A stretch of DNA of 64,000 nucleotides. Origin: Desulfobulbaceae bacterium (GTDB taxonomy: Bacteria > Bacteroidota > Ignavibacteria > Kapaibacteriales > UBA2268). The position numbers were made by a program, and so were the translations under genes. Below, in pieces: positions 1-64,000 of the stretch. Position 1 is the stretch's first letter. The number at the start of each line of letters is the position of its first letter. Under the pieces are notes generated by a model. The model did not search any database and was not told the DNA's origin. It saw only the letters and a list, made by a program, of their open reading frames with translations. Where the stretch lies: positions 94,317 through 158,316 of the forward strand of contig JAGXRP010000066.1 of the NCBI GenBank assembly GCA_018335795.1, given 5' to 3'.

Positions 1-14
1 ACAAGAAAAAAAAA

Positions 15-875
15 TTAAGGTTGGTTTTTCACCAAGAAAAATGTATCTCTTATTGCATGAGCAGAGCCGAAATACCCTATTCCACCCTCAATACTTGTCA
101 GAATCGGTTCTGCTTGTCCACGTCCTTGTGCTTGCAAAAACCATCTTAAAAAATTCCAATCCGGCGAATAAACAGTTACGCTATGTTTGCCGTACCATTT
201 GAATATGCTCCAAATTATTGGAGTCTTCGTTGCTGGTATAGGACCTATTCCTGTAACTTCGCGATAAAATCTGTCCTCACGCCAAGGACGCTCAATTCTG
301 CGGTTCATTTCTGAGGTCTGCGGGTCTAAATATTTTCCGTATTCAAGTGTATCGAGATTAGTAAAAGCAAATAGAAAGAAGTCGAATCCTGCCACTTTTT
401 GCCATGAAAGTGTATCTGTGGGTGGCAAATCAATCGAATCTTTTGGGAAATATACCATTTCATTAGGTCGTTTTTCCCATGCTGTTTTTGAGGGTGTCAG
501 TGTTGTTCCTGTGATTTTATTACCATTCGGAAGTGTAATTTCAATCGAGTAATTTGTTTCTGCCTTGACCAAATAGTTTGTGTCAGCATAAAAATAACCT
601 CTTGTGCCTTCTTCTCGTGGTCTGAATTTCAATTCAAACTCATTGTCGCCTTCTCTGATAATAATTACCGCATCGCGAACCATTGACGAATCATAATTAT
701 AAAGCTCAAACAAGGGTTGAGTTTTTGTCAGAATAATACCCTGAATTGGCTCATCAACTAAAATCAAAGCCTCGAGTACATATTCTTCTACATAGCTCGT
801 TGGTGGCAAATCTTCGCAAGATTGGGAGAATGTTGCCAATAAAATTAATGCGATGATAAAAATCTGATTTTTCAT
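15..875 (-). CDS. Lipoprotein, DUF4249-like; accessory gene next to a TonB-dependent receptor
   Basis: 286-aa ORF with an N-terminal signal and lipobox-like segment (LLATFSQSC). It sits immediately downstream of, and in the same direction as, a TonB-dependent receptor, which is the usual placement of DUF4249 genes in FCB genomes. The family call rests on memory of the sequence pattern and on context. Confidence 0.45.
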   Translation of the reverse strand: MKNQIFIIALILLATFSQSCEDLPPTSYVEEYVLEALILVDEPIQGIILTKTQPLFELYNYDSSMVRDAVIIIREGDNEFELKFRPREEGTRGYFYADTNYLVKAETNYSIEITLPNGNKITGTTLTPSKTAWEKRPNEMVYFPKDSIDLPPTDTLSWQKVAGFDFFLFAFTNLDTLEYGKYLDPQTSEMNRRIERPWREDRFYREVTGIGPIPATKTPIIWSIFKWYGKHSVTVYSPDWNFLRWFLQAQGRGQAEPILTSIEGGIGYFGSAHAIRDTFFLVKNQP

Positions 876-882
876 TTTGCCC

Positions 883-3174
883 TCAAAACTTTACTTCTAA
901 TGAAATGGATGGTAATATCGGTATTAGCTTTACATCTTCTATGACTGTTTCGTCTTCACGAGTGTTATAGAATCTGACCAATATGTCGCGTCTGCTGTAA
1001 ACATTGTAAATATCTATAATCATTTTCGAATCTAATCCAAACATTTCGAAACTATATATAGCCGTTAGATTGAGTTGGTGAGACGGCGGTAATCGTAACC
1101 CGTATCGCTGGGTCGGCACCGTTTTTCCTCTACCTCTGATTTGTCCGGGCAATTGTGTATGGAATCGTGAAGATGCGCCTGTGTATGATTGCCCGGTCTG
1201 GAAGTAGAATGTCGCTCCGAATTCCCATCTATCGTTAAGTTCATATTGCCCCACAACTTTGAAATCATGCGTTCTGTCATACTTCGGGCGGAAAGGTTCG
1301 CCTTTGTTGATACTATCAAATTTTGATTCGATAAATCCAATAGCATATCCCATCCAACCATTAAATTTCCCAAATCGTTTTTGAAGGAATACCTCAGCAC
1401 CCCAAGCATTTGCTTCCCCTATGAAAAATACATCCGAAACTGTTGCCCCTTGCAATGCAATAGTGTTTAGTTCGCTGACATTATCGAATTTTTTGTAGTA
1501 AGCATCGAAAGTCAAATCATACCCATCATAAGGTATAGTCTCCAAACTCAAGATGTAATGAGTTGACTTGCTTGCAGGTACTGTTGAATCCGTTGGTAGC
1601 CAAGTGTCAAAAAAGGAGAAATCAGGTTGAGTAGCAAGTCTCAAATTTTGATGAAAAATCCCGCCTGCTGCTTTTAGAGCGATTCTATCCGTGAATCTAT
1701 ATCTCGCCGATATTCTCGGCTCGAAATTTACTAAACTGCTTAATTCCCAATAATTAGCGCGAATACCGGTTTGCACGGAGAATAATTCTGTAAATGCCCA
1801 TTTAGCCTGAGCAAAGACGCTTGTGTGCCAATCATCAATAGTCAGATTTGTACTTCCACCTGATGAGCCAACTTGTGTTGAATCTGTGTCGCCTGTGAAA
1901 TTCTGCAAATATTGGAATCTAAAACTTGATGTTTCAACCCCACCTTTGAATGTAATGTCATCACTCACAAACCATTCCAAATTCGCTTTGAGAGTGTAAT
2001 CTGTGATTGAATTATCTACAAGGAACTGATATCCTGATTGGTCGCCACGAAAGTTGTTGTAGTAATTACTGTAGCTCAAATTAACAGTCGAAAACAATTG
2101 GTCGTTGAAAATATGAGTCCAACGGCTTGCTAACATTCTGTTCCCAATATCAAGAGTTAGTCCCAGCCCGAAACTCGAAAATTCCAATTGGTCAGCACTA
2201 TTAAATCCGCTAATCGAAATCTTGTTGTTATCGCCGAAATCTTGTGTTATCTTAGCATTCAAATCATAGAATCCAAAGTCGGGGATAGGCTCTTCAGGGT
2301 CTTCTTTAATGAAACTCTTTACTAAATCGAAGTAAGTTCGTCGTGCCGAAAGTGAAAAGCTACCATTAAACAAAGGACCCTCTACAAATCCTCTGGAAGA
2401 AATAGCTCCAATCGAAGCCAATCCGGAGAATTTATTACGATTGCCATCCTTTTGTGTCAGGTTCAACACCGCCGACATTCTACCACCATACTCTGCATCA
2501 AATCCTCCCTTGACAAGTTCGACATCTTTAATAGCATCAGTATTGAATGTGGAGATAAATCCAAATAAATGAGTAGGGTTATATACGATTGAGCCGTCCA
2601 GTAATACAAGGTTTTGGTCAGGTGAACCGCCACGTACAAAAAGCCCGCTTGATATTTGCGATGAAGTTAGCACACCAGGCAAATATTGCAAGGTTCTGAA
2701 TACGTCGGATTCCCCACCTACTCTTATGTTTTTAATCGTCTGAACGGGTACATTCACCTTACTAATCGAGATTTGGCGACGTTCGACTTCTCGTTGGGCT
2801 TCCACAAATATTTCATTCATGACAACTTCGCTTTGATTCATATTGAAATCTTTTCGTATTGGCACTCCTGCAACAAATTCGAGTTCGATTTCGATTTTTT
2901 CGTAACCCAAATATGTGACTACTACTGTATATTTACCCGGTTGAACCTTAGGAATAGTAAAAAAGCCTGTTCTATTTGTGCGGGCTCCAAGTTTCGTTTC
3001 CTTTAGTATTACAGTAGCACCAATCAACGTCTCACCGGTACTTTTGTCTCTGATGACACCACTCAAAGAAGATGTTTTGTCATCATAAAGCTCAGCTTCT
3101 ACGGCTTCTATGCCAACTATATTTGCTAATATTATGAAAAGCAGCACAATGCTGAATTTATTACAGATTTTCAT
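883..3174 (-). CDS. TonB-dependent outer-membrane receptor with N-terminal carboxypeptidase-regulatory-like domain
   Basis: 763-aa ORF. Signal peptide, then a CarboxypepD_reg-like segment (GATVILKETKLGARTNRTGFFTIPKVQPGKYTVVVTYLGYEKIE). This is followed by a plug-like region and a long Gly/Tyr/Asn/Ser/Thr-rich stretch of beta-barrel character, ending in an aromatic C-terminal residue (KF). Confidence 0.8.
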   Translation of the reverse strand: MKICNKFSIVLLFIILANIVGIEAVEAELYDDKTSSLSGVIRDKSTGETLIGATVILKETKLGARTNRTGFFTIPKVQPGKYTVVVTYLGYEKIEIELEFVAGVPIRKDFNMNQSEVVMNEIFVEAQREVERRQISISKVNVPVQTIKNIRVGGESDVFRTLQYLPGVLTSSQISSGLFVRGGSPDQNLVLLDGSIVYNPTHLFGFISTFNTDAIKDVELVKGGFDAEYGGRMSAVLNLTQKDGNRNKFSGLASIGAISSRGFVEGPLFNGSFSLSARRTYFDLVKSFIKEDPEEPIPDFGFYDLNAKITQDFGDNNKISISGFNSADQLEFSSFGLGLTLDIGNRMLASRWTHIFNDQLFSTVNLSYSNYYNNFRGDQSGYQFLVDNSITDYTLKANLEWFVSDDITFKGGVETSSFRFQYLQNFTGDTDSTQVGSSGGSTNLTIDDWHTSVFAQAKWAFTELFSVQTGIRANYWELSSLVNFEPRISARYRFTDRIALKAAGGIFHQNLRLATQPDFSFFDTWLPTDSTVPASKSTHYILSLETIPYDGYDLTFDAYYKKFDNVSELNTIALQGATVSDVFFIGEANAWGAEVFLQKRFGKFNGWMGYAIGFIESKFDSINKGEPFRPKYDRTHDFKVVGQYELNDRWEFGATFYFQTGQSYTGASSRFHTQLPGQIRGRGKTVPTQRYGLRLPPSHQLNLTAIYSFEMFGLDSKMIIDIYNVYSRRDILVRFYNTREDETVIEDVKLIPILPSISLEVKF

Positions 3175-3264
3175 TTATTTAAAAAAAATTGAAGAAGTTA
3201 TTAATTAAATTATATGACGAAAAGAAAAATTAAATGATGTAACATATAAATTTTTCGGGAAAGT

Positions 3265-4596
3265 TCAAGATCGGATAGCTTTTTCCAAACTTTTAGCGAT
3301 ATACTGCAAGTCTTTACCTTTTAATTCTATCACTGTAGATTGATTTCTCCGCTTGTCTAACCACTTGCTTATAATTTCCCATTCAACAGCGTCGGTGTCA
3401 CCATTTTGAGTCTTTTGCATCAAATCAATTTGTTGATGTATTTCACTCAATTCAGCCTTTTTGCCGATAGTTTTATGGAAGTGCAAATTTCCGTCACTTA
3501 TTAAGAACACATCACATAGGTATTTGTGTTCATCGTCGTTAATAACAACTGCAATATCTTTACAAACTTCTTGCTTGGGCGAGATACTTTCGGTTATTTT
3601 TTTGATAAAATCTTTGCCAAGCAAATTTTCAAGATTTTGAATACTTTTTAAAGCTTCGAGTTTGGGTTCGTCGATGCTTTTGGCAATATCACCGGTTCCG
3701 TTAATGGGCGGTATTATATTGAATGAAGGTGAACTTTCGTTTAAGATTCTGAAATAATCAAGTTCGAGATGTAAGTCAGAAGCACATTCGAGATAATCTA
3801 CACTATCAGTTGCAGAAATCATATTCGAAATCTTATTTGATTGATTTTCTGCTTTGACTAACATACGTACAACAGAAGCTCTTAGATTATTGCTTTTACT
3901 TACAAAAAGTACGTCATCGTTAGCATTCCTGAATATTAATAATCCTTGTCCATAAGGGAAATCATCCGCCGATACCGCAAGTTTTGATAATGCTTCCTCC
4001 TTTGGTTTAAATGTTCGTTGGGTACGGTTCTGGAAATCCAGCAGCTCTGCAGTTGTAGAAATATCATACTCGTTTTCTGCAATGTTTAATAGCTCGAGGA
4101 GTATATAAGCAGTTGCTTCGGCATCGTCTAAGGCTCTATGACGAGAAATAATCGGAATGCCGAAAAAGTTTGCCAGCGAGCCTACATTTTTTTTTATATC
4201 CGTTGGTAGTAGTTTGCGGGCAAGTTTTAAAGAGCAAAGTTTATCACATTCAAACATATAACCCGCTCGTTCAAATGATGCTTTCACAAATCTGTAATCA
4301 AATTCGGAATTATGCGCTACAAATATTGTATCGGGTTTGCGGAACATCGCTTTGATACCCGGAATAGCATCTACGAATTCAGGTGCTCGACGAACCATTG
4401 CATCTGTTATACCGGTCATCTTCTGGATAAACTCCGGAATGGCTTGATGCGGATTCGCAAGAGTAGTGTATTTTTCAGCAATTAAGCCACTACGCACAGT
4501 TACACAGCCGATTTCAGTTATTCGGTGCAGCTTAGGGTCGGACCCTGTTGTTTCGACGTCAGTCACTACAAAATTTGTTTCCCAAATTGAAGCCAT
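3265..4596 (-). CDS. DnaQ-like (DEDDh) 3'-5' exonuclease fused to a GIY-YIG nuclease-like domain
   Basis: N-terminal motifs typical of the DNA polymerase III epsilon / exonuclease family (VVTDVETTG ... FVAHNSEFDYRF ... HRALDDAEATAYILLEL). A mid-protein segment (GQGLLIFRNANDDVLFVSKSNNLRASVVRML) resembles a GIY-YIG motif. Confidence 0.65.
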   Translation of the reverse strand: MASIWETNFVVTDVETTGSDPKLHRITEIGCVTVRSGLIAEKYTTLANPHQAIPEFIQKMTGITDAMVRRAPEFVDAIPGIKAMFRKPDTIFVAHNSEFDYRFVKASFERAGYMFECDKLCSLKLARKLLPTDIKKNVGSLANFFGIPIISRHRALDDAEATAYILLELLNIAENEYDISTTAELLDFQNRTQRTFKPKEEALSKLAVSADDFPYGQGLLIFRNANDDVLFVSKSNNLRASVVRMLVKAENQSNKISNMISATDSVDYLECASDLHLELDYFRILNESSPSFNIIPPINGTGDIAKSIDEPKLEALKSIQNLENLLGKDFIKKITESISPKQEVCKDIAVVINDDEHKYLCDVFLISDGNLHFHKTIGKKAELSEIHQQIDLMQKTQNGDTDAVEWEIISKWLDKRRNQSTVIELKGKDLQYIAKSLEKAIRS

Positions 4597-4614
4597 TTAC
4601 AAGCGATTTGTTTT

Positions 4615-5241
4615 TTATAAAATGTTGTGTGTAATATTTCTTATACTGTGTAATAATCCTGACAAATTCATTTTGTTATCAAAGTGTATAAATCTGATTC
4701 CCATCTTTAAAGCTCCCGATGAATTCTTAATATTGTCATCAATGAAAATTGTTTCTTCATGACTAAATTTCATTTTTCTGCAAACAAAATCAAAAATTCC
4801 CATATCCGGTTTTCTCATTCCGATTTCGTGAGAAAAGAAAACATCTTGAAATTTCGGAAAGAAATCAATACATTCATCCTTGAATTTTTCGAAGTGAATT
4901 TCATTGGTATTGCTCAAAATTACTATATTATAGAGTTTGGCAAATTCTTCAGCCATACTGATTGCATCCGGCTTCATTCCAATAAGCATAGCATTCCAAG
5001 CATCGATAATGAAATGTTCGGGCGAGTGAATACTATACTGTTTGCGTAAGTCGTTTATGAATGTATCAGAATCAATCAAACCTTTTTCATACATTTCAGG
5101 CATATCAAGTATGTCATTAAGTTCCATTGCTCGAAGATTTTCAGCCTCCGGCGACAGTATCGCCAGAGCCTCTATAGTTCTGCGATAATCAACGTCATAA
5201 AATACACCGCCAAAATCAAAAATTATATTCTTAACATTCAT
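4615..5241 (-). CDS. HAD-superfamily hydrolase (subfamily IA-like)
   Basis: Starts with HAD motif I (IIFDFGGVF). Internal motifs VILSNTNE and FIDDN are consistent with HAD motifs II-IV. 208 aa. Confidence 0.7.
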   Translation of the reverse strand: MNVKNIIFDFGGVFYDVDYRRTIEALAILSPEAENLRAMELNDILDMPEMYEKGLIDSDTFINDLRKQYSIHSPEHFIIDAWNAMLIGMKPDAISMAEEFAKLYNIVILSNTNEIHFEKFKDECIDFFPKFQDVFFSHEIGMRKPDMGIFDFVCRKMKFSHEETIFIDDNIKNSSGALKMGIRFIHFDNKMNLSGLLHSIRNITHNIL

Positions 5242-5469
5242 GATTGTACAAAAATACTAAAAAAGAATCAATATACTATGGGACTGCTAATAATGCATCC
5301 CTATTTCAATGACTACTCACTCAAGCAAAATTTATTTTCAAATTACAAACTGAATCCACTTTTAGCAAAAAGCAAAAGCGAACTTACAAGCAGGTGGATT
5401 TTTCATAAAAAAACGAAATCTCACCAAGGCTCGCCCTAAAATATGGATGCTATACTTTTGAGACTACCC

Positions 5470-6879
5470 CTAATATACTTTCCGTAAACGAGCCATATAA
5501 AACCCGTCACAGTTATGGACGTATGTCTTGGTAGTATAGCTGAAATCGAGGTCGCCCAAATCTTGCAGTTCGACTCCGTGTGATTGGAAATGAGGCTTGA
5601 GTGGGTCAGGGGCGAAATTCTCGTTATTTTGCAAAAAATAATCTACTACATCTTGATTTTCTTGAGGCATAACAGAGCAAGTTGCATAAACTAATGTACC
5701 CCCGGGTTTGACAAAATTCGAGTAATCGCTAAGTATCTTTTTTTGCTTTTCTGATAATCTCGTCAACAATTTATCAGTAAGTCTAAGCTTTTTCATAGGG
5801 TCACGTCTGATTGTACCCATACCCGAACATGGTGCATCAATAAGAACCAAATCAAATTGGGTACCGTTGAAAGTGCTCTTGAGCGATGCCAAATCAGGCG
5901 TTATGATGTGAATCGAAGAAATATTGTTTAGCCCACTTCGCGAAGAGCGAATTTTTAGTTCTCGGAGCCGATTGTATTCGACATCTGCTGCTACAATATC
6001 AGCTTTGCCCTGAGTCAAGTCTGACAAATGGAGCGACTTACCACCGGCACCGGCACATGCATCAAGTATTTTGTCTGTTATTTTTGGATTGCAAGCAAAC
6101 CCTATTAATTGACTTCCTTCATCTTGAATTTCAAATTTGCCACTTTTATATTCAATTGTGTTATCAATTTTCGCTCTTTCGTTCAAAATTATCGAACTTG
6201 GTGACAATTTACCGGATTCATATGATATGTTCATGCTACTTAACATCCTTTCAATCTCATTTTTCGAGGAGATCGTTGTACTAACGCGGAGGTTTGCCGA
6301 TGCAGGATAAATTGATTTTGTAGCATATTTGATTGTCTCAACAGAAGTTTTGTCTATCTCCGTTAATAAGTTTTGAGGGAAAGAGAACCTTAATTCGACA
6401 CTTTTCAAATCGTTTAAATTAAATTTTATGTGATTTTCGAGTTCCTTAACAAAAGTTTCAGTATTACTTAACCAATCTTTTATCGAACTAATCGTTACAT
6501 TTGTTTCAATATAAATGTCATTTACTAACAAGTTTATAAAATCAGATTCAGAAGTGCTATTTAACCGATTGAAAATATCAAACGAACCAAATTCAGCAAA
6601 ATACTTGTTTGTAGATAGGAAGCAATTACAAGCAGACATTAAGAAGAATTCATTACCTGTAATGTTGTTGTCTCTCGAGAACTTGTCTGCAAAATGCTTA
6701 AGCAAAATGAAATTCCGCAGAGTTGAGAATATGTTTTCGGATAAGAATCTACGTTCTTTACTCCCGAAGTTCTTGCGTTTACGTAAAAATTCCGAAACGA
6801 TGCCGTCAGTAGGCTTGGGTGACTTAATCGCAACTTCAGTCACTTGGGCTGCAATTTTCAATAGTGAAGATAGTTTCAT
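5470..6879 (-). CDS. NOL1/NOP2/Sun-family RNA cytosine-C5 methyltransferase (RsmB-like)
   Basis: SAM-binding and catalytic motifs of RsmB/RsmF-type m5C methyltransferases (ILDACAGAGGKSLHL ... LIDAPCSGMGTIRRDP ... TLVYATCS). 469 aa. Confidence 0.75.
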   Translation of the reverse strand: MKLSSLLKIAAQVTEVAIKSPKPTDGIVSEFLRKRKNFGSKERRFLSENIFSTLRNFILLKHFADKFSRDNNITGNEFFLMSACNCFLSTNKYFAEFGSFDIFNRLNSTSESDFINLLVNDIYIETNVTISSIKDWLSNTETFVKELENHIKFNLNDLKSVELRFSFPQNLLTEIDKTSVETIKYATKSIYPASANLRVSTTISSKNEIERMLSSMNISYESGKLSPSSIILNERAKIDNTIEYKSGKFEIQDEGSQLIGFACNPKITDKILDACAGAGGKSLHLSDLTQGKADIVAADVEYNRLRELKIRSSRSGLNNISSIHIITPDLASLKSTFNGTQFDLVLIDAPCSGMGTIRRDPMKKLRLTDKLLTRLSEKQKKILSDYSNFVKPGGTLVYATCSVMPQENQDVVDYFLQNNENFAPDPLKPHFQSHGVELQDLGDLDFSYTTKTYVHNCDGFYMARLRKVY

Positions 6880-7390
6880 TTACTTTTGTGTTAGTTTGAT
6901 ATAAAGAAAGTGCTAATTTACTAAAGATTTGATAGAATGTTTTATAAAAGATTGGGAAATTTTAAAAAAAATGAAAAAAAATTTGGTTCATAGCACATTT
7001 TGAGTTATTTTTAAAGTGCAGTAAAAGGGAAGTGTATATTTTAAATAGTAGAATTATAATGACATCTAGCAAACGAGGCGTTTTCAACGCCTTTTCGGGT
7101 ATTAAAATCACAATAGATGGGACAAAAGCAGTATAAAAATTTATACCATATATATATATGTACTTTTTTTTTGAACAATTTTAGGAATGTTTAAAAACTT
7201 TTTTGATTATTACGATGAAATATTGTAAATTCGATTGATATTTTAAGGAGAAAAAGCAAAAGTTTTTTCTGTTTTGTGCATGAAGCATATTGGCATGGTA
7301 TTTGCAAATAAGTTATTTGAATTTTTTCGAGATTTTTAACAATAGAATGGAACAAAGTTTTAACATATTTTTAATAGGAGTAATGACTGT

Positions 7391-7984
7391 ATGAAAAGAT
7401 TTCTTGCGTATTTCGCAGTCTTAGGGTTGCTCGCAGTGTTGTTTACAACAAGCGCGTCCGCTCAAGGCTTAAAGCTGGAGAGATCTGTAATCGGGAGTGG
7501 TGGCATGGTTGCTGCCCAAAATAATACCGAATACAGCTTAAACGGCGTTACAGGTCAATTTGCCATTGGTACATTGACCGACCAGAGTCCCGGCTCTCAA
7601 AATTGGGATTTGAATCAAGGCTTCTGGGTTCCCGGTCCACAAATAGTTAATAGTGTGGAAGACAATAACCCTTTAGCTAAAAACGACCTGTTCAACTACC
7701 CTAACCCGGTAAACAGGAATACTACAATTGAGTACTATCTGCCATCTGCTGCATACGTGACATTAACTGTTTACGATATGACAGGTAATCGCGTAAAAGT
7801 ACTCTTTGACGGATACCAATCAGGTGGAACCCAGACAATGGATTGGGATACCAAAGCAGACAATGGCGTCGAACTAAGTTCTGGTTCATATTTGTACGAA
7901 ATACAAGTTCGTTCATCTAATATGGCAGGAGCAGACACATTTAAGAGTTTCAGTAATAGAAACATTATGGTTATCGTAAGATAA
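7391..7984 (+). CDS. Small secreted protein with T9SS (Por) C-terminal sorting domain
   Basis: Signal peptide (MKRFLAYFAVLGLLAVLFTTSASA). The C-terminal ~80 aa match the T9SS type-A CTD pattern (NYPNPVNRNTTIEYYLPSAAYVTLTVYDMTGNRVKVLFDGYQSGG...YLYEIQV). AGGAG sits 8 nt upstream of the ATG. Confidence 0.6.
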   Translation: MKRFLAYFAVLGLLAVLFTTSASAQGLKLERSVIGSGGMVAAQNNTEYSLNGVTGQFAIGTLTDQSPGSQNWDLNQGFWVPGPQIVNSVEDNNPLAKNDLFNYPNPVNRNTTIEYYLPSAAYVTLTVYDMTGNRVKVLFDGYQSGGTQTMDWDTKADNGVELSSGSYLYEIQVRSSNMAGADTFKSFSNRNIMVIVR

Positions 7985-8047
7985 TTTCATGAAAAAGAAA
8001 ATTAAACATATTATATTTTGTGTAACAACATTTAGGAGTATCAAATA

Positions 8048-11000
8048 ATGAAGAAACTACTTCTTCTCAGTTTTGTACTATTATCATTGATTATAGCCTC
8101 AGTTGGCTCGGTAATGTCTCAATCGAGACTTATCAACTATCAAGGTAATATTTTAGACCAACAAAGCAAACCTTACGAAGGTTCTGCTCAAATGACATTC
8201 GAACTCTACGATAAAGAGTTCGGAGGCTCGCAATTATGGAGTGAAATCCAAAACGTAACAATGAATAAAGGTTATTTCAATGTTTACTTGGGTTCAAATA
8301 CTCCTTTCCCTGCTAACTTTAGCTTCAACCGCGAATTGTGGGTGCAAGTTACAGTTGGTACAAGCGCTCCATACCCGAGATCACCTCTCACTATGGTGCC
8401 TGCTGCTTTCGTTTCGGAAGTTGCTTCTTTAGCAAGATTTGCTGAAGACATTCCTGACGGTTTAGTGAATTTGAACAAATTGTCTAATGAAGTTAAGATT
8501 ATGGGCGGCGACCTTACAGGTACACTTCCAAATCCAAGACTCAGACCAGGTGCTATTTTAGAAGGCATCGAGGACGGTTCGATTACTCAAAGCAAATTGG
8601 CTCCAAATGTAACTACAAGACCTTCAGGTCCTGCAAGTGGTGACCTTACTGGTTTCTATCCAGACCCATTAATTGCTCCAGGAGCTGTTAATACTTTCAA
8701 AATTGCAGATGGTGCAGTTACTACAGAAAAAATTGCTGATTACGCAGTTACTTACAACAAATTCCAAAATGCTTTAGGTCCTGTTGGTACAATTCTCGGA
8801 TGGGATGGTACACAATGGATTGAAACTTCAGTTCCTGAATGGGAACTTGGTAAAATTGTTGAAGTATATGCCGGTGACGGTCTTTATGTTAATGAAATGA
8901 GTTCATATTATGGAAACGGTTTCTTTGATGTTCAAGTTGGTATCGCCGAATCAGGTGTAATTACTTCGAAAATTGCTGACGAAGCTGTAACTTATGGTAA
9001 ATTACAAAATGCTTACGGACCTGTTGGAACTATCCTTGGATGGAATGGTACAGAATGGATTGAAACTAACGTCCCTACTTGGGAAACTGACGCCGTAATC
9101 GGTAACGAAGTTTTAGACGCAACTCCTAACAGAGGTTTATTAAGAGCAGGTTTAGGTACTTTAGCTTCACCTTTTACATTAGGTATTGCTGATAATGGTG
9201 TTGTTAATTCGATGATTGCTAACCAAGCTGTATCATTAAATAAATTGGCCAATGGCTCAACAGGTGGTCAAGTTATGTATTGGAACTCAGTATTGGGTCA
9301 ATGGATGCTTTCTGCCGGTTCGGCTCCTATGGATAATAATGTAATCAGATGGGTTGACAATGGAACAACAAGACAACCACAATGGACAAGCGATGATGCA
9401 ATCGTTGGTAACGAAGTTGTTAATGCAACTCCGATGGGTGGTTTAGTACGTGCAGGTGCAGGTACAGAAGCATCTCCTTATACATTAGGTGTAATGCCTG
9501 GTGGAATTACTGAACCAATGTTAGCACAAGGTGCAGTTTCATTAAGCAAATTAGCTCCCGGTAATCAAATCGGTCAAATTATTTGGTGGGATGCTCTTAC
9601 CAGCCAATGGAGATATTCAACCGGTGCTGCTCCAACTCAAGACTATGTAGTTAAATGGGTTGATGCTGGTGGTTCTTTGACTCCACAATGGGCTCCAGAC
9701 GATATGACTATTCCTTATGAAAAATCAATTACTGAACATGTTCAAACATTATTTGCTCTTACTAATAATGGTAATAGCGATGTAATGTCTCTTACAACTA
9801 CAGGTACTGGCGACGGTTTGATGATTAATATGCCGCAAGATTTACCAGGTGGAGGACATGCTTTACATTTAAATGGTGCAGGTTTCCTACAACCAGCTTT
9901 AAATGTTAATGTAGAATCTGAATACGGACTTCCTAATGGTGCCGGTACTGTAAATGCAACTATTAATACTTTGGATGCTACTTCTGCAGGTTTCAAAATT
10001 AATACTGTTGTTAATGATGACGGTAACAATGCTTATGATGTAGATGGTTTGCAATCATTCTTGACTGTAAACAATGCTGTAAATAATGGATACTATACTG
10101 GTACTTGGAGTTTTGCAGAAACAGATAACGGTATTGCTACCGGTGTTTGGGGCGAAGCCGAAGGTATGAACGCTCAAAGTAACTTTGGTGTAATTGGTAG
10201 TGCTGATGATGCTGCTGTTTCTAACATCGGTGTTTTAGGTGTTGCAAATGCTCCTGTTTACCAAGATTATACTACTATGTTCCCTGCCGGATTCGGTGCA
10301 GGTGTTACTGCATTGAACGAAGGTGGCTCATTCATGGATTATGGCGTATTCGCTTTAGTTAATGGTGAAGCTACAGGTGCTTATGTTGAAGCTGAAGATG
10401 CTGTAGCCGGTGTATTCACTAATAATAGTGATATGTCAGAAACAGTATTAGCTTTCAACCAAGGAAACGGCGATGTTGTTGTCGGTATTGCTAACGAAGG
10501 TTCAGCTTTTGTTGGTTTTAACGAAAGTGCTATGGGAACTGCAGTTATTGAAAACATTGGAACAGGTTCAGCTATTGAAACAGCTTCTATGGGTACTGAT
10601 TTCCCAACTGTATTGGCAGAAAATCTTAATGATGGTCCTGCTGCATGGTTCGTTGGTATGAATCCACAAGCAGATGGCTTCGCGAATAATAATTCAGTAG
10701 CTGCTGTAGTAAATATGAATAATGGTCGTGCTTTGTATGTAGAAGGTGGAGCAGCTAACGATGAAAATGGTGGCAATCCTTACTTCCAAGATCCAGCTAA
10801 CAATGACGACGCTTCTTTAATCGTTGTTAACACAGCTTATCAAGGTGGCGCTCCTTGGGGTACTGCAATCAAAACTTACGGTGACATTTGGGCTAACTCA
10901 ACTATCGGTGCAAGCCAATTAGTAGCTCTTGACGCCCTTGTTATCGGCGACCCATTAGGTTTGAACACTACTTTGTATCCTCCAATGTATCCAGGCGATC

Positions 11001-13717
11001 CTTTGGTTATTAACTCAGATGTTGAAATTCAAGGTGACTTGTATGTAGATGACATTTGGGCTGACGAAGTAAATGCAAACGTTCTTAACGCTGCTTTAGG
11101 CGTATTTGACAATTTGCAAGTTAATATGAATGCTAACGTTGATGGTAACACTACTCTGAACACTTTAGCTACTTCAGGTAACGCTACTGTTGGCGGTACT
11201 TTCGGTGTTACAGGCGTTACAACATTAAGTAACAATTTAATTGTTAACGGTACTTCGACATTGAATGGTGCAGCTCAAGTTAATAATACATTGAATGTAA
11301 CAGGTAATGCTGTACTCAATTCCGCTCCCGGCATGCAAAACACTACAGTTGACAACTTGAACGCTTTGGGCGCTCTAGATGCTGTTGGTGCTATCACAGG
11401 TCAAAGCACTTTGGGTATTGCAGGTAATGTTACTCTTAATACTGCTCCTGGTATGCAAACTACTACTGTTGACAACTTGATTGGTAATGGTACTGCTACA
11501 ATTGCCGGAGCAACTATAATTAACAATACTTTAAATGTAACCGGTCTTTCAACATTATCGAACACTCAAGTTAATGGAACATTAGGTGTAACCGGAGCTA
11601 CTACTTTAGGTAGTACTTTAACTGTTGCAGGTTTGACTCAAATTAATAACAATTTGAACGTAACCGGTAATGCAAATGTTAATGGTAATGGTATTTTCGG
11701 TGGTAACATTAGTGCAGTAAATGGCATCTTCAGTGGTAATATTTCTGCTGTTAATGCTACTTTAAGCGGTACTTTGACTGTAAACGGTGCATACACTCGT
11801 TTGTCAAACACTACTGCTTTACAAGTACAAGGTGGCGACGCCGGAACTCTTGGTGAGCTTTTAGTTAGCCGCGGTGCCGGTTTATCACCTGAATGGACTA
11901 CTTCTATTCCTTATCTTGAAGTTGTTAACCTTGATGTATTAAACAATTTAAGTGTTGGTAATGATACTGATATGATGGGCGACCTTACAGTTGCCGGTGA
12001 TGTATTCTTAAACACTAATGGTCCTGGCTTCTCTACATTCGTACAAGAACTCGTAGTTGCTCAAGATGCGGTTGTCGGTAACGATCTAGCTGTTGGTAAC
12101 GATGGTGTATTCGGTAATGACCTTTTGGTTGTTGGTGATGGAACTGTTGTTGGTGATGCTGATGTATTTGGCGATTTAGAAGTTATGACTAACACTTCAT
12201 TACTTGGTACTTTAGATGTAACCGGTGTTTCTACTTTTGCAAGCGAAGTTGAATTCAACGGAGCTAATGTTGCATTCTCACCGGGTACTGAAGTACTTGC
12301 TTGGGATCCTACATTAATGACAGCAAACTTCGAAGGCGATGCCGGCGATTTATTCGTTAGTCGTGGTGCAGGTTTATCACCTGAATGGACTGACGAACTT
12401 CCTGACCTTACAGTTTCAGGTCTTTTGACTACTATGAACTTGCACGTTACTAATGATGCTCAAATTGATAATGACTTAACTGTAGGTAATGACATCGTTG
12501 TTACAGCCGGTGATGTTGATATCCAAAATGGTAGCTTAAACGTTGGTTTAGATGTAACTGTTGGTAATGACTTAGCAGTTATCAATGATGGTATCTTCGG
12601 AAACGATGTTATCATTCTTGGTGGTGACCTTGACGTAATTGCAGGCGATGCAAATGTTGCTGGTGATGTAAACGCTACAAACGTTAACACAACTAACAAT
12701 GTTAATGCCGGTAATGATGTAAACGCCACTAATAATGTAAACGGTACTAATTTGAATGCATCTAACAATGTTAATGCAACAAACAATGTAAACGCTACAA
12801 ATGTTAATGCAACTAACAATGTTACTGCTCAAAACAACTTAGTATCAGTTAATAATACAGTTGTTGGAAATAACTTGCTTGTTACTAACAATGCTACTAT
12901 CAGCGGAAACTCACATGTATTGGGTAATTCATTAGTAAACGGTACATTAACTGTTGACCAAAATTCATTGTTCAAACAAAGCGTTACTATTAATCAAAAT
13001 TTAACGATTGACCAAAATCTTACAGTTACAGGTTCTTCAACATTCGGTAATACAGTCAGTATTAATAATGCTGATTTGAATATCACTAATGGTGGTATAA
13101 ATGTAATCGGAGATGATGTATTCTTTGGTAACCCTGTAGGATTTAACAATCCTTCAGCATTCGAAGACCTCTACGTACGTGGAAATATCGAAGCTGACGG
13201 TATGATTTTCGGTGCTATCAACCCAGGTTTGACTCCGGGTTCGGTAACATTCGGGGGAGCAGTAGGTCAAATCGCTGAAGATAATGCTAACTTGTTCTTC
13301 AATGACGCAACAAACAGATTGGGTATTGGAACTAATACACCTGCTCAAACTCTTGATGTAAACGGTACAATGAACGTAAGTGGTGCTTCAACTCTTGCTG
13401 CTGCTACTTTGAGCGGTAACTTGACTGCAAATCGCAGAATGATTCACGGTTATACAACTGCAGCTAATTTAGCAGCACTTGTTGCCGCGATAAATAACGG
13501 TACAACTGTTATTCAATACCAAACTGCTAACGCTCTCGAAGCTAACCTCGTAGGTGCTTTGCCTGCAGGAACAACCGGACAAATTATCTATATAATTAAC
13601 AATACTTCAATTGGTTCGATTAGTGTTGGCACTCCTGTCAACCCAAGAACAATTGTTCAAAGCCAAATGGTTGCCTTAATTTACAATGGTACAAATTGGA
13701 TTCCAATGGCTAACTAA
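8048..13717 (+). CDS. Giant secreted fibrous adhesin-like protein (1889 aa) with tail-fibre-like repeats and a C-terminal domain shared with the next gene
   Basis: Signal peptide. Repeated modules with the motif I(T/A)xxKIADxAVTxxKL follow, each trailed by a Trp-rich block (GPVGTILGW(D/N)GT(Q/E)WIET(S/N)VP(E/T)WE). Next comes a long run of 'NxTGxxxLNxxxTxxNL' fibre repeats and an Asn-rich hexapeptide repeat (NVNATN). There is an internal duplication (VSRGAGLSPEWT occurs twice). The C-terminal ~70 aa are conserved with the 13873-17580 protein. Confidence 0.7.
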   Translation: MKKLLLLSFVLLSLIIASVGSVMSQSRLINYQGNILDQQSKPYEGSAQMTFELYDKEFGGSQLWSEIQNVTMNKGYFNVYLGSNTPFPANFSFNRELWVQVTVGTSAPYPRSPLTMVPAAFVSEVASLARFAEDIPDGLVNLNKLSNEVKIMGGDLTGTLPNPRLRPGAILEGIEDGSITQSKLAPNVTTRPSGPASGDLTGFYPDPLIAPGAVNTFKIADGAVTTEKIADYAVTYNKFQNALGPVGTILGWDGTQWIETSVPEWELGKIVEVYAGDGLYVNEMSSYYGNGFFDVQVGIAESGVITSKIADEAVTYGKLQNAYGPVGTILGWNGTEWIETNVPTWETDAVIGNEVLDATPNRGLLRAGLGTLASPFTLGIADNGVVNSMIANQAVSLNKLANGSTGGQVMYWNSVLGQWMLSAGSAPMDNNVIRWVDNGTTRQPQWTSDDAIVGNEVVNATPMGGLVRAGAGTEASPYTLGVMPGGITEPMLAQGAVSLSKLAPGNQIGQIIWWDALTSQWRYSTGAAPTQDYVVKWVDAGGSLTPQWAPDDMTIPYEKSITEHVQTLFALTNNGNSDVMSLTTTGTGDGLMINMPQDLPGGGHALHLNGAGFLQPALNVNVESEYGLPNGAGTVNATINTLDATSAGFKINTVVNDDGNNAYDVDGLQSFLTVNNAVNNGYYTGTWSFAETDNGIATGVWGEAEGMNAQSNFGVIGSADDAAVSNIGVLGVANAPVYQDYTTMFPAGFGAGVTALNEGGSFMDYGVFALVNGEATGAYVEAEDAVAGVFTNNSDMSETVLAFNQGNGDVVVGIANEGSAFVGFNESAMGTAVIENIGTGSAIETASMGTDFPTVLAENLNDGPAAWFVGMNPQADGFANNNSVAAVVNMNNGRALYVEGGAANDENGGNPYFQDPANNDDASLIVVNTAYQGGAPWGTAIKTYGDIWANSTIGASQLVALDALVIGDPLGLNTTLYPPMYPGDPLVINSDVEIQGDLYVDDIWADEVNANVLNAALGVFDNLQVNMNANVDGNTTLNTLATSGNATVGGTFGVTGVTTLSNNLIVNGTSTLNGAAQVNNTLNVTGNAVLNSAPGMQNTTVDNLNALGALDAVGAITGQSTLGIAGNVTLNTAPGMQTTTVDNLIGNGTATIAGATIINNTLNVTGLSTLSNTQVNGTLGVTGATTLGSTLTVAGLTQINNNLNVTGNANVNGNGIFGGNISAVNGIFSGNISAVNATLSGTLTVNGAYTRLSNTTALQVQGGDAGTLGELLVSRGAGLSPEWTTSIPYLEVVNLDVLNNLSVGNDTDMMGDLTVAGDVFLNTNGPGFSTFVQELVVAQDAVVGNDLAVGNDGVFGNDLLVVGDGTVVGDADVFGDLEVMTNTSLLGTLDVTGVSTFASEVEFNGANVAFSPGTEVLAWDPTLMTANFEGDAGDLFVSRGAGLSPEWTDELPDLTVSGLLTTMNLHVTNDAQIDNDLTVGNDIVVTAGDVDIQNGSLNVGLDVTVGNDLAVINDGIFGNDVIILGGDLDVIAGDANVAGDVNATNVNTTNNVNAGNDVNATNNVNGTNLNASNNVNATNNVNATNVNATNNVTAQNNLVSVNNTVVGNNLLVTNNATISGNSHVLGNSLVNGTLTVDQNSLFKQSVTINQNLTIDQNLTVTGSSTFGNTVSINNADLNITNGGINVIGDDVFFGNPVGFNNPSAFEDLYVRGNIEADGMIFGAINPGLTPGSVTFGGAVGQIAEDNANLFFNDATNRLGIGTNTPAQTLDVNGTMNVSGASTLAAATLSGNLTANRRMIHGYTTAANLAALVAAINNGTTVIQYQTANALEANLVGALPAGTTGQIIYIINNTSIGSISVGTPVNPRTIVQSQMVALIYNGTNWIPMAN
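12664..12840 (+). repeat. In-frame Asn-rich 18-nt (hexapeptide NVNATN-like) tandem repeat within the 8048-13717 CDS
   Basis: Translation reads NATNVNTTNNVNAGNDVNATNNVNGTNLNASNNVNATNNVNATNVNATNNVTAQNN. The nucleotide sequence repeats aatgt(t/a)aa(t/c)gc(a/c)ac(t/a)aac units. Confidence 0.6.
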
Positions 13718-13731
13718 TAGTTAACAATAAT

Positions 13732-13760
13732 AGCATAGTCTGATATTATCAGACTATGCT
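13732..13760 (+). terminator. Hairpin terminator downstream of the 1889-aa gene
   Basis: Perfect inverted repeat agcatagtctgata-tt-atcagactatgct, 15 nt after the stop codon. Confidence 0.55.
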
Positions 13761-13872
13761 ATGATTTTATAGAAATTTAGCTTTTAAAGAAAGTATTTTT
13801 ATGGTATAGTATTTGAGATAAGTTAGCTTAAATTGAAAAATAATTGTTTAATATAATAGAGGTGCAAACCTT

Positions 13873-16800
13873 ATGAAAAAATTTCATATTCTTATTTTTG
13901 GTGTAATCTTCTTCATGGCAACAAGCTTGACACAAGCTTTGCCTGAGATATTTTACACCAATTTTGCGAGAACGACCGGTGGCGGATTAGTCCTAAACTC
14001 GAACGTTGACGTAAGAATAACCATTTTCGACGGCGCTACCGAGGTTTATAAAGAAACCCATGCAGGTATTACTACAGATGAATTTGGTTTATTTACAGTT
14101 CCCGTTGGTGGCGGGGCTCCGGTTATTCCTTTTAATAACGCTATGTACGATGCTTTGATTGCTTCAAACAATCTAAATATCTACGCAGAAAGTGATGCCG
14201 GTGACGGTTACAGATTTATTGAATTACGTTCACTTTTGAATACAGCATTAAGAAATGCTGAAGTTCAAGGAATAGTGACTTTACAAAGTGCTTACGATGC
14301 TGGTAACGAAATCGAAGTAGTTGTTGGATTCCCTGTTGACCTTACCGGTACAGGCTTAATCCAATCGGCAGCTTCAGTTGCTGACATCAATACAAATGGT
14401 CCTTCAACATTGACTACAAAACAATATGTTGACGACGCTATTGCTGCAATTTTCCCATTGCCACATATTACTGAAGGCGATGCTATTGAAATTTTACCCG
14501 ATGGTTATTATGATGGTCAAACTACTCAATCTATTGGTGTAGCTGACAACACTATTTCTAACGTAAAAATCCACGATAATACGGAATTCCAAGAAGTCGA
14601 AGCTTTAGGCGACGGTTTTGCAGATGGAACTGATGTTGGTTCTTGGTCAGTTACAAACTCTAACAGAGTATTAAATTTTGCCGGTGTTGGTTTGACTAAT
14701 GTAACTCGCGACGGTAATACAATTTTAATTGACGGTTCTGATAACTGGGGTTTGCAAGTTGTCGAATCAGATGCAACTCTGATTGGTGATGGTACTATTG
14801 GTAATGAACTTGGCGTTAATCAAGATTTCCCTTTCGTGTGGACTTCTTACCACCAATTTATTCCTGATACTGACGAACCTGCAATTGCTCTTGACGGAAG
14901 TAGTTCATTAACTAATCCTACTTTGATTGCCGTCGGTAATGCAGACCCAGCCGTTGTTGACTTCATGTTCGACGGTGAAATGGTCCTTTTGGGCACTGAT
15001 GATACTGATGCTAATGCTGAATTGACTGTTTACGGTTCAACTCAAATGTTAGGTCAAAAAAATGACGCTCAACCTGAACTTTATGTAGAAGGTGACGTTG
15101 CTGTTACCGGTTCTGTTGATGCTGAACGCGGATTCTTTACTTTTGATAATACAGGTAACGCAGGTGCATTTACTATTATGGCTAATGCCACCGGTGATAC
15201 ACCTTCGAGCCCTACTTTCCCAACTGTAGCTCAAGCTGTTACCGCTATAGCAACTTATTCAGGAGTTGCTCCAAATATGACTGATATGCTTGTTGCAAAT
15301 AATGGCTTAACAAACGCCGGAGCAGGGATATTAGCTGTCGGTACTTACGGTGGTTCACGTTCTGCTAACTTGGTTGCAAATGTCGGTACGGTTGGTCATG
15401 CTTATAATTCATTGAGTCCTTATAATTCTCATGGTATTGTAGGTATGGTTACTACTACTTTATCCGGTGCAACTGAAATTGGAACTGCATTAGGTTTAGG
15501 TATTAACTCCGGTATTACAGGTATCAATTTAGGTGTTGCTGCAAATGATTATGCAGGTTACTTTATTGGTAATGTTAACGTTGATGGCGATTTTAATGGT
15601 ACTGGTAATGCAGTATTTGAAATGGATGTAAATGTTCAAGGTAATGCAGATGTTGATGGTGATTTGAATGCTGATGGTGCAACTACTTTAGGTGGCACTT
15701 TAGATGTAGCTGACAACGCAGTATTTGCAATGGACGTAAATGTTCAAGGTAATGCAGATGTTGATGGTGATTTAAATGCTGATGGTGCAACTACTTTAGG
15801 TGGCACTTTAGATGTAGCTGACAACGCTGTATTTGCAATGGACGTAAATGTTCAAGGTAATGCTGATGTTGATGGCGATTTAAATGCTGATGGTGCAACT
15901 ACTTTAGGTGGCACTTTAGATGTAGCTGACAACGCAGTATTTGCTATGGACGTAAATGTTCAAGGTAATGCTGATGTTGACGGTGATTTGAATGCTGATG
16001 GTGCAACTACTTTAGGTGGCACTTTAGATGTAGCTGATAACGCAGATTTTGCTATGGATGTACAAATTGATGGCATTTTGAATGTTGACGGTACTTCTAA
16101 TCTTAATGGCGATGTAAACCTTGGTGATGTAAGTACAGACAATGTTGTATTCAATGCAATGGTTAATAGTGCTGTAGTTCCATCTATGGATAATACATAT
16201 TCATTAGGTACTGATGCTAACCGTTGGGCTGATGTTTATGTTGGTCCTGCCAGCTTGAATATTGGTACTTCGGGTAACAATGCCGTAATTAGCTATGATT
16301 TAGGCAACAATTGGGTTGATATTAATACTGACCTCAATGTACAAGGTACAGTTTATGGTACAACTTTGAATGGTGCATATACTGAAGGTTCTGTTCTTTT
16401 CGGAGCTGCCGATGGTAGCATTACTGAAAATAATGGAGAACTTTTCTGGGATGATGCAAGTTCATACTTAGGTATTGGTACAGACGCTCCAGCTTCTAAA
16501 TTGCACTTAGTCGCACCTTTAGATGTAGCTTTAATTATCGAAGGTACTCAAGGCGACAGCAATCCTGACGTTTTGATTGACGGTGAAGTATTGATTTTGG
16601 GAAGTGTTAATGGTGATGCTGAATTTTGGATGAATGGTGGCGACGGTATGCTACTTGATGGTGGCGCAAGTTTGCACATTACTAACGGCGACGGTATCCT
16701 TTTAGACGCTGGTGCCAGTATGATTATTGATGATTTGGGAACTTTAAACGTTGATGGCGATGGTACATTTAACAATGACCTTTATGTTTCGAATAATTTG

Positions 16801-17580
16801 TTCGTTACTAATGACGGTGATTTTGGTAATGATGTTATCGTTGGAAATGATTTGAGTGTTACAGGTCTTGCTACTTTTGAAAATGTAATGGTAAATGAAT
16901 TTGCTGAATCAGCAAAAACAGGCGCTGAAATTGCAGCTGAAGCAAGTGATGATTTGTTTGTAACTAAAGATTACGTTCAAGGTGGTCACTTCGGTAGTTT
17001 CAATACTTTAATTGCATTCAATCCTGCTTCAGGACCTGCGATTACTGCTACTTCATCCGATGCGACTGCTCCTACTGTTACAATCGAAAATACTCACCCT
17101 GATGGTACTGCTTTGCAAGTTCAATCGAACAACGCTTCGACTACTGCATTCGAAATTCCAACAGGTAACATGAGTATTGGTAATGGTCAGTTAATCGTTT
17201 CGGCAAATGCCGGTATCACTTCTACTCCTCCCGAAGGTCAAGGTCCTGCTCTTATTGTAGGTAACTTTGGTACTTCAGGCGAAAATGGTGGTGCTATATT
17301 TGTCACTGAAGGTCATACTGCTTTATCATTTAATTCTTTTGATGAAACAACCACTGACTATTCTGAAGTAACTTCAACTGTTATTGATATTAATGCAGGT
17401 GCTGCTATGGTAATCACTGATTTACCGGGAACAAATGTTTCTGCTGATATGCCAGGTACATTACTTTATATCATTAACTCAGGTACATTTACAATTACTT
17501 TACCTGATGCAAGTACAATTCCTGCAGGTACTGTTGCTACTTTTGTCAACAACGGGTCTGCTTGGTTCAGAATTAACTAA
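13873..17580 (+). CDS. Giant secreted fibrous adhesin-like protein (1235 aa) with perfect 36-aa tandem repeats and the shared C-terminal domain
   Basis: Signal peptide. The N-terminal domain resembles that of the preceding protein. A block of near-identical 36-aa repeats (NAVFAMDVNVQGNADVDGDLNADGATTLGGTLDVAD) follows, then Gly/Asp/Asn-rich fibre repeats. The C-terminus (LLYIINSGTFTITLP...TVATFVNNGSAWFRIN) aligns with the C-terminus of the 8048-13717 protein (IIYIINNTSIGSISVG...MVALIYNGTNWIPMAN). Confidence 0.7.
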   Translation: MKKFHILIFGVIFFMATSLTQALPEIFYTNFARTTGGGLVLNSNVDVRITIFDGATEVYKETHAGITTDEFGLFTVPVGGGAPVIPFNNAMYDALIASNNLNIYAESDAGDGYRFIELRSLLNTALRNAEVQGIVTLQSAYDAGNEIEVVVGFPVDLTGTGLIQSAASVADINTNGPSTLTTKQYVDDAIAAIFPLPHITEGDAIEILPDGYYDGQTTQSIGVADNTISNVKIHDNTEFQEVEALGDGFADGTDVGSWSVTNSNRVLNFAGVGLTNVTRDGNTILIDGSDNWGLQVVESDATLIGDGTIGNELGVNQDFPFVWTSYHQFIPDTDEPAIALDGSSSLTNPTLIAVGNADPAVVDFMFDGEMVLLGTDDTDANAELTVYGSTQMLGQKNDAQPELYVEGDVAVTGSVDAERGFFTFDNTGNAGAFTIMANATGDTPSSPTFPTVAQAVTAIATYSGVAPNMTDMLVANNGLTNAGAGILAVGTYGGSRSANLVANVGTVGHAYNSLSPYNSHGIVGMVTTTLSGATEIGTALGLGINSGITGINLGVAANDYAGYFIGNVNVDGDFNGTGNAVFEMDVNVQGNADVDGDLNADGATTLGGTLDVADNAVFAMDVNVQGNADVDGDLNADGATTLGGTLDVADNAVFAMDVNVQGNADVDGDLNADGATTLGGTLDVADNAVFAMDVNVQGNADVDGDLNADGATTLGGTLDVADNADFAMDVQIDGILNVDGTSNLNGDVNLGDVSTDNVVFNAMVNSAVVPSMDNTYSLGTDANRWADVYVGPASLNIGTSGNNAVISYDLGNNWVDINTDLNVQGTVYGTTLNGAYTEGSVLFGAADGSITENNGELFWDDASSYLGIGTDAPASKLHLVAPLDVALIIEGTQGDSNPDVLIDGEVLILGSVNGDAEFWMNGGDGMLLDGGASLHITNGDGILLDAGASMIIDDLGTLNVDGDGTFNNDLYVSNNLFVTNDGDFGNDVIVGNDLSVTGLATFENVMVNEFAESAKTGAEIAAEASDDLFVTKDYVQGGHFGSFNTLIAFNPASGPAITATSSDATAPTVTIENTHPDGTALQVQSNNASTTAFEIPTGNMSIGNGQLIVSANAGITSTPPEGQGPALIVGNFGTSGENGGAIFVTEGHTALSFNSFDETTTDYSEVTSTVIDINAGAAMVITDLPGTNVSADMPGTLLYIINSGTFTITLPDASTIPAGTVATFVNNGSAWFRIN
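15610..16075 (+). repeat. Tandem 108-nt (36-codon) repeat, about 4.3 copies, nearly identical at nucleotide level, inside the 13873-17580 CDS
   Basis: Units start at about 15610, 15718, 15826 and 15934, with a partial unit at 16042. Copies differ only at a few synonymous or near-synonymous positions. Confidence 0.8.
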
Positions 17581-17590
17581 TAATATTATT

Positions 17591-17626
17591 CAGAGCTGTC
17601 CGGCTTCTTAAAGTCGGATAGCTCTG
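17591..17626 (+). terminator. Hairpin downstream of the 1235-aa gene
   Basis: cagagctgtccggc-ttcttaaa-gtcggatagctctg, a 14-bp stem with two G-U pairs, 10 nt after the stop. The T-tract is weak. Confidence 0.4.
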
Positions 17627-17880
17627 AAATAATAAATCTCTCATATTGAGGCGAGTTAACGGCTCGTTTGAATATGGGAGATAAAGAAAATAAACTAAAA
17701 CATGGATGAAGATTAGTGTATTTAAAGAATTTTCTTTGATATTGTAGTGAAAATCGTTATTTTTAAAAATTGATTTATGGGAAAGCTTATGAAGACTGAA
17801 TTTACTTGCTTCAATGCGTACATGCAGGACATATCTAAAACAATTAAGGATATTTTGTTAATATTTGTGGGAGATTTTTT

Positions 17881-20800
17881 ATGAAAAAATTATCAACACT
17901 TCTGACCCTTTTGGTGTGCTTTATCTTGTTTAGCACATCCGCTTGGTCAGCTACTTGGATAGTGGATAACGCCGGTGGTGGCGATTTCACTACTATTCAA
18001 GCCGCCGTCAATGCCGCCTCCGGTAATGACATTATCTATGTAAATGGTTCTGGAACCAATTACACTGAAAATGTTAATATACCCGGTGGCAAAAACCAAT
18101 TATCAATTATTGGTGTCAACGACGGGTCAGGTTTTCCGGTGCTGGATGGCTCCGGGGTTACAAACCCTAAAGTTGCATTCAGAGTTAGCTCTGATAATGT
18201 AACTATTCAAAACATGGTGATTCAAAACTACAATTACGGAGGTGCAACTAACGTTGACTTCGGTAGTGCCCAACGCGGTGTAGGTATCGAATCTCTAATC
18301 GCTTCTTCCGGACACAATTTCTCAGATAATACAATTACTAATTGTAACTGGGGTATCTATGTTCGCGAAGGTAATAGTATTAGTGTTAAAAATAACACTA
18401 TTAATAATACTGTTGCTACCGCTCACGGTAGTGGCTATCCAAATACCGGTGGTACCGGTATAGCTTTTGTTAGTGCAGGTGTTTCTTTGGATGAAAATGA
18501 AATCCAAAATAACTCTGTTTCGACATCTGCTTTTTATGGCGTATTTTTTGGTCGCAGACTTGATGGCGGTACTCCTGTTAATGGTGACAACGTCATTATT
18601 AGCAATAACACAATTTCAAATGCCGGTATTGGAAACAATGGTTTCGCTATCTATCTTAACAATATCAAGCCTGATGACGCATTAAGAATCGAAGACAACA
18701 CTTTGAATAATAATAATGCAGGTTTAAGATTAGCCCAAAATACTACGGCAAATACTGACATTAATGTTTTCAACAACGAATTCAACAATACTGTTTCTTC
18801 AATTGAAGTTCAAACAGCTGCTTTATTTAGCGGTGGAACTTTATATGACATCATGTTCAATAATGGCAACATTTTTGACGAAGGTACTCCGGCTTCTACT
18901 CCGGGTGCAGTTGCTGCCTTGGACGTTTTGGATACTGAAGTTGTAAGTAATGGTACTAACCGTTTTATACGTAATAGATTTGCTAATGCAATTGTTGACG
19001 GCGAAGGCTATTTGTCGGCTGCTGCTGCAAGTACTAACGTTAAAGTTTATGCAATGGCAGGCTTCTATCCTTCTGAAGTAGCTCTTGTATCAAGCAACCC
19101 TGCAAACGGGCAAAACATGTTGATTACAGGTGAAGTTGATGGTAGTGGCAATAATCTTGCTAAAGCGCAAGGTGATGCTATCGGCTCAACAATATTTACT
19201 ATTAACCCACTTAGCAATTTGACCGTAACATTCGAAAATATTGATGTTGAATTGAATTTGAATGTCACTCAATATGGTATTTATACTGGGTCTTCAAATA
19301 CTACTGTTAATTTATGTAATTTTACTACTGCAAATGTTATATCAGCTACCGGTATAGCAGCTATTGCAACTGGTACTGCAACGTCAAATTTCAGTTTCGA
19401 CCAAAACACTGTTAATGGTTTCTTTGCAACCGGTTTAATTATTGACCAAAATAATGTTACTATTAGTTGTAATGATTTTAATTTCGTTACAACGACTAAT
19501 GTCATTATAGATGTTACTGACTGGAATGCTGATGTTGCTAATATTACAGGTGGCGAAATTATCAATAACACTTTCACATCAGTTTTTGGTTCAACTGCTA
19601 CTAATATCAGAGTTATCTACCCAACTGTTGGTTCAGGTGGATTAGAAATTGGTACTAATGGTAATGGTAACTTCTTTATGAATGGTGACTTTGCTATAGA
19701 TTTAACTCTTATGGCTAATGGTCAAGTTACAATTGGATATAATAATTTCCAAGAAGCTGATTATACTGATTGGATTGATAATTCGGCTGCTTTCGATGTT
19801 AATGCAGGTTGGAATTACTGGGAAATTCTTGGTATCAATCCAAATGCAGAAATCAGTGCTATGATTACCGGCGCCGGTGCAGCTAATGTATTCTTCTTAC
19901 CTATCTATTCAAGTGGTGTAGATACAGACTTAGCTGGATGCGGTTTCCAAGCTGATTTGACTTCAATATGGACTCCAGTCTATACTGCTGTTAATGTTGG
20001 TGACCCATTGACTGATCCTGATGCATTGTTCTTCTGGACTATCGAAGACGCTTTGGCTGACCCTAATACAGGTATCGGTTCCGGCGGTGCTCCTGAAAGA
20101 TATGCCGTTTATTTGTATAATAATGGCACTTTAACAGAAAACAATCCATTGAGTGTTGCTTATCCTATGTGGATTGGTGGTGCTCCGGCTCAGGCTTCAA
20201 ATCTTAATGTAGATCCACTTCCAGGTTTCTGGACTGTTGAAACTGCAAATGATATGGCTCCATTGTTTTCAGTTATCGAACCGGGAACAGCTTTAAATCC
20301 TGTTGCTTTCGATAGCTTTACTTTGTTCCCATCAGACGTAACTCTAAACTCAGCTAATAATGCAATTTTAGTTGATATCGTTGGTGCTCCAAATATAATG
20401 TCATATTTAAATGTGACGAATTGTATATTTGATGTTGCTGATGCAAATCAATCAAATGCTATATTTGTTGATAATACTAATACAGTATCAATTGATAACT
20501 TCTTCATCTATAATAATACATTCATGAAGAATGATGCCGGGTATGCTCTAAGAGTTGAAACACCAATCACATCAACTGATGTTCAATTCCTCAATAATAA
20601 TATATTATGGAATATTGCCGGTGTTACTCCCGGATTTTCAATTTATTTTGAAGACGGTGTTGATGGTTTGACCGTTCTTGGTAATAATTTTGAAGCAGGT
20701 ATCTTATTAGAATCAGTTCTAAATGATATTGATAACGTTGAAATCGGTTCAACCGGTACTCATCTTCTTGGATTTTTGCAAGGTAATACTTTCTTCAATC

Positions 20801-23800
20801 CAAATGTTTCCGGTTTAGATTACGGTATTTTTATCGAATCACCTATTGGCGGTGGCGATGTAGCTGCTACCGATTTCAGAATTGTACAAAATTCATTTCA
20901 AGATATTACTGAAGCTATCTACTTTGATGTAGAGCCTACTGAAATTACTTTAGCTAATATCTTTATCAACGAAAACGACTTTGAAAATATTGGTGCCTCA
21001 TCAATCGTTCTTGATGGTATTCCACCTTATGCAGGACAAATTGATGCAAGATTCAACTTCTGGGGTACAGATGATGGTCCAATAGCTTTAATGACAGCTC
21101 CGACTTGGCATGACAATTCGGTTCCTCCTATCCAAATAATTGCTAACTCATACAACTATGATGTGAATAATGCTGCATCTCCGAGTGGTGTACTTTACGA
21201 AGCTGATTATATCAACTTTGTTTATTGGTGGCAAAACTTCAATGCAAACATGGGACCCGGTTCACATACAGGTGACCAATTTGCTCCATTTGTAAATTCA
21301 AACGGTGATGTATTTGCTTCTTTGATTGTTGCTCTTGATAATACAACAACCGGTAACGATATCTTTATCACTCCCGGTGAATTCGTAGAATCAAACACAA
21401 TTCAACAACCAGCGAATCCTTATACAGTAAGCATTTATGGTGATGTTAATGGTGGAACTTATTTCAGACCTGATGGTTTGAATGCAAACGGCACTTATGC
21501 TGCTGAATATATGTTCTACTTTAGCGGTGATGTTACTATTTCATTATATCACTTACATTTAGAAGATTATCGTCCAAGTCCTACTAATCAAGATGAAGAT
21601 GTCTTTGCAGGTGTTTTCGTCAATGGTGATGACCTTGTAAATCCGTCAATCGTTAGATTCTATAACGGTTCAATAAGCGGTATAAACTTCCTTACAAACG
21701 GTGTTGGTTTCTTTGCAGAAGGCAATGCAAATGTAAGAGTTGAAAATAGTGATTTGACTGAAAATGAATTTGCAGGTATCTGGATAGAAGAAGATGCTTT
21801 AAACGGACCTCCAACCGGTTCATTTATCAACAACATGATTGATGGCGATGGTGTTTCTAATTATGGTATTGGTTCAGCTGGCGAAACTTATGTAACTATC
21901 CAATACAATACTATTTTTGATAATACAGGCGCAAGTGCAGGTATTTTCTCTTCAGGTATTGGTGCAGGAAGCTTAACAATCGAATATAACCAAATCTTTG
22001 ATAACACTTACGGTATCGAACTTGGTGTCACTGGTGCAGGCGATAATTATTCAGCTGCTATTATCCGCAACAACGCTATCTATGATAACGTCACTGCTGG
22101 TTTGATTTACTTCCCGGACGTTTCTTCTGTTGTAACAGCAGAAAATAACTTCTGGGGTAATGACGCAGGTCCTGCTTCTTTAGGAGATTTGGGTCTTGGC
22201 GATTCACAACGTAACGGTTTCTTTGATTTAGGTATTACTCAAGGCAACGCAGTTGTTGATGGTAATCTTGATTCAGAAATTGATTACTTACCTTACAGAT
22301 TAACTTCAGGCTTTACACCTAACATTTCGATGATTGCAGGTGCAAGATTTGCTCCAATCGTAAGAACAAATTCTGCAAACATTCCATTAGGATTCTATGC
22401 TAACATTATGTCAGCTGATGCTGATGTAACGTCAGGTTCAGATGAAGGCATTTATGTATATGGTGGTAATTATGCAGACTTGTTCTATGCTTCAAAGGAT
22501 GAAGTAAGATTTATTGGTAAAAATAGAATGGCTCCTTATGCAGCATCGTGGTTGATTAACCCACAAGGTTCAGCTACTAATGCATGGGGTTCAGCAAAAG
22601 GTGCTGATGTAAACGGACCATTATTTATCACACATAATGTACCGGGCTCACCTTACAATGCTGAGATAGACGCACTTACAGAAATTTCAATTCAAGGTTT
22701 CACTTTTGACGCTACAGATAAAACTGCTACAGTTGATGGTCCTTATACCGGTAATTACAATGACGGTATGTACTTATCAGGTGCAGCTGACGAAGTTACT
22801 GTAAATCAAAATACATTCCTTGCAGATGATGATGACAATTCAATTAATTTCGTTGTCGGTACAGCTACAAACTGGACTATTACTAATAACTTGTTTGATG
22901 CAAGTGCTTCAACTCCGGCTAACGACCCGATTGCTGTTAATGTAACAAATGGTCTATTTGGTGGTGCTCATTCAGACATATTGATTGATAATAACGATAT
23001 AATCGAGGGCGCAGTAAATATTTACGCAGGCAACAATGATGTTTCAGGCATTATGGTAAGTTTCAATGAATTTACTGATTCCAAAGCCGGTGTTATTGCT
23101 TCTGCTGTCGGTGGATTTGGTTCACAATTATCAAATATCTACATTTCCAATAACGTATTCTACGACTATCCAACTATTGACCAATTTGCTTTCGGTATTC
23201 TTGCCGGAACTCCGGACAATGCAGTTGCAACTGATTGGACAACAGACATCATGTTTACTGAAAACTTTGTCGGCGTTGACCCACTTGATGTCGCTAATAC
23301 AATGCCTGCAGTTGGTTTCCAAAACGCTACTCCACTTCTTACTTACACTTCAGCTATTACAGCTACTTGTAACTGGTGGGGTTCAGTAAATGGACCAACA
23401 TTTGCTCTAAACCCGGGTGGCGATGGCGCTACTGTAAGTGAAAGAGCTTATATGGCTCCTTGGTTATCAGGTTCTGCTAACAATGCAACATTTGGATTCG
23501 ATCCAATGGATGCTTGCGATGCCGGTATCAGAGTTTGGGTTAACAATACAGGTGACCCATTAGACCAATTCATAATCTTCCCGGGCTTACAAATGGCTGT
23601 GGATGACCCGAACGTAGTAAATCAAACATATGAATTTATTTTTGTTCATGACGATTATACAACAGGTGGAACTCCCGGCTTCTTAAACGAATCAACTACA
23701 ATTGCTAACTGGAATATTAATGCAACTTGGTTCTTATCAGCTGAAACAGCTGCTAATGAAATCGGTTTGGCAGGTAATTTAGAATTTGCCGGAACAGGTT

Positions 23801-26800
23801 TTGCTTATAACTTATTGATGCTTTCTCCAATGAGAGTCCAAGGTGACTTGATACTTGATAATATTGGTTGCCAAGGTTGGTTACAACTGTTAAATAGTGA
23901 CTTTACAGTTGAAGGTCACATAACAGAAGGTTACTTCCTTACCGTAGCAGTTAGTTGCCAAGTAAATACAACAGGAATGGGTTATTTAGTTAAAGAAAAT
24001 GTCGTAACAGGCGGTATTAATAACTTCCCGATAATTGGTCCAGGCGCAACAACAGGCACACCAGCCGAATTCGTTGTTAACAGCGGTGGCTTTACTTTAG
24101 CTCAAAACAATATCTTAAAAGTAAGAGCTAACGCAATCGACCCTGTAACTGCAAAAGGTATGGGACAAAACGGATTTGACATCAACAACTTATGGTCAGT
24201 TGACTTTACAAACAATGCTGCAATGAATCCTAACTTCGCAATGCAATTACGTAATTATGATAATTCGATGTATGATGTAAATTTTGATAATGTAACTTCA
24301 TATGGTGCATTCTGGGATATGGCTCCTGGAGCAACTCAATGGGCTACTAAGAAATCAAATTCCTCATGGAATGGTTCAGACGGTATTCAAGTAACAAATC
24401 TTAACCTTGAATCCGGATTAACTGATTGGGCTATTTTCTCAGGTCCTACTTCATTTGCATTGTCGAATGAACCAAACCAAGCTCGTAACATCATGTGGTA
24501 CAGTACTACTGACAGAAAGATTGACTTCAAATGGACTAGAAATGACGCAAACGCGCAATACTACGCAATTCTTGCTCGCGAAGGTTCAATGATTGCTGCT
24601 CCTTCTACATTTACTCCAACTCCGATTTCAGTTTATGTACCTTATACTTGTCCAGTATTGCCAAATGGTCCTTGGACTTGTAGCCCGGGTCACTTGAACT
24701 TCGCTGACGGTAATGTAAATAGCGTTGACCCGAATTTTAATTGGGCTAATTCATTATTCCATGGCGACCAAGCTCCTACCGATGTAAGAGTTGTTAAGAT
24801 TGGAAAATACGGTCCGGGTGCTATATTTGATGCAAGTGTTGATAACTTAGCACAAGGTACATTCTACGAATTCTTCGTTGCTAACTTTAACTATGGTGAT
24901 GGTTCAACAGCTGTTGCTGATATGGAATCAGGAGCTGATGGTATGGCTAATTACAACCTTAATCCAAATACTTTGAATCCAAGAACTCGTAAAACTATGC
25001 CAGCTGTTTATATGACTATAGACTTTAATGGCGGATTCGCAACTAACGTTGCAAACCAACCAAATAGAGTTTGGGCTTACTCAGTTATCGGTTCTTACAA
25101 TCCTATGGACATTTACAACAATATCGTAAAAAATAATGGTGTACTTGGTTCATATGTAGTTGAAAACCAATATAATGGTGATGATTTGTTAGGCGGTCAT
25201 GTTGCTGAAGTTTGTGATGATGGTTCTATGAGTTGGACAGCCAACAACATCAGATTGCACTTCAAGAACTATGGTCGTTATACAGGTTCCGGTTGGATTA
25301 TCAAATATTCAGAAAACAATGACACTAAAACATTTACTACTCCTTCAATTGCTGCATTTACTGATAGAACAAGAACTGCTAACACAGACTACTATTTAGT
25401 ATCAGCTTATGATGGTGACGGTAAAGTTGCTTACAAATATGACAATATGCAAAAAATCAGATTCCAAGTTGACGAACCAACAGATGTAACTTTGACAGAA
25501 ACACCTGTTGTAATGCCGACTTGCGAAGGTAACAATGTAACTTTAGTTTCTGCTCCAAATAGCTATCCAAATGCTACTTTTGACAGATGGGAATTTGATA
25601 ATGGTGGTGGTTGGACAACTTTCACTACATCATTACCGGGTGGCTCAACTGTTACAGGTGGTAGTACAATTACTATTACATTGGATTATGGCGATAACGG
25701 AACTGACATTCGCGCGGTTTACATTAGTAATTCAATTTGCGACTTAGGTCTCGAATTTAATTCTAATGCAATCGAACTTGAAATTTACGACGCTACTTTG
25801 ACCGGTTTGCAACCTTACACAACTGCTCCTGCTGTTGTTGATAATGAAGCTCCCGGTGTATGCGAAGGCGCTAACGTAACATTCCAAGCTGATGCTGGCG
25901 GTCCCTTCACATCACCAAACAGCTTAACCTTTATTGGTTGGGAATATTTTGATGGTGTATGGAATCCATTAGCAGACGGTGCTTTAGTCGGTGCTACTAT
26001 TTCCGGTTCAGCTACTCAAACAATGACAATTACCGGCGCTACTTTGGCTATGAACGGATATGATTTCCGCGCTGTATGGCAAAATGGTGACTGTAACGTT
26101 CTTGAAACTATTGAAACTAACCTTGAAGTAATCGAACAACCTGTTATATCACAACAACCTGTTGTTACTCCTGTTACAGTATGTGCAGGAACTCCAATAG
26201 ACGTTGATGCGATTGCTACTCCTTTCACAAGTGTACAATGGCAAATTAGCAACGACAACTCAACTTGGGTCGACCTTGTTGACGGTTTGGCATTTGCTTA
26301 CATGGGTGGAAATGCTGTAATTGCAGGTGCAACTACACAAAACCTCACAATTACTCCGGCTGATAATACATGGGATGCATTCTACGTTCAAGTCGTTTAT
26401 ACAAACGAAGGCGCAGAAGGCGACGAATGTATTACAACTTCAAGCTCAGTACAACTTGACATCTTGTTGGCTCCAATCGTAACTCCATTTACTTCTCCTG
26501 TAACAGTTTGCGAAGGTTCAAATAATAGCTACACAGCTGTTGTTACTAATCCTTACAATACTCCTGTAACTTGGGAATACTTTGATGGTACTTGGAATTC
26601 ACTCGGTGCAGGTGTTGTTGATGGTACAACTGTATCATTCACAGGTGCAGGAAACGAAACACTTAATTTGAATAACATTGACTTAATGTGGGATGGCTAT
26701 CAAGTTAGAGTAACAGCTACTAATGGCACTTGCTCAGATACTGAAGGCTTCACAATTAATGTTGATGAATTACCTGTTGTAGTAACTAATCCGATCGATG

Positions 26801-29490
26801 ACGATGTTTGTCAATTCGGTGATTTACAATATGTTGTAGATTTTACTCCTGTAGCTACTACTGTTACTTGGCAATTCTGGAATGGTGTTGTATGGGCAAA
26901 TGTTGTTAGTGGCACTTCATTAACAGCTAACACATTCAACGTTCCTACTATCACAACAATAGGTGGAACAACTACTTTAGATTTAACGAATGTATCTATT
27001 GCTATCAATGGATGGGATGTAAGAGTTGCTCTTGATAACGGTGTATGCGGAACAGTTAATTCAACTTCTGCTAACATGGGAATCTTTACAGTTCCTTCTG
27101 TTCCTAATCCAATTGGTGCACAGAACATCTTGTCGCATAAATTCGATGTTACTTATCCTGCAGACCCGAATGCACTTACTTGGGATATCCAAGTTGCTGA
27201 TGATGCCGGATTTAGTAATATTGTTTTCTCGACTACAGGTGCCGGTGCTTCACCATTTACAGGTATGACTGATTGTATTCTTGACCCTGCGTCAACTTAC
27301 TACTTCAGAGTACGTGCTGTTAATGCTTGCGGTTCATCTGCATGGAGTACTCCTTCAAACATCGTTACTTTAGACCCAACTGTTACAAATATGGCATGGT
27401 TAGGTGGATTTGACGGTGACTTCGGTACTGGTGACCTTGGAACTCCAACTGCATCACAAACATTGAGAATAACTTACTATCAATTAGACGCTGACATTGC
27501 AATGACAATTCCTGCCGACTTCGAAGCATTTATCGGTGGAAATTGGGTTAATGGTGTTCAGAACTTAGGTTTGACGCTTTATCTTGGCACTTCAGGTACT
27601 CCTTTGACAAGAGATATCTTAGTTCGTTTCAACGCTACAGTTTGTGGTGTTATTGATGAAGATATTACAATTGCTTCTAACGAATTATGTGTTGGTAATA
27701 CCGGCATTACAGTTCCTTCTATAGCAGTTGAAGGATTCGGTAAAGTTCCACAACCTACTGTTCAAGCAAGCGCTGTGTACTTTACAGCTAACGATGACAC
27801 TGAATTTGACTTTACTTGGACTAATGGTAATGGTAATGGTAGATTAGTAACAATCGTCGAAGATGGCGCAACTCCTTGGTCACCAATAGACTTTACTGAC
27901 TATAGCAGTATTGCAAGCACTACATTATCTGGTAGTAATGAAATTACAACCGGTAACTGGATTGTTGCTGCAGGTAGCGGTTCAGGTCCATTGACTGTTG
28001 ATGGTTTGACTGCCGGCGTAGTTTACTATGCTTATGTATTCGAATTCAACGAATGTGCTTCTGGTACTGAAGATTACTTATTACCTGGTGCAGTTGGTCA
28101 AGTTTACCAATTGTCATTCTTGACAGACGAACCTTCTACTCCAATGAATGGTATTCCTAATCAAACTTCAGGAGTAGCATTTAAACAATCAAATAATACA
28201 ACTGGACTTGCAATCGAAGTATTGTTGCTCGACCGTGCAGGTGACCCGATTGCTAATCCTTTCGCAGGATTTAGCGTATCTATCGCCGGTGACCCAGCTC
28301 TTGGTACTGTTACAGTAAACTCCGGTTCAACAACTATGGCTAATGGTGCTGCAAGTACAGCTGGCACTCCAATGACAATCACTTGGACTTATGCTAGCGG
28401 TATTTTGAATGCAAACTTAGAAGCTTCAACTGCTCAACTTGGTGTTCTGCCTGGCGTATCGAATGACTTCGTTCTTAACGTTGCTCCTCCGACTACACAA
28501 GCTAAGATCATCCTTTGGGTTGGCGTACCTTGTATAAACAATACTGAATTCAAATGGACTAACGGTGACGGTGCTTCAAGACTTGTTGTAGGACGTGATG
28601 GTTCTTTACCTGAACTTCCAACTGACTTGACTGATTACTCAGCACTTGCTAATACTAATTTCTCATTAGCTGGTACTTTGGGAACTTCTACAAAAGTTCT
28701 TGCTGTTATCAATGGTAGTGGAAACAGTATTACAGTTACTGGATTAACTCTTAACCAAACATACTACTTCCGCGTTTACGAATTTAACGGTACTGGCGGA
28801 TTAGAAAGATACTTAACTGACAACGCATCATTCAACCCGCGTTCACGTAAGATTACTTGCTCAGATGGAAACAACTTGTTTGACCTCATCGTTGAAAACT
28901 TCAACGTTGTATCTGGCAAAGGTAAAGGAATCGTTTCTTGGAATACTGAATATGAACAAAATATCTCAGGTTTCGAAGTTTCGAGAATTGACCTTACTGA
29001 AGGTTCAAGCATGAATCCAATGCTCGTAGGTACTTATATGAATGCGCAAGAACTCGTTGCTGCCGGTAACACTACTACAGGTCAAACTTACAAATATACT
29101 GACAACACAGTGACTCTCGAAGTTGGCAGAACATACTTGTATCAATTGACTGCAGTTGCTTATGACGGCACACGCATCGATGTTGCTGAATCAGAAATTA
29201 CAATTACTGACGATATCATTGCAGGTCCGGCTGAATTCAGCGTAACTCCTGTTCAAGTTATCAACAATGAAGCTGCTTTCAAAGTTATCACTAACACTAC
29301 TCAAGATGCTACTATCGAACTCTTCGATGTAATCGGTAACAGAGTTGCTGTAATAGCAAACGGTATCATGTTAGGCGTTGGCTCGAACGAATTTAGCTGC
29401 CCGGTTGACAAACTTGTTAACGGTACATACATCATCTCCGTAAACGGTAAAGATGTATCAGCTATTCAGAAGTTCCAAATCGCAAGATAA
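17881..29490 (+). CDS. 3869-aa secreted multidomain protein: right-handed beta-helix (pectate-lyase/NosD-like) repeats, Cys-containing Ig-like repeats, Fn3 domain, T9SS C-terminal sorting domain
   Basis: Signal peptide (MKKLSTLLTLLVCFILFSTSAWSA). Many 'NNT(I/F)xN' and 'IxxNxI' beta-helix rungs (for example NNTINNTVATAHG, IISNNTISNAG, IRNNAIYDN) and repeated 'NFWG(T/N)DxGP' motifs. The region around aa 2700-3050 has ~95-aa repeats, each with paired Cys (VCAGT...C, VCEGS...C). An Fn3-like segment follows (YYFRVRAVNACGSSAWS). The C-terminus (TIELFDVIGNRVAVIANG...NGTYIISVNGKD...KFQIAR) fits the T9SS type-A CTD pattern. Confidence 0.75.
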   Translation: MKKLSTLLTLLVCFILFSTSAWSATWIVDNAGGGDFTTIQAAVNAASGNDIIYVNGSGTNYTENVNIPGGKNQLSIIGVNDGSGFPVLDGSGVTNPKVAFRVSSDNVTIQNMVIQNYNYGGATNVDFGSAQRGVGIESLIASSGHNFSDNTITNCNWGIYVREGNSISVKNNTINNTVATAHGSGYPNTGGTGIAFVSAGVSLDENEIQNNSVSTSAFYGVFFGRRLDGGTPVNGDNVIISNNTISNAGIGNNGFAIYLNNIKPDDALRIEDNTLNNNNAGLRLAQNTTANTDINVFNNEFNNTVSSIEVQTAALFSGGTLYDIMFNNGNIFDEGTPASTPGAVAALDVLDTEVVSNGTNRFIRNRFANAIVDGEGYLSAAAASTNVKVYAMAGFYPSEVALVSSNPANGQNMLITGEVDGSGNNLAKAQGDAIGSTIFTINPLSNLTVTFENIDVELNLNVTQYGIYTGSSNTTVNLCNFTTANVISATGIAAIATGTATSNFSFDQNTVNGFFATGLIIDQNNVTISCNDFNFVTTTNVIIDVTDWNADVANITGGEIINNTFTSVFGSTATNIRVIYPTVGSGGLEIGTNGNGNFFMNGDFAIDLTLMANGQVTIGYNNFQEADYTDWIDNSAAFDVNAGWNYWEILGINPNAEISAMITGAGAANVFFLPIYSSGVDTDLAGCGFQADLTSIWTPVYTAVNVGDPLTDPDALFFWTIEDALADPNTGIGSGGAPERYAVYLYNNGTLTENNPLSVAYPMWIGGAPAQASNLNVDPLPGFWTVETANDMAPLFSVIEPGTALNPVAFDSFTLFPSDVTLNSANNAILVDIVGAPNIMSYLNVTNCIFDVADANQSNAIFVDNTNTVSIDNFFIYNNTFMKNDAGYALRVETPITSTDVQFLNNNILWNIAGVTPGFSIYFEDGVDGLTVLGNNFEAGILLESVLNDIDNVEIGSTGTHLLGFLQGNTFFNPNVSGLDYGIFIESPIGGGDVAATDFRIVQNSFQDITEAIYFDVEPTEITLANIFINENDFENIGASSIVLDGIPPYAGQIDARFNFWGTDDGPIALMTAPTWHDNSVPPIQIIANSYNYDVNNAASPSGVLYEADYINFVYWWQNFNANMGPGSHTGDQFAPFVNSNGDVFASLIVALDNTTTGNDIFITPGEFVESNTIQQPANPYTVSIYGDVNGGTYFRPDGLNANGTYAAEYMFYFSGDVTISLYHLHLEDYRPSPTNQDEDVFAGVFVNGDDLVNPSIVRFYNGSISGINFLTNGVGFFAEGNANVRVENSDLTENEFAGIWIEEDALNGPPTGSFINNMIDGDGVSNYGIGSAGETYVTIQYNTIFDNTGASAGIFSSGIGAGSLTIEYNQIFDNTYGIELGVTGAGDNYSAAIIRNNAIYDNVTAGLIYFPDVSSVVTAENNFWGNDAGPASLGDLGLGDSQRNGFFDLGITQGNAVVDGNLDSEIDYLPYRLTSGFTPNISMIAGARFAPIVRTNSANIPLGFYANIMSADADVTSGSDEGIYVYGGNYADLFYASKDEVRFIGKNRMAPYAASWLINPQGSATNAWGSAKGADVNGPLFITHNVPGSPYNAEIDALTEISIQGFTFDATDKTATVDGPYTGNYNDGMYLSGAADEVTVNQNTFLADDDDNSINFVVGTATNWTITNNLFDASASTPANDPIAVNVTNGLFGGAHSDILIDNNDIIEGAVNIYAGNNDVSGIMVSFNEFTDSKAGVIASAVGGFGSQLSNIYISNNVFYDYPTIDQFAFGILAGTPDNAVATDWTTDIMFTENFVGVDPLDVANTMPAVGFQNATPLLTYTSAITATCNWWGSVNGPTFALNPGGDGATVSERAYMAPWLSGSANNATFGFDPMDACDAGIRVWVNNTGDPLDQFIIFPGLQMAVDDPNVVNQTYEFIFVHDDYTTGGTPGFLNESTTIANWNINATWFLSAETAANEIGLAGNLEFAGTGFAYNLLMLSPMRVQGDLILDNIGCQGWLQLLNSDFTVEGHITEGYFLTVAVSCQVNTTGMGYLVKENVVTGGINNFPIIGPGATTGTPAEFVVNSGGFTLAQNNILKVRANAIDPVTAKGMGQNGFDINNLWSVDFTNNAAMNPNFAMQLRNYDNSMYDVNFDNVTSYGAFWDMAPGATQWATKKSNSSWNGSDGIQVTNLNLESGLTDWAIFSGPTSFALSNEPNQARNIMWYSTTDRKIDFKWTRNDANAQYYAILAREGSMIAAPSTFTPTPISVYVPYTCPVLPNGPWTCSPGHLNFADGNVNSVDPNFNWANSLFHGDQAPTDVRVVKIGKYGPGAIFDASVDNLAQGTFYEFFVANFNYGDGSTAVADMESGADGMANYNLNPNTLNPRTRKTMPAVYMTIDFNGGFATNVANQPNRVWAYSVIGSYNPMDIYNNIVKNNGVLGSYVVENQYNGDDLLGGHVAEVCDDGSMSWTANNIRLHFKNYGRYTGSGWIIKYSENNDTKTFTTPSIAAFTDRTRTANTDYYLVSAYDGDGKVAYKYDNMQKIRFQVDEPTDVTLTETPVVMPTCEGNNVTLVSAPNSYPNATFDRWEFDNGGGWTTFTTSLPGGSTVTGGSTITITLDYGDNGTDIRAVYISNSICDLGLEFNSNAIELEIYDATLTGLQPYTTAPAVVDNEAPGVCEGANVTFQADAGGPFTSPNSLTFIGWEYFDGVWNPLADGALVGATISGSATQTMTITGATLAMNGYDFRAVWQNGDCNVLETIETNLEVIEQPVISQQPVVTPVTVCAGTPIDVDAIATPFTSVQWQISNDNSTWVDLVDGLAFAYMGGNAVIAGATTQNLTITPADNTWDAFYVQVVYTNEGAEGDECITTSSSVQLDILLAPIVTPFTSPVTVCEGSNNSYTAVVTNPYNTPVTWEYFDGTWNSLGAGVVDGTTVSFTGAGNETLNLNNIDLMWDGYQVRVTATNGTCSDTEGFTINVDELPVVVTNPIDDDVCQFGDLQYVVDFTPVATTVTWQFWNGVVWANVVSGTSLTANTFNVPTITTIGGTTTLDLTNVSIAINGWDVRVALDNGVCGTVNSTSANMGIFTVPSVPNPIGAQNILSHKFDVTYPADPNALTWDIQVADDAGFSNIVFSTTGAGASPFTGMTDCILDPASTYYFRVRAVNACGSSAWSTPSNIVTLDPTVTNMAWLGGFDGDFGTGDLGTPTASQTLRITYYQLDADIAMTIPADFEAFIGGNWVNGVQNLGLTLYLGTSGTPLTRDILVRFNATVCGVIDEDITIASNELCVGNTGITVPSIAVEGFGKVPQPTVQASAVYFTANDDTEFDFTWTNGNGNGRLVTIVEDGATPWSPIDFTDYSSIASTTLSGSNEITTGNWIVAAGSGSGPLTVDGLTAGVVYYAYVFEFNECASGTEDYLLPGAVGQVYQLSFLTDEPSTPMNGIPNQTSGVAFKQSNNTTGLAIEVLLLDRAGDPIANPFAGFSVSIAGDPALGTVTVNSGSTTMANGAASTAGTPMTITWTYASGILNANLEASTAQLGVLPGVSNDFVLNVAPPTTQAKIILWVGVPCINNTEFKWTNGDGASRLVVGRDGSLPELPTDLTDYSALANTNFSLAGTLGTSTKVLAVINGSGNSITVTGLTLNQTYYFRVYEFNGTGGLERYLTDNASFNPRSRKITCSDGNNLFDLIVENFNVVSGKGKGIVSWNTEYEQNISGFEVSRIDLTEGSSMNPMLVGTYMNAQELVAAGNTTTGQTYKYTDNTVTLEVGRTYLYQLTAVAYDGTRIDVAESEITITDDIIAGPAEFSVTPVQVINNEAAFKVITNTTQDATIELFDVIGNRVAVIANGIMLGVGSNEFSCPVDKLVNGTYIISVNGKDVSAIQKFQIAR

Positions 29491-29510
29491 TCACGAACTA
29501 AAGCATTTTA

Positions 29511-29540
29511 AAGCCCGCTCATTTGAGCGGGTTTTTTTTT
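29511..29540 (+). terminator. Rho-independent terminator after the 3869-aa gene
   Basis: aagcccgctcatttgagcggg followed by T9 (gggttttttttt), 20 nt after the stop. Confidence 0.8.
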
Positions 29541-29593
29541 GCTTTATTTTTATTTTTGCATTGTATTATTAATAAATATATTATATTGAAGTC

Positions 29594-31567
29594 ATGCACG
29601 ATACAAGTTTGATATTAGACTTATTGATTGTATTCACGCTTTCGATAGCCGTTGTTTACATCTTCAATAGAATCAAAATTCCACCTATAGTTGGTTTTTT
29701 GCTGACAGGATTATTAATTGGTCCAAACGGTTTTCATCTGATAGGAATGGAAGCTGAAGTTGAAGTATTCGCCGAAATAGGCGTTATTCTGATTTTGTTT
29801 TCGATTGGTATTGATTTTTCGGTAAGTAAGTTGCTCAATATGAAGCGTTTAATCATAGTAGGCGGTTCATTGCAAGTTCTATCAACAATTGCTGTGATTG
29901 CCTTATTAAGCTATGGAATCGGCTTCGAAGTAAATATAGCTATTTTCTTTGGTTTCCTTGTTGCACTTAGCTCCACAGCAATAATACTAAAGTTGCTGAT
30001 TACAAATGGCGCACTCGATACCCCACAAGGGAAAATTTCACTTGGCATTCTTATTTTCCAAGACATTATAATACTGCCAATGTTTTTGGTCACTCCTTTG
30101 TTGGCAGGTCAATCTGATAATATCGTTGTTTCAGTGACATTACTTATTGCGAAAATAGTAGGAATTTTAGCTTTCCTATATGTTTCAATCCAATTTGTAA
30201 TGCCAAAGCTAATATTTGCTGTCGCCAAAACTCGCATTAAAGAGCTCTTCTTTTTCATCATCATTTTAATCGCACTCGTAGTTGTTTGGCTGTCCTCCGT
30301 ACTTGGTATCTCGCTCGCACTTGGTGCATTTCTCGCTGGATTGATAATCTCCGAATCCGATTATAGCCACGAAGCACTCAGCTTTGTAGAACCAATGCGA
30401 GATGTATTCGGTTCTATTTTCTTCATATCTATAGGAATGCTGTTCGACGTTAGTCTCGTAATAGCCAATTGGCATATTATAATAATTGCCACCTTAGTTG
30501 TATTACTCGTCAAATTCATCAGCATCAGTTTTGCCGTTTTTGTACTCGGATACCCGGTAAGAATTATAATACTCGTAAGTCTTATGTTGGCTCAAATTGG
30601 GGAGTTTTCATTCGTACTATCCAAAATTGGCTTGGATAGTGGAATTATTGATTTCGATATTTATAGCAAAGTAATCGCTGTCGCTGTAATCAGTATGCTC
30701 TTTACGCCACTATATTTTGAATTAGCACCGAGATTGGTGTCAACAATTGGTTATGCTAAAATATTTCGTAATTATAATAGGCGAGCAAATAACGAAAGTG
30801 AAAAACCTAAGAAACTTAAAAACCATATGATTATTGTCGGATTTGGACTTAACGGACGAAATCTTACCAAAGCAGCCACAATTGCAGGACTCGAATATAT
30901 CGTACTCGAGATGAACCCAATAACAGTCAAAAACGAAAAACAAAAAGGAGAACCAATTTACTTCGGCGATGCCTCAAACGAAGCCATCCTTGAATTTGCC
31001 TCGGTCAAAAAAGCAAAAATATTGGTCATCGCGATTTCCGACCCAACATCAACTCGCGCCATAATTGCACAAGCTAAAAATATCAACCCCGACCTTTACA
31101 TAATTGCCCGCACCCGTTTCGTCCAAGAAGTTCAAGCCCTATACACATTAGGCGCTGATGAAGTAATTCCCGAAGAATTTGAAACATCAATCGAAATTTT
31201 TACACGCGTGCTGACCAAATATTTGATACCGCGTCAGGAAATCGAACGCCTTGTGAATGACATCCGCTCCGACGGCTACGATATGCTCCGCTCAATCAGC
31301 CGCCGAGCAAACTATACCGATATTTCACACCACATACCCCATTTCGATGTATGTTCAATCCGCATCACTGACAAACACCATTTTATCGGCAAGTCACTAA
31401 ACGAATTAAAAATCCGCAACCGCTACGAACTCACCGTTTTAGCCGTCAAACGTGGCAATGACTACATCGCAAACCCCAAAGCCGACCTCGTAATCACAAA
31501 CGAGGACATTCTAATCACATGGGGCGAACGGAAGCAAATCACCGAATTCAACATGGATATGGAGTAG
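29594..31567 (+). CDS. CPA2-family monovalent cation:proton (K+/H+) antiporter with C-terminal TrkA-N/TrkA-C (RCK) domains (KefB/KefC-like)
   Basis: About 12 predicted TM helices with Na+/H+-exchanger-like motifs. A Rossmann segment (IIVGFGLNGRNLTK) and a C-terminal RCK_C-like segment follow. 657 aa. Confidence 0.8.
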   Translation: MHDTSLILDLLIVFTLSIAVVYIFNRIKIPPIVGFLLTGLLIGPNGFHLIGMEAEVEVFAEIGVILILFSIGIDFSVSKLLNMKRLIIVGGSLQVLSTIAVIALLSYGIGFEVNIAIFFGFLVALSSTAIILKLLITNGALDTPQGKISLGILIFQDIIILPMFLVTPLLAGQSDNIVVSVTLLIAKIVGILAFLYVSIQFVMPKLIFAVAKTRIKELFFFIIILIALVVVWLSSVLGISLALGAFLAGLIISESDYSHEALSFVEPMRDVFGSIFFISIGMLFDVSLVIANWHIIIIATLVVLLVKFISISFAVFVLGYPVRIIILVSLMLAQIGEFSFVLSKIGLDSGIIDFDIYSKVIAVAVISMLFTPLYFELAPRLVSTIGYAKIFRNYNRRANNESEKPKKLKNHMIIVGFGLNGRNLTKAATIAGLEYIVLEMNPITVKNEKQKGEPIYFGDASNEAILEFASVKKAKILVIAISDPTSTRAIIAQAKNINPDLYIIARTRFVQEVQALYTLGADEVIPEEFETSIEIFTRVLTKYLIPRQEIERLVNDIRSDGYDMLRSISRRANYTDISHHIPHFDVCSIRITDKHHFIGKSLNELKIRNRYELTVLAVKRGNDYIANPKADLVITNEDILITWGERKQITEFNMDME

Positions 31568-31967
31568 GAAAATAAAATGAAGAGTTATGTCAATGAAAAT
31601 AGTAGTTAAATATGGAGATTATATGTTAGTAATTAGTGAAGTAATTCGCATTGCAAACAAGCATTTCGTGGATGCAATGAGCCTCAACGAAGGAAAAATA
31701 TCTATAAAAAGTATTTACTTGAAGAAATCTTTAACGATTCTTATCAGGATGTACCCCAATGCTGGTATTTGACATTTGGATATTCTGAGGTTGCTGATGA
31801 TAGCAATCCTATAAGTTCCATACTTAAAAATTCCAATCCTCAGAGAAAGTACAAAACTATTATACTATCTCCTGATGGGATTTTTCAAGGGATGAAAATC
31901 CGAGAATCTGAATTTGCAGTTGTTGATGGTGGAACTTTTTAGAGTAAAGTGATGTAATATTAAGATT

Positions 31968-32420
31968 ATGAATACAAATTCGCAATTTGCTGACCATATT
32001 AATACCTTACTTTTGAAATACAAGTCAAAAGGACTTTTGATTGATAGTAATTTGTTATTCGTCTATTTTATAGGTACTTATAATGAAGCACTGTTATCAA
32101 AATTCCAACGGGTTAATCCTTATGGAAAAACTGGGTATAGAATATTATTTCAACTTATAAATTATTTTGATAAAATTATTGTAACACCACATATTCTGAC
32201 TGAAACCAGCAATTTGTCAACTAAATTAGATTCGAAATTTAAAGATTCTTACTTTCATAATTTCCTTTCAAAGTTAGAATTTTTCAAAGAAGAAAATATC
32301 CTGGTTTATGAGAATAGAGAAAATATTTTTAAATCAAAGGTAGTCATATTTGGTATAACTGATTCGATGATATATGTTCTCTCGCAGTTGTGCTGCATGA
32401 AAGGAGACCGATACAATTGA
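31968..32420 (+). CDS. Hypothetical protein, possibly a PIN-domain nuclease
   Basis: 150 aa. Acidic residues are spaced as in PIN domains (LLIDSNLL near the N-terminus, HILTETSNL mid, GITDSMIYVL near the C-terminus). The similarity is weak and no partner antitoxin gene is evident. Confidence 0.3.
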   Translation: MNTNSQFADHINTLLLKYKSKGLLIDSNLLFVYFIGTYNEALLSKFQRVNPYGKTGYRILFQLINYFDKIIVTPHILTETSNLSTKLDSKFKDSYFHNFLSKLEFFKEENILVYENRENIFKSKVVIFGITDSMIYVLSQLCCMKGDRYN

Positions 32421-32439
32421 CACATTTCGGATAATATAA

Positions 32440-33009
32440 ATGGCAGATTACGATAAATATTATGAGACTGAGGATTTATTTGGAGAACCATTTTCTGAGT
32501 TGATTGGGTATTTTAAACAATTCGAGCCAAAAGGTAATTTGATTGATTTAGGTTGTGGACAAGGCAGAGATTCGATTTCCTTGGCCAGACTTGGATACAA
32601 CGTAACAGGCATTGATAATTCCCAAGTCGGCATTGACCAAATGATTTCAATTTCAGAACGTGAAGGATTAAAATTAACTGGATTAGTAGGAGATGTTTAT
32701 GCGTTTGACAATTATCAGGATTTTGATATTGTGTTGCTTGACTCGATGCTCCATTTTGAGAAACGAGACCTAAAACGAGAAACTGACCTGATTGATAAAA
32801 TTGCAAAACGGATAAATAAAAACGGACTGATTTGCATTTGTATTCAAGATACAGGAAAAAAAGTGAAGATTCTTAAAGACACGATTGATAATTCGGGAAT
32901 TGATTACGAAGTATTAAATGATACTCCCTTGGTTTACAATTACGAGGATAAAGAGTCTGGATACAAATCAGAGACAAAATATTGCATGTATATTGTGAAA
33001 AAGAAATAA
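32440..33009 (+). CDS. Class I SAM-dependent methyltransferase, TehB-like
   Basis: Motif I (LIDLGCGQGRDSISLARLGYNVTGIDNS) and the downstream acidic-loop and motif-II pattern (FDIVLLDSMLHF) resemble tellurite-resistance TehB-type methyltransferases. 189 aa. Confidence 0.65.
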   Translation: MADYDKYYETEDLFGEPFSELIGYFKQFEPKGNLIDLGCGQGRDSISLARLGYNVTGIDNSQVGIDQMISISEREGLKLTGLVGDVYAFDNYQDFDIVLLDSMLHFEKRDLKRETDLIDKIAKRINKNGLICICIQDTGKKVKILKDTIDNSGIDYEVLNDTPLVYNYEDKESGYKSETKYCMYIVKKK

Positions 33010-33326
33010 AATGCAAGACAGCACAACACTCGATTTAACAAATTGCCGAGTCACTAGGTTATTCAAGGGTTTCAGCCTGTTTGGACTTTTTGTTTAGCTT
33101 GATTTGTTATCGCATTCAATCAGCAACTTTTCATACCGCTATCCGAAGAGTGAATTTTTGGTACTTACAGATGATTTTCCCTTAGCAGGTTTTTTAAACT
33201 CAAAATCAATTGATGTTATTAATTTTAACAATCTAATTGGTAATGCTGCATTGATATAATTGAAATAACATGCACACATACCCGAAAATCATTGACGCTA
33301 AAGCAAAATCACCTTATGTGATTTAG

Positions 33327-33521
33327 GTGCTGTTTGATAACCCAATCACCAAAATCTACGACTTCGAACCATTGCTGAGTGATGCTAATTTCCGAATCTT
33401 GAATGAGTTAAATGTTTTCAAAAACTTCTCGATTTCAGCCGGTGGCTACGGTTTGGAGTGGGTCGAAGATTTAGACATCAGCGAATCCGAACTTTGGGTG
33501 AATGGTATTGATGCAAAGTAA
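33327..33521 (+). pseudogene. DUF2442-like fragment (N-terminally truncated)
   Basis: The 64-aa ORF starts with GTG directly after an in-frame TAG. The sequence FEPLLSDANFRILNELNVFKNFSISAGGYGLEWVEDLDISESELWVNG resembles the C-terminal two-thirds of DUF2442. The N-terminal strand region is absent. Confidence 0.3.
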
Positions 33522-33605
33522 TTCAGCACCCTCATTGTATTATTTATATGAAGGTGCAAAATTTTGATGTAAGTTTTTTAAAGCATTTGCTTAGAAATAC
33601 CCCTC

Positions 33606-34319
33606 CTATATCACAGCTTCTCCAAAATCATCTAATGCGGCTAGTCCGTTTCTGGCTTTTACGTCGTTGGGGTCTAATTCCAATGCTTTGCGATATGCTA
33701 TCCGAGCGTCATATTTTTTGTTCAAATTCAAATAAGCATCACCAAGTAAAGCACATGCTGATGGGCTTTCGGGGTTGTTGTCAACAACGTTTTTCAGAGC
33801 TTTTACTGCTTCTTCGTAAAATCCCATCCGTAAACATACCACTCCTAGATGAAAATATGCGATGAGAAATTTTGGCTGGACTTTGGTGACGTGCGTGAAA
33901 AATTCTCTTGCTTCGGATAAATGTCCGCAATGATAGCTTAAGATGCCCGACCAATAATGTGCAATCAGGAAATTTTTGTCTAATTCGATACATTTTGCCA
34001 ATGAGCGTAAGCCTTTTTTCAAGCTACCCATCCGATAATAGCCCAATCCTAGTTCAAAGTATATAGTTGGAAAATTCGGCAATAAATCGGCTCCTTTTTC
34101 AAGGTAATGAACGGATTGCTCGATGTCACCGAGTCTGTATAAAGCGTTACCAATGTGCTTGTAAACTATTCCCAAGTTGGGATTGCGTTCCAATGCTTTT
34201 TTGTAATGCTCGATTGCGTCGAGATATTGGCCTTGAGTTTCGTGTTGGTACGCTTCTAAAATATCGGGGTCATCCGAATCAAAGCTTATATTAAGTCTAT
34301 TCAAATCATTCATGTTCAA
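33606..34319 (-). CDS. Tetratricopeptide-repeat (TPR) protein
   Basis: Successive 34-aa TPR units with the W/LG/Y-A-F-A-P pattern (AYQHETQGQYLDAIEHYKKALERNPN; YKHIGNALYRLGDIEQSVHYLEKGADLLPN ...). Confidence 0.75.
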   Translation of the reverse strand: MNMNDLNRLNISFDSDDPDILEAYQHETQGQYLDAIEHYKKALERNPNLGIVYKHIGNALYRLGDIEQSVHYLEKGADLLPNFPTIYFELGLGYYRMGSLKKGLRSLAKCIELDKNFLIAHYWSGILSYHCGHLSEAREFFTHVTKVQPKFLIAYFHLGVVCLRMGFYEEAVKALKNVVDNNPESPSACALLGDAYLNLNKKYDARIAYRKALELDPNDVKARNGLAALDDFGEAVI

Positions 34320-34388
34320 TTTCTTTATTTTTAAAAAATCAAATTTACGATATTTTCTGACAATGACAAATTGCTACAATCATATTTC

Positions 34389-35273
34389 TTAAAATTTATT
34401 GGCAACCGGCACATCGTTTCCACCACCATAAAGGTAAAATCCGTTTCCGGTCTTGCGTCCGTAATGTCCGGCGGCTACAACTTTCTTCAGTAATGGGCAT
34501 GGGCGATATTTCGGGTCGCCGAGGTCGTTATGGAGCACTTCCAATATTGCCAAACATGTATCCAAACCGATTAAATCTGCCAACGCGAGTGGTCCCATTG
34601 GGTGTGCGAAGCCTAATTTTGCGACTTCGTCAATTGCATCTACTGTGCCGACATTTTCCATCAATGCAAAGATTGCTTCGTTTATGAATGGCAAAAGTAT
34701 TCGGTTAGAAATGAAACCAGGATAATCGTTTGCGGTAACAGGTGTTTTGCCTAACTTCTTGCAAAGTTCGACTGTTGCATTATAGACTTCGTCGCCGGTG
34801 ATCAGACCACGAATTACTTCGACGAGCTTCATCATTGGGACAGGATTCATGAAGTGCATGCCGATAACTTGAGCGGGTCGCTTTGTCCGAGCAGCAATTT
34901 CTGTTATAGAAATGGTCGAAGTATTTGAAGCAAGTATAGCTTCGGGCTTGGCAATTGAGTCGAGTTCGGTAAATATTTTGAATTTTAACTCTTTGTTTTC
35001 TGTAGCAGCTTCGATTATTATATCAGCATCTGCACAGACGGACATTTCGGTTGTTGTAAAGATATTTGCCAAAGTAGCATCCATTTGCTCTTGAGAGATT
35101 TTCTCTTTCTTTACTTGGCGGTCTAAATTTTTGCTGATAGTGCCAATTCCACGCTCGATAGCTTTGTCATTAATATCGAATAATGTAACTTTGTAGTTTG
35201 AAAGTGCAAAAACGTGAGCAATTCCGTTGCCCATTGTTCCGGCGCCGATGACGGCAATTTTGTTGAATTCCAT
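34389..35273 (-). CDS. hbd: 3-hydroxybutyryl-CoA (3-hydroxyacyl-CoA) dehydrogenase
   Basis: NAD-binding start ([21 protein letters not shown]) followed by the 3HCDH_N and 3HCDH C-domain pattern. The likely start is the internal Met, 10 codons into the tool ORF (34389..35303). Confidence 0.85.
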
Positions 35274-35304
35274 GAGTGTACTCCCTAATGATAAATGAAT
35301 CAAA

Positions 35305-37560
35305 TTACTTAATTTTTATGATACGAAATGCTTTATTTTTTGTTTGATTGCTAATCAATACTTTATAAACGCCTTGAGGCAACTCTGAAGCATCAAAATT
35401 CAATTTGCCTGAATTCCCTATTTCGCGTTTGATTTCGCGCCCATGTATGTCGAATAATGTAAAATCGAAATTGTTTGAAAATTCGAGCCCCGGTTCGAAA
35501 TTGAAATTATCTGTGAATGGATTGGGATAAATTAAATTTTCAATTCTTACATTTCTCAGTGTGTCAGTTTTAAATCTTGGAATAGCAATTACTGTTATTG
35601 AAAGTTTTGGGAATTCATAAAATCTTGAAATAGTTTTCTTGCTAATTTTCGGGACAATATTGTGTGGATTGTAAATATCATTAACGTCAAGATAATGCTC
35701 AGAACTGATTTCGTAAATAGTCCCTACTTTACCAAAAAAAATTTCATCTAAATCAAGTTCAGTATTAACGGATTCGAATGGGTGTGTGTTGACAACTGTC
35801 AGATACAATGTATCACCTTTTGATGATGCTATTGTATTGAGCCAAGGAGCACCATAAATCTGAAGTAGGCCTTTGATTTCACGCGTAATATTTTTTTCAA
35901 CATCAATATGCACCGGGTAAATTCGGCTACCGGTTGTATTACTCAATAGTTTGATTGCCTGATAACCGACATTTCCCCAAATGATACGTCGCTTTGTTAT
36001 AGGATGCTCTCCGGATTTGAAAAATGAAATTGCAAATGTTCTTTCAGCAAACTTAATCATCTCAGGGTACCTGATATGTGATATTTGAGCATTTGCATCC
36101 CATAATCCTTCTTCCATAGTTAATGAACGCCAATTTGTATCCAATATCCAAGAACCTTGTTGGTCGTATGCGAAAAACCATTCAGTTGAAGCGGGTTGAA
36201 CTTCTGGCAATAAATTTGCATCTGAAAGCCATCCGTACACAGTCCTAAAATAATGGTCAAAATAAGTCCATCCTCCGACAATGCTAAAATAAAGTTCTAA
36301 GTCAGTGTGTTCTTCGATTGTATATCCACCTTGAGCCGGATGGTAACCATAATAGTCAACATTCGTTTTTATAGTATCCATTAAACTTTTGAAATAATCA
36401 ATTCCATTCCAAACATCGGCAGCTAAAATTAATTTAATCGTGCTATCCGATTTTAGCATTTCACGTCGGAAATCGAAATATTCAAGAGCGTATTTCTTAG
36501 GACTGAACCATTGTTCATTGCCAATTTCCCAATATTTTACATTGAATGGTTCTATATATCCATGCTCCATTCTTAATTTTCCGAAATAAGTATTTGTATC
36601 ACCATTGCAATATTCGACCCACCCGGCAGCAAGTTCGGGCGTTCCGTGTTCATAATTTGCTGTTATATGTGGCTCGGTATTAATTAATTTACAGAAATTT
36701 AAAAATTCGACAGTACCAAAATCAAGTCTATGAGATAACCTATAAGGCGAAGCGTCATGGTTTGGGGATTGTCTTTTGTCTATATCTCCAACGCCATTAT
36801 GCCAAAACGATGCATACGAATCTGCAAATGCCCCTCCCGGATAGCGCAAAATACCCATGTCCCAATCTTTTAGTAAATCATAATACTCTCGTCGCACTCC
36901 TAAAACATTATTCATCGGCATACAAGAGGATTCGTCCAAATCAATTTCACCTGTTCCATTCAAGCCAAGAACTAATGCCACCTTGTTTTGTCCCTCCAAC
37001 GGAGGTATTATTACTGTGTTTTTATACCATTCGTCGCTTAGAGCTTCAAATTTGTGTGAATAAATTATTTTTTCGAGCTCATCATCATAAATTCTAATTT
37101 CCATGTTGCCTTTTTCAACTTTGCCACGACTATAAAAATACAGTTCGAGACTCACGGTGTCGTCAACATAAATTTTTTGGTAAACTCCGGCAAAGTCATT
37201 TTCACTATTTTTGATTTTGACATAATTTTTGCCATTTTCGTTATAGCCACCATTAATAATCGAAATAACATTCGTTTCATTTTCACCGTATTTTATCCAA
37301 TCTTTCAACCAAGTTGAATCGAAAATTGTATTATCAAATCCGCGGTCAACTAATTCCTGCGACCAAAACCCAAATGGTCCATTCACAAAATCTCGAATAA
37401 ATTCTATAAAACCACCAAAATGTAAATTAGAAATCGTGTCCTTGCTCGGTTCATCAAGGTTGATACGTAGGTATGCTTCTTGTTGAGAATGTGCGACTGC
37501 TCCAAAACTTATTAGATTAATGACAATAATCGCTAAAAGAATATTATATTTGTGTTTCAT
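35305..37560 (-). CDS. Secreted clan GH-A glycoside hydrolase (GH51 alpha-L-arabinofuranosidase-like) with T9SS C-terminal sorting domain
   Basis: Signal peptide. An '[13 protein letters not shown]...[11 protein letters not shown]' N-terminal segment and a WEIGNEQW catalytic-acid motif are present. The C-terminal ~80 aa fit the T9SS CTD pattern ([13 protein letters not shown]...[22 protein letters not shown]). The family assignment is tentative. Confidence 0.5.
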
Positions 37561-37639
37561 AAAATTATTATTTTTGAAAATTTTATATGTTCAAAGTTAA
37601 CGATAACAAGGTTAATTTCAAAGGGAAAAGGTCATTTTT

Positions 37640-38641
37640 ATGTCGTCGCTACAATATAAAGCATTTTATGTAGAAGAAGTTTCTCCAAATACATTTGTTA
37701 GAAGCATTATCGAATTGCCGATTAATAGTTTGCCCGATAACGAAGTTTTAATTAAAGTTCATTATTCTTCACTCAATTACAAAGATGCTCTTTCAGCAAA
37801 AGGGCACAAAGGTGTCTCTAAATTTTATCCGCATACTCCCGGTATTGATGCTGCAGGAGTAGTTGTTGAATCTAAAGTGCCCGAATTTTCAGCCGGTGAC
37901 GAAGTCATTGTAACAGGCTATGACTTGGGTATGAATACCCCGGGTGGATTCGGACAATACATCAAAGTTCCTGCTTCGTGGATTGTGAAAAAGCCCGAAA
38001 CTCTGACTTTAAAAGAATCTATGATACTTGGTACGGCAGGATTCACAGCGGGAATTTGCATCACCGAACTTCAAAATCATAATGTAATGCCCGGTATGGG
38101 CAAAGTGTTAGTAACAGGGGCAACGGGGGGCGTTGGTTCATTAGCTGTTTCGATATTAGCGAAAATCGGCTACGAAGTTGTTGCTTCAACAAGCAAATTG
38201 CATTACGAAGAATTTTTGCTCAAAATGGGTGCTACCGAAGTAGTCCGCAAAAATATGATTCTCGATTTGACGGCGCGTCCTCTACTTTCCGGGCAATGGC
38301 TCGGTGTAGTTGAAAATGTTGGTGGCGGAACATTGTCTTCGGTGATACGTTCTACTCAACAGCATGGATGTGTTTGTGTGGTTGGTAACGTCGGGGGAGA
38401 CGTACTCACAACTTCGGTTTATCCGTTCATATTACGCGGTGTTACTCTTTGTGGGATTGATTCTGCTTCACGTCCGATGAACTTAAGAACCAATATTTGG
38501 GATAAATTGGCAACTGATTGGAAAGTAGAACTGCCCCAATCATTTGTGAATGTCGTGAAATTAGATTCGCTATCTCGCGAAATTGATAAGATTCTAGACG
38601 GTAAACAAACCGGAAGAGTAGTCTTAGAGCATGACCACTAA
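37640..38641 (+). CDS. YhdH/YhfP-family MDR quinone oxidoreductase (acrylyl-CoA reductase AcuI-like)
   Basis: N-terminal sequence of the YhdH type (AFYVEE...LIKVHYSSLNYKDALSAKGHKGV ... VLVTGATGGVGSLAVSILAKIGYEVVASTSK). 333 aa. Confidence 0.8.
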   Translation: MSSLQYKAFYVEEVSPNTFVRSIIELPINSLPDNEVLIKVHYSSLNYKDALSAKGHKGVSKFYPHTPGIDAAGVVVESKVPEFSAGDEVIVTGYDLGMNTPGGFGQYIKVPASWIVKKPETLTLKESMILGTAGFTAGICITELQNHNVMPGMGKVLVTGATGGVGSLAVSILAKIGYEVVASTSKLHYEEFLLKMGATEVVRKNMILDLTARPLLSGQWLGVVENVGGGTLSSVIRSTQQHGCVCVVGNVGGDVLTTSVYPFILRGVTLCGIDSASRPMNLRTNIWDKLATDWKVELPQSFVNVVKLDSLSREIDKILDGKQTGRVVLEHDH

Positions 38642-38666
38642 TCCGGTCTATTTAATCTAAATAAAA

Positions 38667-39806
38667 TTATTTCAACAAACTTCTGGCGATAACCAATCTT
38701 TGGATTTCGCTTGTACCTTCGTATATTTCGGTGATTTTTGCATCGCGATAATAACGCTCGGCATTGAAATCTTCAGTATAGCCGAAGCCACCGTGTATTT
38801 GGATAGCTTTGTTTGCGCAAAACATAGCTGCTTCTGAAGCATCTAATTTTGCCATCGCTGCTTCACGGGAATAATCCATTCCCTCGTTTTTCATCTTGCT
38901 TGCTCGCCAAGTGAGCAACCAAGCGGCTTCGTAACGAACCCACATATCGGCTATCATCCATTGAATAGCTTGGAAGTTTGAAATTGGTTGGTCAAATTGG
39001 AAGCGTTCTTTAGAATATTTTATCGCATCTTCGATTGCTGCACGAGCTATTCCCAATGCCTGAGATGCAATACCAAGTCTGCCACCGTCCAAAGTCACCA
39101 TTGCAACTTTAAAGCCCTTGTTTAGTTCGCCCAAGAGTGCTTCTTTTGGTAATTCGACATTTTCTAAAATAATTTCGGCTGTGGACGATGATTTGATACC
39201 AAGTTTTCGCTCTAATTTGCCAACGTAGCAGCCCGGTGTTCCTTTTTCGATGATGAATGCAGAAATGCCTTTAACTTTTTGCGATGGGTCAGTAGAGGCA
39301 ATCAAGATGTAAACTTCAGCTTCGTTGCCATTTGTAGCCCATAGTTTTGCACCGTTCAAAATCCATTTGTCACCTTGCAAAACTGCAGTCGTTTTTGTCG
39401 CACCGGCATCCGAGCCAGCGCCTGATTCGCTGAGTGAAAAGGCACCGATTTTATTCCCTGAAAGCAAATCCGGCAAATACTTTTGCTTTTGTTCCTCAGT
39501 GCCAAAGCGATAAATCGGGTCGCAAACTAAGGAAGAATGGGCAGAAATAATCACGCCGGTCGAGGCACACCAACGTGATACTTCCTCTACTGCCAGCATA
39601 TACGAGATATAATCCATATCGGCGCCACCATAATCCGAAGGGTAAGCAATGCCCATCAAACCAAGTTCGCCTGCTTCCTTGATAATGTCAGCCGGAAATC
39701 TGTGATTGCGTTCATTGTCCGCCGCTACAGGTCCTATACGTTCTTTAGCAAATTTATGCACCATTTCTTTTAGCATTATTTGCTCTTCTGTCAACAAGTA
39801 ATTCAT
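38667..39806 (-). CDS. Acyl-CoA dehydrogenase (short-chain/butyryl-CoA dehydrogenase-like)
   Basis: ACAD N-terminal, middle and C-terminal signatures (GIAYPSDYGGADMDYISYMLAVEE ... FSLSESGAGSDAGATKTTA ... YYRDAKITEIYEGTSEIQRLVIAR). 379 aa. Confidence 0.85.
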   Translation of the reverse strand: MNYLLTEEQIMLKEMVHKFAKERIGPVAADNERNHRFPADIIKEAGELGLMGIAYPSDYGGADMDYISYMLAVEEVSRWCASTGVIISAHSSLVCDPIYRFGTEEQKQKYLPDLLSGNKIGAFSLSESGAGSDAGATKTTAVLQGDKWILNGAKLWATNGNEAEVYILIASTDPSQKVKGISAFIIEKGTPGCYVGKLERKLGIKSSSTAEIILENVELPKEALLGELNKGFKVAMVTLDGGRLGIASQALGIARAAIEDAIKYSKERFQFDQPISNFQAIQWMIADMWVRYEAAWLLTWRASKMKNEGMDYSREAAMAKLDASEAAMFCANKAIQIHGGFGYTEDFNAERYYRDAKITEIYEGTSEIQRLVIARSLLK

Positions 39807-39975
39807 ATAATCCTCTTTAGTAATAATTATTCTGAAATTTCATTTCCTAATTTTTTAAATATATCAAATCAAATCATCTTACCAAAACTTTAAATTCGAT
39901 TAAATGATTTTGTTCATAAATTTTAACAAAAAAGTATATCTTAAACGACATCATAAAGTATAAAAGAACTTATAT

Positions 39976-41061
39976 TTGAGAATGGAAAGAAAAATAATCC
40001 ATATAGACATGGATGCCTTTTTTGTGGCAGTAGAGCAACGCGACAACCCAAGTTTGCGTGGCAAACCCGTTGTGGTTGGCAGTCCTCACAAAAGAGGAGT
40101 TATTTCAGCTGCAAGCTACGAAGCTCGCAAATATGGAATATTTTCTGCTATGCCTTCTATCGTGGCTGCACGGAAATGCAAAGATTTGATTTTCGTTCCC
40201 GGGCGATTCCATGCTTATAAAGAAGCCTCAGAGCAAATCATGCAAGTATTTTATGAATATACAGACCAAGTTGAGCCACTTTCGCTCGACGAAGCATACC
40301 TTGATGTCACCACGAACAAAATGGACAATCCATCGGCTACTAATATTGCGAAGGAAATCAAAATCAGAATAAAAGAATCTACCGAACTTACTGCATCTGC
40401 CGGTGTGTCTTTCAATAAATTTTTGGCTAAAGTAGGGTCTGATTTCAACAAACCCGACGGATTGTGCGTAATTACTCCTGCAGCATCTACTAAATTCATA
40501 GAAGCATTGAAAATCGAAAAATTCCCGGGTGTTGGCAAAGTAAATGCCCGAAAATTACATGATTTAGGTATTTCTACCGGAAAAGATTTGAAAAAACTTA
40601 CTCAAGAATCATTAATAAATCAATTTGGCAAATTCGGCGAATATCTCTTCAACATGTCTCATGGGATTGACAATCGCGAAGTCATTGCCGAGCGAATTCG
40701 AAAATCTATCGGTGCCGAACGAACTTTCGGGGAAGACATTCTCGATGAAGCTAAATTACTCGAATCATTGAATCGCATTGCAGAAATCTTGGACAAAAGA
40801 ATAAAAAAATCGAATTCCTCCGGCAAAACTTTGACACTCAAAATCAAGTATTTCGATTTCGAGATTACGACTCGTTCCAAGACAGTTTTCTATCCAATTT
40901 CGGAAATTAACGAAGTTCTCGCACTTGCCCAAGAACTATTTTATACACCCAAAGCCCCGTTCAAAAGAGTGCGTTTGCTTGGATTATCATTATCAAATTT
41001 GGACAATAATGAAATCAATATTGGCGACCAACTTAAATTGAATTTTCATGAGCTATTATGA
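39976..41061 (+). CDS. dinB: DNA polymerase IV (Y-family translesion polymerase)
   Basis: IHIDMDAFFVAVEQRDNPSLRGKPVVVG ... LSLDEAYLDVT ... ASAGVSFNKFLAKVGSDFNKPDG, the canonical DinB motifs. 361 aa. Confidence 0.9.
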   Translation: MRMERKIIHIDMDAFFVAVEQRDNPSLRGKPVVVGSPHKRGVISAASYEARKYGIFSAMPSIVAARKCKDLIFVPGRFHAYKEASEQIMQVFYEYTDQVEPLSLDEAYLDVTTNKMDNPSATNIAKEIKIRIKESTELTASAGVSFNKFLAKVGSDFNKPDGLCVITPAASTKFIEALKIEKFPGVGKVNARKLHDLGISTGKDLKKLTQESLINQFGKFGEYLFNMSHGIDNREVIAERIRKSIGAERTFGEDILDEAKLLESLNRIAEILDKRIKKSNSSGKTLTLKIKYFDFEITTRSKTVFYPISEINEVLALAQELFYTPKAPFKRVRLLGLSLSNLDNNEINIGDQLKLNFHELL

Positions 41062-41145
41062 GTTGAAATTTGAACTCTAATGCTTTTTAAAATATACGAT
41101 ATTACAAATCGTACTTTTCAATAAGTGAATGAACAAAGGTGAAAT

Positions 41146-41358
41146 ATGCTTAGTGAATATCTAAATGAAGCAATCAAACAAGCTAAATATGAAATTTTAG
41201 TAGATGATAATTCCGTCTATGCTGAAATTCCTGCTTGTCCGGGTGTTTATGCAAATGCGAAATCATTCGAAGAATGCCGAACTTTATTAATAGAGGTTTT
41301 GGAAGAGTGGCTTTTCTTGAGGTTACGGAAGAATTTGCAAATCCCCACAATATCATAG
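41146..41358 (+). CDS. HicB-like (UPF0150) type II antitoxin-family protein, orphan
   Basis: 70 aa. YAEIPACPGVYANAKSFEECRTLLIEVLEEWL matches the HicB-like/UPF0150 core pattern (xxSFPDLPGCxxxGxTxEEAxxNxxEAIELWL). No hicA-like ORF lies in the flanking 85 nt upstream or 280 nt downstream. Confidence 0.5.
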   Translation: MLSEYLNEAIKQAKYEILVDDNSVYAEIPACPGVYANAKSFEECRTLLIEVLEEWLFLRLRKNLQIPTIS

Positions 41359-41397
41359 GGTCGTGGGTTTAGGGTTAAGGGTCGAAACATTTAACGA

Positions 41398-41484
41398 TAT
41401 TCTTTGCGTTCTCTGCGTTTAATCGTATTCCTTTGCGTCCTCTGCGGTAAATTGTATTTCTTTGCGTTTTCTGTGGTAAAATTG
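41398..41484. repeat. Three contiguous imperfect direct repeats (28-30 nt) in the intergenic region upstream of the acyl-CoA dehydrogenase gene
   Basis: tattctttgcgttctctgcgtttaatcg / tattcctttgcgtcctctgcggtaaattg / tatttctttgcgttttctgtggtaaaattg. Consensus TATTYCTTTGCGTYYTCTGYGKTAAATTG. Confidence 0.75.
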
Positions 41485-41639
41485 AATTAATTATGCTATA
41501 TTACGTCACATAATATCGTTCTTTAAACACACATTTTATAACAACATCCTCACAATCAACTAAAAACAAACAAAAATAAAATTAATTGAAATATATCTCG
41601 TTTACCGAAATTAATGACTTTACATAAATACGGTAGAAT

Positions 41640-42797
41640 ATGTCAATAAATAGGAATTTATCCGAAGAACAAGTTTTTTTAAGAGATTCTGTAAGACGAT
41701 TTGCCGAAGAGGTAATCAAGCCTCAGGCGAAAGATTTGGACGAGAAAGAGGAGTTTTCTTACGAAATAACTGCCCAAATGGCAGAAATGGGATTCTTGGG
41801 AGCCTTCTTGCCTGAAAAGTACGGCGGAAGCGGGCTTGATTACCTATCGTATATTATCATTGTCGAAGAAATTGCTCGTGTTGACAGTTCCCAAGCCGCT
41901 ACTATTGCCGCTCATAACTCCCTTGGCACCGGTCCTATTTATGATTACGGCAGCGATGAACAAAAGGAAAATTACCTCCCTCAACTTGCAGGTGGCAAAT
42001 TGTGGGGCTTTGGCTTGACTGAACCTGAAGCCGGCTCTGATGCCGGGAATACCAAGACACGCGCTTACCAAGAGCAAGGTGAATGGACTATTAACGGTGC
42101 AAAAATCTTTATTACCAATGCTTCTACAGACATTACCTTAGGTTCTACGGTTTTGGCTGTGACAGGTCAGCAACCCGACGGCAGAAAAGAATTCACATCT
42201 TTCATTGTCGAAAATTCCAATCCCGGAATGGAATGCCGCCAAATGAAAGGCAAAATGATGTGGCGTTCATCGAACACTTCCGAGCTATATTTCTCCGATT
42301 GCAAAGTACCGAATGAGTCTATCTTAGGCAAACGAGGAGATGGATTTAAGCAAATGCTTGCAACTTTGGACAAAGGGCGACTTTCGATTGCCGCTATGGG
42401 ATTGGGTTTGGCTCAAGGTGCTTTTGAAGCAGCTCTTCATTATGCAAAACAAAGAAAAACCTTCGGACGTGCGATTTCTACGTATCAATCTAATGCATTC
42501 AAACTTGCAGACATTGATATGGGCATAGAGCTTGCCCGAAATTATTTATATGAAGTGTGTCGCATGGCGGCTCGCGGAGAGAAAATCACAAAAGAATCAG
42601 CAATTGCCAAATTATATTGCTCCGAATTAGCCCACAAAGCCGCCGACCATTGTGTCCAAATACACGGCGGATACGGACTGATGAAGGAATATGATGCAGA
42701 GCGATTCTACCGTGACCAAAAATTGCTCGAAATCGGCGAAGGCACTTCCGAAATTCAAAGATTAGTTATTTCACGTATTATAGGATGTTTCGATTAA
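41640..42797 (+). CDS. Acyl-CoA dehydrogenase (isovaleryl-/branched-chain acyl-CoA dehydrogenase-like)
   Basis: ACAD signatures (FGLTEPEAGSDAGNTKTRA ... YGLMKEYDAERFYRDQKLLEIGEGTSEIQRLVISR). It is adjacent to HMG-CoA lyase and IcmF, which supports branched-chain specificity by context. Confidence 0.8.
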   Translation: MSINRNLSEEQVFLRDSVRRFAEEVIKPQAKDLDEKEEFSYEITAQMAEMGFLGAFLPEKYGGSGLDYLSYIIIVEEIARVDSSQAATIAAHNSLGTGPIYDYGSDEQKENYLPQLAGGKLWGFGLTEPEAGSDAGNTKTRAYQEQGEWTINGAKIFITNASTDITLGSTVLAVTGQQPDGRKEFTSFIVENSNPGMECRQMKGKMMWRSSNTSELYFSDCKVPNESILGKRGDGFKQMLATLDKGRLSIAAMGLGLAQGAFEAALHYAKQRKTFGRAISTYQSNAFKLADIDMGIELARNYLYEVCRMAARGEKITKESAIAKLYCSELAHKAADHCVQIHGGYGLMKEYDAERFYRDQKLLEIGEGTSEIQRLVISRIIGCFD

Positions 42798-42819
42798 TTA
42801 TGCAACATAAGGTTTTGAG

Positions 42820-43668
42820 ATGACTCGCATTATAGAATGTCCTCGCGATGCGATGCAAGGCATTGACGAATATATACCAACTGCAACAAAAGTTGATTAT
42901 ATCAATAAACTTCTGAAGGTAGGATTCGACACTATTGATTTCGGTTCATTCGTATCTCCCAAATCTGTTCCTCAAATGAGAGATACTGCCGATGTACTCA
43001 GAAAATTAAATCTGAACGGCTCAAGTTCATTTCTTCTGGCAATTGTAGCGAATTTGCGCGGCGCTGAAGATGCTGTAATGTTCGATGAAATTGATTTTCT
43101 CGGCTTCCCATTCTCGGTTTCTGAGACCTTCCAAAAGAAAAATACAAATTCGACAATTGACCAATCATTGGCAAGAGTTGAAGAAATCCACGATACCTGC
43201 GTCCGAACCAATAAAGAATTGATAATTTATCTTTCTATGGCATTCGGCAATCCTTACGGCGACCCTTGGAATTTCGACGAAATTGGTCGCCGAGTAGAGC
43301 AATTAACAGATTTAGGTGTTAATACTATCGCTTTATCGGATACTGTGGGAGTTTCTAATCCCGAAAATATCAAGCATTTATATTCCAATCTCACTGAAGA
43401 ATTCCCATTTATTGAATTCGGGGCACATTTGCATAGCAGCCCGGACTCGTGGCACGAAAAAATTCAAGCTGCTTACGATAGCGGTTGTCGTCGTTTCGAT
43501 TCTGCTCTCAAAGGCTGGGGAGGGTGCCCTATGGCTCAAGATGATTTAGTTGGTAATGTTGCCACAGAGAATTTAATTGCTTTTCTCAAGCAAAATGAGG
43601 ACGATTTCGAGATAAACGAGCGCGAATTTAATCATGCTCTCGAAGCTGCCAACAGTATTTTCAAATAG
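42820..43668 (+). CDS. Hydroxymethylglutaryl-CoA lyase
   Basis: IIECPRDAMQGIDEYIPTATKVDYINKLLKVGFDTIDFGSFVSPKSVPQM, the HMGL-like TIM-barrel N-terminus. Downstream His/Cys metal-site context (EFGAHLHSSPDS ... GWGGCP) is also present. 282 aa. Confidence 0.85.
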   Translation: MTRIIECPRDAMQGIDEYIPTATKVDYINKLLKVGFDTIDFGSFVSPKSVPQMRDTADVLRKLNLNGSSSFLLAIVANLRGAEDAVMFDEIDFLGFPFSVSETFQKKNTNSTIDQSLARVEEIHDTCVRTNKELIIYLSMAFGNPYGDPWNFDEIGRRVEQLTDLGVNTIALSDTVGVSNPENIKHLYSNLTEEFPFIEFGAHLHSSPDSWHEKIQAAYDSGCRRFDSALKGWGGCPMAQDDLVGNVATENLIAFLKQNEDDFEINEREFNHALEAANSIFK

Positions 43669-43764
43669 TTAAACCAGAATTTATAATATTGCTAAAAGGG
43701 AATTCATAAAACAAATTCCCTTTTTTTCGTCTATACAAAATTATAGTACCTTTTTTTTGGAGCA

Positions 43765-46700
43765 TTGATGCAAAAGATAAGAATAGTTACAGCCGCAGCA
43801 CTTTTTGACGGACATGATGTCTCAATCAATCTATTCCGCAGGTTACTTCAAAAACGTGGTGCTGAAATTATTCATATCGGGCATAATCGCTCAGTCAGCG
43901 AAGTTGTTACCGTTGCCCTCCAAGAAGATGCAGATGCAATTCTTGTTAGTTCGTACCAAGGCGGGCACAACGAATATTTTCGTTATATGTTGGACATGCT
44001 CAAGGAAAACGATGCAGCCGATATTTTAATTTTTGGCGGTGGCGGTGGTGTTATTCTTCCTTCCGAAGCTACTACGCTTGAATCTTACGGCGTTAAACGT
44101 ATTTACCACGCTACCGAAGGGCAAAAAATAGGTATTGACGGCATCGCTGATGATATTATTAATTCAATTATCCAACATCGCAAATCAATTGCTAAATTCA
44201 TTCCCAATAATGAGTTAATCAAACAAAATAATTCAGCTCAGAGCTACTTAATTGCCAAACAATTATCCTTTTTCGAAAATTGCACCGACGATTGCAACCG
44301 CGACACATACCGTAAAATTTATGCCGATAACGATAAAGGCAAATCCATTGTTCTCGGTGTGACAGGTACCGGTGGCAGCGGAAAAAGTTCTCTAAATGAC
44401 GAAATTATTGGAAGATTTTTATCAACTACTCAGAATTTTAAAATCGGAATATTGGCAGTTGACCCTTCCAAAAGCAACACAGGTGGTGCATTGTTGGGAG
44501 ATAGAATCCGGTATAACCAAATTTACAACAAAAATGTCTTTTTCCGTAGCTTTGCGACACGCTCCAGCAAATCTGAAATCCCCGAAAGCATCAAAGATTC
44601 GATTGCAATTCTAAAATCTTGTGGATATGATTTAATTATTGTCGAAACTTCGGGAATTGGTCAAGCCAATAGCGAAGTCGTTACGATTAGTGATAAATCT
44701 GTTTATGTGATGACCGCAGAATTTGGTGCTCCAACTCAGTTAGAAAAAATTGATATGCTCGACAAAGCCGACTTCATAGTAATCAATAAATTCGAGAAAA
44801 GAGGCTCCGAGGATGCTTATAGAGAGGTTAAAATCAATTACCTTCGAAATCGCAACGTCAAAACCGATAAGACCCTTACTCTTGATGAACTTGAATTACC
44901 TGTTTATGCTTGTAGTAGCAACCATTTCAACAATCCCGGTCTAAACCGCTTATTCAAAGATTTGACGGCATCTTATGCGGATAAAAATGTCGAATTCGAC
45001 TACGAATTCATTGCTAAAATGCCCACTAAGCATATAGTTGATTACAGTTTGATTAATAATGACAAAATCAGCTATTTATCGGAAATTGCAGAATCAATCG
45101 CACAATATAAAATTCTCGTTGCTCGCCAATCCGGAATCGCCGAAAAAGCGTACGCTTATAAGATTGCTTACGAAAGCACGACTGATAATGATTTGCGAAA
45201 CAGATTGATTGCCGAATACGAAATTTTCTATGATGAATTGACCGAAGAGAGTAAAAAGTATATTAATAATTGGTCAAAAGTCATTGAAAATTATTCACAA
45301 GATGAGATTAAGTATTCGGTTCAAGGTAAAGAACTTACGATTAATTCATTTAGCAAATCACTTTCGGGTTCTAAAATTCCCAAAGTTGCTTTGCCCAAAT
45401 TCAATGATTGGAAAAATATTCTCGAATTTTGCTATATGGAAAATTTGCCCGGCGAATTCCCATACACAGCCGGTGTTTTCCCTTTCAAAAGGACAACTGA
45501 AGACCCTAAACGACAATTCGCAGGTGAGGGAAGCCCCGAAAGAACAAATAGAAGATTCCATTATTTATCCAAAGATGATGCTGCCAAACGACTTTCGGTC
45601 GCATTCGACGGCATCACACTATATGCTGAAGACCCTGCTGAGCAACCCGATATTTACGGGAAAATCGGCGAATCAGGTGTTTCCATTTGTAGTGTCGAGG
45701 ATATGGACAGATTGCTCGCAGGATTTGACCAAACTGACCCTTTGACGTCAGTTTCCATGACAATTAATGCTCCGGCACCAATCATGGTGGCATTCTATTT
45801 CATGACTGCTTATAACAGAGCATTGAAAAAGCTTGAAAATGATGGAATGGTATTAGATGCTGCTGCAAGAGAAAATCTCAAACTTGAGACTTTCAGGAAG
45901 CTTCGCGGCACAGTCCAAGCTGATATGTTGAAAGAAGACCAAGCCCAAAACACAATAATTTTTTCGATAGATTTTGCGATGAAGCTAATTGGTGATTTGC
46001 AAGAGTATTTATCAATCAATAAAATTCGCAATTATTATTCGCTGAGTATTAGCGGTTATCATATCGCAGAAGCAGGTGCTAATCCTATTTCACAGCTTGC
46101 ATTTACTCTCGCTAACGGATTCACTTATGTAGAGTATTTCCTGAATCGCGGACTCAAAGTTGATGATTTTGCCCCAAATCTGTCTTTCTTCTTTTCCAAT
46201 GGAATGGACCCTGAATATTCAGTGATCGGACGTGTTGCACGAAGAATTTGGTCAGTAGCTATGAAAAATAAATATGGTGCCGACGAAAGAAGCCAAAGAC
46301 TGAAATATCACATCCAAACATCCGGAAGGTCACTTCACGCTCAAGAAATTGATTTCAACGATATTAGAACTACATTGCAGGGATTGCTCGCATTTTACGA
46401 TAATTGCAATTCATTGCATACTAATTCATACGACGAAGCCGTGACTACCCCTACTGAGGAATCTGTTCGTCGCTCAATGGCTATTCAATTGATTTTATCC
46501 AAAGAATTCGGTATGTTGAAAAACGAAAATCCTAATCAGGGTTCATTCATTATCGAAGAGCTGACCGACCTTGTAGAAGAGGCTGTTTTGATGGAATTCC
46601 GCCGTCTGTCTCGTCGCGGTGGAGTACTTGGAGCGATGGAAACACAATACCAGCGTTCAAAAATTCAAGAAGAATCAATGTATTACGAATATATGAAACA

Positions 46701-47004
46701 AAGCGGCGAATTCCCAATTATCGGTGTAAATACATTCATTAATTCAAGTGATGATAATCCCTACGAGAAAATGCAAATTATTCGGACATCTGATGAAGAG
46801 AAATTGCAAAGACTATCGGAAGTTAAAGGATTCCAAGAACGCAACGCCGATAAAGTAGATGCAGCTCTTAGAAATTTGAGGGAAGTTGCTATTTCCGGCG
46901 GAAACATCTTTGCCGAATTGCTCAATACAGTTCAATATGCAACTATGGGGCAAATCACTTCTGTTCTTTACAAAATTGGCGGGAAATACCGTAGAGGGAT
47001 GTAA
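43765..47004 (+). CDS. icmF: Fused isobutyryl-CoA mutase (B12-binding domain + MeaB-like G-protein domain + mutase catalytic domain)
   Basis: 1079 aa. The N-terminal B12-binding Rossmann region (IVTAAALFDGHDVSINLFRRLLQKRGAEIIHIGHNRSVSEV) and a P-loop GTPase region (LGVTGTGGSGKSSL ... VVINKFE) are followed by a large methylmalonyl-CoA-mutase-like catalytic domain. Domain order and size are as in IcmF. Confidence 0.85.
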   Translation: MMQKIRIVTAAALFDGHDVSINLFRRLLQKRGAEIIHIGHNRSVSEVVTVALQEDADAILVSSYQGGHNEYFRYMLDMLKENDAADILIFGGGGGVILPSEATTLESYGVKRIYHATEGQKIGIDGIADDIINSIIQHRKSIAKFIPNNELIKQNNSAQSYLIAKQLSFFENCTDDCNRDTYRKIYADNDKGKSIVLGVTGTGGSGKSSLNDEIIGRFLSTTQNFKIGILAVDPSKSNTGGALLGDRIRYNQIYNKNVFFRSFATRSSKSEIPESIKDSIAILKSCGYDLIIVETSGIGQANSEVVTISDKSVYVMTAEFGAPTQLEKIDMLDKADFIVINKFEKRGSEDAYREVKINYLRNRNVKTDKTLTLDELELPVYACSSNHFNNPGLNRLFKDLTASYADKNVEFDYEFIAKMPTKHIVDYSLINNDKISYLSEIAESIAQYKILVARQSGIAEKAYAYKIAYESTTDNDLRNRLIAEYEIFYDELTEESKKYINNWSKVIENYSQDEIKYSVQGKELTINSFSKSLSGSKIPKVALPKFNDWKNILEFCYMENLPGEFPYTAGVFPFKRTTEDPKRQFAGEGSPERTNRRFHYLSKDDAAKRLSVAFDGITLYAEDPAEQPDIYGKIGESGVSICSVEDMDRLLAGFDQTDPLTSVSMTINAPAPIMVAFYFMTAYNRALKKLENDGMVLDAAARENLKLETFRKLRGTVQADMLKEDQAQNTIIFSIDFAMKLIGDLQEYLSINKIRNYYSLSISGYHIAEAGANPISQLAFTLANGFTYVEYFLNRGLKVDDFAPNLSFFFSNGMDPEYSVIGRVARRIWSVAMKNKYGADERSQRLKYHIQTSGRSLHAQEIDFNDIRTTLQGLLAFYDNCNSLHTNSYDEAVTTPTEESVRRSMAIQLILSKEFGMLKNENPNQGSFIIEELTDLVEEAVLMEFRRLSRRGGVLGAMETQYQRSKIQEESMYYEYMKQSGEFPIIGVNTFINSSDDNPYEKMQIIRTSDEEKLQRLSEVKGFQERNADKVDAALRNLREVAISGGNIFAELLNTVQYATMGQITSVLYKIGGKYRRGM

Positions 47005-47014
47005 AGAATAAATC

Positions 47015-48787
47015 ATGCGTGGAGACACATTCGGTTCTGAATTTAATAAAATTGATTTCAAATTAATCAAAAGATTAATTGTCTTCCTCAAACCATATAA
47101 ATTATATGTTTATTTAGCTATTTTACTGACACTTTTAGTTTCTGCATTAGCACCTTTAAAGCCTTATTTAATAAAAATTGCAGTTGATGACTACATTTCA
47201 TTAGGCGATAAACAAGGTCTGCTCAATATTATTGTGCTTATTTTAGCAGTTCTTGTTTTACATGGTGCTATCAGATTTGGACTTACTTTTATTATGCAAT
47301 GGGTGGGGCAAAACTGTCTCAACGATATTCGAACACAGCTTTATGCACACTTGCAAAAGCTTTCGATGAAGTATTACGATAAAAATCCTGTCGGCAGATT
47401 GGTTACGCGCGTCACAAACGATGTCGAAGTCCTTAACCAACTTTTCTCATCGGGGCTTATAATGATGGTAGCGGATTTGATGCTTATTTTTTGGATTATC
47501 GGTTTTATGTTCTACACTGATGTCAAGCTGACTTTACTTACAATTACCGTTTTGCCGCTTTTGCTTCTCCTTACTACATTTTTCCGACGCAAAGTTAGAG
47601 TTTTGTTTCGTGACTTGCGAAATGAAGTATCTAAAATGAATTCTTTTTTGAATGAATTTATTTCCGGCATTTCAACAGTTAAAGTATTTGGTCAGGAGAA
47701 AAAATTGAATAGTGAGTTTGATGTTATCAACAAAAAAACTCGTGAATTGAATATTAAAACTGTTTTTTATTATGCCATGTTTTTCCCGGCAATCGAAATG
47801 ATTGGTGCTATTGCTACTGCAATTGTATTATGGTATGCAGCCGGAAACATTTTATCGGGTGTAATGACAGTCGGGATTTTGATAGCATTTATCCAATATT
47901 CTCAAATGTTTTTCCGCCCGGTCAGAGATTTAAGCGAAAAATATACAACTCTTCAAAATGCAATGGCTTCATCCGAAAGAATTTTTGGTCTTTTAGACAC
48001 CGAAGATTTCTTGCAAGATGCCCCCGATGCATTAGAAAAATTCGATTTTAAAGATAAGATTAAATTTGAAAATGTTTCGTTCAGCTATGACGATAATAAG
48101 TGGGTATTAAAAGATATTTCTTTTGAAATTAAGAAAGGCGAAACAGTTGCAATCGTTGGAGCAACAGGCTCAGGCAAAACTTCTATTATTAATTTGCTCT
48201 GCAGATATTATGATTATCAATCCGGTAAAATTTCAATTGACGGAATTGAACTAAAAAATATAAAACAAAAGCCTTTGAGGGAAAAAATCGCTCTTGTGAT
48301 GCAAGATGTATTCTTATTTTCCCGAACAATCAAGGAGAATATTAATCTTGGCTCCGAGGACATTTCGGATATCGAAGTTCGTAATGCGGCAATAGCTTTG
48401 GGAGCAGCACCTTTTATCGAAGCAAATCCAGATGGCTTTGATTATCTGCTTAACGAGCGTGGACAATCACTTTCGACAGGGCAAAGACAGCTTATTTCAT
48501 TTTGTCGTGCATATGCAGCTAATCCCGAGCTGTTAATTTTAGACGAAGCAACTTCTAGTATTGATACAGAAACTGAAAATATAATCGAAAAATCTCTCGA
48601 AAAACTATTGGAAAACCGTACTTCAATTGTTATTGCACATAGGCTTTCCACTATCAAACGTGCCAACAAGATTTTAGTATTGCACAAAGGTCAAATTCGT
48701 GAGCAAGGCACTCACGATGAATTGTTGCAATTGAATGGTCTATATGCCAAATTATATATGTTGCAATACAACGAAGTGTCGGTCTAA
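47015..48787 (+). CDS. ABC transporter permease/ATP-binding fusion (MsbA/exporter type)
   Basis: Six N-terminal TM helices, then Walker A (GATGSGKTS), the ABC signature (LSTGQRQLISFCRA), Walker B (ILILDEATSSID) and an H-loop (IVIAHRLST). 590 aa. Confidence 0.85.
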   Translation: MRGDTFGSEFNKIDFKLIKRLIVFLKPYKLYVYLAILLTLLVSALAPLKPYLIKIAVDDYISLGDKQGLLNIIVLILAVLVLHGAIRFGLTFIMQWVGQNCLNDIRTQLYAHLQKLSMKYYDKNPVGRLVTRVTNDVEVLNQLFSSGLIMMVADLMLIFWIIGFMFYTDVKLTLLTITVLPLLLLLTTFFRRKVRVLFRDLRNEVSKMNSFLNEFISGISTVKVFGQEKKLNSEFDVINKKTRELNIKTVFYYAMFFPAIEMIGAIATAIVLWYAAGNILSGVMTVGILIAFIQYSQMFFRPVRDLSEKYTTLQNAMASSERIFGLLDTEDFLQDAPDALEKFDFKDKIKFENVSFSYDDNKWVLKDISFEIKKGETVAIVGATGSGKTSIINLLCRYYDYQSGKISIDGIELKNIKQKPLREKIALVMQDVFLFSRTIKENINLGSEDISDIEVRNAAIALGAAPFIEANPDGFDYLLNERGQSLSTGQRQLISFCRAYAANPELLILDEATSSIDTETENIIEKSLEKLLENRTSIVIAHRLSTIKRANKILVLHKGQIREQGTHDELLQLNGLYAKLYMLQYNEVSV

Positions 48788-50958
48788 AGCATTCCCGAGC
48801 GTTTACGCACAAACCATTCTATTGAAAATAGCAAAATTGCAATAATCAGCAACCATGGCTGACTCCACAAGGCAAACTCGCTTCTTTCGGTTACAGGTCG
48901 AGCTTTGAAATTCTTGTGATTTTGAATTGCATCTAATAATTCATTTGCATTTTCTGGAGTGAAGAACTCGCCACCCGAGATATATGCCAAATTACGAAGC
49001 AAACTTGTATTCATCCTCAAATTAAGATATTCCGCCGGAGTTTCGCCGACTGTAAATCTGCCGTCATCTTTGCCTAATTGATTCTGCCCTAATTTTGCTG
49101 TTCCCTTGAATACGTGGTCACCGGCGGGAAGAGATTCCATTGCCCCAAAATATCGCCCATTATTAATTGGAGACATAATTATGGTTCGAGTTTCGTCAAG
49201 AGATTCAATTTGCAATTCTACTATCGCATTATCAACTGTTTGGTATGAAGCATCATAAACTTGAGCAACAAATTCAATTCGTTCACCCACATTATACAGT
49301 TGTTTTGAAGGCTTAATAATTAATTGTTTTGCCTTATCTTTCAAAGATAGCCATCGAATTGAGTTCTCGAAAAACAGAGTAAATATATCTGTAGCTTCAT
49401 TCCGACCGCGAGATACTTCCACAGCATGGCCGGCTAATTTCCATCTGAATAATCCGTAGCCCATCACTGCAATACTCTTTGTTTGTTGGAATTCGCGCGT
49501 CATGATTAATGGCTCGGCAATCGGGACATTGTTCACTTTCATCGAAGCCACAAGTTCGGATTCCGATTTGATTCTGACAAATGTCTCGGTTTTATAAATT
49601 GGTGGCAAATTATTCCATTGATTCAAATCTTCATCAGTTCCGTTGATTCTAATCAAAGGATTGGACAAGGCTCTCGGGTTGAGGTCAACGTTGACCATGA
49701 ATTCCTTTGCTCTCGTGGAAGCAACATTGAAAGGTAAAAATTCTTCAAATTTTTTGAGTTTATTGTAATCAGTTTCTCGGCCCGCAATAAATAATATTGA
49801 TTTACCTTTGGAAATGTGGTTCACCAAATTCTGTACCGTTGCATCGGACGTGTTTGCTGTCGGGAAATTTACGAAAATAAAGACTTCTGTTTCATTCAAA
49901 TCTTTTTGAGTTGGCTCATTATAAAAGCTCGTTCCCAAACTTTGTATGAACTCTCTAATCTCAATTCCTTCTTGATTTTTAATAGCATTTTTGATGAATG
50001 AAATATCTGCAACTGCCGAACCCGAAAAAAACGATATTATCCTCTTGTTTTTGAGCACTTTAACAAACTTAGCTATTTGATTATTTTTATGCGTAATTTC
50101 ACCTTCCAAATTTTCCAATTTTATGCTCAGTTTTTTGTTACCCTCAGTTTTCGGCTCGTAAGTGAAATCAACAGAGTATTCGGTTCTATTTAGTGTCAAT
50201 TCTATTGTTGTTTCGCCGATGCCGATATTTTCCTCGAAGAATTGCACCTTTACACTTTTGCCTTCAAAACCATTGGCATCAAATCTGATATTGACAGGCA
50301 CTTTGTCATTGATATAAACTGCATCATTTGTGATTATATTAACAATTGCGACATCTTTGGGGTAAGTAGAATCCCCGATTCCAACTACAAAAACCGGTTT
50401 GCCGAGTCGCTCGGCAGTGTAAATAGGATTGTCGCCACTATTAAATGCCCCATCGGTGAAAATAACAATGCTTCTCAAATTTTCATCGCTCATTGAACGG
50501 TTTATGTTGCCCAAAGCATTGGATAAATCTGTGTTGCTGCCGTCTAATTCTAATGATTCAAAATCAAATGATTCACTTTCTTGAACAGTATTCGAAAATT
50601 TCCGTACAATTAAATCATCACCAAGTTGCTCCAATGCAGATTCTTCCATTGATTTCTTATAGCCGGATTTGCGGTCACCTCCGGCATCATCTAATGACAT
50701 CGAAAGCGAATTATCCAATAATGCGACCACGACAGGCTCTTTCATGCTTCCACGAATTGCTGTGTAAACCGGCTCGAATAATGCGAAAAGCAATAACACC
50801 AAAGCCAATGCCCGCATGACAGTCAATAGAGTTTTACGGCGAGGAGTGATTTCAGGAACAGTTTTGCGATATGACCAAATCGAAAATGCTATCAAAGCCA
50901 GCGAAATTATGATTAATACTGCCCAACTGCCACTTATCCCGAAATAATATGAATTCAT
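48784..50958 (-). CDS. BatA-like membrane protein with N-terminal double-TM segment and von Willebrand factor A domain
   Basis: Two N-terminal TM helices (WAVLIIISLALIAFSIW ... LLTVMRALALVLLLFALFEP) in the arrangement typical of the 'N-terminal double-transmembrane' BatA-type domain. A MIDAS-like DxSxS motif (VALLDNSLSMS) and a C-terminal TM helix follow. 724 aa. Confidence 0.5.
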   Translation of the reverse strand: MNSYYFGISGSWAVLIIISLALIAFSIWSYRKTVPEITPRRKTLLTVMRALALVLLLFALFEPVYTAIRGSMKEPVVVALLDNSLSMSLDDAGGDRKSGYKKSMEESALEQLGDDLIVRKFSNTVQESESFDFESLELDGSNTDLSNALGNINRSMSDENLRSIVIFTDGAFNSGDNPIYTAERLGKPVFVVGIGDSTYPKDVAIVNIITNDAVYINDKVPVNIRFDANGFEGKSVKVQFFEENIGIGETTIELTLNRTEYSVDFTYEPKTEGNKKLSIKLENLEGEITHKNNQIAKFVKVLKNKRIISFFSGSAVADISFIKNAIKNQEGIEIREFIQSLGTSFYNEPTQKDLNETEVFIFVNFPTANTSDATVQNLVNHISKGKSILFIAGRETDYNKLKKFEEFLPFNVASTRAKEFMVNVDLNPRALSNPLIRINGTDEDLNQWNNLPPIYKTETFVRIKSESELVASMKVNNVPIAEPLIMTREFQQTKSIAVMGYGLFRWKLAGHAVEVSRGRNEATDIFTLFFENSIRWLSLKDKAKQLIIKPSKQLYNVGERIEFVAQVYDASYQTVDNAIVELQIESLDETRTIIMSPINNGRYFGAMESLPAGDHVFKGTAKLGQNQLGKDDGRFTVGETPAEYLNLRMNTSLLRNLAYISGGEFFTPENANELLDAIQNHKNFKARPVTERSEFALWSQPWLLIIAILLFSIEWFVRKRSGML

Positions 50959-51020
50959 TTATGTATTTTCCGATTTTAATATTTTGTTCATCAAGTACTA
51001 ATCAATAACGTTGAAGTGTG

Positions 51021-51326
51021 CTATTTCTTTTGATTCTCAGCCAATAGTTGCATTGCAATTGACTCAAATTCTGTTTCTAAATCCATTTCCGAAATTTGCT
51101 TTCCGGCTCTCGAATACCAATACTCGGCATTCCAAATATCGCCTTCTTTGCGGTGCAAGTAAGCATGTATCCATGCTGCATTCTTACTCCCGAGATTTTG
51201 AACGATGTCATGAGCCTTGTCCCAATTTCCCTTATATTCATGCCAAAGCGCCTCGAGTTCCTTACTGAAAACAGGATTCGGGGCTTCAGTCTTAAATATT
51301 TGAGCTATTTCATTTTTGGCTTTCAT
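51021..51326 (-). CDS. Hypothetical small protein (101 aa)
   Basis: Intact ORF in an otherwise gene-free gap. No recognisable motif. Confidence 0.35.
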   Translation of the reverse strand: MKAKNEIAQIFKTEAPNPVFSKELEALWHEYKGNWDKAHDIVQNLGSKNAAWIHAYLHRKEGDIWNAEYWYSRAGKQISEMDLETEFESIAMQLLAENQKK

Positions 51327-51494
51327 TTCAAATTTCTAATTTTTATTCAATAAAGACGATTAAATGATGTAAATTAAGAAAAAATGCTACTTTTTAAGAA
51401 CTTTTCTTGTTAATATGACGATTGTTTCTTAATTTCGATAAATTGAAATGTCAATTTGACAAATAAATGATTTTAAATCAATTGAGGAGAAATA

Positions 51495-53489
51495 ATGTCA
51501 GAGAAAAAATTTGTACCTTTTGTTTCACCTGATTCCAATATGCTGGAGTTTTCAGTCAAAGCATTGGTCATAGGCTTGGTGATGTGTGTCATCCTAGGCG
51601 CTGCGAATGCCTACTTGGGTCTGAAAGCCGGTATGACAATCGCCGCTACTTATCCTGCGGCTGTAATTGGAATGGCTGTTCTAAGAGCCTTCAAGGGAAC
51701 AATCTTAGAAGAAAATTTTGCTCGTACTGTCGGCTCGATTGGCGAATCTGTCGCTGCGGGTGCGATTTTTACATTGCCTGCCTTCTTTATTGCCGGAATA
51801 TGGACCGATTTCTACACACCGACTAATTATTTGATTGCTGCTGCTATCATGACTGTCGGTGGTGTACTTGGTATTATGTTTGTTGCTTTGTTACGCCGAA
51901 TTATGGTTGACGACAAAGAACTGCCTTTCCCCGAATCTGTAGCTGCAGGCGAAATCCACAAAGCAGGTCAAACCGGAACCGGTGGCAGTAAATTCTTGTT
52001 CATTGCTATGATTGGCGGTGCTTTAATCAAAACGCTTGGCGAAATGAAATTATTCTTGGCAAGTTTCAAGCATTTTTTCGTTTTCTCACCTCAAACCATC
52101 CCCGGAACAAGCTTTGTAGGCTCAGGTGGTTTGCTCTTTACTTCAATGACAATCAGCCCTGCTTATATGGGCGTGGGATATATTATCGGTCCTAAGCTCG
52201 CAGGTCTTGCTTTTGGTGGTGGATTGATTGCCTGGGGATTGTTGACACCGATTATTCAGTATTTTATACAACCTCATTATACTGGCGATGCCATACTCAC
52301 AGCCCAAACTGTTTGGAATAATATCGTACGCCCGATAGCAATCGGTGGTATGTTAGTGGGTGCTACTTACACACTATTCCGCATGCGTAACAGTTTGATG
52401 ACAGGCATTGCTCGCTCGGTGGGTGATGTGAAAAAAGCCGCAAGCGGTCAAAATGTTGACGAAATTAGAACAGAACGCGATATCAGCTTTACTTGGATTC
52501 TAATCGGTATTGCATTCGTTGCAATTTCAACATTTTTAATAACATTTTTAGTATTTAAAACTACATTCTTGATTGCTTTTGTTGCATCTACAGTTATGAT
52601 AATTTTAGCGTTCTTCTTCGCTGCAGTTTCGGGTTATCTCGTCGGGATTATGGGCTCGAGTAATAATCCTATTAGCGGACTTACGCTTACCGCACTCGTC
52701 GTTACAGCGATTATTCTCGTCGCATTAGGTGCCACAGGCAACGAAGGTGTAGCGGCAGTACTCGGTGTAGCTGCAATCGTTTGCGTTGCTGCTGCAGTAG
52801 CCGGAGAAATGCTCCAAGACCTAAAAGTCGGGCATATACTCGGCGGTACACCATGGAAAATGCAGCTCGGCGATATTGTCGGTGTAGTAATTGCAAGTGC
52901 AATACTATTCATACCACTTTTCATTTTGCACGAAGGGGATATCGCAACGGGGCTTAAAGAAGGCTATATCGGTGGATTCGGTAGTAAAGAATTGCCTGCA
53001 CCTCAAGCAAGTTTGATGGCGATGCTGTCGCAAGGTATAGTAGGTGGAAACATGACTTGGCCCCTTATCATAGTCGGTATGCTCATGGGATTTGCATTGA
53101 TTTTGATTCGTGCAGGCAGTCCAATGCTTATTAGTGTGGGTATGTATCTGCCGTTTGGAACAGTGTTTGCTATCTTTACAGGTGGTGTGATTAAAGGAGC
53201 TCTCGATTGGCTCACCACAAAATATAATATGAATGAGGCTCAAAAAGTTAGAGTAGAAAACATCGGAGTGCTGCTCGCTGCCGGATTTATTGCCGGTGAA
53301 GCTTTGATTGGCTTGATGTTTGCCGGATTTGCCTTTGCAGAAATCAACCTTTTTGCATTCTTCGAGCAACCTTCATTCCTCGTCAGTATAATTGTATTGC
53401 TTGTAATTGCTGCAATTATGATTTATCTGCCATTCAAGAATGCCGGTAGTCCTGACGAACCTGCGCCACCTTCTACCGGTGGGCATTAA
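51495..53489 (+). CDS. OPT-family oligopeptide transporter
   Basis: 664 aa, polytopic. The N-terminal region (LEFSVKALVIGLVMCVILGAANAYLGLKAGMTIAATYPAAVIGMAVLRAF) and overall Gly-rich TM architecture match OPT/YGL114w-type transporters. GAGGAG sits 7 nt upstream of the ATG. Confidence 0.8.
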   Translation: MSEKKFVPFVSPDSNMLEFSVKALVIGLVMCVILGAANAYLGLKAGMTIAATYPAAVIGMAVLRAFKGTILEENFARTVGSIGESVAAGAIFTLPAFFIAGIWTDFYTPTNYLIAAAIMTVGGVLGIMFVALLRRIMVDDKELPFPESVAAGEIHKAGQTGTGGSKFLFIAMIGGALIKTLGEMKLFLASFKHFFVFSPQTIPGTSFVGSGGLLFTSMTISPAYMGVGYIIGPKLAGLAFGGGLIAWGLLTPIIQYFIQPHYTGDAILTAQTVWNNIVRPIAIGGMLVGATYTLFRMRNSLMTGIARSVGDVKKAASGQNVDEIRTERDISFTWILIGIAFVAISTFLITFLVFKTTFLIAFVASTVMIILAFFFAAVSGYLVGIMGSSNNPISGLTLTALVVTAIILVALGATGNEGVAAVLGVAAIVCVAAAVAGEMLQDLKVGHILGGTPWKMQLGDIVGVVIASAILFIPLFILHEGDIATGLKEGYIGGFGSKELPAPQASLMAMLSQGIVGGNMTWPLIIVGMLMGFALILIRAGSPMLISVGMYLPFGTVFAIFTGGVIKGALDWLTTKYNMNEAQKVRVENIGVLLAAGFIAGEALIGLMFAGFAFAEINLFAFFEQPSFLVSIIVLLVIAAIMIYLPFKNAGSPDEPAPPSTGGH

Positions 53490-53514
53490 GTAACTTAACG
53501 AGGCATTATTTTCA

Positions 53515-53541
53515 AGGGGTTGTCTGTTTGGACAACCCTTT
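53515..53541 (+). terminator. Hairpin terminator after the OPT transporter gene
   Basis: aggggttgtc-tgtttg-gacaaccctt followed by tgttgtgtt, 25 nt after the stop. Confidence 0.6.
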
Positions 53542-53638
53542 GTTGTGTTATTAATTATGAAATAATTTATATTTTTGTTAGTTCAATATATATATATTTG
53601 ATTGAAATTTAATTTTACATACTTTTTTAGGAAGTGTT

Positions 53639-54148
53639 ATGAGGAGACTAATTTTAGGATTAATAATTTTTATAATGTCAATTATGATAATTAACGAGGC
53701 CAAAGCCTCGGGACCTATGGATAGAAATTTCGGCTTCGGAATCGTTTTTGGCGACCCATTCGGAGCCACAGTTAATTACTGGGTGACTAGAGAAAACTCA
53801 CTTGCTGCTTATATTGGTGCTTCATATTTTGGCGCATTGAGAATCGGTGGCGATTACCTTTTCCATTTCAATGCTTTCAATTCCCAAGTCGTCAAAATGT
53901 ACGCAGGACCTGGAATTGCAGTAGGCTTTGGACGTGGGCGAGGAATTATCTATAGCGAAAATAAAAATCGTTTCTATTATTGGGAAGATGACCAAGTTGG
54001 TATCGCTACTAGAGTAATTTTTGGCGTTAATATCACACCAGGAAGAGCTCCTTTCGAAATTTTTATCGAAGCCGGTCCTCTTATCGGCATATCCCCCGAT
54101 GTTGGAGTCAATGTTGATGCATCAATAGGCATTAGGTTTTATCCCTAA
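53639..54148 (+). CDS. Putative outer-membrane beta-barrel protein (169 aa)
   Basis: Signal peptide (MRRLILGLIIFIMSIMIINEAKA). Alternating hydrophobic/Gly-rich strands and a C-terminal aromatic motif (IGIRFYP). Confidence 0.4.
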   Translation: MRRLILGLIIFIMSIMIINEAKASGPMDRNFGFGIVFGDPFGATVNYWVTRENSLAAYIGASYFGALRIGGDYLFHFNAFNSQVVKMYAGPGIAVGFGRGRGIIYSENKNRFYYWEDDQVGIATRVIFGVNITPGRAPFEIFIEAGPLIGISPDVGVNVDASIGIRFYP

Positions 54149-54155
54149 GATTTTT

Positions 54156-54184
54156 TTGTAGTGCGAAATTATTCGTATATTTGC
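54156..54184 (+). promoter_or_regulatory. FCB-type sigma-A promoter (TTTG-N17-TATATTTG) upstream of tRNA-Pro
   Basis: ttTTTGtagtgcgaaattattcgTATATTTGcag. The -7 element matches TAnnTTTG and lies about 38 nt upstream of the mature tRNA 5' end. Confidence 0.5.
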
Positions 54185-54221
54185 AGTCCGATATAGGGCA
54201 ATTTTTGCAAATATCGAGGTT

Positions 54222-54298
54222 CGGGATGTAGCGCAGCCCGGTAGCGCACCACTTTGGGGTAGTGGGGGTCGGCGGTTCAAATCCGCCCATTCCGACCA
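54222..54298 (+). tRNA. tRNA-Pro (anticodon GGG), CCA encoded
   Basis: The cloverleaf folds by hand: acceptor CGGGATG/CATTCCG, D-arm GCGC-AGCCCGGTA-GCGC, anticodon arm CCACT-TTGGGGT-AGTGG with anticodon GGG and G37, T-arm GGCGG-TTCAAAT-CCGCC, discriminator A plus CCA. It is close to E. coli tRNA-Pro(GGG). Confidence 0.9.
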
Positions 54299-54316
54299 AA
54301 ACAAAAACCCTTCCAT

Positions 54317-54345
54317 ATAGGGACAGAACAGCGTTCTGTCCCTAT
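54317..54345 (+). terminator. Perfect 13-bp hairpin directly downstream of tRNA-Pro
   Basis: atagggacagaac-agc-gttctgtccctat followed by aatattttt. Confidence 0.55.
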
Positions 54346-54468
54346 AATATTTTTGATAGATCCGAGGAAACTTCGGAAGTTTCCAAAGCTTCCGAAGTTT
54401 GGATTGCATGACTTCAGGTGTTACAACTGACGGAAAGAAGAAAATTTCTCAAAAAAAGTGAAATTTTA

Positions 54469-54499
54469 TTTGCACAGTTCAAAAAATTTTATATATTTG
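54469..54499 (+). promoter_or_regulatory. Consensus FCB-type promoter inside repeat unit 1
   Basis: TTTG-N19-TATATTTG. The predicted TSS at about 54506 is 30 nt upstream of a hairpin terminator. Confidence 0.5.
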
Positions 54500-54536
54500 C
54501 ATATTCCATTTTGTATGTTTAGAGCATTTTCCTACC

Positions 54537-54571
54537 AAAGCGAGCTATCCTTGCTCGCTTTAGTTTTTTTT
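54537..54571 (+). terminator. Rho-independent terminator of unit 1
   Basis: aaagcgagc/gctcgcttt stem followed by T8. Confidence 0.7.
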
Positions 54572-54648
54572 GTGCCCCTGTCCCTTCTTTGTAACACCTG
54601 ACGAGACAAGAAAATTTCTCAAAAAAAGTGAAATTTTATTTGCACAGT

Positions 54649-54669
54649 ATAAAAAATTTTATATATTTG
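54649..54669 (+). promoter_or_regulatory. Consensus FCB-type promoter inside repeat unit 2
   Basis: TTTGcacagtataaaaaattttaTATATTTG. Confidence 0.5.
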
Positions 54670-54736
54670 CATTGCCTTTAAAATTATTTTAAAAATATTT
54701 AATTTTTAAAAACAAAAACATGTAGAAGTTCTCGCA

Positions 54737-54773
54737 CCGAAGCAAGCTCCCCGTGCTAGCTTCGGTTTTTTTT
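54737..54773 (+). terminator. Rho-independent terminator of unit 2
   Basis: ccgaagcaagc/gctagcttcgg stem followed by T8. Confidence 0.7.
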
Positions 54774-55025
54774 GCCCACTGTGCCGTCCGTCAGTTGTAA
54801 CAACTGACGAGACACAAAATCCCCATTTGCCAAAGGGAGAAAGCGAGCTTGCGAGCAGGGGGATTTATATTTGTCCACTTTCCCATCTTTGTTCTCTGTT
54901 CTTTCAGTTGTTACAACTGACAGGAAAAGATAACCACATTATTTCACGCAATGACACACTATTTCGTTAAAAATGTTAATTTTGTAATGTGATTTTGATT
55001 GTTGCAACAAATTAACATATGCTAC

Positions 55026-57788
55026 ATGGCTGAGAACATCAAAGACAAACTGAACAAATTGGTTTTCGATTTTAAATTGTCCAACTATCGCGATTTAAAC
55101 GAGAGCCAAACACGAATTTCATACATTGATAGATTTTGGGAGCTTTTGGGATGGAATGTCCGCAATCCGCTCGAAGTCCAAGTGGAACGCACCGACAAAA
55201 GCTATATGGGCAGAAGACCCGATTACCGCTTCATCAAAGGGAACAAAACCCTGTTTTTTGTGGAGGCAAAAAAACCTGCCGAAGATTTGACTAATCCCCG
55301 ACACATCTATCAGACCAAGCTCTATTGCTGGAACGGTAAAGTGCCTATTGCAATATTGACAGATTTTGAAGAGTTCCGTCCTTTCAGGGCGCTCGGCAAA
55401 CCGCTGATTACCGATGCAAAAAAAGGGCTAATCAAAGAATTGGACATGGTTTGCGATGAATATCCCGACCGAGTTGACGATTTGTTGGCTACATTTGGGC
55501 GGGAAGCCGTTTTTGCGGGCTCTTTGGACGAACTTGTCAAACCCACTCAGTTAGAGCTTCGCGATACTGTGGATAAACATTTCCTCAATTCGCTATCCAA
55601 ATGGAGAATCGAACTCGCATCCCTAATCGCAAAAAAGAATCATTTCGATAATGAGTTCGAGCTTGCCGAAGCCACTCAACGAATCTTGGACAGGCTTGTG
55701 TTTCTGCGGATTTTGCAAGATAGGGACATCGAAAACACGGATTTCATCAAGAGCATTCTCGAGCATCGAGTAGGCAATTCCTATGCAGCATTTCTGTTGA
55801 TTTGCAAGGAACTCGCACCGAAATACAACGGGTTGATATTCAATCCGCATCCGCTGTCTGAAAATCTCACAATCGAAGCATCGCTATTCAAAAATATCGT
55901 CAAAGAGCTGAATGTGGAGGATTCGCCCTACAGATTCGACGAAATCCCCGTAGAAGTGCTCGGCACAATTTACGAACGATTCTTGGGTGACGAAATCAGC
56001 TTCGACAAGGGCAGACAAGTTGTCATAGACCAAAAGCCCGAAGTGCGGAAAGCGGGCGGCGTTTACTACACTCCGCAGTATATCGTCGAGTACATCGTCG
56101 CCAACACTGTCGGGAAGCTATTGGAGCAAGCCCGAACACCGGACGATGTCAGCCGGCTCAAAATTCTCGACCCCGCATGTGGCTCCGGCTCATTCCTTTT
56201 GGGGGCTTTCGATGCACTAATCAAATGGCACGAGGATTACTACAACGCTCATATCACCGAAATTCACGAAAAGAAGGGCAGAAACACGCATTTGCTGGCA
56301 TTCATGGACGAAGAGACCGGCAAGTTGAGATTGACCGCACGAAAAAAGGGCAGAATACTCCAAAACAACATTTACGGAGTGGATATAGACAAGCAGGCGA
56401 CCGAAGTAGCACAGATGTCGCTCTATTTGAAAGTGTTGGAGGGCATAGCCAAGGAGCCGCTCGCAGTCTTGGGATTCCAAGATGCACTGCTGCCAAAGAT
56501 GGACGACAACATCAAATGCGGCAACTCGCTAATCGGGAGCGACTTCATCAGCGACGACTTTTTCGGGATGTCCGAGCGGGAGCGGCACAAAATCAACCCA
56601 TTCGATTGGGAAGTCGCATTCCCATTCTTGAAAATGACCGGTGGCTTCGACGCCGTCATCGGTAATCCGCCGTATGGGGCTGAGTTGCATTTTGATACGA
56701 TTAGATTCTTGAGTGAGAAATATCAAGTCGGCACAACTGATACAGCTGCTTTATTCATGATAACTGCAACAAGAAAAATTAAAACGAATGGATTTGTTGG
56801 ATTCATAATTCCAAAACCTTTTACATATGCCTCTAATTGGAAAAAAGTTAGACAGTCATTATTGAGTGATATAAATAAGATAGTTGACTGTTCAAAAGTA
56901 TGGAAAGAAGTTAAGTTGGAGATGACAGTTTATATTAGTCAAAAAGGTTCTAATAGTAAAATATTTTCGTCGGGAATTATTAAAAAGGACAAAGTTTTAC
57001 ATATTGCTGATATAGATAAGAATCTATGTGAAGAATTTGGTTTTATACTTAATGGTGTTAGTCAAAATGAAATTGAAATTGCCAGAAAAATTAAATCTAA
57101 TGGTGTGAGTCTGAACAATTTAGTTACGAATCAAAGGGGTGGATTATACCAAAAATTCCTTAACAATTCAGGTGATTTATTTGCAATGGGGGGAAAGCAA
57201 ATAAATAGATTTGGAATTGATAATAGACCCAAAGGTATGATTGATGCAACAATAAACATTGATAATAAATCATTCATCAAGCCTGATTCAATTTTAGTTC
57301 AGAATATTGTTGCACATATTGCAAATCCAAGACCTCATATTAAGATTATAGCAACCTCAATTGTCAATGGTGACTTAAGTAAATATATTATTTTAGATAC
57401 AGTAAATCAATTAGTATGCGCCGAGCATGTATCAAGTAAATATATTCTGGGTATTATTAATTCAAAAATAATAAACTGGTACTGTTATCGATTTATTTTT
57501 GCAAACGCGATTAGGACAATGCATTTTGATAGCCCTGTTACCGAGAGAATTCCCATCCCCCAAGACCCTAACCCCCAAACCCAAGAAAAACTCATTGAAC
57601 TCGTCGAGCGAATGTTGCGATTGCACAAGGAATTGCAAACAGCCACAGAGTTCGACCGCAAGCACATAGAGCAATACATCTCCCGCACGGACAAAGAAAT
57701 AGACGCCCTCGTTTACCAACTCTACGCCCTCACTCCCGAAGAAATAAGAATTGTGGAGGGAGAGGGTGAGAAGGAGGATTTTGATTAA
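55026..57788 (+). CDS. Single-chain Type IIG/IIL restriction-modification enzyme (PD-(D/E)xK endonuclease + gamma-class N6-adenine methyltransferase + target-recognition domain), Eco57I/MmeI-like
   Basis: N-terminal nuclease motifs (RRPDYRF ... LFFVEAKKP). Methyltransferase motif I (ILDPACGSGSFLLGAFDAL) and motif IV (VIGNPPYG). A long variable C-terminal region follows. The probable start is ATG 55026 (MAENIKDKL). The tool ORF begins at an upstream TTG (54999). Confidence 0.8.
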   Translation: MAENIKDKLNKLVFDFKLSNYRDLNESQTRISYIDRFWELLGWNVRNPLEVQVERTDKSYMGRRPDYRFIKGNKTLFFVEAKKPAEDLTNPRHIYQTKLYCWNGKVPIAILTDFEEFRPFRALGKPLITDAKKGLIKELDMVCDEYPDRVDDLLATFGREAVFAGSLDELVKPTQLELRDTVDKHFLNSLSKWRIELASLIAKKNHFDNEFELAEATQRILDRLVFLRILQDRDIENTDFIKSILEHRVGNSYAAFLLICKELAPKYNGLIFNPHPLSENLTIEASLFKNIVKELNVEDSPYRFDEIPVEVLGTIYERFLGDEISFDKGRQVVIDQKPEVRKAGGVYYTPQYIVEYIVANTVGKLLEQARTPDDVSRLKILDPACGSGSFLLGAFDALIKWHEDYYNAHITEIHEKKGRNTHLLAFMDEETGKLRLTARKKGRILQNNIYGVDIDKQATEVAQMSLYLKVLEGIAKEPLAVLGFQDALLPKMDDNIKCGNSLIGSDFISDDFFGMSERERHKINPFDWEVAFPFLKMTGGFDAVIGNPPYGAELHFDTIRFLSEKYQVGTTDTAALFMITATRKIKTNGFVGFIIPKPFTYASNWKKVRQSLLSDINKIVDCSKVWKEVKLEMTVYISQKGSNSKIFSSGIIKKDKVLHIADIDKNLCEEFGFILNGVSQNEIEIARKIKSNGVSLNNLVTNQRGGLYQKFLNNSGDLFAMGGKQINRFGIDNRPKGMIDATINIDNKSFIKPDSILVQNIVAHIANPRPHIKIIATSIVNGDLSKYIILDTVNQLVCAEHVSSKYILGIINSKIINWYCYRFIFANAIRTMHFDSPVTERIPIPQDPNPQTQEKLIELVERMLRLHKELQTATEFDRKHIEQYISRTDKEIDALVYQLYALTPEEIRIVEGEGEKEDFD

Positions 57789-57907
57789 ACGTTTCCCACA
57801 TATATACTTAAAAAATATTATGAATTCCTAAAAATGTTGAAATCTTTTTTGGTTATTTTTTACTTTTGGAGGCTTATATTTGCTTTTTTAATGTTAAAGG
57901 ATTTAAT

Positions 57908-59026
57908 ATGAGTAAGGTAGTATATGTTGATGAATCAGGCGCACATGGTTTTAATAGTTCGGATTCAAGAGGTAATTTTTATGTCATTTCGTTGGTCATT
58001 ATTGATGAAGTGAAGCGAAGTGATTTTGAATCAAAATATTTATCGGTGATTAGGAATCATCATCAGAGCGAGTTTTTAAAGTATTCAACTCTTAAAAAGA
58101 AGCGAAATTGCAATGAAATCATTGACGAAATTATGAAGTTAGAATTCTCGTTTTTCTCCTTAGTTGTTGACAAGAGTAAAATTCATAAGGATAGTGGATT
58201 GAAGTTTAAAACAGTATTTTACAAATTTCTTCATAGAATTGTGTATGAACGACTTTTTAAATCATTTCAAAAAATTAATATAATCAGTGATGATTATTGT
58301 GATGATGATTTTCATGATAGTTTTAAAAAATATATTAAATCTATTACTCAAGGAATGAGCTTATTCAAAGATGTAGAGATTACATTTGTAAATCGTGATC
58401 CCATTGTACAATTGTCAGATATCATTTCTGGTGTTTTTAGAGATAAACAGATAAATGAGCAAATTGATATTTACAATAAGTTAAAGACAAAATCACTATT
58501 TTGCTATAATTTCCCTCAGTCTTTTTACATAAACCAAGATAATGTAAATGATAGTTTGTTAGAGCAGAACGGAGTATTGAATTCAGATATTATTCAAGAA
58601 ATGTCTATTAAAGTCACTATAGAAGCAATTCATAAATTAAAGGATGAAAATTCAAAATTTTTATTACATCTACTATTGTTGAATTCCTTCTCTTTACATG
58701 ATGATTATATTCACAGTCATAAAATTGTGAATCACTTTAAAGAATTTTTTGATATTGACATTGAGGAGAATCAAGTCAAACGGAGCATGATTCCAAAATT
58801 ACGAGACAAAGGTGTTTTAATTTCAAGTTCTCCAAAAGGATATAAATTACCTACGAAATATTCTGATATATTGGATTATATTGCAATAACTGATAGGAAC
58901 GTTAATAACCAGATAAATAGGTTAGAGAATTTTCTGAAAGATTTTGCAATAAAGCTTGATAAGCCGATTCACGATTTAGTTGATGAAAGTAAGTATTTTA
59001 AATTGAATCAGATATTGGCTCGTTAA
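57908..59026 (+). CDS. DUF3800-family protein
   Basis: Begins MSKVVYVDESGAHGF, the characteristic (I/V)Y(I/V)DESG N-terminus of DUF3800. It ends at about 372 aa and is very AT-rich. The likely start is 57908 (the tool ORF starts 57866). Confidence 0.55.
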   Translation: MSKVVYVDESGAHGFNSSDSRGNFYVISLVIIDEVKRSDFESKYLSVIRNHHQSEFLKYSTLKKKRNCNEIIDEIMKLEFSFFSLVVDKSKIHKDSGLKFKTVFYKFLHRIVYERLFKSFQKINIISDDYCDDDFHDSFKKYIKSITQGMSLFKDVEITFVNRDPIVQLSDIISGVFRDKQINEQIDIYNKLKTKSLFCYNFPQSFYINQDNVNDSLLEQNGVLNSDIIQEMSIKVTIEAIHKLKDENSKFLLHLLLLNSFSLHDDYIHSHKIVNHFKEFFDIDIEENQVKRSMIPKLRDKGVLISSSPKGYKLPTKYSDILDYIAITDRNVNNQINRLENFLKDFAIKLDKPIHDLVDESKYFKLNQILAR

Positions 59027-59126
59027 GAATTTTGTCCCATCAGTTGACAACTTACGGAACAACAAGGAGTTATTATGATTTTCGATAATGAAACATTTAC
59101 AAATTCATGCGAAACAATATAAAACT

Positions 59127-59867
59127 ATGTCAAAATCAAAAATAGAATGGACAGAGAGTACATGGAACCCGATTACGGGGTGTACGAAAATTTCTTCCGG
59201 TTGCCGATTCTGCTACGCAGAAATTATGGCAAGAAGGTTGCAAGCTATGGGGCAACCCAAGTATGCCGATGGTTTCAAGCTGACTATTCACCCGGATACC
59301 CTTGACGAGCCATATACTTGGAAAAAACCCAGAGTGGTATTCGTTAATTCGATGAGCGATATTTTTCATAAGGACGTTCCGATTGACTTCATCCAAAAAA
59401 TTTTCAAGGTAATCAACGACAATCCGCAACATGTTTTTCAGGTTCTGACCAAACGGGCAGATGTACTATATAAATATGACAGCGAGGGTTTGCTGAATTG
59501 GTCGGAGAATTTGTGGATGGGTGTAACTGTGGAAAGTTCTAAAGTTACCAAAAGAATAGATTTTTTGAGACGAACCGGTGCACATGTAAAATTTCTCTCC
59601 TGCGAACCCTTGATTAGTGCTATTCCCAATATGAATCTTAGCGGAATTGATTGGGTAATTGCCGGTGGCGAAAGCGGACGCACTCCACGCCCAATAGACA
59701 AAGAATGGGTGCTCGACATAAAGCAACAATGCGACAATCTGGGCGTTGCCTTTTACTTCAAACAATGGGGCGGTACAAATAAGAAAAAAAGCGGTAGAAT
59801 GATTGATGGCGTTACTTATGATGCCATGCCCAGAAGCGTCACAATATCCAACACCAAAACGGCATAG
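59127..59867 (+). CDS. Gp37/Gp68-family protein (DUF5131) with three-Cys motif
   Basis: MSKSKIEWTESTWNPITGCTKISSGCRFCYAE (Cx6CxxC) ... VFVNSMSDIF ... VIAGGESGRTPRPIDKEWVLDIKQQCDNLGVAFYFKQWGG. This matches the DUF5131 family pattern as I recall it. The likely start is 59127 (the tool ORF starts 59088). Confidence 0.7.
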   Translation: MSKSKIEWTESTWNPITGCTKISSGCRFCYAEIMARRLQAMGQPKYADGFKLTIHPDTLDEPYTWKKPRVVFVNSMSDIFHKDVPIDFIQKIFKVINDNPQHVFQVLTKRADVLYKYDSEGLLNWSENLWMGVTVESSKVTKRIDFLRRTGAHVKFLSCEPLISAIPNMNLSGIDWVIAGGESGRTPRPIDKEWVLDIKQQCDNLGVAFYFKQWGGTNKKKSGRMIDGVTYDAMPRSVTISNTKTA

Positions 59868-60009
59868 GTTCAATCCCATCTTTGTTCCTGAACCGAAACT
59901 AATGTACCAAAATCAAAACAAGGAAATCCCCCGAAAGCCGTTCCCCCTCTTGTAAGAGGGGGTTAGGGGGTGTTCTGTATCAAAAAAAAACAAAAAAAAA
60001 CAAAAATAA

Positions 60010-60040
60010 TTTGCACAGTATAAAAAATTTTATATATTTG
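60010..60040 (+). promoter_or_regulatory. Consensus FCB-type promoter inside repeat unit 3
   Basis: Identical to the unit 2 promoter. Confidence 0.5.
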
Positions 60041-60104
60041 CATTGCCTTTAAAATTATTTTAAAAATATTTAATTTTTAAAAACAAAAACACAATTTCTC
60101 TACC

Positions 60105-60140
60105 AAAGCGAGCTCCCCGTGCTCGCTTTGGTTTTTTTTA
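60105..60140 (+). terminator. Rho-independent terminator of unit 3
   Basis: aaagcgagc/gctcgcttt stem followed by T9. Confidence 0.7.
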
Positions 60141-60268
60141 TACCCACTGTGCCGTCCGTCAGTTGAACAACTGACGAGACACAAAAACCTGCTTTGCCAA
60201 AGGGGGATTTCCCCAAAAAAAAGCTGCCCCAATCGAGACAGCCATTTTTGTACAATATTGCTATGTAA

Positions 60269-62398
60269 TTAATTCGATGGTTCGGATATCAATCCACGCT
60301 TGCGGAGTAATGGCTCAATTGATGGCTCGGCACCGCGGAATTTGACGTATAGTTTCATCGGGTCTTCAGAGCGACCGCGTTCTAAGATGTTTTTTCGTAA
60401 AGAAGTGGCTGTCTTTTGGTCGAAAATTCCGTTTTCTTTGAATGCTTCGAATGCGTCCGAATCTAACACGCCTGACCAAATATAGCTGTAATATCCCGAT
60501 GAATATCCACCTGCAAAAATGTGGTTGAAGTATGTGCTTCTGTATCTGGGGATTATTTCGTCAATTAGTCCGATTTTCTTCATCTCTTTTTCCTCGAATG
60601 AGTTAACGTCCGATGTAAATGGTTTTGTCAAGGTGTGGTAAGCCATGTCGAGGTATGATGCCGCAAGGTATTCGCCTGTAGCAAATCCTTGGTTGAAGTG
60701 CTCGCTGGCACGCATCTTATTCAATAATTCACGGGGAATGACTTCGCCTGTTTTGTAGTGCTTGGCATACATTGCCATTACTTCGTCTTCTGCCGCCCAA
60801 TGTTCCATCACTTGCGATGGCAATTCGACAAAATCACGTGGCACGCTTGTACCTGATATCGAGACGTAATCGCATTGCGAAAATAGCCCATGAAGCGCAT
60901 GTCCGAACTCATGGAATAGGGTTGAGGCTTCGTCAAAAGTTAATAGTGATGGCGTATCTCCCGTGGGTGGCGAGAAGTTGCAAACGATGCTTACTACAGG
61001 GTGCACTCGCTTTCCGTCTTTGTTGAATTGCTCGCGGAAGCTGGTCATCCATGCACCGCCGCGTTTGCTGGCTCTTGGATGGAAATCTGTGTAAAACACA
61101 GATAAATGGCTCCCGTCTTTGTCCAAAACTTCGTAACATTTTACGTCTTCGTGATATACGGGAATATTTTTGATTTCTTTGAAAGAAATTCCCCAAAGTT
61201 TGTTTGCAACAGTGAAGGCACCTTGTAATACGTTATCCAGTTTGAAATAGGGACGAAGTGCTTCTTCGTCCAAGTCGAATTTTTCTTGACGCACTTTTTC
61301 GGCATAATAGCGCCAATCCCATGGTTCGAGTTTGAAATCCCCACCTTCGCGATTAATAAGTGCTTGGAATTGCATAGCTTCGTCCTTTGCAACTTTCAGA
61401 GCCGGTTCCCATAATTGGTCTAATAATTTGTAAACTCCTTCGGGGTTTTTCGCCATATTTTCTTCTAAAATGAAATGTGCATGGCTTTCATACCCGAGTA
61501 ATTGAGCGCGTTGAATTCGCAAATTAACTAAATTTTTGATTATTTCCTTATTGTCGAATTCGTTACCGTTGTTGCCACGTAGCATATATGCACGCCAGAT
61601 TTTTTCACGCAAATCTCGTTTGGCTGAATATTGCAAAAAAGGTAATAGGCTTGGGTTTTGCAATGTGAACATCCATTTGCCCTTATGTCCGGCTTTAGTG
61701 GCAGTTTCGGCGGCTGCATCAATAAGCGATTGTGGCAATCCTACCAAATCTTCTTTTTTATCCAAGAGCATCTGGAAGGCGTTATTTTCTGCTAATACAT
61801 TTTCGCCATATTTTAATGTCAATGATGACATTTCCTCGTTGATTTTACGCAATTTAGCTTGGTCATTGTCGTTGAGTCCGGCTCCATTGCGGATGAAACC
61901 TTTGTAAGTTTCTTCAAGCAATACGGCTTTTTCGCCGGTCAATTTCAATTTATCTTTTTGTTCGTAAACGCTTTTGACTTTGTTGAATAATATTTTATTC
62001 AAACGGATATTGTCGCCGTGCTTTGTGAGTTCGGGAGAGATTTCGCGAGCAAAAGCTTGAATATCAGGGTTTGTATTTGCTGAGTTGAGGTTGAAAAATA
62101 CACGTGAAACCGAAGCAAGCAATGAGCCGGCGCGTTCCAAAGCCTCGATAGTGTTCTCAAAAGTTGGGACTGCACGATTATTAGTGATTGCGCCGATTTC
62201 GAGATTATGTTGATGGAATGCTTCGTCAAAAGCGGGTTTGAAATGCTCTATTTTAATCTTATCGAAAGGTGGCACCCCAAAAGGCGTATCGAATGGCTTC
62301 AATAGCGGGTTGTCTTCTTTTGCATTTGCAGACATAATATTCATAAATAGTATCCCAATAAACAGATTCATAATAATAAACTTCATCATTCTATCCAA
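60269..62398 (-). CDS. dcp: M3-family zinc metallopeptidase (peptidyl-dipeptidase Dcp / oligopeptidase A-like), secreted
   Basis: Signal peptide. HEFGHALHG (HExxH zinc site) with the downstream Glu context typical of M3 peptidases. 709 aa. Confidence 0.85.
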   Translation of the reverse strand: MDRMMKFIIMNLFIGILFMNIMSANAKEDNPLLKPFDTPFGVPPFDKIKIEHFKPAFDEAFHQHNLEIGAITNNRAVPTFENTIEALERAGSLLASVSRVFFNLNSANTNPDIQAFAREISPELTKHGDNIRLNKILFNKVKSVYEQKDKLKLTGEKAVLLEETYKGFIRNGAGLNDNDQAKLRKINEEMSSLTLKYGENVLAENNAFQMLLDKKEDLVGLPQSLIDAAAETATKAGHKGKWMFTLQNPSLLPFLQYSAKRDLREKIWRAYMLRGNNGNEFDNKEIIKNLVNLRIQRAQLLGYESHAHFILEENMAKNPEGVYKLLDQLWEPALKVAKDEAMQFQALINREGGDFKLEPWDWRYYAEKVRQEKFDLDEEALRPYFKLDNVLQGAFTVANKLWGISFKEIKNIPVYHEDVKCYEVLDKDGSHLSVFYTDFHPRASKRGGAWMTSFREQFNKDGKRVHPVVSIVCNFSPPTGDTPSLLTFDEASTLFHEFGHALHGLFSQCDYVSISGTSVPRDFVELPSQVMEHWAAEDEVMAMYAKHYKTGEVIPRELLNKMRASEHFNQGFATGEYLAASYLDMAYHTLTKPFTSDVNSFEEKEMKKIGLIDEIIPRYRSTYFNHIFAGGYSSGYYSYIWSGVLDSDAFEAFKENGIFDQKTATSLRKNILERGRSEDPMKLYVKFRGAEPSIEPLLRKRGLISEPSN

Positions 62399-62478
62399 TT
62401 AATTAAACTATACATATCTTACAAATTTACGAATAAATAAATCATTTGTTTCACTAAATCGGATTGCCAAAACAAAAA

Positions 62479-62502
62479 AAGCCTCAAACGAATTTGAGGC
62501 TT
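62479..62502 (-). terminator. Rho-independent terminator (minus strand) after the lipoprotein gene
   Basis: aagcctcaaa-cgaa-tttgaggctt, a 10-bp stem. On the minus strand it is followed by TTTTTTTGTTTT. Confidence 0.75.
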
Positions 62503-62529
62503 AGGTTCTGTTTTTGTATAAACTTTATT

Positions 62530-63465
62530 TTATGATATGCGGATAACTCGAATCTTGAAGTTCTGAATATCGCCGGCTTTTTCACCGGTCGTAGTGCTAA
62601 ACAACTCACAAGAACCGGTGACTTCGAACTTTGTACCTGCACTTTGGGCAAAATTTTGGATAACTGCTGTACCTATGCAATTAAAAACTGTACCATTATG
62701 CTCTAAATACATAATAGCACCGGAGCTTTCATTAAAATTTACTGTTTGATTACTCTGATTCTGAATGCCGGTAGCAACAATCGAAATCCCAATTCTATAC
62801 ATTTCTTCTTCATCCTCATCATTAGAAATAACCATAGTTAGAGTTCCACTTTGTTGGTCATAAGCGGCAGCACCTTCCAATCTGTCGTCTGAAAATGTAA
62901 TGCTGGCAACTCCATTAATGGTCATTTGAATTTCCATGTACGAATAGTTAAGGTCATCATCCGGGTCATTATCATCTTCATCGGGTAATCTAATTGCTTT
63001 GAACGAGGCAGAAGTTACAGTAAAAGTTTCTAATCCATCCGAACTTATGAATTGACCTGAGAAAGTACCTTCGATTGTTTGACCAACAGCACCGTATTTT
63101 GTAATGTTGATTTTGCCCTTACCCGGTAATGCACCAAAAAGTAGGTTATCCTTCAAAATAAGAACATCATTATTTGGGTTAAAATCAAAACTACCAGTAC
63201 TATTTCCTTGGAATGTAATAGCCATTGCAAAAGCAGTCGGGTTTTGATTTCCAATTGGTACATATGATGTAAAGCCTATTTCTGTATTTCCGAACTTAAT
63301 ATCGTAGGCACCAAATCCGAGTTTGAAGGTCAAATCGCCTTTGTCTGATTTAACAACAGCAGAGTTCCCACCAATATTGTTGTTGTCCGTAGGATTTGTC
63401 GAGTTCTTACTGCAAGATGCTAAAGCCATTGCAAGTGCTAAAAGAATAATAGAAAGGTACTTCAT
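62530..63465 (-). CDS. Hypothetical lipoprotein
   Basis: Probable start MKYLSIILLALAMALASCSKNS (signal peptide and lipobox Cys). The body is Gly/Thr/Asn-rich and predicted beta-rich. No recognisable family. Confidence 0.5.
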   Translation of the reverse strand: MKYLSIILLALAMALASCSKNSTNPTDNNNIGGNSAVVKSDKGDLTFKLGFGAYDIKFGNTEIGFTSYVPIGNQNPTAFAMAITFQGNSTGSFDFNPNNDVLILKDNLLFGALPGKGKINITKYGAVGQTIEGTFSGQFISSDGLETFTVTSASFKAIRLPDEDDNDPDDDLNYSYMEIQMTINGVASITFSDDRLEGAAAYDQQSGTLTMVISNDEDEEEMYRIGISIVATGIQNQSNQTVNFNESSGAIMYLEHNGTVFNCIGTAVIQNFAQSAGTKFEVTGSCELFSTTTGEKAGDIQNFKIRVIRIS

Positions 63466-63610
63466 CTTACAATTTCCTAAAAAGTTTATAAACAAGTTAG
63501 GCAAATATAAGAATAATTTTAATTAAGGCAAAGCAAAAAAATCTGTATTTATATTAAATTATCACAGGAGTTAGGGCTAAGGGATATCAAATTTGTGGCA
63601 AATATTATTT

Positions 63611-64000
63611 CTAAAAATCCTTTTTCGTAAAAATTCTCTTTGTGAACAAAATTGGCGATGCAGTCCAAATTAACATTAGTACGATTGAAATGATTAGTCC
63701 GAGCGAAGTGCTGAAATAATTTCGGAATACTAAGCCCGTATAGCCAAGCACAGCGGCACTTTCGAAGTTCAGAATGACAGAAACGCGAGCCAAGTCCACC
63801 GGGTTGATGATTGTCGTGATGAGTATCATGTTGTCAAGCGGATAATCTTTTAGTAGGATTATCATCGAAAGGATGAGTGCGTCGTAAAGGACCGATGCGA
63901 ATAGCCACAACACGATTCCAAGCCCGAACCCGATGATTCGATTTTCGTTTTTCAATACGATGAGCAGCGATATGCCCGTAAATATGAATGTTAGAGCGAT
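63611..64000 (-). CDS. Integral membrane protein, 5'-truncated by the window edge
   Basis: The reading frame is open through position 64000 (upstream codons read ...IALTFIFTGISLLIVLKNENR). There are multiple hydrophobic helices. The tool's Met at 63955 is internal. Confidence 0.5.
   Translation of the reverse strand: MALTFIFTGISLLIVLKNENRIIGFGLGIVLWLFASVLYDALILSMIILLKDYPLDNMILITTIINPVDLARVSVILNFESAAVLGYTGLVFRNYFSTSLGLIISIVLMLIWTASPILFTKRIFTKKDF

Follow-up and report, generated by a model that had tools for sequence, protein, structure and literature searches.

Organization of the cluster

The window considered here, by which we mean the whole stretch of 64,000 nucleotides that was analysed, carries on its + strand four co-directional open reading frames, P1 (197 aa), P2 (1889 aa), P3 (1235 aa) and P4 (3869 aa). 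The genes, the stem-loops between and behind them, and the sorting domains of the two outer proteins lie as follows.

7391..7984, + strand: P1, 197 aa, with a Sec leader, a passenger of ~75 aa and a T9SS type-A sorting domain
7697-7981 (aa 103-197), + strand: sorting domain of P1 (PF18962, TIGR04183, FlgD_ig)
8048..13717, + strand: P2, a fibre protein of 1889 aa with a Sec leader at aa 1-24 (from the open reading frame and its translation)
13730..13762, + strand: hairpin with a 15-bp stem, directly 3' of P2
13873..17580, + strand: P3, a fibre protein of 1235 aa with a Sec leader at aa 1-22 (likewise from the open reading frame and its translation)
~17591-17626: hairpin after P3, similar to the one after P2
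17881..29490, + strand: P4, 3869 aa, with a Sec leader, right-handed beta-helix regions and a sorting domain
29275-29475, + strand: T9SS type-A sorting domain of P4 (TIGR04183 24.0 bits, PF18962 25.1 bits)
~29512-29541: hairpin after P4 which, with the T-run behind it, makes a strong T-tailed terminator

The leaders of the four proteins, read from the sequence by eye, have a basic n-region that starts with MKK or MKR, a hydrophobic core and a small-residue cleavage motif. In the order P1 to P4 the putative cleavage motifs are ASA/QG, VMS/QS, TQA/LP and AWS/AT (the slash marking the cut). An original prediction made on this DNA had described these four co-directional genes with signal peptides, and its coordinates and sizes are exact. 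It had also proposed ribosome binding sites of the AGGAG type for most of them; AGGAG precedes P1 and P2, while the Shine-Dalgarno-like sequences upstream of P3 and P4 are GAGGTG and GGGAG respectively. The gap between P1 and P2 measures 63 bp and, because of this gap and of the positions of the stem-loops, the sequence suggests that P1 and P2 are co-transcribed and that attenuator- or terminator-like stems set P3 and P4 apart. The G+C content of the cluster (0.37-0.40) is the same as that of the rest of the window, and Rfam and tRNA scans of the locus return no matches. Lipoprotein anchoring of the proteins was dropped as a candidate because no lipobox Cys stands behind the leaders, and PEP-CTERM/LPXTG-type sorting was dropped because there is neither a C-terminal transmembrane segment nor a profile match.

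The T9SS type-A domains that had been proposed for the first and the last protein are borne out by profile scans. The domain of P1 passes both type-A models (PF18962 at 29.4 bits against a cut-off of 27, TIGR04183 at 32.3 against a cut-off of 23) and matches FlgD_ig at 42.1. That of P4 is weak when the full-length protein is scanned; when the last 100 aa are scanned alone, it passes TIGR04183 (24.0, cut-off 23) and falls just below PF18962 (25.1, cut-off 27). The ~75-aa passenger of P1 has no family match and is found in P1 orthologues only; P1 itself is the first gene of the cluster throughout, being present in the related loci L001-L004, L008 and L009. The body of P4 contains several right-handed beta-helix regions (Beta_helix, E 5.9e-14) and also matches fn3, with Cys-containing Ig-like repeats and FN3-like modules in addition, and an orthologue of 3867 aa is present in L001/L002. 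On the minus strand, 35305-37560 encodes a third type-A cargo protein, and therefore the organism evidently uses T9SS.

The fibre bodies of P2 and P3

We turn to the two middle proteins, whose parts in front of the C-terminal domain are these.

8120..8422 (aa 25-125), + strand: N-terminal Ig/FN3-like beta-sandwich of P2, also in P3 and in the mini-protein P0022
8435..9727 (aa 130-560), + strand: DUF5907 repeat region of P2, with ITxxKIADxAVTxxKLA motifs and Trp-rich modules
11045..13147 (aa 1000-1700), + strand: Asn/Gly/Val-rich beta-helical shaft of P2, with PHROG matches and tandem repeats
13229..13372, + strand: neck of P2, GSVxFG...LFxDDxxNRLGIGTxxPA, the best P2-P3 BLASTP segment
13939-14262, + strand: N-terminal Ig-like domain of P3
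15610..16062, + strand: tandem repeat of P3, 4.2 copies of a 108-bp (36-aa) unit with 95% matches (Tandem Repeats Finder)
16165..16251, + strand: P3 motif DNTYSLGTDANRWADVYVG, also in phage tail and baseplate proteins
16384-16521, + strand: neck of P3, with the same GSVxFG...LGIGTxxPA motif as P2

Directly behind the leader stands the N-terminal domain common to P2, P3 and P0022. Structure prediction gives it a generic Ig/FN3-like sandwich fold that points to no specific relative, and the N-terminal-domain alignment, when used in a word-indexed homologue search, brings up five short fragments only. The internal repeats that follow were located with Tandem Repeats Finder and with Pfam scans of segments. 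In P2, aa 130-560 scanned alone match PF19264 (DUF5907) at 49.8 bits (E 3.9e-13), well above the cut-off of 27, so that the ITxxKIADxAVTxxKLA repeats and Trp modules of the original prediction are DUF5907 repeats; in the P2 orthologue of L009, DUF5907 is faint in the precomputed Pfam list. The P2 shaft contains repeats of the NVNATN hexapeptide type at nt 12690-12828, and its DNA includes tandem repeats. The shaft matches two PHROG families of unknown function, phrog_5070 and phrog_7964, at E 1e-12 to 1e-11, and gives weak matches to the LpxD-type left-handed beta-helix.

The 36-aa repeats of P3 match PF04519 (bactofilin) at 35.5 bits against a cut-off of 27.9, in agreement with the beta-helical fibre repeats that had been predicted. 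Because P3 has a Sec leader and 1235 aa, and bactofilin is a cytoplasmic polymer-former, this likeness is, as far as the sequence goes, one of beta-helix repeat type only and not of family membership. Repeats of the bactofilin-like and LpxD-like kinds can also form single-chain helices, an observation that counts against reading the fibres as trimers. Further along P3, the region of DNTYSLGTDANRWADVYVG gives a weak End_tail_spike match (E 0.0096) in the middle of the protein and tblastn matches to marine viruses and to the 'baseplate wedge initiator' of Pelagibacter phage HTVC008M, and the motif LGTDANRWADVYVG weakly matches phage baseplate and fibre proteins. The neck motif is also found in P0001. 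When the C-terminal 190 aa of P2 are used in a word-indexed search, the one match is an unrelated fragment that shares this motif.

In Pfam scans, neither P2 nor P3 matches Beta_helix or a pectate-lyase family or shows a depolymerase signature, and sequence searches of the PDB, made with both proteins and with the domain profile, return nothing meaningful. An S74 intramolecular chaperone was dropped as a candidate, as PF13884 (Peptidase_S74) has no match in either protein.

Among the orthologues of P2, which are 1139-1740 aa long, the termini are the best-conserved parts: identity is 69-76% in the N-terminal domain, 60-70% in the C-terminal domain and 30-47% in the shaft, whose length varies. 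Orthologues of P3 go down to 33% identity. P3 itself corresponds to IAE98_12705 of a Candidatus Kapabacteria MAG, at 100% identity over 100% of the query; a single residue close to the C-terminus sets the stored sequence apart, and P3 has no match in an exact-sequence look-up.

The shared C-terminal domain

Both fibre proteins end in a domain of ~90-105 aa.

13415..13714 (aa 1790-1889), + strand: C-terminal Phage_depo_C-like beta-sandwich of P2, from PF25692 and the family alignment
17269..17577 (aa 1133-1235), + strand: C-terminal Phage_depo_C-like beta-sandwich of P3

The conserved domain of ~70 aa that the original prediction placed here is real, but it is longer and its two copies are less alike than had been supposed. 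They share 27% identity, with a Smith-Waterman z of 3.6 and a score that is reached by 7 of 2000 shuffles, and in a full-length P2-P3 BLASTP comparison the domain is overshadowed by the stronger match of the neck motif. The question is then "are the two domains related at all?" The modest pairwise score, together with the failure of profiles made from one type only (P2-type or P3-type) to match the other type directly, would agree with a chance or convergent likeness of two unrelated beta-rich tails; we hold this to be most improbable, because both single-type profiles reach the same intermediate C-termini (L010/L011, L012-14, L005 and L016) at the same terminal position with E of 1e-14 to 1e-3 in a database of 1143 ORFs, hhalign of the two profiles gives E 5.9e-5 (probability 65%, 44 columns), both types independently match PF25692, and the core motif G-x-[ILM]-[ILM]-Y-I-[ILV]-N and an invariant Trp near the end are in register across the family alignment. 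Since the two types match shared intermediates, their homology is supported at the level of sequence profiles.

A HMMER search of 1.84 billion representatives with a two-sequence profile finds 10 proteins at E<=1e-3, with every match at the extreme C-terminus. These matches, the P3 orthologues and the loci from the genome and metagenome scans make up the family. The carriers, about two per genome, are all fibres with no enzymes among them, and the domain ends at least 5 different architectures:

P2-type and P3-type fibres
P0022, a mini-protein of 227 aa that consists of leader, N-terminal domain and C-terminal domain only
fibres with Hep_Hag-like 'DRLFVVGNGT' repeats (P0019, L012-L014)
'TYTLPDNSGTIAL' fibres (L010, L011)
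a 950-aa protein of the MAG ELA738 (L005)
a fragment (L016) on a contig with 28% G+C

Two of these loci, L014 and L012, contain neighbouring paralogous fibres that are alike in leader and N-terminal module and unlike at the C-terminus. One member of the pair ends in the Phage_depo_C-like domain and the other in a domain homologous to the C-terminal head of the Legionella adhesin Lcl (PDB 8q4e, E 5e-9); in L014 the paralogue with this Lcl-type (DUF1566) head lies at 2604-3947. The C-terminal domain of the fibres is modular and is swapped among paralogues. In L005, which belongs to a different lineage, the 950-aa fibre with the domain is followed immediately downstream by a 2019-aa beta-helix protein with a strong PF18962 sorting domain.

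What kind of domain this is can be approached from profiles and from a predicted structure. The copies in the window match PF25692 weakly and over nearly its full length, P2 at 16.3 bits (E 0.014, profile positions 9-89 of 90) and P3 at 14.4 bits, below the cut-off of 25 bits. Within the family, 11 of the 16 members match it at E<=1 over nearly the whole profile, and two of them, P0016 (25.9) and P0021 (25.0), reach the gathering score of 25. The predicted fold is a beta-sandwich like the C-terminal domain of tailspike depolymerases, and its best structural match is a phage tailspike depolymerase. Further predicted similarities are to the N-terminal XD of CBA120 TSP4, to domains of the T4 gp9-/gp10-type, and to the glycan-associated domains of StcE and CpaA. 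Judged from these marginal scores and from one predicted structure made from 16 sequences, the domain appears to be a marginal, divergent and lineage-restricted branch of PF25692, the 'Phage depolymerase C-terminal beta sandwich domain'. It does not stand behind the catalytic right-handed beta-helix of a virion tailspike, as the shafts of P2 and P3 are of the DUF5907, bactofilin-like and LpxD-like kinds.

The T9SS models give a different picture. The type-A models PF18962 and TIGR04183, which P1 and P4 match when scanned likewise, find nothing in the domains of the window or in the 16 members (Pfam E<=10, NCBIfam E<=1), and the type-B models PF13585 (CHU_C) and TIGR04131 find nothing at relaxed thresholds in Pfam and NCBIfam. 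The NCBIfam scan of the domain brings up nothing related to T9SS, and the predicted fold retrieves no structure of a T9SS sorting domain. It had been predicted that the domain belongs to neither of these two T9SS types, and the scans agree. The same prediction had called the domain unassigned and had named a match to another characterised domain as evidence against itself; PF25692 is such a match, with the membership being marginal.

Role of the domain and of the fibres

We favour, with slightly better than even confidence, the reading that P2 and P3 are Sec-exported surface fibres made of phage receptor-binding-protein (RBP) modules and that their C-terminal domain forms a head that caps the fibre or binds a ligand. 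Behind the signal peptide, the conserved N-terminal Ig-like domain would be the cell-proximal attachment module. Next would come a shaft that varies in length, made of DUF5907 repeats, beta-helical repeats and the conserved 'LGIGT' neck, and then, by analogy with phage tailspikes, the C-terminal ~100-aa sandwich as the distal head. This head would probably cap or stabilise the fibre, which is itself probably trimeric, and it may bind a carbohydrate ligand. In the APK16_gp47 tailspike, the C-terminal sandwich contributes contacts between the trimer subunits (PMC10219094), and trimerisation and/or host recognition are the roles usually ascribed to depolymerase C-terminal domains (PMC10653864). 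The fibres would act with the small P1 and the giant beta-helix P4, both of them T9SS type-A cargo that T9SS would attach covalently to the surface, and P1-P4 together would make up a surface coat for adhesion or protection. Against this model stands the conservation of the P2 domain (60-70%), which exceeds that of the shaft (~30-47%) and is more readily expected of a structural, docking or sorting part than of a receptor-binding tip that evolves fast.

This conservation also bears on a second reading, in which the domain is a new kind of signal for outer-membrane translocation or anchoring, such as a fourth T9SS class that is read by T9SS or a dedicated shuttle protein. Every member found has the domain as its very last part, its small beta-sandwich form resembles that of the known sorting domains, and the fibre genes lie among T9SS cargo genes, both here and in L005. 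P2 and P3 have Sec leaders and no further recognisable export signal, being without a type-A or type-B sorting domain although their co-encoded partners use T9SS. A sorting class unrelated in sequence has a precedent in type C (the ChiA type, CDD cl41395), which is the C-terminal 100 aa of ChiA (PMC10202324). All the same, we consider a general sorting signal unlikely because the nearest relatives of the domain in sequence and fold are domains of phage tailspikes and fibres and not T9SS sorting domains, because the family is tiny with only about two carriers per genome, because these carriers are fibres without an enzyme, unlike typical T9SS cargo sets, and because paralogues exchange the domain for an Lcl-type adhesin head, which is how a functional head behaves. 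By this comparison the domain is probably not a secretion signal, and a fibre head is the more likely of the two. The original prediction had left a sorting or anchoring signal and a receptor-binding tip side by side; of these, the tip or head comes out favoured and the sorting signal weakened.

A related proposal takes P2 and P3 across the outer membrane via T9SS, either with the Phage_depo_C-like domain as a fourth signal class or by piggy-backing or docking on P1/P4. To this we assign a low probability. If it is true, the cluster would amount to a 'fibre plus anchor' surface-display module, complete in itself, that reuses phage receptor-binding-protein parts.

It is also conceivable, and in our estimate not probable, that the fibre is oriented the other way, with the C-terminal domain proximal to the cell and docked on the cell's own glycan (e.g., A-LPS) or on P4/P1, and with the N-terminal Ig-like domain distal. 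The XD and the T4 gp9-/gp10-type domains, to which the predicted fold is similar, are docking modules in branched tailspike complexes. The similarity to the glycan-associated domains of StcE and CpaA, the high conservation of the domain in P2 and the recurrence of the pairing with giant T9SS-anchored proteins would fit such an arrangement as well. Against it, the best fold match and the Pfam family are the C-terminal, i.e., distal, domains of tailspikes, and the N-terminal domain, which is no less conserved (69-76%), is common to P2, P3 and P0022, as fits a common attachment site. In the Lcl-type paralogue, the ligand-binding head is likewise the C-terminal part (PMC11162425).

Finally, the cluster could be the remnant of a prophage or tailocin, with P2 and P3 as tail fibres of a particle. 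The phage-like modules (Phage_depo_C, DUF5907, the End_tail_spike-like motif and several PHROG matches) speak for this, as do weak tblastn matches to structural genes of cyanophages, in the DUF5907 region of P2, and of pelagiphages. However, all four proteins have Sec signal peptides, the G+C content is native, and the scanned flanks contain no capsid, tail, portal, terminase or integrase family. The ORFs scanned in ~7 kb upstream (TonB-dependent receptor, RNase T, HAD hydrolase and RsmB) and in ~13 kb downstream (Kef-type antiporter, methyltransferases and fatty-acid oxidation enzymes) are of the housekeeping type or without a match. The order P1-P2-P3 is kept in five distinct loci of the Kapabacteria/Ignavibacteriae type, even where P3 identity falls to 33%. 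The gene rsmB adjoins the cluster in the four loci with upstream flank, the fifth contig (L008) beginning just upstream of P1, and P4 or its N-terminus follows P3 wherever the contig continues. An IMG/VR pattern scan with a P3-type seed gives no relative, and the C-terminal domain of P2 is without a tblastn match among 50,697 phage genomes. With housekeeping flanks, conserved synteny and empty viral scans, the prophage reading is therefore rejected, and we give it hardly any weight: within the scanned flanks the genes are not part of a phage structural module. The original prediction was right, for these flanks, that no phage genes are nearby, and its view of the proteins as surface proteins and not prophage fibres agrees with the same synteny, flanks and Sec leaders, the surface being their presumed location.

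We now compare the fibres with systems that are already known. With the phage depolymerase tailspikes of PF25692 (Acinetobacter phage Solidus gp83, PDB accession code: 24qj; APK16_gp47) they share a small C-terminal sandwich on an elongated beta-helical protein, and the sequence profile match in 11 of 16 members, two of them at the cut-off. Unlike the tailspikes, P2 and P3 are cellular, have Sec signal peptides and occupy a conserved chromosomal locus; no catalytic beta-helix of the pectate-lyase type is found in them, and the window copies score below the Pfam cut-off.

In Bacteroidota, 'tail fiber domain-containing' surface proteins with Peptidase_S74 are chromosomally encoded fibres with Sec leaders and phage-fibre-like repeats. 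Similar phage-fibre-like units, 'DRLFVVGNGT' and Hep_Hag-like, occur in P0019 and L014 of the present family. The difference is at the C-terminus, where the S74 domain is not detected and the Phage_depo_C-like sandwich is found instead.

T9SS cargo of types A, B and C (RgpB, SprB and ChiA) resembles P2 and P3 in having a Sec leader and a beta-rich C-terminus of ~70-100 aa and in coming from bacteria of the FCB group, and P2 and P3 adjoin genuine type-A cargo genes, P1 and P4. P2 and P3 differ from this cargo in that they match no type-A or type-B model and that their fold retrieves none, with the carriers being few and fibres only.

The Lcl adhesin of Legionella, secreted by T2SS, offers a parallel in overall design. 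It is a trimeric 'lollipop' whose DUF1566-containing C-terminal head trimerises and binds glycosaminoglycans, and it is bound back to the cell surface through its N-terminus (PMC11162425). It has in common with P2 and P3 the leader, the N-terminal attachment module, the repetitive shaft and the globular C-terminal head, and a paralogue, in L014, of the domain-bearing fibres itself ends in an Lcl-type head. In contrast to Lcl, the shaft of P2 and P3 is beta-helical with DUF5907 and not collagen-like, the fold of the head is different, and the partners use T9SS.

If P2 and P3 are indeed head-bearing surface fibres, they represent a known fold and family and not a new kind of system: cellular fibres with phage RBP parts that are kept beside T9SS partners. 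The result would then be a useful annotation, in which a rare and unlabelled C-terminal domain is placed in a known fold and family. Its main interest lies in the route by which P2 and P3 are exported and anchored. In the cluster, phage RBP modules (the tailspike-type sandwich, DUF5907 and the neck motifs) would have become fixed in the chromosome as Sec-exported fibres, retained across a little-known lineage (MAGs of Kapabacteria and of the Ignavibacteriae type) and always co-encoded with T9SS-anchored partners. The cluster provides a concrete case for two questions: how large fibres without a sorting domain arrive at the surface of T9SS-bearing bacteria, and what Phage_depo_C does outside phages.

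Upstream region, leaders and P1 passenger

The start of the cluster of secreted surface-protein genes (P1 to P4) contains the following features.

Window 6880-7390: divergent intergenic region between rsmB and P1, 511 bp
Window 7463-7696: P1 passenger (P1 aa 25-102), with the motif VIGSGGMV...TGQFAIGT...LNQGFW.P

This AT-rich intergenic region is unusually long. It carries a small GC hairpin (GGCGTTTTCAACGCC) as well as several hexamers that resemble promoter elements, and it probably serves to regulate the cluster. Downstream of it (window 7391-8130), the predicted mature forms of both P1 (ASA|QG) and P2 (VMS|QS) start with Gln, as do those of the related fibres at another locus, L014 (FA|QN). 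Bacteroidota proteins cleaved by signal peptidase I tend to start with Gln (pyroglutamate), and P1, P2 and the L014 fibres fit this habit.

No family match is found for the P1 passenger. Seen in P1 orthologues only, it is conserved in every Kapabacteria-type cluster, always in the leading position, and may serve the fibres as an adaptor or anchor.

Shafts and heads of the fibres

The shafts of the two long fibres, P2 and P3, contain repeats at the DNA level.

Window 12690-12828: AAT-rich 18/51-bp repeats in P2
Window 15610-16062: near-perfect 108-bp tandem repeats in P3 (4.2 copies, 95% matches)

Combining these repeats with the wide length range among orthologues (1139-1889 aa for P2, 1004-1486 aa for P3) suggests that shaft length changes by repeat expansion and contraction.

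We turn to loci that carry relatives of the C-terminal domain of P2 and P3, a Phage_depo_C-like domain.

L014:2604-3947 and L014:3976-5349: neighbouring paralogous fibre genes
L012:3-2843 and L012:2864-3853: neighbouring paralogous fibre genes
L005:7292-16320: fibre and cargo locus in MAG ELA738 (JBAXXL010000034.1)
L016:1-600: the most divergent member of the domain family (Ga0315316_10293879, 28% G+C)

Within each L014 and L012 pair the paralogues have a common leader and N-terminal module (QNVGINATG..PDNSAMLD..KGLLIPRMT), while one ends in a DUF1566 head of the type found in the Legionella adhesin Lcl (8q4e, E 5e-9) and the second in the Phage_depo_C-like domain. These pairs are a natural case of C-terminal head swapping.

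At L005, a 950-aa fibre gene encoding the same C-terminal domain lies directly upstream of the gene for a 2019-aa beta-helix T9SS type-A cargo. Just upstream are genes for a hybrid histidine kinase and a sigma-54-type response regulator, separated from the fibre gene by a short transposase-like ORF. The L016 domain is preceded by 'GEIDGVTIG / DGNIISSTDANGAINITPNGTG'-type repeats, on a contig of only 1.4 kb that could be cellular or viral.

Other genes in the window

Window 35305-37560 (-): T9SS type-A cargo protein, 751 aa (PF18962, 38.9 bits)
Window 43765-47004: full-length IcmF-type fused isobutyryl-CoA mutase (E 0 to PDB 4xc6)
Window 54222-57788: tRNA-Pro (GGG), then a 929-aa ORF with a BrxX/PglX-like adenine methyltransferase motif

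At this tRNA, a small island for defence or restriction-modification may have inserted; G+C dips to 0.34 nearby (window 58-60 kb). The mutase, encoded within a block of genes for acyl-CoA dehydrogenase and 3-hydroxyacyl-CoA dehydrogenase, is ordinary metabolism, with no relation to the fibre cluster. The 751-aa cargo, which has an arabinofuranosidase-like domain, shows that the organism also exports other proteins by T9SS.

Follow-up and report, generated by a model that had tools for sequence, protein, structure and literature searches.

The 64,000-nucleotide stretch of DNA analysed here (hereafter the window) harbours an array of four 108-nt units in the chromosome of an uncultured bacterium of the Bacteroidota (Kapabacteria-type), within a gene that resembles those for surface fibres. 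It is an ordinary case of a shaft repeat with variable length in a surface protein; a contingency locus was not demonstrated. Taken as a whole, the observations are probably best explained by an old β-helix length module which changes on an evolutionary time scale.

Structure of the repeat array

One array was detected by TRF at positions 15610-16062 (period 108, 4.2 copies, 95% matches, no indels) with a score of 801, the runner-up in the 64-kb window reaching 150. The array is enclosed by an open reading frame of 1235 codons (13873-17580) on the plus strand, as are all features given below. Placed in codon register, it consists of four complete in-frame units of 108 nt at 15607-16038, each encoding NAVF[E/A]MDVNVQGNADVDGDLNADGATTLGGTLDVAD, followed by a diverged fifth unit at 16039-16146. 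Pairwise identity among the first four units is 93.5-97.2%. The near-identical 108-nt tandem repeats announced by the original prediction were thus recovered in the 1235-aa gene, and near-identical is a fair description of them, while its wording of an almost perfect identity is slightly generous in view of 3-7 differences per pair. The 4.3 copies and the end at 16075 that it reported are due to the first ~24-37 nt of unit 5.

Unit 1 (15607..15714, aa 579-614) differs from the others by E583, the sole non-synonymous change, and has T3, A14 and T21 as private sites; its junction to unit 2 (15715..15822, aa 615-650) reads C108, then AACGCAGTATTTGCA. Private synonymous sites are T6 and C54 in unit 3 (15823..15930, aa 651-686), and T15, C51 and T108 in unit 4 (15931..16038, aa 687-722). 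The tracts that are identical between units measure 47-56 nt, and a tract of 56 nt is common to unit 1 (15658..15713) and unit 4 (15982-16037). Unit 5 (16039..16146, aa 723-758, NADFAMDVQIDGILNVDGTSNLNGDVNLGDVSTDNV) differs from units 1-4 at 47-52 of its 108 nt and appears to be an old diverged copy, the first half of which is a segment found in every orthologue (alignment A1). Upstream of the array, a degenerate partial proto-unit (15568..15606, GNVNVDGDFNGTG) lies in register with the units and displays 74-100% identity (repeat families D2 and D3). No competing open reading frame above 64 aa was found in the other frames and strands, nor any match to Rfam.

The gene product and the predicted fold of its shaft

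The gene at 13873..17580 encodes a modular, fibre-like protein, predicted to be secreted, that is identical to NCBI MBS4001233.1 in the protein collection, an entry with the annotation hypothetical protein. A Sec signal peptide (MKKFHILIFGVIFFMATSLTQA, 13873..13938) is predicted by eye from a basic N-terminus, a hydrophobic core and the residues T-Q-A before LPEI, and is conserved in the orthologues. The protein may be located at the cell surface. Alignment A1 revealed that aa 1-582 and aa 820-1235 are conserved among orthologues, with modules being swapped in the central cassette zone between them (aa 583-819, 15619..16329). There, the orthologues vary by whole modules, namely the 36-aa units, a module of ~130 aa and a tail-fibre-like module of ~85 aa. 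At the site of the array they display four, one or no units or other modules, and the more distant orthologues have different modules at this position.

Each 36-residue unit is made up of six x-phi-x-phi-x-G hexapeptides, which corresponds to two windings of 18 residues. When the repeat zone alone (aa 560-760) was submitted to Pfam, a match to Bactofilin (PF04519) was obtained with E=3.5e-9 and 37.2 bits (cut-off 27.9), a match which is absent from the scan of the full-length protein. Seven of ten distant relatives matching the shaft also have Bactofilin matches. In the bactofilin BacA, six windings are formed by ~103 residues, each with three strands and with glycine at the corners (PMC4672760). 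The shaft array resembles this family in its 18-residue winding, its three short strands and its glycine corners, and is likely to form bactofilin-like β-helix windings. Bactofilins are small cytoplasmic polymer-forming proteins, whereas here the β-helix would be one segment of a modular extracellular-type shaft in a protein of 1235 aa with a predicted signal peptide.

AlphaFold2 modelling of aa 500-900 from the single sequence resulted in a pLDDT of 41.7 and in strands at 17/19-residue spacing of low confidence, and a run on aa 36-1235 with an alignment of 13 sequences gave a pLDDT of 37.0. As neither is a confident three-dimensional model, the β-helix assignment draws on one HMM match and on the periodicity. 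With the usual rise of ~0.48 nm per β-helix winding, each unit would alter the length of the shaft by ~1 nm and four units would add ~3.8 nm; if fibres of this type are trimers, as may be the case, the estimate would be different.

Outside the shaft, no match was obtained when the N-terminal, middle and C-terminal pieces were scanned separately against Pfam. No sorting domain for type IX secretion (PF18962 / TIGR04183 type) was found in the 1235-aa protein with Pfam and NCBIfam, also when its C-terminal 195 aa were scanned alone at E<=1; no other anchor was detected by Pfam, and NCBIfam gave no match to the protein. A sequence search of the PDB returned matches at chance level (E>0.3), and when the segment comprising shaft and junction was used in a word-indexed search for homologues, one weak match was obtained.

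Age of the units and selection acting on them

Ten sites are variable among the units, and nine of them are synonymous. This proportion departs strongly from neutrality (P=1.6e-5) and is in line with a dN/dS of ~0.12 over the whole gene (P=0.13). The pairwise dS between units amounts to 0.13-0.29, which is 14-30 times the value of the gene between strains (0.009) and one third to three quarters of its value to the sister species (0.39-0.44). In addition, every unit bears private substitutions, which argues against a rapid turnover or homogenisation of the array. The recent expansion that had been proposed from the high identity of the copies is contradicted by these values; the units look like old, selectively preserved β-helix turns and not like a fresh expansion.

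Some exchange among the units has nevertheless taken place. All four haplotypes are present at unit sites 42/60, and no variation at all is seen at unit positions 61-107 (P=0.003-0.008), both of which show some past recombination or conversion inside the array.

Copy number in other assemblies

The public full-length alleles of the lineage are three in number, with 4, 4 and 1 units. At least two units are indicated in two further read sets. Comparison of copy number across assemblies gave a single deviating case, which is perhaps a short-read collapse.

The first comparison was provided by an independent MAG (NCBI GCA_014879555.1), which has the four units nucleotide for nucleotide, with all ten variant sites identical. 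The divergence between this MAG and the window is patchy and zero SNPs were counted in 7 kb around the array, so that the two sequences are not deeply independent. An age of the array beyond a 1% split between strains, which had been considered at first, is weakened by the same pattern.

The deviating allele is located on contig k141_36725 of ENA assembly ERZ27300255, produced by MEGAHIT, which has a single unit instead of four. Over 23.4 kb this contig shows zero SNPs to the window, the sole difference being a clean gap of 324 nt (three units). An initial count of 14 SNPs, which came from the ends of BLAST HSPs in the repeat, was rejected after global alignment with MAFFT. Both alleles are full-length open reading frames, the 4-unit allele encoding 1235 aa and the 1-unit allele 1127 aa, in agreement with the original prediction that gain or loss of 36-codon units leaves the reading frame intact. 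In the remaining unit, positions 1-107 are those of unit 1, and the T at position 108 is that of unit 4. This chimera is exactly what a crossover or template switch in the 56-nt tract of units 1 and 4 would yield, and a deletion of this kind is the likely mechanism if the allele is real. As the single unit measures 108 nt and the final k-mer 141, k-mers spanning it with both flanks would have existed somewhere in this assembly. On the other hand, the contig comes from a short-read metagenome assembly and is otherwise 100% identical to the window, and a collapse is thus possible, all the more as such data are known to underestimate the repeat number of surface proteins (PMC6868369). In the contig, three units were either truly deleted or collapsed during assembly. 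If the deletion is real, it took place very recently and would speak for a faster process.

Further evidence comes from read sets assembled in Logan. Contigs of SRR6212587, a run which was not found in the literature, end at 15657 and start at 16008, the exact limits of the non-unique 31-mers in the 4-unit allele; the 1-unit allele contains no such 31-mers. A contig of SRR26349693, from a strain diverged by 0.74%, likewise ends at 15657. Breaks at the limits of 31-mer uniqueness in two strains are what a multi-copy allele predicts, and four Logan contigs (two of SRR6212587, besides SRR26349693 and similar places) fit such an allele. The 1127-aa product was not found in any Logan assembly. Scans of JGI metagenomes with protein patterns and with the exact 47-nt invariant block did not reveal any occurrence, and among the GTDB representative genomes an orthologue of 80% identity without the repeat was the only one found.

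Tempo and mode of length change

The data indicate that copy number changes on an evolutionary time scale and not as a high-frequency switch, with the stability of the array resting on few observations, as there are three full-length alleles only. The array would serve as a structural module for shaft length in a fibre-like protein secreted by the bacterium. An ancestral segment of 36 residues, represented by unit 5, was probably duplicated and then amplified to four copies, after the split from the sister species and long before the present strains diverged. Since then, purifying selection has held the peptide, with synonymous sites drifting. As one unit makes two 18-residue windings, it could be gained or lost as a whole without disturbing the register of the helix. 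Such changes may have occurred by unequal recombination or by RecA-independent template switching in the identical tracts of 47-56 nt; deletion and expansion without RecA have been described for direct repeats below 200 bp (PMC7145654).

Among the alternatives, a hypermutable contingency-type length switch, with frequent slippage or recombination within the population and bet-hedging on fibre length, is the one to be taken most seriously, and it is nonetheless unlikely. It finds an argument in the ENA contig with its otherwise identical sequence, chimeric junction and short single unit, and it is in line with the past exchange at sites 42/60 and with the hypervariable in-frame repeat numbers documented for SasG (PMC6868369) and BadA (PMC8859334). 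Fast-turnover arrays get homogenised, and the private synonymous changes of each unit do not agree with this; neither do the 4-unit array in the second MAG, the multi-copy Logan contigs and the missing 1127-aa product in the Logan assemblies. For a change in copy number there is but one indication, a short-read contig in which the repeat was perhaps collapsed by the assembler. Furthermore, no on/off switch of expression is possible with a unit of 108 nt that stays in frame. The contingency-type polymorphism of the original prediction is not supported, and the slowly changing length module is preferred.

A related idea, somewhat less doubtful though still speculative, is that, in view of the zero SNPs over 23 kb, 1- and 4-unit alleles coexist clonally and that the bacterium adjusts the length of its bactofilin-like β-helix fibre by two windings (~1 nm) at a time. 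If this were true, recombination in the 47-56-nt tracts would drive the tuning, the synonymous differences would be the brake that sets the switching rate, and a previously undescribed class of surface appendages with cassette-swappable, phage-tail-fibre-like shafts would exist in Bacteroidota beside the T9SS cargo.

Genomic context and the relation to phage tail fibres

The gene belongs to a conserved chromosomal group of giant secreted proteins, a four-gene cluster which is syntenic across species in Kapabacteria/Ignavibacteriae-type MAGs. The first gene (7391..7984) encodes a protein of 197 aa that ends in a sorting domain for type IX secretion (C-terminal; Pfam PF18962, PF13860; synteny). 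It is followed by a paralogous secreted protein of 1889 aa with hexapeptide shaft segments (8048..13717), which matches the 1235-aa protein over shaft and junction (BLASTP 1e-10) and, weakly, LpxD hexapeptides. Downstream of the array gene, a secreted protein of 3869 aa with a right-handed β-helix and fn3 domains is encoded (17881..29490; Pfam, synteny). By eye only, the C-terminal end of the latter resembles a type IX secretion sorting domain, and no match to Por_Secre_tail is listed for it; a 751-aa protein further downstream carries such a domain.

Phage-like features are restricted to the middle of the 1235-aa protein. Segments of ~50-225 residues within aa ~531-895, a region which contains the DNxYxLGxxxxRW motif and the LFWD...LGIGT junction, are 31-60% identical to tail-fibre, baseplate and viral-contig proteins. 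In tblastn, module C and the shaft resembled such phage proteins, with matches to a putative tail fiber of Roseobacter phage CRP-603 (8e-5) and to a marine virus (2e-10). Within module C, the motif PSMDNTYSLGTDANRW (aa 770-785, 16180..16227) is similar to phage tail-fibre and endosialidase stalks and gave a weak Pfam match to End_tail_spike (E=7.9e-4, 20 bits), under the cut-off of 25. These similarities, together with those to IMG/VR contigs, could suggest that the array sits in a tail-fibre gene of a phage or prophage and that repeat variation tunes the host range, which we regard as very improbable. The viral relatives in IMG/VR align to aa 531-895 only and never to the N- or C-terminal domains, and in PHROGs all matches were weak and fell into families of unknown function. 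The flanking genes are of housekeeping and surface type (RsmB, RNase T, HAD hydrolase, TonB receptor, Na+/H+ exchanger, T9SS cargo) and include no phage genes for structural proteins, integrase or lysis, the GC content is uniform, and the protein with its predicted signal peptide belongs to a cluster that is syntenic across species. The designation as a fibre gene is therefore appropriate for the fibre-like product, but not in the sense of a phage fibre.

That the 4-unit array is an over-expansion artefact of a gene with truly one unit, as the one single-unit contig might suggest, deserves even less credit: the same four units, each marked by its own SNPs, recur in an independent MAG of NCBI, assemblers collapse repeats and do not invent distinct copies (PMC6868369), and a 1-unit genome would not cause the Logan breaks in two strains.

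Comparison with known repeat systems

In the stalk of Bartonella adhesin A (BadA), modules are multiplied, deleted and recombined between strains, which changes the length of the fibre, and repeats were missed by short-read or Sanger assemblies (PMC8859334). As in trimeric autotransporter adhesins of the BadA type, conserved N- and C-terminal parts enclose a variable repetitive central shaft. In contrast to BadA, the shaft is likely to be a hexapeptide/bactofilin-like β-helix and not a coiled coil, its units are only four, and its host is an uncultured environmental Bacteroidota. No Pfam match to YadA-type anchor, head, neck or stalk domains was obtained in the 1235-aa protein.

For the B repeats of SasG and the invasin-like repeats of Yersinia ruckeri, copy number varies between strains or within colonies, and the repeat number of surface proteins is underestimated in short-read genomes (PMC6868369). 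The array shares with these proteins the predicted secretion and the long in-frame tandem units that are near-identical in DNA. Alpha C/Rib of GBS represents the same class of variable-number in-frame surface-protein repeats. In all these cases, the units are usually identical in DNA through concerted evolution and fold into Ig-like or G5-E domains, whereas here each unit has private synonymous changes and β-helix windings are expected. Classical contingency loci consist of units of 1-9 nt that shift reading frame or promoter spacing at high rate. The array has in common with them a repeat-mediated and potentially reversible change to a surface structure, and differs by its 108-nt unit that is always in frame, by the 3-7 sites at which the units differ and by signs of long-term stability.

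That in-frame repeats vary in surface-protein shafts is already well known, and no new question is opened by the array. It illustrates the lengthening of a β-helical shaft in register-preserving steps of two windings, and it draws attention to a hitherto uncharacterised protein family, secreted and fibre-like, with shaft modules common to phage tail fibres. The array can be used as a strain or assembly-quality marker for the Kapabacteria-type lineage, a practical value which is modest. It also offers a worked example of a short-read assembler yielding a protein of 1127 aa instead of 1235 aa from an otherwise same genome.

Structure of the array

The window contains one strong tandem array (15610-16062), for which Tandem Repeats Finder gave a period of 108, 4.2 copies, 95% matches, 0 indels and a score of 801, the runner-up in the 64-kb window scoring 150. 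The original prediction of 108-nt repeats inside the gene of a 1235-aa protein (13873-17580, plus strand) was confirmed. Four complete 36-codon units are arranged in codon register on the plus strand (unit 1, 15607-15714; unit 2, 15715-15822; unit 3, 15823-15930; unit 4, 15931-16038), each encoding the peptide NAVF[E/A]MDVNVQGNADVDGDLNADGATTLGGTLDVAD. On the same strand, a partial degenerate proto-unit (15568-15606) lies upstream of the array, and a fifth unit (16039-16146) differs from units 1-4 in 47-52 of 108 nt. No competing ORF longer than 64 aa was found at the array ORF in other frames or on the minus strand, and an Rfam search of the region 7000-30000 gave no match.

It is fairly likely that the array lengthens a beta-helical shaft in a register-preserving way, is selectively kept, and changes its number of units at an evolutionary and not at a phase-variation rate. 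An ancestral 36-residue segment would have been duplicated and then amplified to four copies, which would since have been kept under purifying selection. Units might be lost or gained by recombination or by RecA-independent template switching, as described for direct repeats of less than 200 bp (PMC7145654).

Age and selection

Ten columns are variable among units 1-4, nine of which are synonymous third positions, the remaining one being non-synonymous (E/A, unit 1). The neutral expectation is 23% synonymous, and at least nine out of ten has a probability of 1.6e-5, while the observed proportion agrees with the gene-wide dN/dS of ~0.12 (P=0.13). Pairwise synonymous divergence between units amounts to 0.13-0.29, against a whole-gene value of 0.009 when the window is compared with the nearest distinct strain (8 synonymous differences in 873 sites). 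Divergence to the sister-species orthologues, which are devoid of the array, is 0.39-0.44. Private substitutions are present in each of units 1-4, which argues for a long residence of each copy, since arrays that often expand and contract become homogenised. The recent expansion that had been proposed is therefore not supported. All four haplotypes are present at unit sites 42 and 60, and variation is confined to unit positions 1-60 and 108, positions 61-107 being invariant in the four copies (P=0.003 for all sites, P=0.008 for third positions alone). Both features indicate that sequence has been exchanged to some degree among the units.

Number of units in related contigs

The original prediction also considered the array as a contingency-type length polymorphism. 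That the array acts as a contingency switch is rather unlikely: the array has neither the short homogeneous units nor the on/off effect that define a contingency locus (its 108-nt units differ from each other, and the one-unit and four-unit alleles are both full-length ORFs), and almost all support comes from a single contig, L001 (k141_36725 of ENA ERZ27300255, presumably a MEGAHIT product). This contig is identical to the window across 23.4 kb save one 324-nt gap, and harbours a single unit. The latter corresponds to unit 1 through position 107, followed by T108 as in unit 4, and would result from a crossover or template switch within the 56 nt common to units 1 and 4. The same sequence would be left by a true deletion or by a collapse in assembly. 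Repeats in bacterial surface proteins are under-counted by short-read assemblies, and genuine within-colony repeat variation has been documented, e.g. for SasG (PMC6868369). No protein with two or three units was identified in a collection of 15 billion proteins. An assembly collapse is considered somewhat likelier than a real allele.

Four units identical to the window at every site were found in L002, a contig of the independently assembled MAG GCA_014879555.1. Differences from the window are patchy (209 SNPs over 22 kb) and absent from the 7 kb around the array (9001-16000); L002 is thus an independent assembly, not a deeply independent lineage. Logan assemblies use k = 31, and the non-unique 31-mers of the four-unit allele span from 15628 (start) to 16007 (end). 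Among contigs of SRR6212587, identical to the window, one stops at 15657 and another begins at 16008, hence exactly where the graph must branch; the one-unit allele has no non-unique 31-mer, so that no break is expected. A contig of SRR26349693 (plus two similar places), with 63 differences from the window in 8493 sites, also stops at 15657, implying a second strain with a multi-copy array. The sign of a change in copy number comes from one possibly collapsed contig, next to two four-unit sequences and two multi-copy datasets. That the four-unit array is an artefact is effectively excluded.

The SNPs between L002 and the window are clustered in the 3869-aa gene (17881-29490), with 102 in 20001-21000 and 38 in 24001-25000, and a 9-nt indel is located at 20389-20397. 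These patches in a giant beta-helix/fn3 surface protein look like recombinational imports. The 1889-aa gene has an in-frame array of its own (12690-12828), weaker than the first, with periods of 18 and 51 nt and coding for runs of the hexapeptide NVNATN; no length difference was seen there in L001 or L002.

Predicted fold of the unit

Written in rows of six (NAVFAM DVNVQG NADVDG DLNADG ATTLGG TLDVAD), the unit consists of six x-phi-x-phi-x-G hexapeptides, that is two 18-residue half-units. The repeat zone scanned alone (aa 560-760) matches Pfam Bactofilin PF04519 (E=3.5e-9, 37.2 bits; gathering score 27.9), a match unlisted in the whole-protein scan. An exhaustive HMMER search with the one-unit orthologue as query delivered, at E<=1e-3, 1409 cluster representatives, the majority aligning solely to aa ~560-790. 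Bactofilin matches were present in seven of ten sampled representatives and End_tail_spike in two. The structural prototype BacA is a beta-helix that winds six times within ~103 residues, with three strands to a winding and glycines at the corners (PMC4672760). Taken together, hexapeptide periodicity, Pfam match, Bactofilin-bearing relatives and BacA structure suggest that each unit forms two windings of a bactofilin-like beta-helix. With the usual rise of ~0.48 nm per winding, one unit would add about 1 nm and four units about 3.8 nm of shaft. Two AlphaFold2 runs were of low confidence (pLDDT 41.7 and 37.0) and displayed regular strands with 17/19-residue spacing, nothing more.

The highest-confidence blocks of the poor model lie within the last ~90 residues of the 1235-aa protein, where 10-residue block means are mostly 72-82. 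The C-termini of the 1235-aa (17440-17577) and 1889-aa (13570-13714) proteins carry a similar short motif (..[LI][LI]YIIN.......G......NG..W....N). No Pfam family matched this motif, and both proteins may have a common uncharacterised C-terminal domain.

Modularity of the protein family

Alignment of the seven closest proteins revealed conserved regions at aa 1-582 and 820-1235 with a cassette zone in between. The window protein and P0001 display four units and module C; the one-unit orthologue P0002, one unit and module C; P0003, a ~130-aa module (GHEFLL...) and module C; P0005 and P0006, the ~130-aa module alone. P0004, which recurs unchanged on 17 contigs from many samples, has none of the three. 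The modules end with D-L-x-V-[DEQ]-G-T. Distant members have their own internal duplications (74-87% identity), e.g. tandem units of 56 aa in P0008, P0009 and P0011, and shaft and junction are shared with the upstream 1889-aa neighbour (BLASTP 1e-10). Cassette differences, duplications and shared shaft thus indicate that shafts of this family normally evolve in length by whole modules, as does BadA of Bartonella (PMC8859334). In its mode of action the array compares with the variable repeat shafts of surface proteins such as BadA, SasG and the alpha C type; the protein has a predicted bactofilin-like fold and phage-fibre-like modules. It did not qualify as a true bactofilin, a phage tail fibre, a T9SS cargo protein or a trimeric autotransporter. 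In Kapabacteria MAG M9949 the orthologue comes in two pieces, a 94-aa N-terminal fragment (P0016) and the remaining 1004 aa (P0006), which suggests a frameshift or sequencing error near codon ~80.

Genomic setting

Module C (aa ~741-825, motif PSMDNTYSLGTDANRW), downstream of the array, is similar to tail-fibre and baseplate proteins of phages and to sequences on IMG/VR contigs, as is the junction TEGSVLFGA...LFWDD...LGIGT. A phage origin of the gene is nevertheless effectively excluded, as no viral relative in the IMG/VR comparison carries its N- or C-terminal domain, and the gene is embedded in a bacterial chromosome. Its neighbours encode an RsmB-type methyltransferase, an RNase T-like exonuclease, a HAD hydrolase, a TonB-dependent receptor, a Na+/H+ exchanger with TrkA domains, a 3-hydroxyacyl-CoA dehydrogenase and several type IX secretion sorting-domain proteins. 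GC content is even (0.34-0.42). Within a cluster of genes for secreted proteins (197-aa T9SS-CTD protein, 1889-aa, 1235-aa, 3869-aa), which is syntenic in all related contigs recovered, the gene takes third place, and a putative signal peptide of typical form, MKKFHILIFGVIFFMATSLTQA, was recognised by eye at the N-terminus. For the terminal domains, no Pfam, NCBIfam or PDB relatives were found. The product is probably a secreted, surface-exposed, fibre-like protein.

The exact protein match, NCBI MBS4001233.1, is labelled 'Desulfobulbaceae bacterium'. All relatives belong to MAGs of Candidatus Kapabacteria or Ignavibacteriae, and Kapaibacteriota sits under Bacteroidota in NCBI taxonomy; the label thus probably stems from incorrect binning. 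Type IX secretion sorting domains, as on the neighbour proteins, are typical of Bacteroidota.

A perfect palindrome with a 15-bp stem (13730-13762), terminator-like on both strands, lies 13 nt past the stop codon of the 1889-aa gene and suggests that each fibre-like gene is transcribed as a unit of its own. An intergenic 29-nt tandem repeat (~3 copies, 81-82% match) is located at 41390-41488, between ORFs 39976-41061 and 41640-42797.

Follow-up and report, generated by a model that had tools for sequence, protein, structure and literature searches.

A tRNA-Pro-anchored interval in Kapabacteria as a probable replacement-type defence hotspot with local promoter-terminator repeats

Organization of the locus

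The window analysed here is the whole stretch of 64,000 nucleotides (64 kb), and its host group is a genus of Kapabacteria (NCBI class Eximiradiia, phylum Bacteroidota). An OPT transporter gene and the gene for tRNA-Pro(GGG) (54222-54298, + strand; ARAGORN and Rfam, 61.5 bits) are the left anchors of a variable slot. The right anchors are the conserved gene for an M3 family metallopeptidase of 705 aa (60269-62386, - strand), which is convergent with the tRNA gene, and its intrinsic terminator (60222-60243, - strand). A Bacteroidota-type promoter motif, TTTG-N17-TAnnTTTG, was found by motif search 5' of the tRNA gene (54155-54183, + strand) and is kept in the relatives L089 and L090, and the tRNA gene itself has the same position in the relatives compared (L089-L092). 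The species-variable segment, or island proper, was delimited by blastn of the flanks to 54312-60210, with no strand assigned. As the sequence-only reading had described, the tRNA gene is followed by three cargo genes, all on the + strand, for a Type IIG restriction-modification (RM) enzyme, a DUF3800-like protein and a DUF5131 protein. They form a 5-kb block that lies between the second and third of three paralogous, ~170-215-bp modules of a non-coding array.

The tRNA gene is followed by a terminator hairpin, TATAGGGACAGAACAGCGTTCTGTCCCTATA with a T-run (54316-54346, + strand), that is a member of a genus-wide terminator-like repeat; L089 keeps a copy after the tRNA gene, and the copy of L090 is at the far end of the cargo. 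The hairpin is not an att site. Sequence and alignment define a further repeat block, CTTCGGAAG / CTTCCGAAG (54362-54402, + strand), with a homologous block in the L089 hotspot (L089 repeat D9).

The arrangement is not an assembly artefact, because it is 100% identical across the whole island in a contiguous JGI contig (166 kb) and an independent ENA contig (181 kb), and is compatible with Logan unitigs. The source is a metagenome contig, and the unitigs break exactly at the repeat edges, as collapsed or chimeric joins might have produced. Unitig ends at the points where 31-mers become common to the copies are expected of real copies with distinct flanks, however, and both long contigs carry the same order, so that an artefactual origin of the repeats is extremely improbable.

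Cargo genes

The RM gene (55026-57788, + strand; Pfam and PADLOC) encodes 920 aa with Pfam matches to an HSDR_N-like region, Eco57I, N6_Mtase, MmeI_Mtase and TaqI_C, and matches the PADLOC model REase_MTase_IIG (E 6e-130). A single polypeptide combines an N-terminal nuclease, a gamma-class N6-adenine methyltransferase, with its NPPY motif at aa 547-550, and a C-terminal specificity domain, and is accordingly classed by its domains as a predicted Type IIG enzyme. P0135 and P0136, homologues from other Kapabacteria, match residues 1-550 and 855-920 at ~98.7% identity but are unrelated to the enzyme over residues 551-855. This alignment suggests that the specificity domain was swapped, over a region of the gene at ~56676-57590. 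Because the M3 peptidase of the P0135-carrying genome is just 93% identical, the ~98.7% identity of the constant parts points to recent exchange of the constant region with other Kapabacteria.

The DUF3800-like gene (57866-59026, + strand) has a weak Pfam match, at 24.6 bits with a cut-off of 21. Its start codon is uncertain, and other gene callers give a product of 372 aa. The AF2 model (pLDDT 75.5) predicts an N-domain similar to RNase HII and a C-terminal part that resembles a winged helix, with a Foldseek match to 1eke (E 1e-4), and the invariant residues are D22, E23, D142 and D185. The gene is a near-orphan, with a best non-self homologue at 35%. The predicted fold is thus RNase HII-like and not that of an integrase. 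The DUF5131 gene (59088-59867, + strand; Pfam E 1.7e-95) belongs to the phage Gp37/Gp68 family, which is radical-SAM-related. Its product matches phrog_2045 (E 1e-88) and the PADLOC candidate components PDC-M41B and PDC-M30B (E ~1e-122).

The cargo had been described as GC-rich, and this had been used to argue for acquisition. The island mean is 37.7% GC, compared to 38.4% for the window, such that the argument fails. The island is instead a mosaic, with the RM constant region at 47%, the RM specificity domain at 31%, the DUF3800-like gene at 27.6% and the DUF5131 gene at 42%; of all 1-kb windows in the 64 kb, the one richest in GC and the one poorest in GC are both inside it. As read from their sequences, the three cargo genes have different histories.

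Promoter-terminator repeat units

In each of the three modules, a Bacteroidota-type promoter that fits the consensus is followed by a short AT-rich stretch, presumably transcribed, and then by an intrinsic terminator and a hairpin. Unit A (approximately 54450-54573, + strand; fold z -4.6) has its promoter at 54469-54499, a body of ~30 nt and an intrinsic terminator at 54537-54561 with a T-run. Unit B (54620-54773, + strand) has its promoter at 54639-54669, an AT-rich body of ~60 nt and a terminator at 54736-54766 with a T-run. Unit C (59991-60141, + strand; fold z -6.3) is preceded by an A-tract, and its promoter (60010-60040) and body are followed by a terminator at 60102-60132 with a T-run. 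All three share a consensus TTTG-N19-TAnnTTTG, a GC-rich hairpin and the T-run. In the window, the motif TTTG-N17-21-TAnnTTTG has 12 matches compared to 3.5 expected, four of them at this locus. The terminator stems of B and C differ by one compensatory change, from A-U to G-C.

Two near-identical repeat blocks had been reported around the cargo. Direct repeats of ~215 bp are indeed present at 54620-54837 and 59991-60204, in that the homology of B and C runs past the units and through hairpins P2 and P4. The identity is 88% over 220 aligned columns, and the copies are near-identical in patches only. The reported 83-nt identity is exact (54638-54720 and 60009-60091), and the window has three matches to a 35-nt core of it, where chance would give 0.00. 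Rather than two copies, the family has three, with A in tandem before B and C after the cargo, all inside the variable segment. Since the similarity among A, B and C is a patchwork, they most likely recombine with one another. The B and C copies could also allow deletion of the cargo by RecA-dependent recombination. The earlier suggestion that the repeats drive the gain and loss of cassettes gained no support, however: the copies are all internal to the variable segment, a single copy is present in none of the relatives, and no deletion variant was found among the readable assemblies of this strain.

Units B and C could be read as the attL and attR of a non-autonomous, CIME-like or satellite-like element, with an integrase encoded elsewhere and the 83-nt stretch as the crossover region. 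A ~215-bp direct repeat that surrounds the cargo, with a perfect 83-nt core amid more diverged flanks, and the absence of an integrase in cis would both suit such an element. A paralogous family with gene conversion is a better fit to the patchwork similarity and to a third copy in tandem with B, however, and the units have the anatomy of promoter and terminator. Moreover, no single copy that could serve as attB is present at the site in relatives, and the units have no match in the relatives or in the viral contigs, JGI metagenome contigs, plasmids and phages searched. An att pair is therefore unlikely.

The units have no Rfam family match, no conserved ORF on reading of their sequences and no significant complementarity to neighbouring translation-initiation regions. 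With a predicted promoter of its own and an intrinsic terminator around a short non-coding stretch, each unit has the layout by which sRNA genes are defined. Most likely, units A-C are small independent transcription units, either candidate sRNA genes or insulating promoter-terminator modules.

Hairpin elements and a 14-bp direct repeat

Two further kinds of repeat, a ~35-nt hairpin in six copies and a 14-bp direct repeat with no mismatch, had escaped the sequence-only reading. The hairpins, all on the + strand, were scored with a covariance model. P0 (54405-54441) scores 40.2 bits, as a copy that is in the training set, and P1 (54576-54612; 34.3 bits) has a degenerate left arm. P2 (54782-54818; 47.1 bits, fold z -4.0) includes the perfect 19-nt palindrome GTCAGTTGTAACAACTGAC, and P3 (54895-54931; 43.9 bits) is ~100 nt 5' of the start codon of the RM gene. 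P5 (59031-59065; 41.1 bits) separates the DUF3800-like and DUF5131 genes, and P4 is at 60150-60185 (42.2 bits). All six are at module boundaries inside the island, over a span of 5.8 kb, and the other 58 kb of the window have none. The junction of the RM gene with the DUF3800-like gene has no copy.

The 14-bp direct repeat TCCCATCTTTGTTC closely brackets the three cargo genes (P < 1/2000 with shuffled flanks), with both copies on the + strand, at 54881-54894 and at 59874-59887, the latter 6 nt past the DUF5131 stop codon. The window contains just these two matches at up to one mismatch, compared to 0.05 expected. The repeat resembles the degenerate left arm of P1. As an alternative to flank recombination, the 14-bp repeat and the six hairpins could be traces left by a site-specific mechanism.

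One such mechanism would use the ~35-nt hairpins, with the 14-bp repeat as a decayed copy, as sites for a trans-acting recombinase or an ssDNA-hairpin system, in the manner of pdif-like or attC-like module borders. The confinement of six copies to the island, at every module boundary, is consistent with this, as are the likeness of the 14-bp repeat to the left arm of P1 and sites with a CCGTCAGTTG half-site, related to the hairpins, between the two cargo genes of L089. The loop or spacer varies from 1 to 3 nt, however, one copy has no left arm, and the L090-type hotspot has no hairpin copy at all. The sites also differ from attC in size and in having no R-box consensus, do not have the 11-6-11 Xer geometry, and no candidate recombinase was found; local duplication of intergenic DNA would give an equal picture. 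That the hairpins are recombination sites is improbable. An integron or CALIN was rejected separately on reading of the sequences, given that the hairpins are ~27-37 nt with no R-box consensus, whereas the attC criterion was 57-141 nt with RYYYAAC / GTTRRRY boxes after each cassette.

A more elaborate and similarly doubtful proposal is that the island is a modular cassette platform, in which the hairpin is used by a recombinase or ssDNA-hairpin enzyme encoded elsewhere and the promoter-terminator units are portable "handles" or empty cassettes. If true, this would be an integrase-in-trans system in Bacteroidota, comparable to pdif modules or CALINs, although its sites would be unrelated to theirs.

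Comparison with related species

The OPT, tRNA-Pro and M3 flanks are kept at 87-90% nucleotide identity in L089, L090-92 and L177-178. In the two related species, at this same flank identity, the M3 peptidase is 94-95% identical in amino acids. By blastn of the flanks, homology stops at 54311 for L090 or 54354 for L089, and restarts at 60211 or 60215, at the T-run of the M3 terminator. Between these points, the slot spans 2-6 kb and is filled by three mutually unrelated gene sets, which are three occupant types from three species; by blastn, the variable parts share short motif matches only. The cargo of L089 is a Fic/RhuM protein (PADLOC PDC-S23, E 2e-117) and a T9SS-tailed protein, and that of L090 is a DUF1828 protein (PDC-M24B, E 1e-15) and two ORFs with no family hits. 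All three occupant sets thus have PADLOC hits, although the RM enzyme is the sole established defence type among the matched cargo and the PDC families are candidates.

Unrelated cargo between kept anchors and PADLOC hits in each set therefore support the earlier proposal of a hotspot for swapping defence genes. The proposed horizontal acquisition is likewise upheld, by species-specific cargo between kept flanks and by the near-identity of the RM constant parts across Kapabacteria. The proposed check, whether relatives have tRNA-Pro directly followed by M3 with a single repeat copy, showed neither; the relatives carry unrelated cargo and no single copy. No true empty site was found among the relatives and the assemblies of this strain. 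The relatives are different species, and every copy of this strain that could be retrieved is 100% identical to the others, with no within-species polymorphism seen. Cargo turnover is therefore read from differences between species only.

The same comparison bears on the proposal of a decayed integrative island, in which a tyrosine-integrase element at tRNA-Pro has since lost its integrase and one att copy. The island is directly 3' of a tRNA gene and DUF5131 is in a phage protein family, both as expected of such an element. As the sequence-only reading had noted, the island encodes no integrase, recombinase or transposase domain, and neither do the called genes 10 kb to either side; no ORF of the size of an integrase pseudogene is present. 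A decayed tRNA-integrating island is unsupported because the tRNA 3' end has no duplicate: an ungapped search gave a single occurrence at up to three mismatches, and gapped local alignment gave a score of 22, no higher than those of shuffled sequences (mean 19.9, maximum 27). In addition, the variable DNA begins past an intact tRNA gene at an offset that depends on the lineage (54311 or 54354), and the histories of the cargo genes are separate. Decay of a tRNA-targeting island is accordingly a poor prospect.

Proposed route of cargo turnover

The tRNA-Pro(GGG)-M3 interval is probably a replacement-type defence hotspot, with turnover by flank recombination and with the repeats as transcription units. 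In short, DNA uptake followed by homologous recombination in the conserved flanks would be the main route of cargo turnover, and the hairpin-marked module boundaries would be sites of local insertions and rearrangements. Flank-mediated replacement is inferred here because this route has been proposed for two integrase-less hotspots, the E. coli immigration control region (ICR) and cDHS1 of P. aeruginosa.

With this locus, integrase-less, tRNA-anchored defence hotspots, documented so far mainly in Proteobacteria (E. coli and P. aeruginosa, for example), would also be known from Kapabacteria, an uncultured class of Bacteroidota. How common such hotspots are in other clades was left as an open question (PMC10250203). 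The compact 2-6 kb locus may also be a source of candidate defence genes, including DUF1828, Fic/RhuM and DUF5131, the last with a DUF3800 partner that resembles RNase HII. Current models of hotspot turnover do not account for the island-restricted hairpins and promoter-terminator repeats.

Relation to known systems

The locus is a further case of the known integrase-less, replacement-type defence hotspot, with local repeats that are unusual. The concept of replacement as opposed to additive islands has been stated previously (PMC10250203). The core genes on either side of the cDHS1 hotspot of P. aeruginosa include one for a proline tRNA; the hotspot is attributed to no single class of mobile genetic element, and is proposed to turn over by flank recombination (PMC10250203). 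The present locus resembles it in variable defence content between core genes, a proline tRNA in one flank and cargo that cannot be assigned to one mobile-element class. They differ in that cDHS1 is additive, has a median size of 26 kb, reaches 224 kb and is documented in over 1600 genomes of a single species (Johnson et al. 2023, PMC10250203), whereas the slot here is 2-6 kb, with three occupant types from three species of an uncultured Bacteroidota class.

The E. coli ICR (hotspot #36) is a defence island with no mobilising activity (PMC12707154). There and in other replacement-type islands, as at the present locus, short, mutually non-homologous RM or defence cassettes take each other's place between core genes that stay fixed, and no gene for mobilisation is present (PMC12707154, PMC10121019). 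The ICR is not anchored by a tRNA, however, most of its alleles are Type I, Mrr or McrBC systems, and no array of promoter-terminator repeats or hairpins has been described for it.

Genes for tRNAs are a classic integration target (PMC10121019; PMC10250203), and tRNA loci host defence hotspots (PMC10121019). Similar to tRNA-targeting islands, P4-like satellites and IMEs, the locus has defence-type cargo immediately 3' of a tRNA gene, but here both an integrase and a tRNA-derived repeat are absent, and the breakpoint is downstream of an intact tRNA.

The RM gene itself resembles cases of TRD swapping in Type IIG (MmeI-Eco57I-like) enzymes and Type I HsdS, with a constant nuclease-methylase scaffold at ~98.7% identity and an unrelated central specificity region (31% GC compared to 47%). 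This concerns one cargo gene only, and leaves the island unexplained. Finally, the hairpins resemble REP/BIME and Correia-type elements, which are short imperfect palindromes at gene ends and between co-directional genes, some of them associated with promoters or terminators. Those elements are scattered over whole genomes, with tens to hundreds of copies each, whereas the six copies here are within 5.8 kb.

Gene order and variation among relatives

The only tRNA gene of the window, tRNA-Pro(GGG) (54222-54298, + strand), was found by ARAGORN and confirmed by Rfam. Pfam and PADLOC bear out the sequence-only reading that three cargo genes follow it on the + strand, encoding a Type IIG RM enzyme, a DUF3800-like protein and a DUF5131 protein. 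The M3 metallopeptidase gene, recognized by a domain match, lies convergent with the cargo at 60269-62386. The cargo had also been called GC-rich, a description that does not hold, given that mean GC is 37.7% in the island and 38.4% in the window. At 1-kb resolution, the GC maximum (48.1%) and minimum (27.1%) of the 64 kb both fall within the island.

The NCBI names of near-identical proteins place the lineage in Candidatus Kapabacteria (NCBI class Eximiradiia, Bacteroidota). One NCBI MAG with identical proteins carries the label Desulfobulbaceae, probably through a binning error. Among GTDB species representatives, M3 homologues reach no more than 62% identity and lack the tRNA-Pro arrangement, and a scan of JGI metagenomes with the M3 protein gave no close relative among the matches listed. 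M3 homologues at 94-95% identity, on readable contigs, were found in the protein database. The OPT transporter gene to the left, tRNA-Pro(GGG) and the M3 gene are all kept in the related contigs L089 (GCA_023957315.1), L090-92 and L177-178 (JGI and Logan). The flanks are 87-90% identical to the window at the nucleotide level, an identity that makes the relatives different species of one genus.

Homology with L089 breaks on the left at 54354, past the tRNA terminator hairpin, and with L090 at 54311, 13 nt past the tRNA. It returns at 60215 (L089) and 60211 (L090), where the M3 terminator has its T-run. Between these points, L089 encodes a Fic/RhuM protein that matches the PADLOC candidate defence component PDC-S23 (E 2e-117), together with a protein that has a T9SS tail. 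L090 instead has a gene for a DUF1828 protein, which matches PDC-M24B (E 1e-15), and two ORFs that match no family. Across species, conserved anchors enclose cargo that has been replaced, with a left breakpoint that differs by lineage, which marks the tRNA-Pro/M3 interval as a variable slot with defence-type cargo. The proposal of a hotspot for swapping defence genes is thus supported, since the relatives keep the anchors and carry other defence-type cargo. No bare tRNA-Pro/M3 site and no single repeat copy was seen in the relatives. The repeat units A, B and C, described below, all fall within the variable DNA, and the relatives have no copy of them. In HGW-Ignavibacteriae-1, whose M3 protein is 93% identical, other genes follow M3 and no tRNA lies within 10 kb.

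A small ORF at 53639-54148 (154-169 aa, no family match) lies between OPT and tRNA-Pro. It is present in L090-type relatives (82% nucleotide identity) and absent from L089, where the tRNA comes directly after OPT; therefore, the DNA upstream of the tRNA is also indel-variable. Just past the M3 gene is a clade II-type nos cluster (window 62530-64000 and, right of the window, contig L004 1957-8185) with genes for cytochrome c, nos_propeller/NosZ, NosL, NosD, an ABC ATPase and an ABC permease. Repeats of in-frame appearance, both tandem and dispersed, occur at 15477-16124 (a 108-nt period, 5-6 times), 12666-12828, 8729-9085 and 11288-11480, and are probably within large repetitive surface-protein genes.

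Cargo genes

The RM enzyme (920 aa; 55026-57788, + strand) matches Pfam Eco57I, N6_Mtase, MmeI_Mtase and TaqI_C and the PADLOC Type IIG model (E 6e-130). Its residues 1-550 and 855-920 are ~98.7% identical to two homologues, P0135 from HGW-Ignavibacteriae-1 and P0136 from another Kapabacteria MAG. The HGW-Ignavibacteriae-1 genome is GCA_002839825.1 (JGI Ga0246094_000081), the contig with P0136 is 85 kb long, and a further RM homologue, P0137, lies on a 5.2-kb Logan contig. Residues 551-855, the specificity region, are unrelated to the counterpart in P0135 and P0136, and GC falls from 47% to 31% at the swapped part (window 56676-57590). Given that the M3 protein of HGW-Ignavibacteriae-1, the carrier of P0135, is only 93% identical to that of the window, these identities suggest that the RM scaffold was recently exchanged within the group and that the specificity domain was replaced as a swapped cassette.

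The DUF3800-like gene (57866-59026, + strand) has a weak DUF3800 match (24.6 bits), and its product is a near-orphan, with the closest non-self homologue 35% identical. In the AlphaFold model (mean pLDDT 75.5), the N-terminal domain resembles RNase HII (1eke; Foldseek E 1e-4), and acidic residues D22, E23, D142 and D185 are invariant. By this fold and these residues, the protein is probably a nuclease and not an integrase. A recombinase hidden in the DUF proteins was considered and rejected on the RNase HII-like fold of the DUF3800-like protein.

The DUF5131 gene (59088-59867, + strand) matches DUF5131 (E 1.7e-95), PADLOC PDC-M41B and PDC-M30B (E ~1e-122) and phrog_2045, and a search for a solved structure related by sequence found none. 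The cargo genes have separate histories, with the RM gene shared and swapped and the DUF3800-like gene a near-orphan, and therefore the three are not one conserved module. DUF5131 is the 'B' component in PADLOC candidates PDC-M30 and PDC-M41, and the RNase HII-like DUF3800 gene lies directly upstream of it (57866-59867). Together they may constitute a two-gene defence candidate, a variant in which the partner protein is a different one.

Repeat units

The repeats described as bracketing the cargo are real, given that 54620-54837 and 59991-60204 are 88% identical across 220 aligned columns and exactly identical over 83 nt (54638-54720 and 60009-60091). The family has three copies and not two: unit A (~54450-54573) lies in tandem with unit B and ahead of it, and unit C comes after the cargo. 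A 35-nt repeat core has three matches in the window versus 0.00 expected by chance.

An ENA contig (ERZ27300255:k141_36725, 180.8 kb) contains the window, and a JGI contig (3300001813, 166 kb) is 100% identical over all 13.7 kb of window overlap, island included. Logan unitigs of SRR6212587 are 100% identical in overlap and end exactly where 31-mers become common to the repeat copies. The identical arrangement in other records and the unitig ends therefore indicate that the repeat arrangement is real, and rule out an assembly artefact. The contigs L003, L005, L007 and L181 each match the window at 100% identity and represent one strain, without independent variation; likewise, P0123 is the window's own protein. 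Upstream of unit C is an interrupted A-tract (A9-C-A9-C-A5; 59964-60008), and the Logan cargo unitig ends at 59963. This stop could reflect tract-length heterogeneity in the population, or merely low-complexity assembly behaviour.

Every unit contains TTTG-N19-TAnnTTTG, the consensus promoter of Bacteroidota. The motif has 12 matches in the window versus 3.5 expected, four of which are the tRNA-Pro promoter and units A, B and C. In each unit, a GC-rich hairpin and then a T-run follow ~30-60 nt downstream of the motif, with fold z-scores of -4.6, -2.6 and -6.3 for A, B and C, and one base pair changes from A-U to G-C between the terminator stems of B and C. With both promoter motif and hairpin/T-run, the units would be self-contained promoter-terminator modules, with predicted RNAs of roughly 70-100 nt.

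Similarity among the units is a patchwork. Upstream regions are 90% identical between A and B, and C differs; promoters are 94-100% identical in all pairs; the body is 89% identical between B and C, with A at 37%; terminators are 88% (A-C), 81% (B-C) and 71% (A-B) identical; and the hairpin after the unit is 96% identical between B and C. Such a patchwork fits a small paralogous family, putatively under gene conversion, and not a simple att duplication.

No Rfam family was found for the units, at the gathering cut-off or at E up to 10, where only chance sub-threshold matches appear. For M3 and the three cargo genes, predicted pairing between translation-initiation regions and unit transcripts is in every case within shuffle range. 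Exact-pattern scans for the unit promoter gave zero matches in viral contigs and zero in JGI metagenome contigs, and the non-coding array had no blastn match in plasmids or phages. An nhmmer search with units A, B and C, run on 2.57 Mb of collected loci and the rest of the window, returned only a weak L089 hairpin, and no copy of the units was found in relatives.

Hairpins and short repeats

Six ~35-nt hairpins share one orientation, P0-P3 at 54405, 54576, 54782 and 54895, P5 at 59031 and P4 at 60150, with the consensus GTCCGTCAGTTG, 1-3 nt, CAACTGACGAGAC. A covariance model built from the six copies has no match in the 58 kb of the window outside the island, and an exact-pattern scan finds none in viral contigs. 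Among relatives, related hairpin sites with a CCGTCAGTTG half-site and a block related to CTTCGGAAG occur only in L089, between its two cargo genes. Because the loop varies from 1 to 3 nt, a nucleic-acid stem-loop is favoured over a fixed dimeric protein site. An integron-like array was rejected, given that the hairpins are not long enough, carry no R-box consensus and do not occur between the RM gene and the DUF3800-like gene.

A perfect 14-bp direct repeat, TCCCATCTTTGTTC, lies tightly around the three cargo genes (54881-54894 and 59874-59887). No such match arose in 2000 shuffles of the flanks, and with at most one mismatch there are only two matches in the window versus 0.05 expected. The repeat resembles the degenerate left arm of hairpin P1 (TCCCTTCTTTGTAAC), and may be a hairpin copy that has decayed, and not a target duplication. 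Neither this repeat nor the island end is accepted as a tRNA 3' remnant, given that the tRNA 3' end is not duplicated.

The hairpin of the tRNA terminator, present in duplicate in L089 and L090, was rejected as an att site because it recurs, with the CCCAC..GTGGGCTATGTTTT hairpin, elsewhere in these genomes; both are general terminator-like repeats. Two hairpin types, CCCAC..GTGGGCTATGTTTT and GGACAGAAC-NNN-GTTCTGTCC, lie at gene ends in several genomes of the genus (L090 12178-12228 and 14499-14523; L089 4140-4200; contigs L004 1017-1120 and L173 15665-15677), and resemble a repeat family of REP-like or terminator type. The L090 cargo is flanked by CCCAC..GTGGGCTATG hairpins in inverted orientation, and Logan contigs end at gene-end hairpins.

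Mechanism and comparison with known hotspots

A decayed integrative island had been one suggested origin, and its signature is missing. Ungapped and gapped searches found no second copy of the tRNA 3' end and no tRNA-derived direct repeat. As the sequence-only reading had noted, there are no mobility genes, with integrase, recombinase and transposase domains missing from the island and from called genes 10 kb either side. Cargo exchange would follow DNA uptake and proceed through homologous recombination within the conserved flanks. The 215-bp repeats B and C are long enough for RecA-dependent deletion of the intervening 5.4 kb; no deletion variant of the cargo, single-copy B/C site or circular form was seen in the one-strain records or the relatives' contigs. 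The suggested gain and loss of cassettes through the repeats received no support.

In short, what lies 3' of tRNA-Pro is a genuine defence hotspot without an integrase. Hotspots of this kind are already known, and the lineage is little studied; only the hairpins confined to the island and the promoter-terminator units might turn out to be new. Flank recombination has been proposed for the core defence hotspot cDHS1 of P. aeruginosa and for replacement islands generally (PMC10250203), and is also implied for the integrase-less immigration control region of E. coli (PMC12707154); the general context of such hotspots has been described (PMC10121019). The likeness to cDHS1 extends to the anchor, given that its core flank also contains a proline tRNA (PMC10250203).

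Follow-up and report, generated by a model that had tools for sequence, protein, structure and literature searches.

At core defence hotspots variable defence cargo lies between conserved core genes, without recognisable mobile-element genes. The locus described here likewise holds variable defence cargo between conserved genes, but differs in having a frame of its own, made of non-coding units and repeat elements. A closer parallel is offered by restriction-modification (RM) genes inserted with long target duplication, where the flanking repeats are 46-423 bp (PMC2853133). Shared with those insertions are RM genes without a linked mobility gene, long direct repeats (~200 bp here) and a type IIG enzyme that varies in its target-recognition domain; the repeats would likewise correspond to a single copy in a cargo-free allele. 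In contrast, the duplicated target here is a promoter-terminator-palindrome module present at two loci and in several species, extra elements built of 18-bp repeats bound the cargo, and the empty allele belongs to the other hotspot and not to the tRNA-Pro locus.

Integron cassette arrays and CALIN resemble the locus in their co-oriented ~20-100-bp boundary elements with inverted ends, in having some non-coding cassettes and in lacking an adjacent recombinase. However the boundary element here has neither attC cores nor a long imperfect hairpin and carries 18-bp direct repeats instead, the cargo genes have their own promoters, and no integrase or attI was seen. As to the units themselves, FopS, one of the FopS/GibS small RNAs of Bacteroides (PMC11697453), has a similar layout, although FopS members share a conserved seed, are dispersed and are in Rfam, whereas the units here have a hypervariable 5' region, are tied to defence hotspots and have no Rfam match. 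We regard the anatomy as a variant of the long-target-duplication RM insertion or of the cassette array, together with an unannotated candidate RNA family.

The tRNA-Pro hotspot

In the window, by which is meant the whole 64-kb stretch of DNA analysed, the hotspot region is bracketed by a tRNA-Pro(GGG) gene and a convergent M3 peptidase gene (60269-62386), with an OPT transporter gene and a 169-aa ORF upstream of it (Table 1). The second of two hairpins 3' of the tRNA is the final native sequence ahead of the inserted array, and the native flank starts again at ~60211, beyond site E. The three cargo genes occupy the interval from site D to unit 3.

Table 1. Features of the tRNA-Pro hotspot, in window coordinates
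Feature	Position	Strand	Remarks
tRNA-Pro(GGG), conserved left neighbour of the hotspot	54222..54298	+	ARAGORN; Rfam tRNA 61.5 bits
REP-like terminator hairpin 3' of the tRNA	54316..54346	+	native sequence; present at other loci too
Second native hairpin, AAACTTCGGAAG...CTTCCGAAGTTT	54359..54406	+	homologous to L081 6323-6387
Palindromic site A, TTCAGGTGTTACAACTGAC	54413..54431	.	left edge of the array
Unit 1, body type 1	54469..54571	+	promoter 54469-54499; terminator stem 54535-54563 + T8
Site B, half-degenerate palindrome TTCTTTGT A ACACCTGAC	54585..54602	.
Unit 2, body type 2	54639..54773	+	promoter 54639-54669; AT-rich 5' hairpin; terminator stem 54737-54765 + T8
Site C, perfect palindrome GTCAGTTGTAACAACTGAC	54790..54808	.	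extends to 54785-54813
Segment X and degenerate 18-bp-repeat element	54809..54921	+	ends in site D (54903-54921)
Conserved motif AATGACACACTATTTCGTTAAAAATG	54950..54975	+	RM upstream region
Type IIG RM gene, cargo	55026..57788	+	Pfam Eco57I/N6_Mtase/TaqI_C; PADLOC REase_MTase_IIG 6e-130
DUF3800 protein gene, variable middle cargo gene	57866..59026	+
DUF5131 protein gene, cargo	59088..59867	+	PADLOC candidates PDC-M41B/M30B
Single 18-bp repeat remnant, TCCCATCTTTGTTC	59874..59887	+	right end of the cargo
Z hairpin motif	59924..59975	+	also in L088 7310-7361 and L089
Unit 3, body type 2	60010..60139	+	promoter 60010-60040; terminator stem 60103-60131 + T8
Site E, palindrome CCGTCAGTTG-AACAACTGACGA	60156..60177	.

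The region is not a classical tRNA-integrase island, because there is no integrase and the tRNA 3' end is not duplicated at the far boundary; a repeat search found no duplication of tRNA sequence in the window, and Pfam found no recombinase or transposase domain among the tested ORFs of at least 130 aa across the 64 kb.

Some further sequences in and around the hotspot may be recorded here. The hairpin GGGACAGAACAGCGTTCTGTCCC 3' of tRNA-Pro (window 54318-54341) has 100% identical copies at unrelated intergenic sites (L086 1100-1123, L087 80-103, L082 12175-12198) which suggests a repeat family of REP-like or terminator type. Upstream of the RM gene the motif AATGACACACTATTTCGTTAAAAATG is found in the window and at L088 7925, L089 7925 and L090 47, and a second L088 copy (10960) stands before the second cassette gene there, so that it may be a shared operator or promoter. 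The Z motif, AAATCCCCCGAAAGCCGTTCCCCCTCTTGTAAGAGGGGGTTAGGGGGTG, is a G/C hairpin found together with units in three genomes (in L089 at ~11680-11730). Elsewhere in the window, at 8048-29490, three giant ORFs (1889, 1235 and 3869 aa) have internal repeats, among which is a 108-nt tandem array (15477-16124).

The window comes from a metagenome contig of Kapabacteria-like character and matches the ENA contig ERZ27300255:k141_36725 (L086) at 100% identity. For its M3 peptidase the identity to proteins of Candidatus Kapabacteria MAGs is 94-95%, while GTDB species representatives reach only 64%. Relatives hold different cargo between tRNA-Pro and the peptidase gene, a Fic/RhuM gene (PDC-S23/S05) with a Por_Secre_tail gene in L081 and DUF1828 (PDC-M24B) with two other genes in L082-L084, and so the locus is a hypervariable defence hotspot. 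The L081 cargo boundaries carry half-sites CCGTCAGTTG and no units; L082 has neither half-sites nor units. None of the motifs occurs in 80 distant peptidase loci (53-64% identity).

Three stretches of the window recur at 96-97% identity in L107, an independent Logan assembly. The first (54802-56673) takes in segment X, the degenerate element and 1.7 kb at the 5' end of the RM gene, the second consists of the final 175 nt of that gene, and the third runs from DUF5131 via Z up to where unit 3 begins. In the RM target-recognition region and the middle gene the two show no similarity, and L088 is a mosaic of the same kind. The target-recognition region (56674-57596) and the middle gene (57772-59125) are thus swapped between islands that are otherwise 95-97% identical, the middle gene being DUF3800 in the window, PDC-M41A in L088 and GMT-wHTH in L107.

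Units of promoter, body and terminator

A repeat search linked three stretches of the window (54450-54577, 54620-54840 and 59991-60207), and each of the three units within them consists of an A-rich upstream stretch, a promoter of the form TTTG-N19-TATATTTG, a body and a terminator hairpin. The looser pattern TTTG-N18-20-TAnnTTTG has 9 matches in the window where shuffles give 1.2, and because several of the further matches stand before ORFs this promoter type appears to be used in the host organism. The bodies of units 1, 2 and 3 are 35, 67 and 62 nt long and free of ORFs, the terminator stems have 9-12 bp with T8 after each, and fold z-scores of the window units and terminators run from -3.6 to -7.6. 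The predicted RNAs would extend over ~54505-54571, ~54675-54773 and ~60046-60139, that is ~67, ~99 and ~95 nt.

An earlier note on this DNA had described promoter-to-terminator cassettes with transcripts of about these lengths, and both descriptions are borne out. It had also taken unit 3 for a recombinant of the unit 2 body with the unit 1 terminator, which is not supported and not needed, since the unit 3 terminator is the family consensus of other genomes (L095, L088) and it is unit 2 that has private stem substitutions. That the units make up the island boundaries, a third claim, is right in so far as units flank the cargo, but the boundary marks proper, palindromes and 18-bp elements, had been overlooked.

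No conserved ORF is common to the units, and a small peptide was rejected as their product, the 28-aa ORF of unit 1 reading through the terminator and being missing from the other units. A hammerhead-like stretch, CTGACGAG, was likewise dropped, Rfam giving no ribozyme match.

A direct repeat (54638-54840 against 60009-60207; 89.8% identity over 205 nt by BLAST) is made up of units 2 and 3, their palindromes C and E and ~35 nt beyond, and brackets a 5.2-kb insert. At this size the insert is below 20 kb, it combines R and M functions in one fused type IIG enzyme and has no mobility gene, and its flanking direct repeats (205 nt, 89.8%) exceed 30 bp, all as in the described RM insertions.

The second hotspot and the cargo-free allele

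RM homologues in GCA_023957315.1 (L088) and HGW-Ignavibacteriae-1 (L089) lie at another locus, between a Crp-like cNMP-binding gene and the gene for OAD-beta. Units are found there too: L088 has one at 7046-7196 with 84% identity to unit 1 and one at 7439-7629 with 80% identity to unit 2, and L089 7590-7729 is a homologue at 72% identity. Further alleles of this second locus, obtained through a metagenome match and look-ups of the Crp-like protein, gave more units in L094/L105 and L095/L096/L098. Overall it is clear that the feature is real, non-random and conserved, the architecture recurring in 9 or more distinct copies from at least 6 assemblies (at least 5 besides that of the window), and a TTTG-N19-TA(T/C)(A/G)TTTG promoter stands in all 9 distinct unit copies. 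Promoter and terminator are conserved in sequence, whereas the transcribed body is the least conserved part and falls into at least four unrelated types.

Two kinds of allele at this locus bear on how cargo is placed. The cargo-free alleles (L094, L105/L106) run from the flank through one type-2 unit, a palindrome CCGTCAGATGTCACAACTGACGAGACA, a terminator hairpin and a repeat element to OAD-beta; a single-copy unit with its palindrome is seen only here (L094/L105). The RM cargo of L088 is placed exactly between its type-2 unit and the same terminator hairpin, which in the empty allele comes directly after the palindrome, and the cargo therefore occupies the position of the palindrome. The other kind (L095/L096/L098/L101/L103) runs from the flank through a type-4 unit, a half-site, a PDC-M30A gene, a degenerate element and a type-2 unit to OAD-beta. 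Cargo thus lies between two units in L095 as in the window, although the flanking units of L095 share promoter and terminator only and not the body.

Matches to PADLOC models of phage defence candidates (PDC-M30A, M41A, M24B and S23/S05) are seen among the cargo of both hotspots (L095 5589-6665, L088 11037-11921, L082 13157-13912 and L081 6486-7466), the M30A gene of L095 being without its usual DUF5131 partner. In L102 1-43, upstream of the Crp-like gene, the cargo-promoter segment is inverted relative to L098, which could be due to an invertible segment of ~290 bp or to a chimeric contig end. A second hairpin family, CATAGCCCACGAATTCATTCGTGGG, occurs at L088 7235-7260, 7655-7682 and 7787-7835 and in L082 at ~14520 and ~12250, and gives sub-threshold Rfam matches (24-25 bits against a threshold of 37 bits) to the Acido-Lenti-1 RNA motif.

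Profile searches over 1.64 Mb of loci found the promoter part and the terminator part at the two hotspots only, and there are no copies of the unit in the rest of the 64-kb window or in the ~200 kb of close-relative sequence outside the hotspots. The exact promoter pattern gave 0 matches in GTDB genomes, JGI metagenomes and IMG/VR, and the palindrome and terminator patterns 0 in IMG/VR; three viral matches to a looser repeat-element pattern all fell by chance inside one 2076-aa ORF and were set aside, and BLAST of the region against plasmids and phages returned nothing relevant. Several contigs of independent assemblies (L087, L099/L100/L104, L107) end inside units or palindromes, as expected of true multi-copy repeats, and this speaks against misassembly of the source contig.

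It is very improbable that units and palindromes are selfish MITE- or REP-like intergenic repeats gathering in a permissive region, with no part in cargo turnover. Such repeats would account for the small size of the units, for the terminal inverted repeats ACAMCTGACGAGAC...GTCCGTCAGTTGT and the inverted ends of 12-15 bp, and these regions of the lineage do contain several other REP-like hairpin families. However the flanks have no target-site duplication, each locus has 1-3 copies only with none outside the two hotspots in the 1.64 Mb, and the unit positions coincide with cargo boundaries.

Palindromes and 18-bp-repeat elements

A palindrome, GTCAGTTGT(A/T)ACAACTGAC, lies ~20-35 nt 3' of every terminator. 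Its copies in the window (at 54413, 54585, where one half is degenerate, 54790, 54903 and 60158; 6 matches against 0 expected) all have the same polarity, the left arm being variable and the right arm, ACAACTGAC(G/A)G, conserved, and the edges of unit-to-unit homology coincide with the palindrome sites. Cassettes in L088, L089, L094 and L105 are bounded by an expanded form of 60-100 bp, consisting of a left end GTCCCGTCAGTTGTTCT, 2-5 tandem copies of an 18-bp repeat (consensus GTCCCGTNTTTGTTCTCT) and a right end GTAACAACTGACGGAAC. Even alleles that are nearly identical differ in the number of copies, L094 having 2 and L105 having 5. Against this expanded form the window palindromes align as a minimal one, with one 18-bp repeat fused to the inverted right end, and site D and 59874-59887 are degenerate remnants of 18-bp elements that flank the RM genes; the stretch from segment X to site D is the counterpart of element E2 upstream of the L088 RM gene. 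Not the promoters but the palindromes and the elements of 18-bp repeats mark the boundaries proper.

Boundary marks of this sort raise the question of an integron-like cassette array served by a site-specific recombinase elsewhere, with palindromes and 18-bp elements as its sites and the units as non-coding cassettes. Co-oriented sites bound every unit of the window, co-oriented elements of ~100 bp separate the cargo genes of L088 and L089 (individual genes in L089), other cargo, that of L081, is bounded by the half-site CCGTCAGTTG, and the lack of a cis-encoded recombinase recalls attC clusters without an integrase. An element also stands between Z and the unit in L088 and is missing in the window and L107, and modules are ordered Z-unit-RM-DUF5131 in L088 but (unit)-RM-DUF5131-Z-unit in the window. 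This difference in order is compatible with circular intermediates, but partial tandem duplication explains it equally. The elements moreover are not attC-like: pairing in a single strand of the expanded element is confined to the 12-15 terminal bases (z-scores -1 to -2.3), the interior consists of direct repeats, and an attC identity was rejected because no 7-mer in the ends fits RYYYAAC or GTTRRRY and no hairpin spans the whole site. The 64-kb window has no integron integrase, and no recombinase was found among its tested ORFs of at least 130 aa; cargo orientation in L081 is not uniform, and only a handful of arrays have been seen. We consider such an array improbable.

A more elaborate form of the same idea, which we hold to be quite improbable, would have a so far undescribed Kapabacteria/Ignavibacteria cassette platform, again with its recombinase elsewhere, in which palindromes and 18-bp-repeat elements delimit defence cassettes at several hotspots and each platform carries a dedicated RNA (promoter, variable hairpin, terminator) for recombination or cassette control. 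If true, this RNA might for example guide the reaction or give it specificity, or its transcription might activate the site beside it.

Possible RNA products of the units

The units may also be primarily stand-alone genes for small regulatory RNAs, sibling sRNAs whose place at island edges is secondary, for instance because their 3' ends serve as insertion targets as those of tRNA genes do. Transcription of the units is plausible judging from their sequence. None of the 9 distinct copies has lost its consensus promoter or intrinsic terminator, the cargo-free allele has the unit on its own, and in Bacteroides there are multicopy sRNAs built in this way (FopS, PMC11697453). With bodies of types 2, 3 and 4 the fold consists of a hairpin at the 5' end, a single-stranded linker and then the terminator (z -3.6 to -7.6), one stem pair varies as A-U/G-U/G-C, and one-base deletions in L094 match on both arms so that the AT hairpin is preserved.

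In contrast to what such genes would lead one to expect, conservation is lowest in the body, where the seed would be sought and where orthologous positions hold four unrelated types, and the terminator is conserved as sequence, as expected of a young or homogenised DNA repeat. The earlier note had named a covariance scan and an Rfam search as checks, and neither gave a positive result: 8 of the 12 terminator pairs are invariant, the covariation score was reached by 165 of 500 shuffles and is not significant, the RNAalifold covariation term is +1.44, and neither the window nor its relatives gave an Rfam match for the units at gathering or permissive thresholds, FopS/GibS models included. Only the tRNA passes, the best other scores being 14-21 bits with E >= 0.3. 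Antisense regulation of the cargo was rejected, as duplex energies and longest complementary runs compared with shuffles gave nothing significant (best p ~0.06), and adjacent cargo mRNAs show no excess complementarity. A classical conserved-seed regulator is unlikely, and stand-alone sRNA genes as the primary nature of the units are a doubtful though by no means far-fetched explanation. The conservation of promoter and terminator could nevertheless equally reflect selection for an RNA product.

A proposed landing pad duplicated around the RM insertion

We favour, with a probability of about 0.55, the reading of the unit as the landing-pad module of a defence hotspot, duplicated around the RM insertion, with palindromes and 18-bp elements as the likely crossovers and the enzyme acting in trans. 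It starts from the anatomy as observed directly, its conservation over genomes and two loci, the single-copy empty allele and the cargo at the palindrome position. Each unit would be a copy of a small autonomous non-coding module, with a Bacteroidota-type promoter and a 35-67-nt body that usually forms a 5' hairpin, and within one Kapabacteria lineage the module would be resident at defence-gene hotspots as their landing pad. Cargo would insert at or beside the palindrome, or beside its expanded 60-100-bp form with 18-bp repeats, and insertion would leave the cargo between two copies of the module. Crossing over would take place at the palindromes and repeat elements, and since no recombinase was found in cis among the tested ORFs the recombining enzyme would have to act in trans.

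Applied to the window, this landing-pad reading would make units 2 and 3 the ~200-bp duplicated target around the 5.2-kb insert of type IIG RM, DUF3800 and DUF5131 genes, and unit 1 a paralogous module with another body type that travels with the RM cassette. An empty tRNA-Pro allele was not found, L081 and L082 holding other cargo and no units, and target duplication at this locus is therefore inferred by analogy. The L095 units that differ in body count against simple duplication, so that not every case is explained. The promoters may well fire and yield RNAs of ~65-100 nt. The units are probably landing-pad modules, conserved and likely to be transcribed, and may be sRNA genes.

Conserved frames would also permit cargo swapping. 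The idea, voiced in the earlier note, that the units act as portable homology arms fits with this, both in the direct-repeat flanks of the window and L095 and in the one frame with different cargo in L107.

Significance

For the question of how defence genes enter and leave integrase-free chromosomal hotspots, this lineage offers a compact, sequence-defined frame. The frame, which consists of unit, palindrome and 18-bp-repeat elements, is shared by two loci and several genomes whose cargo differs, and with an empty allele for comparison the mechanism of insertion becomes testable. The units also add a candidate family of RNAs, so far without annotation, to a phylum that has been little studied.
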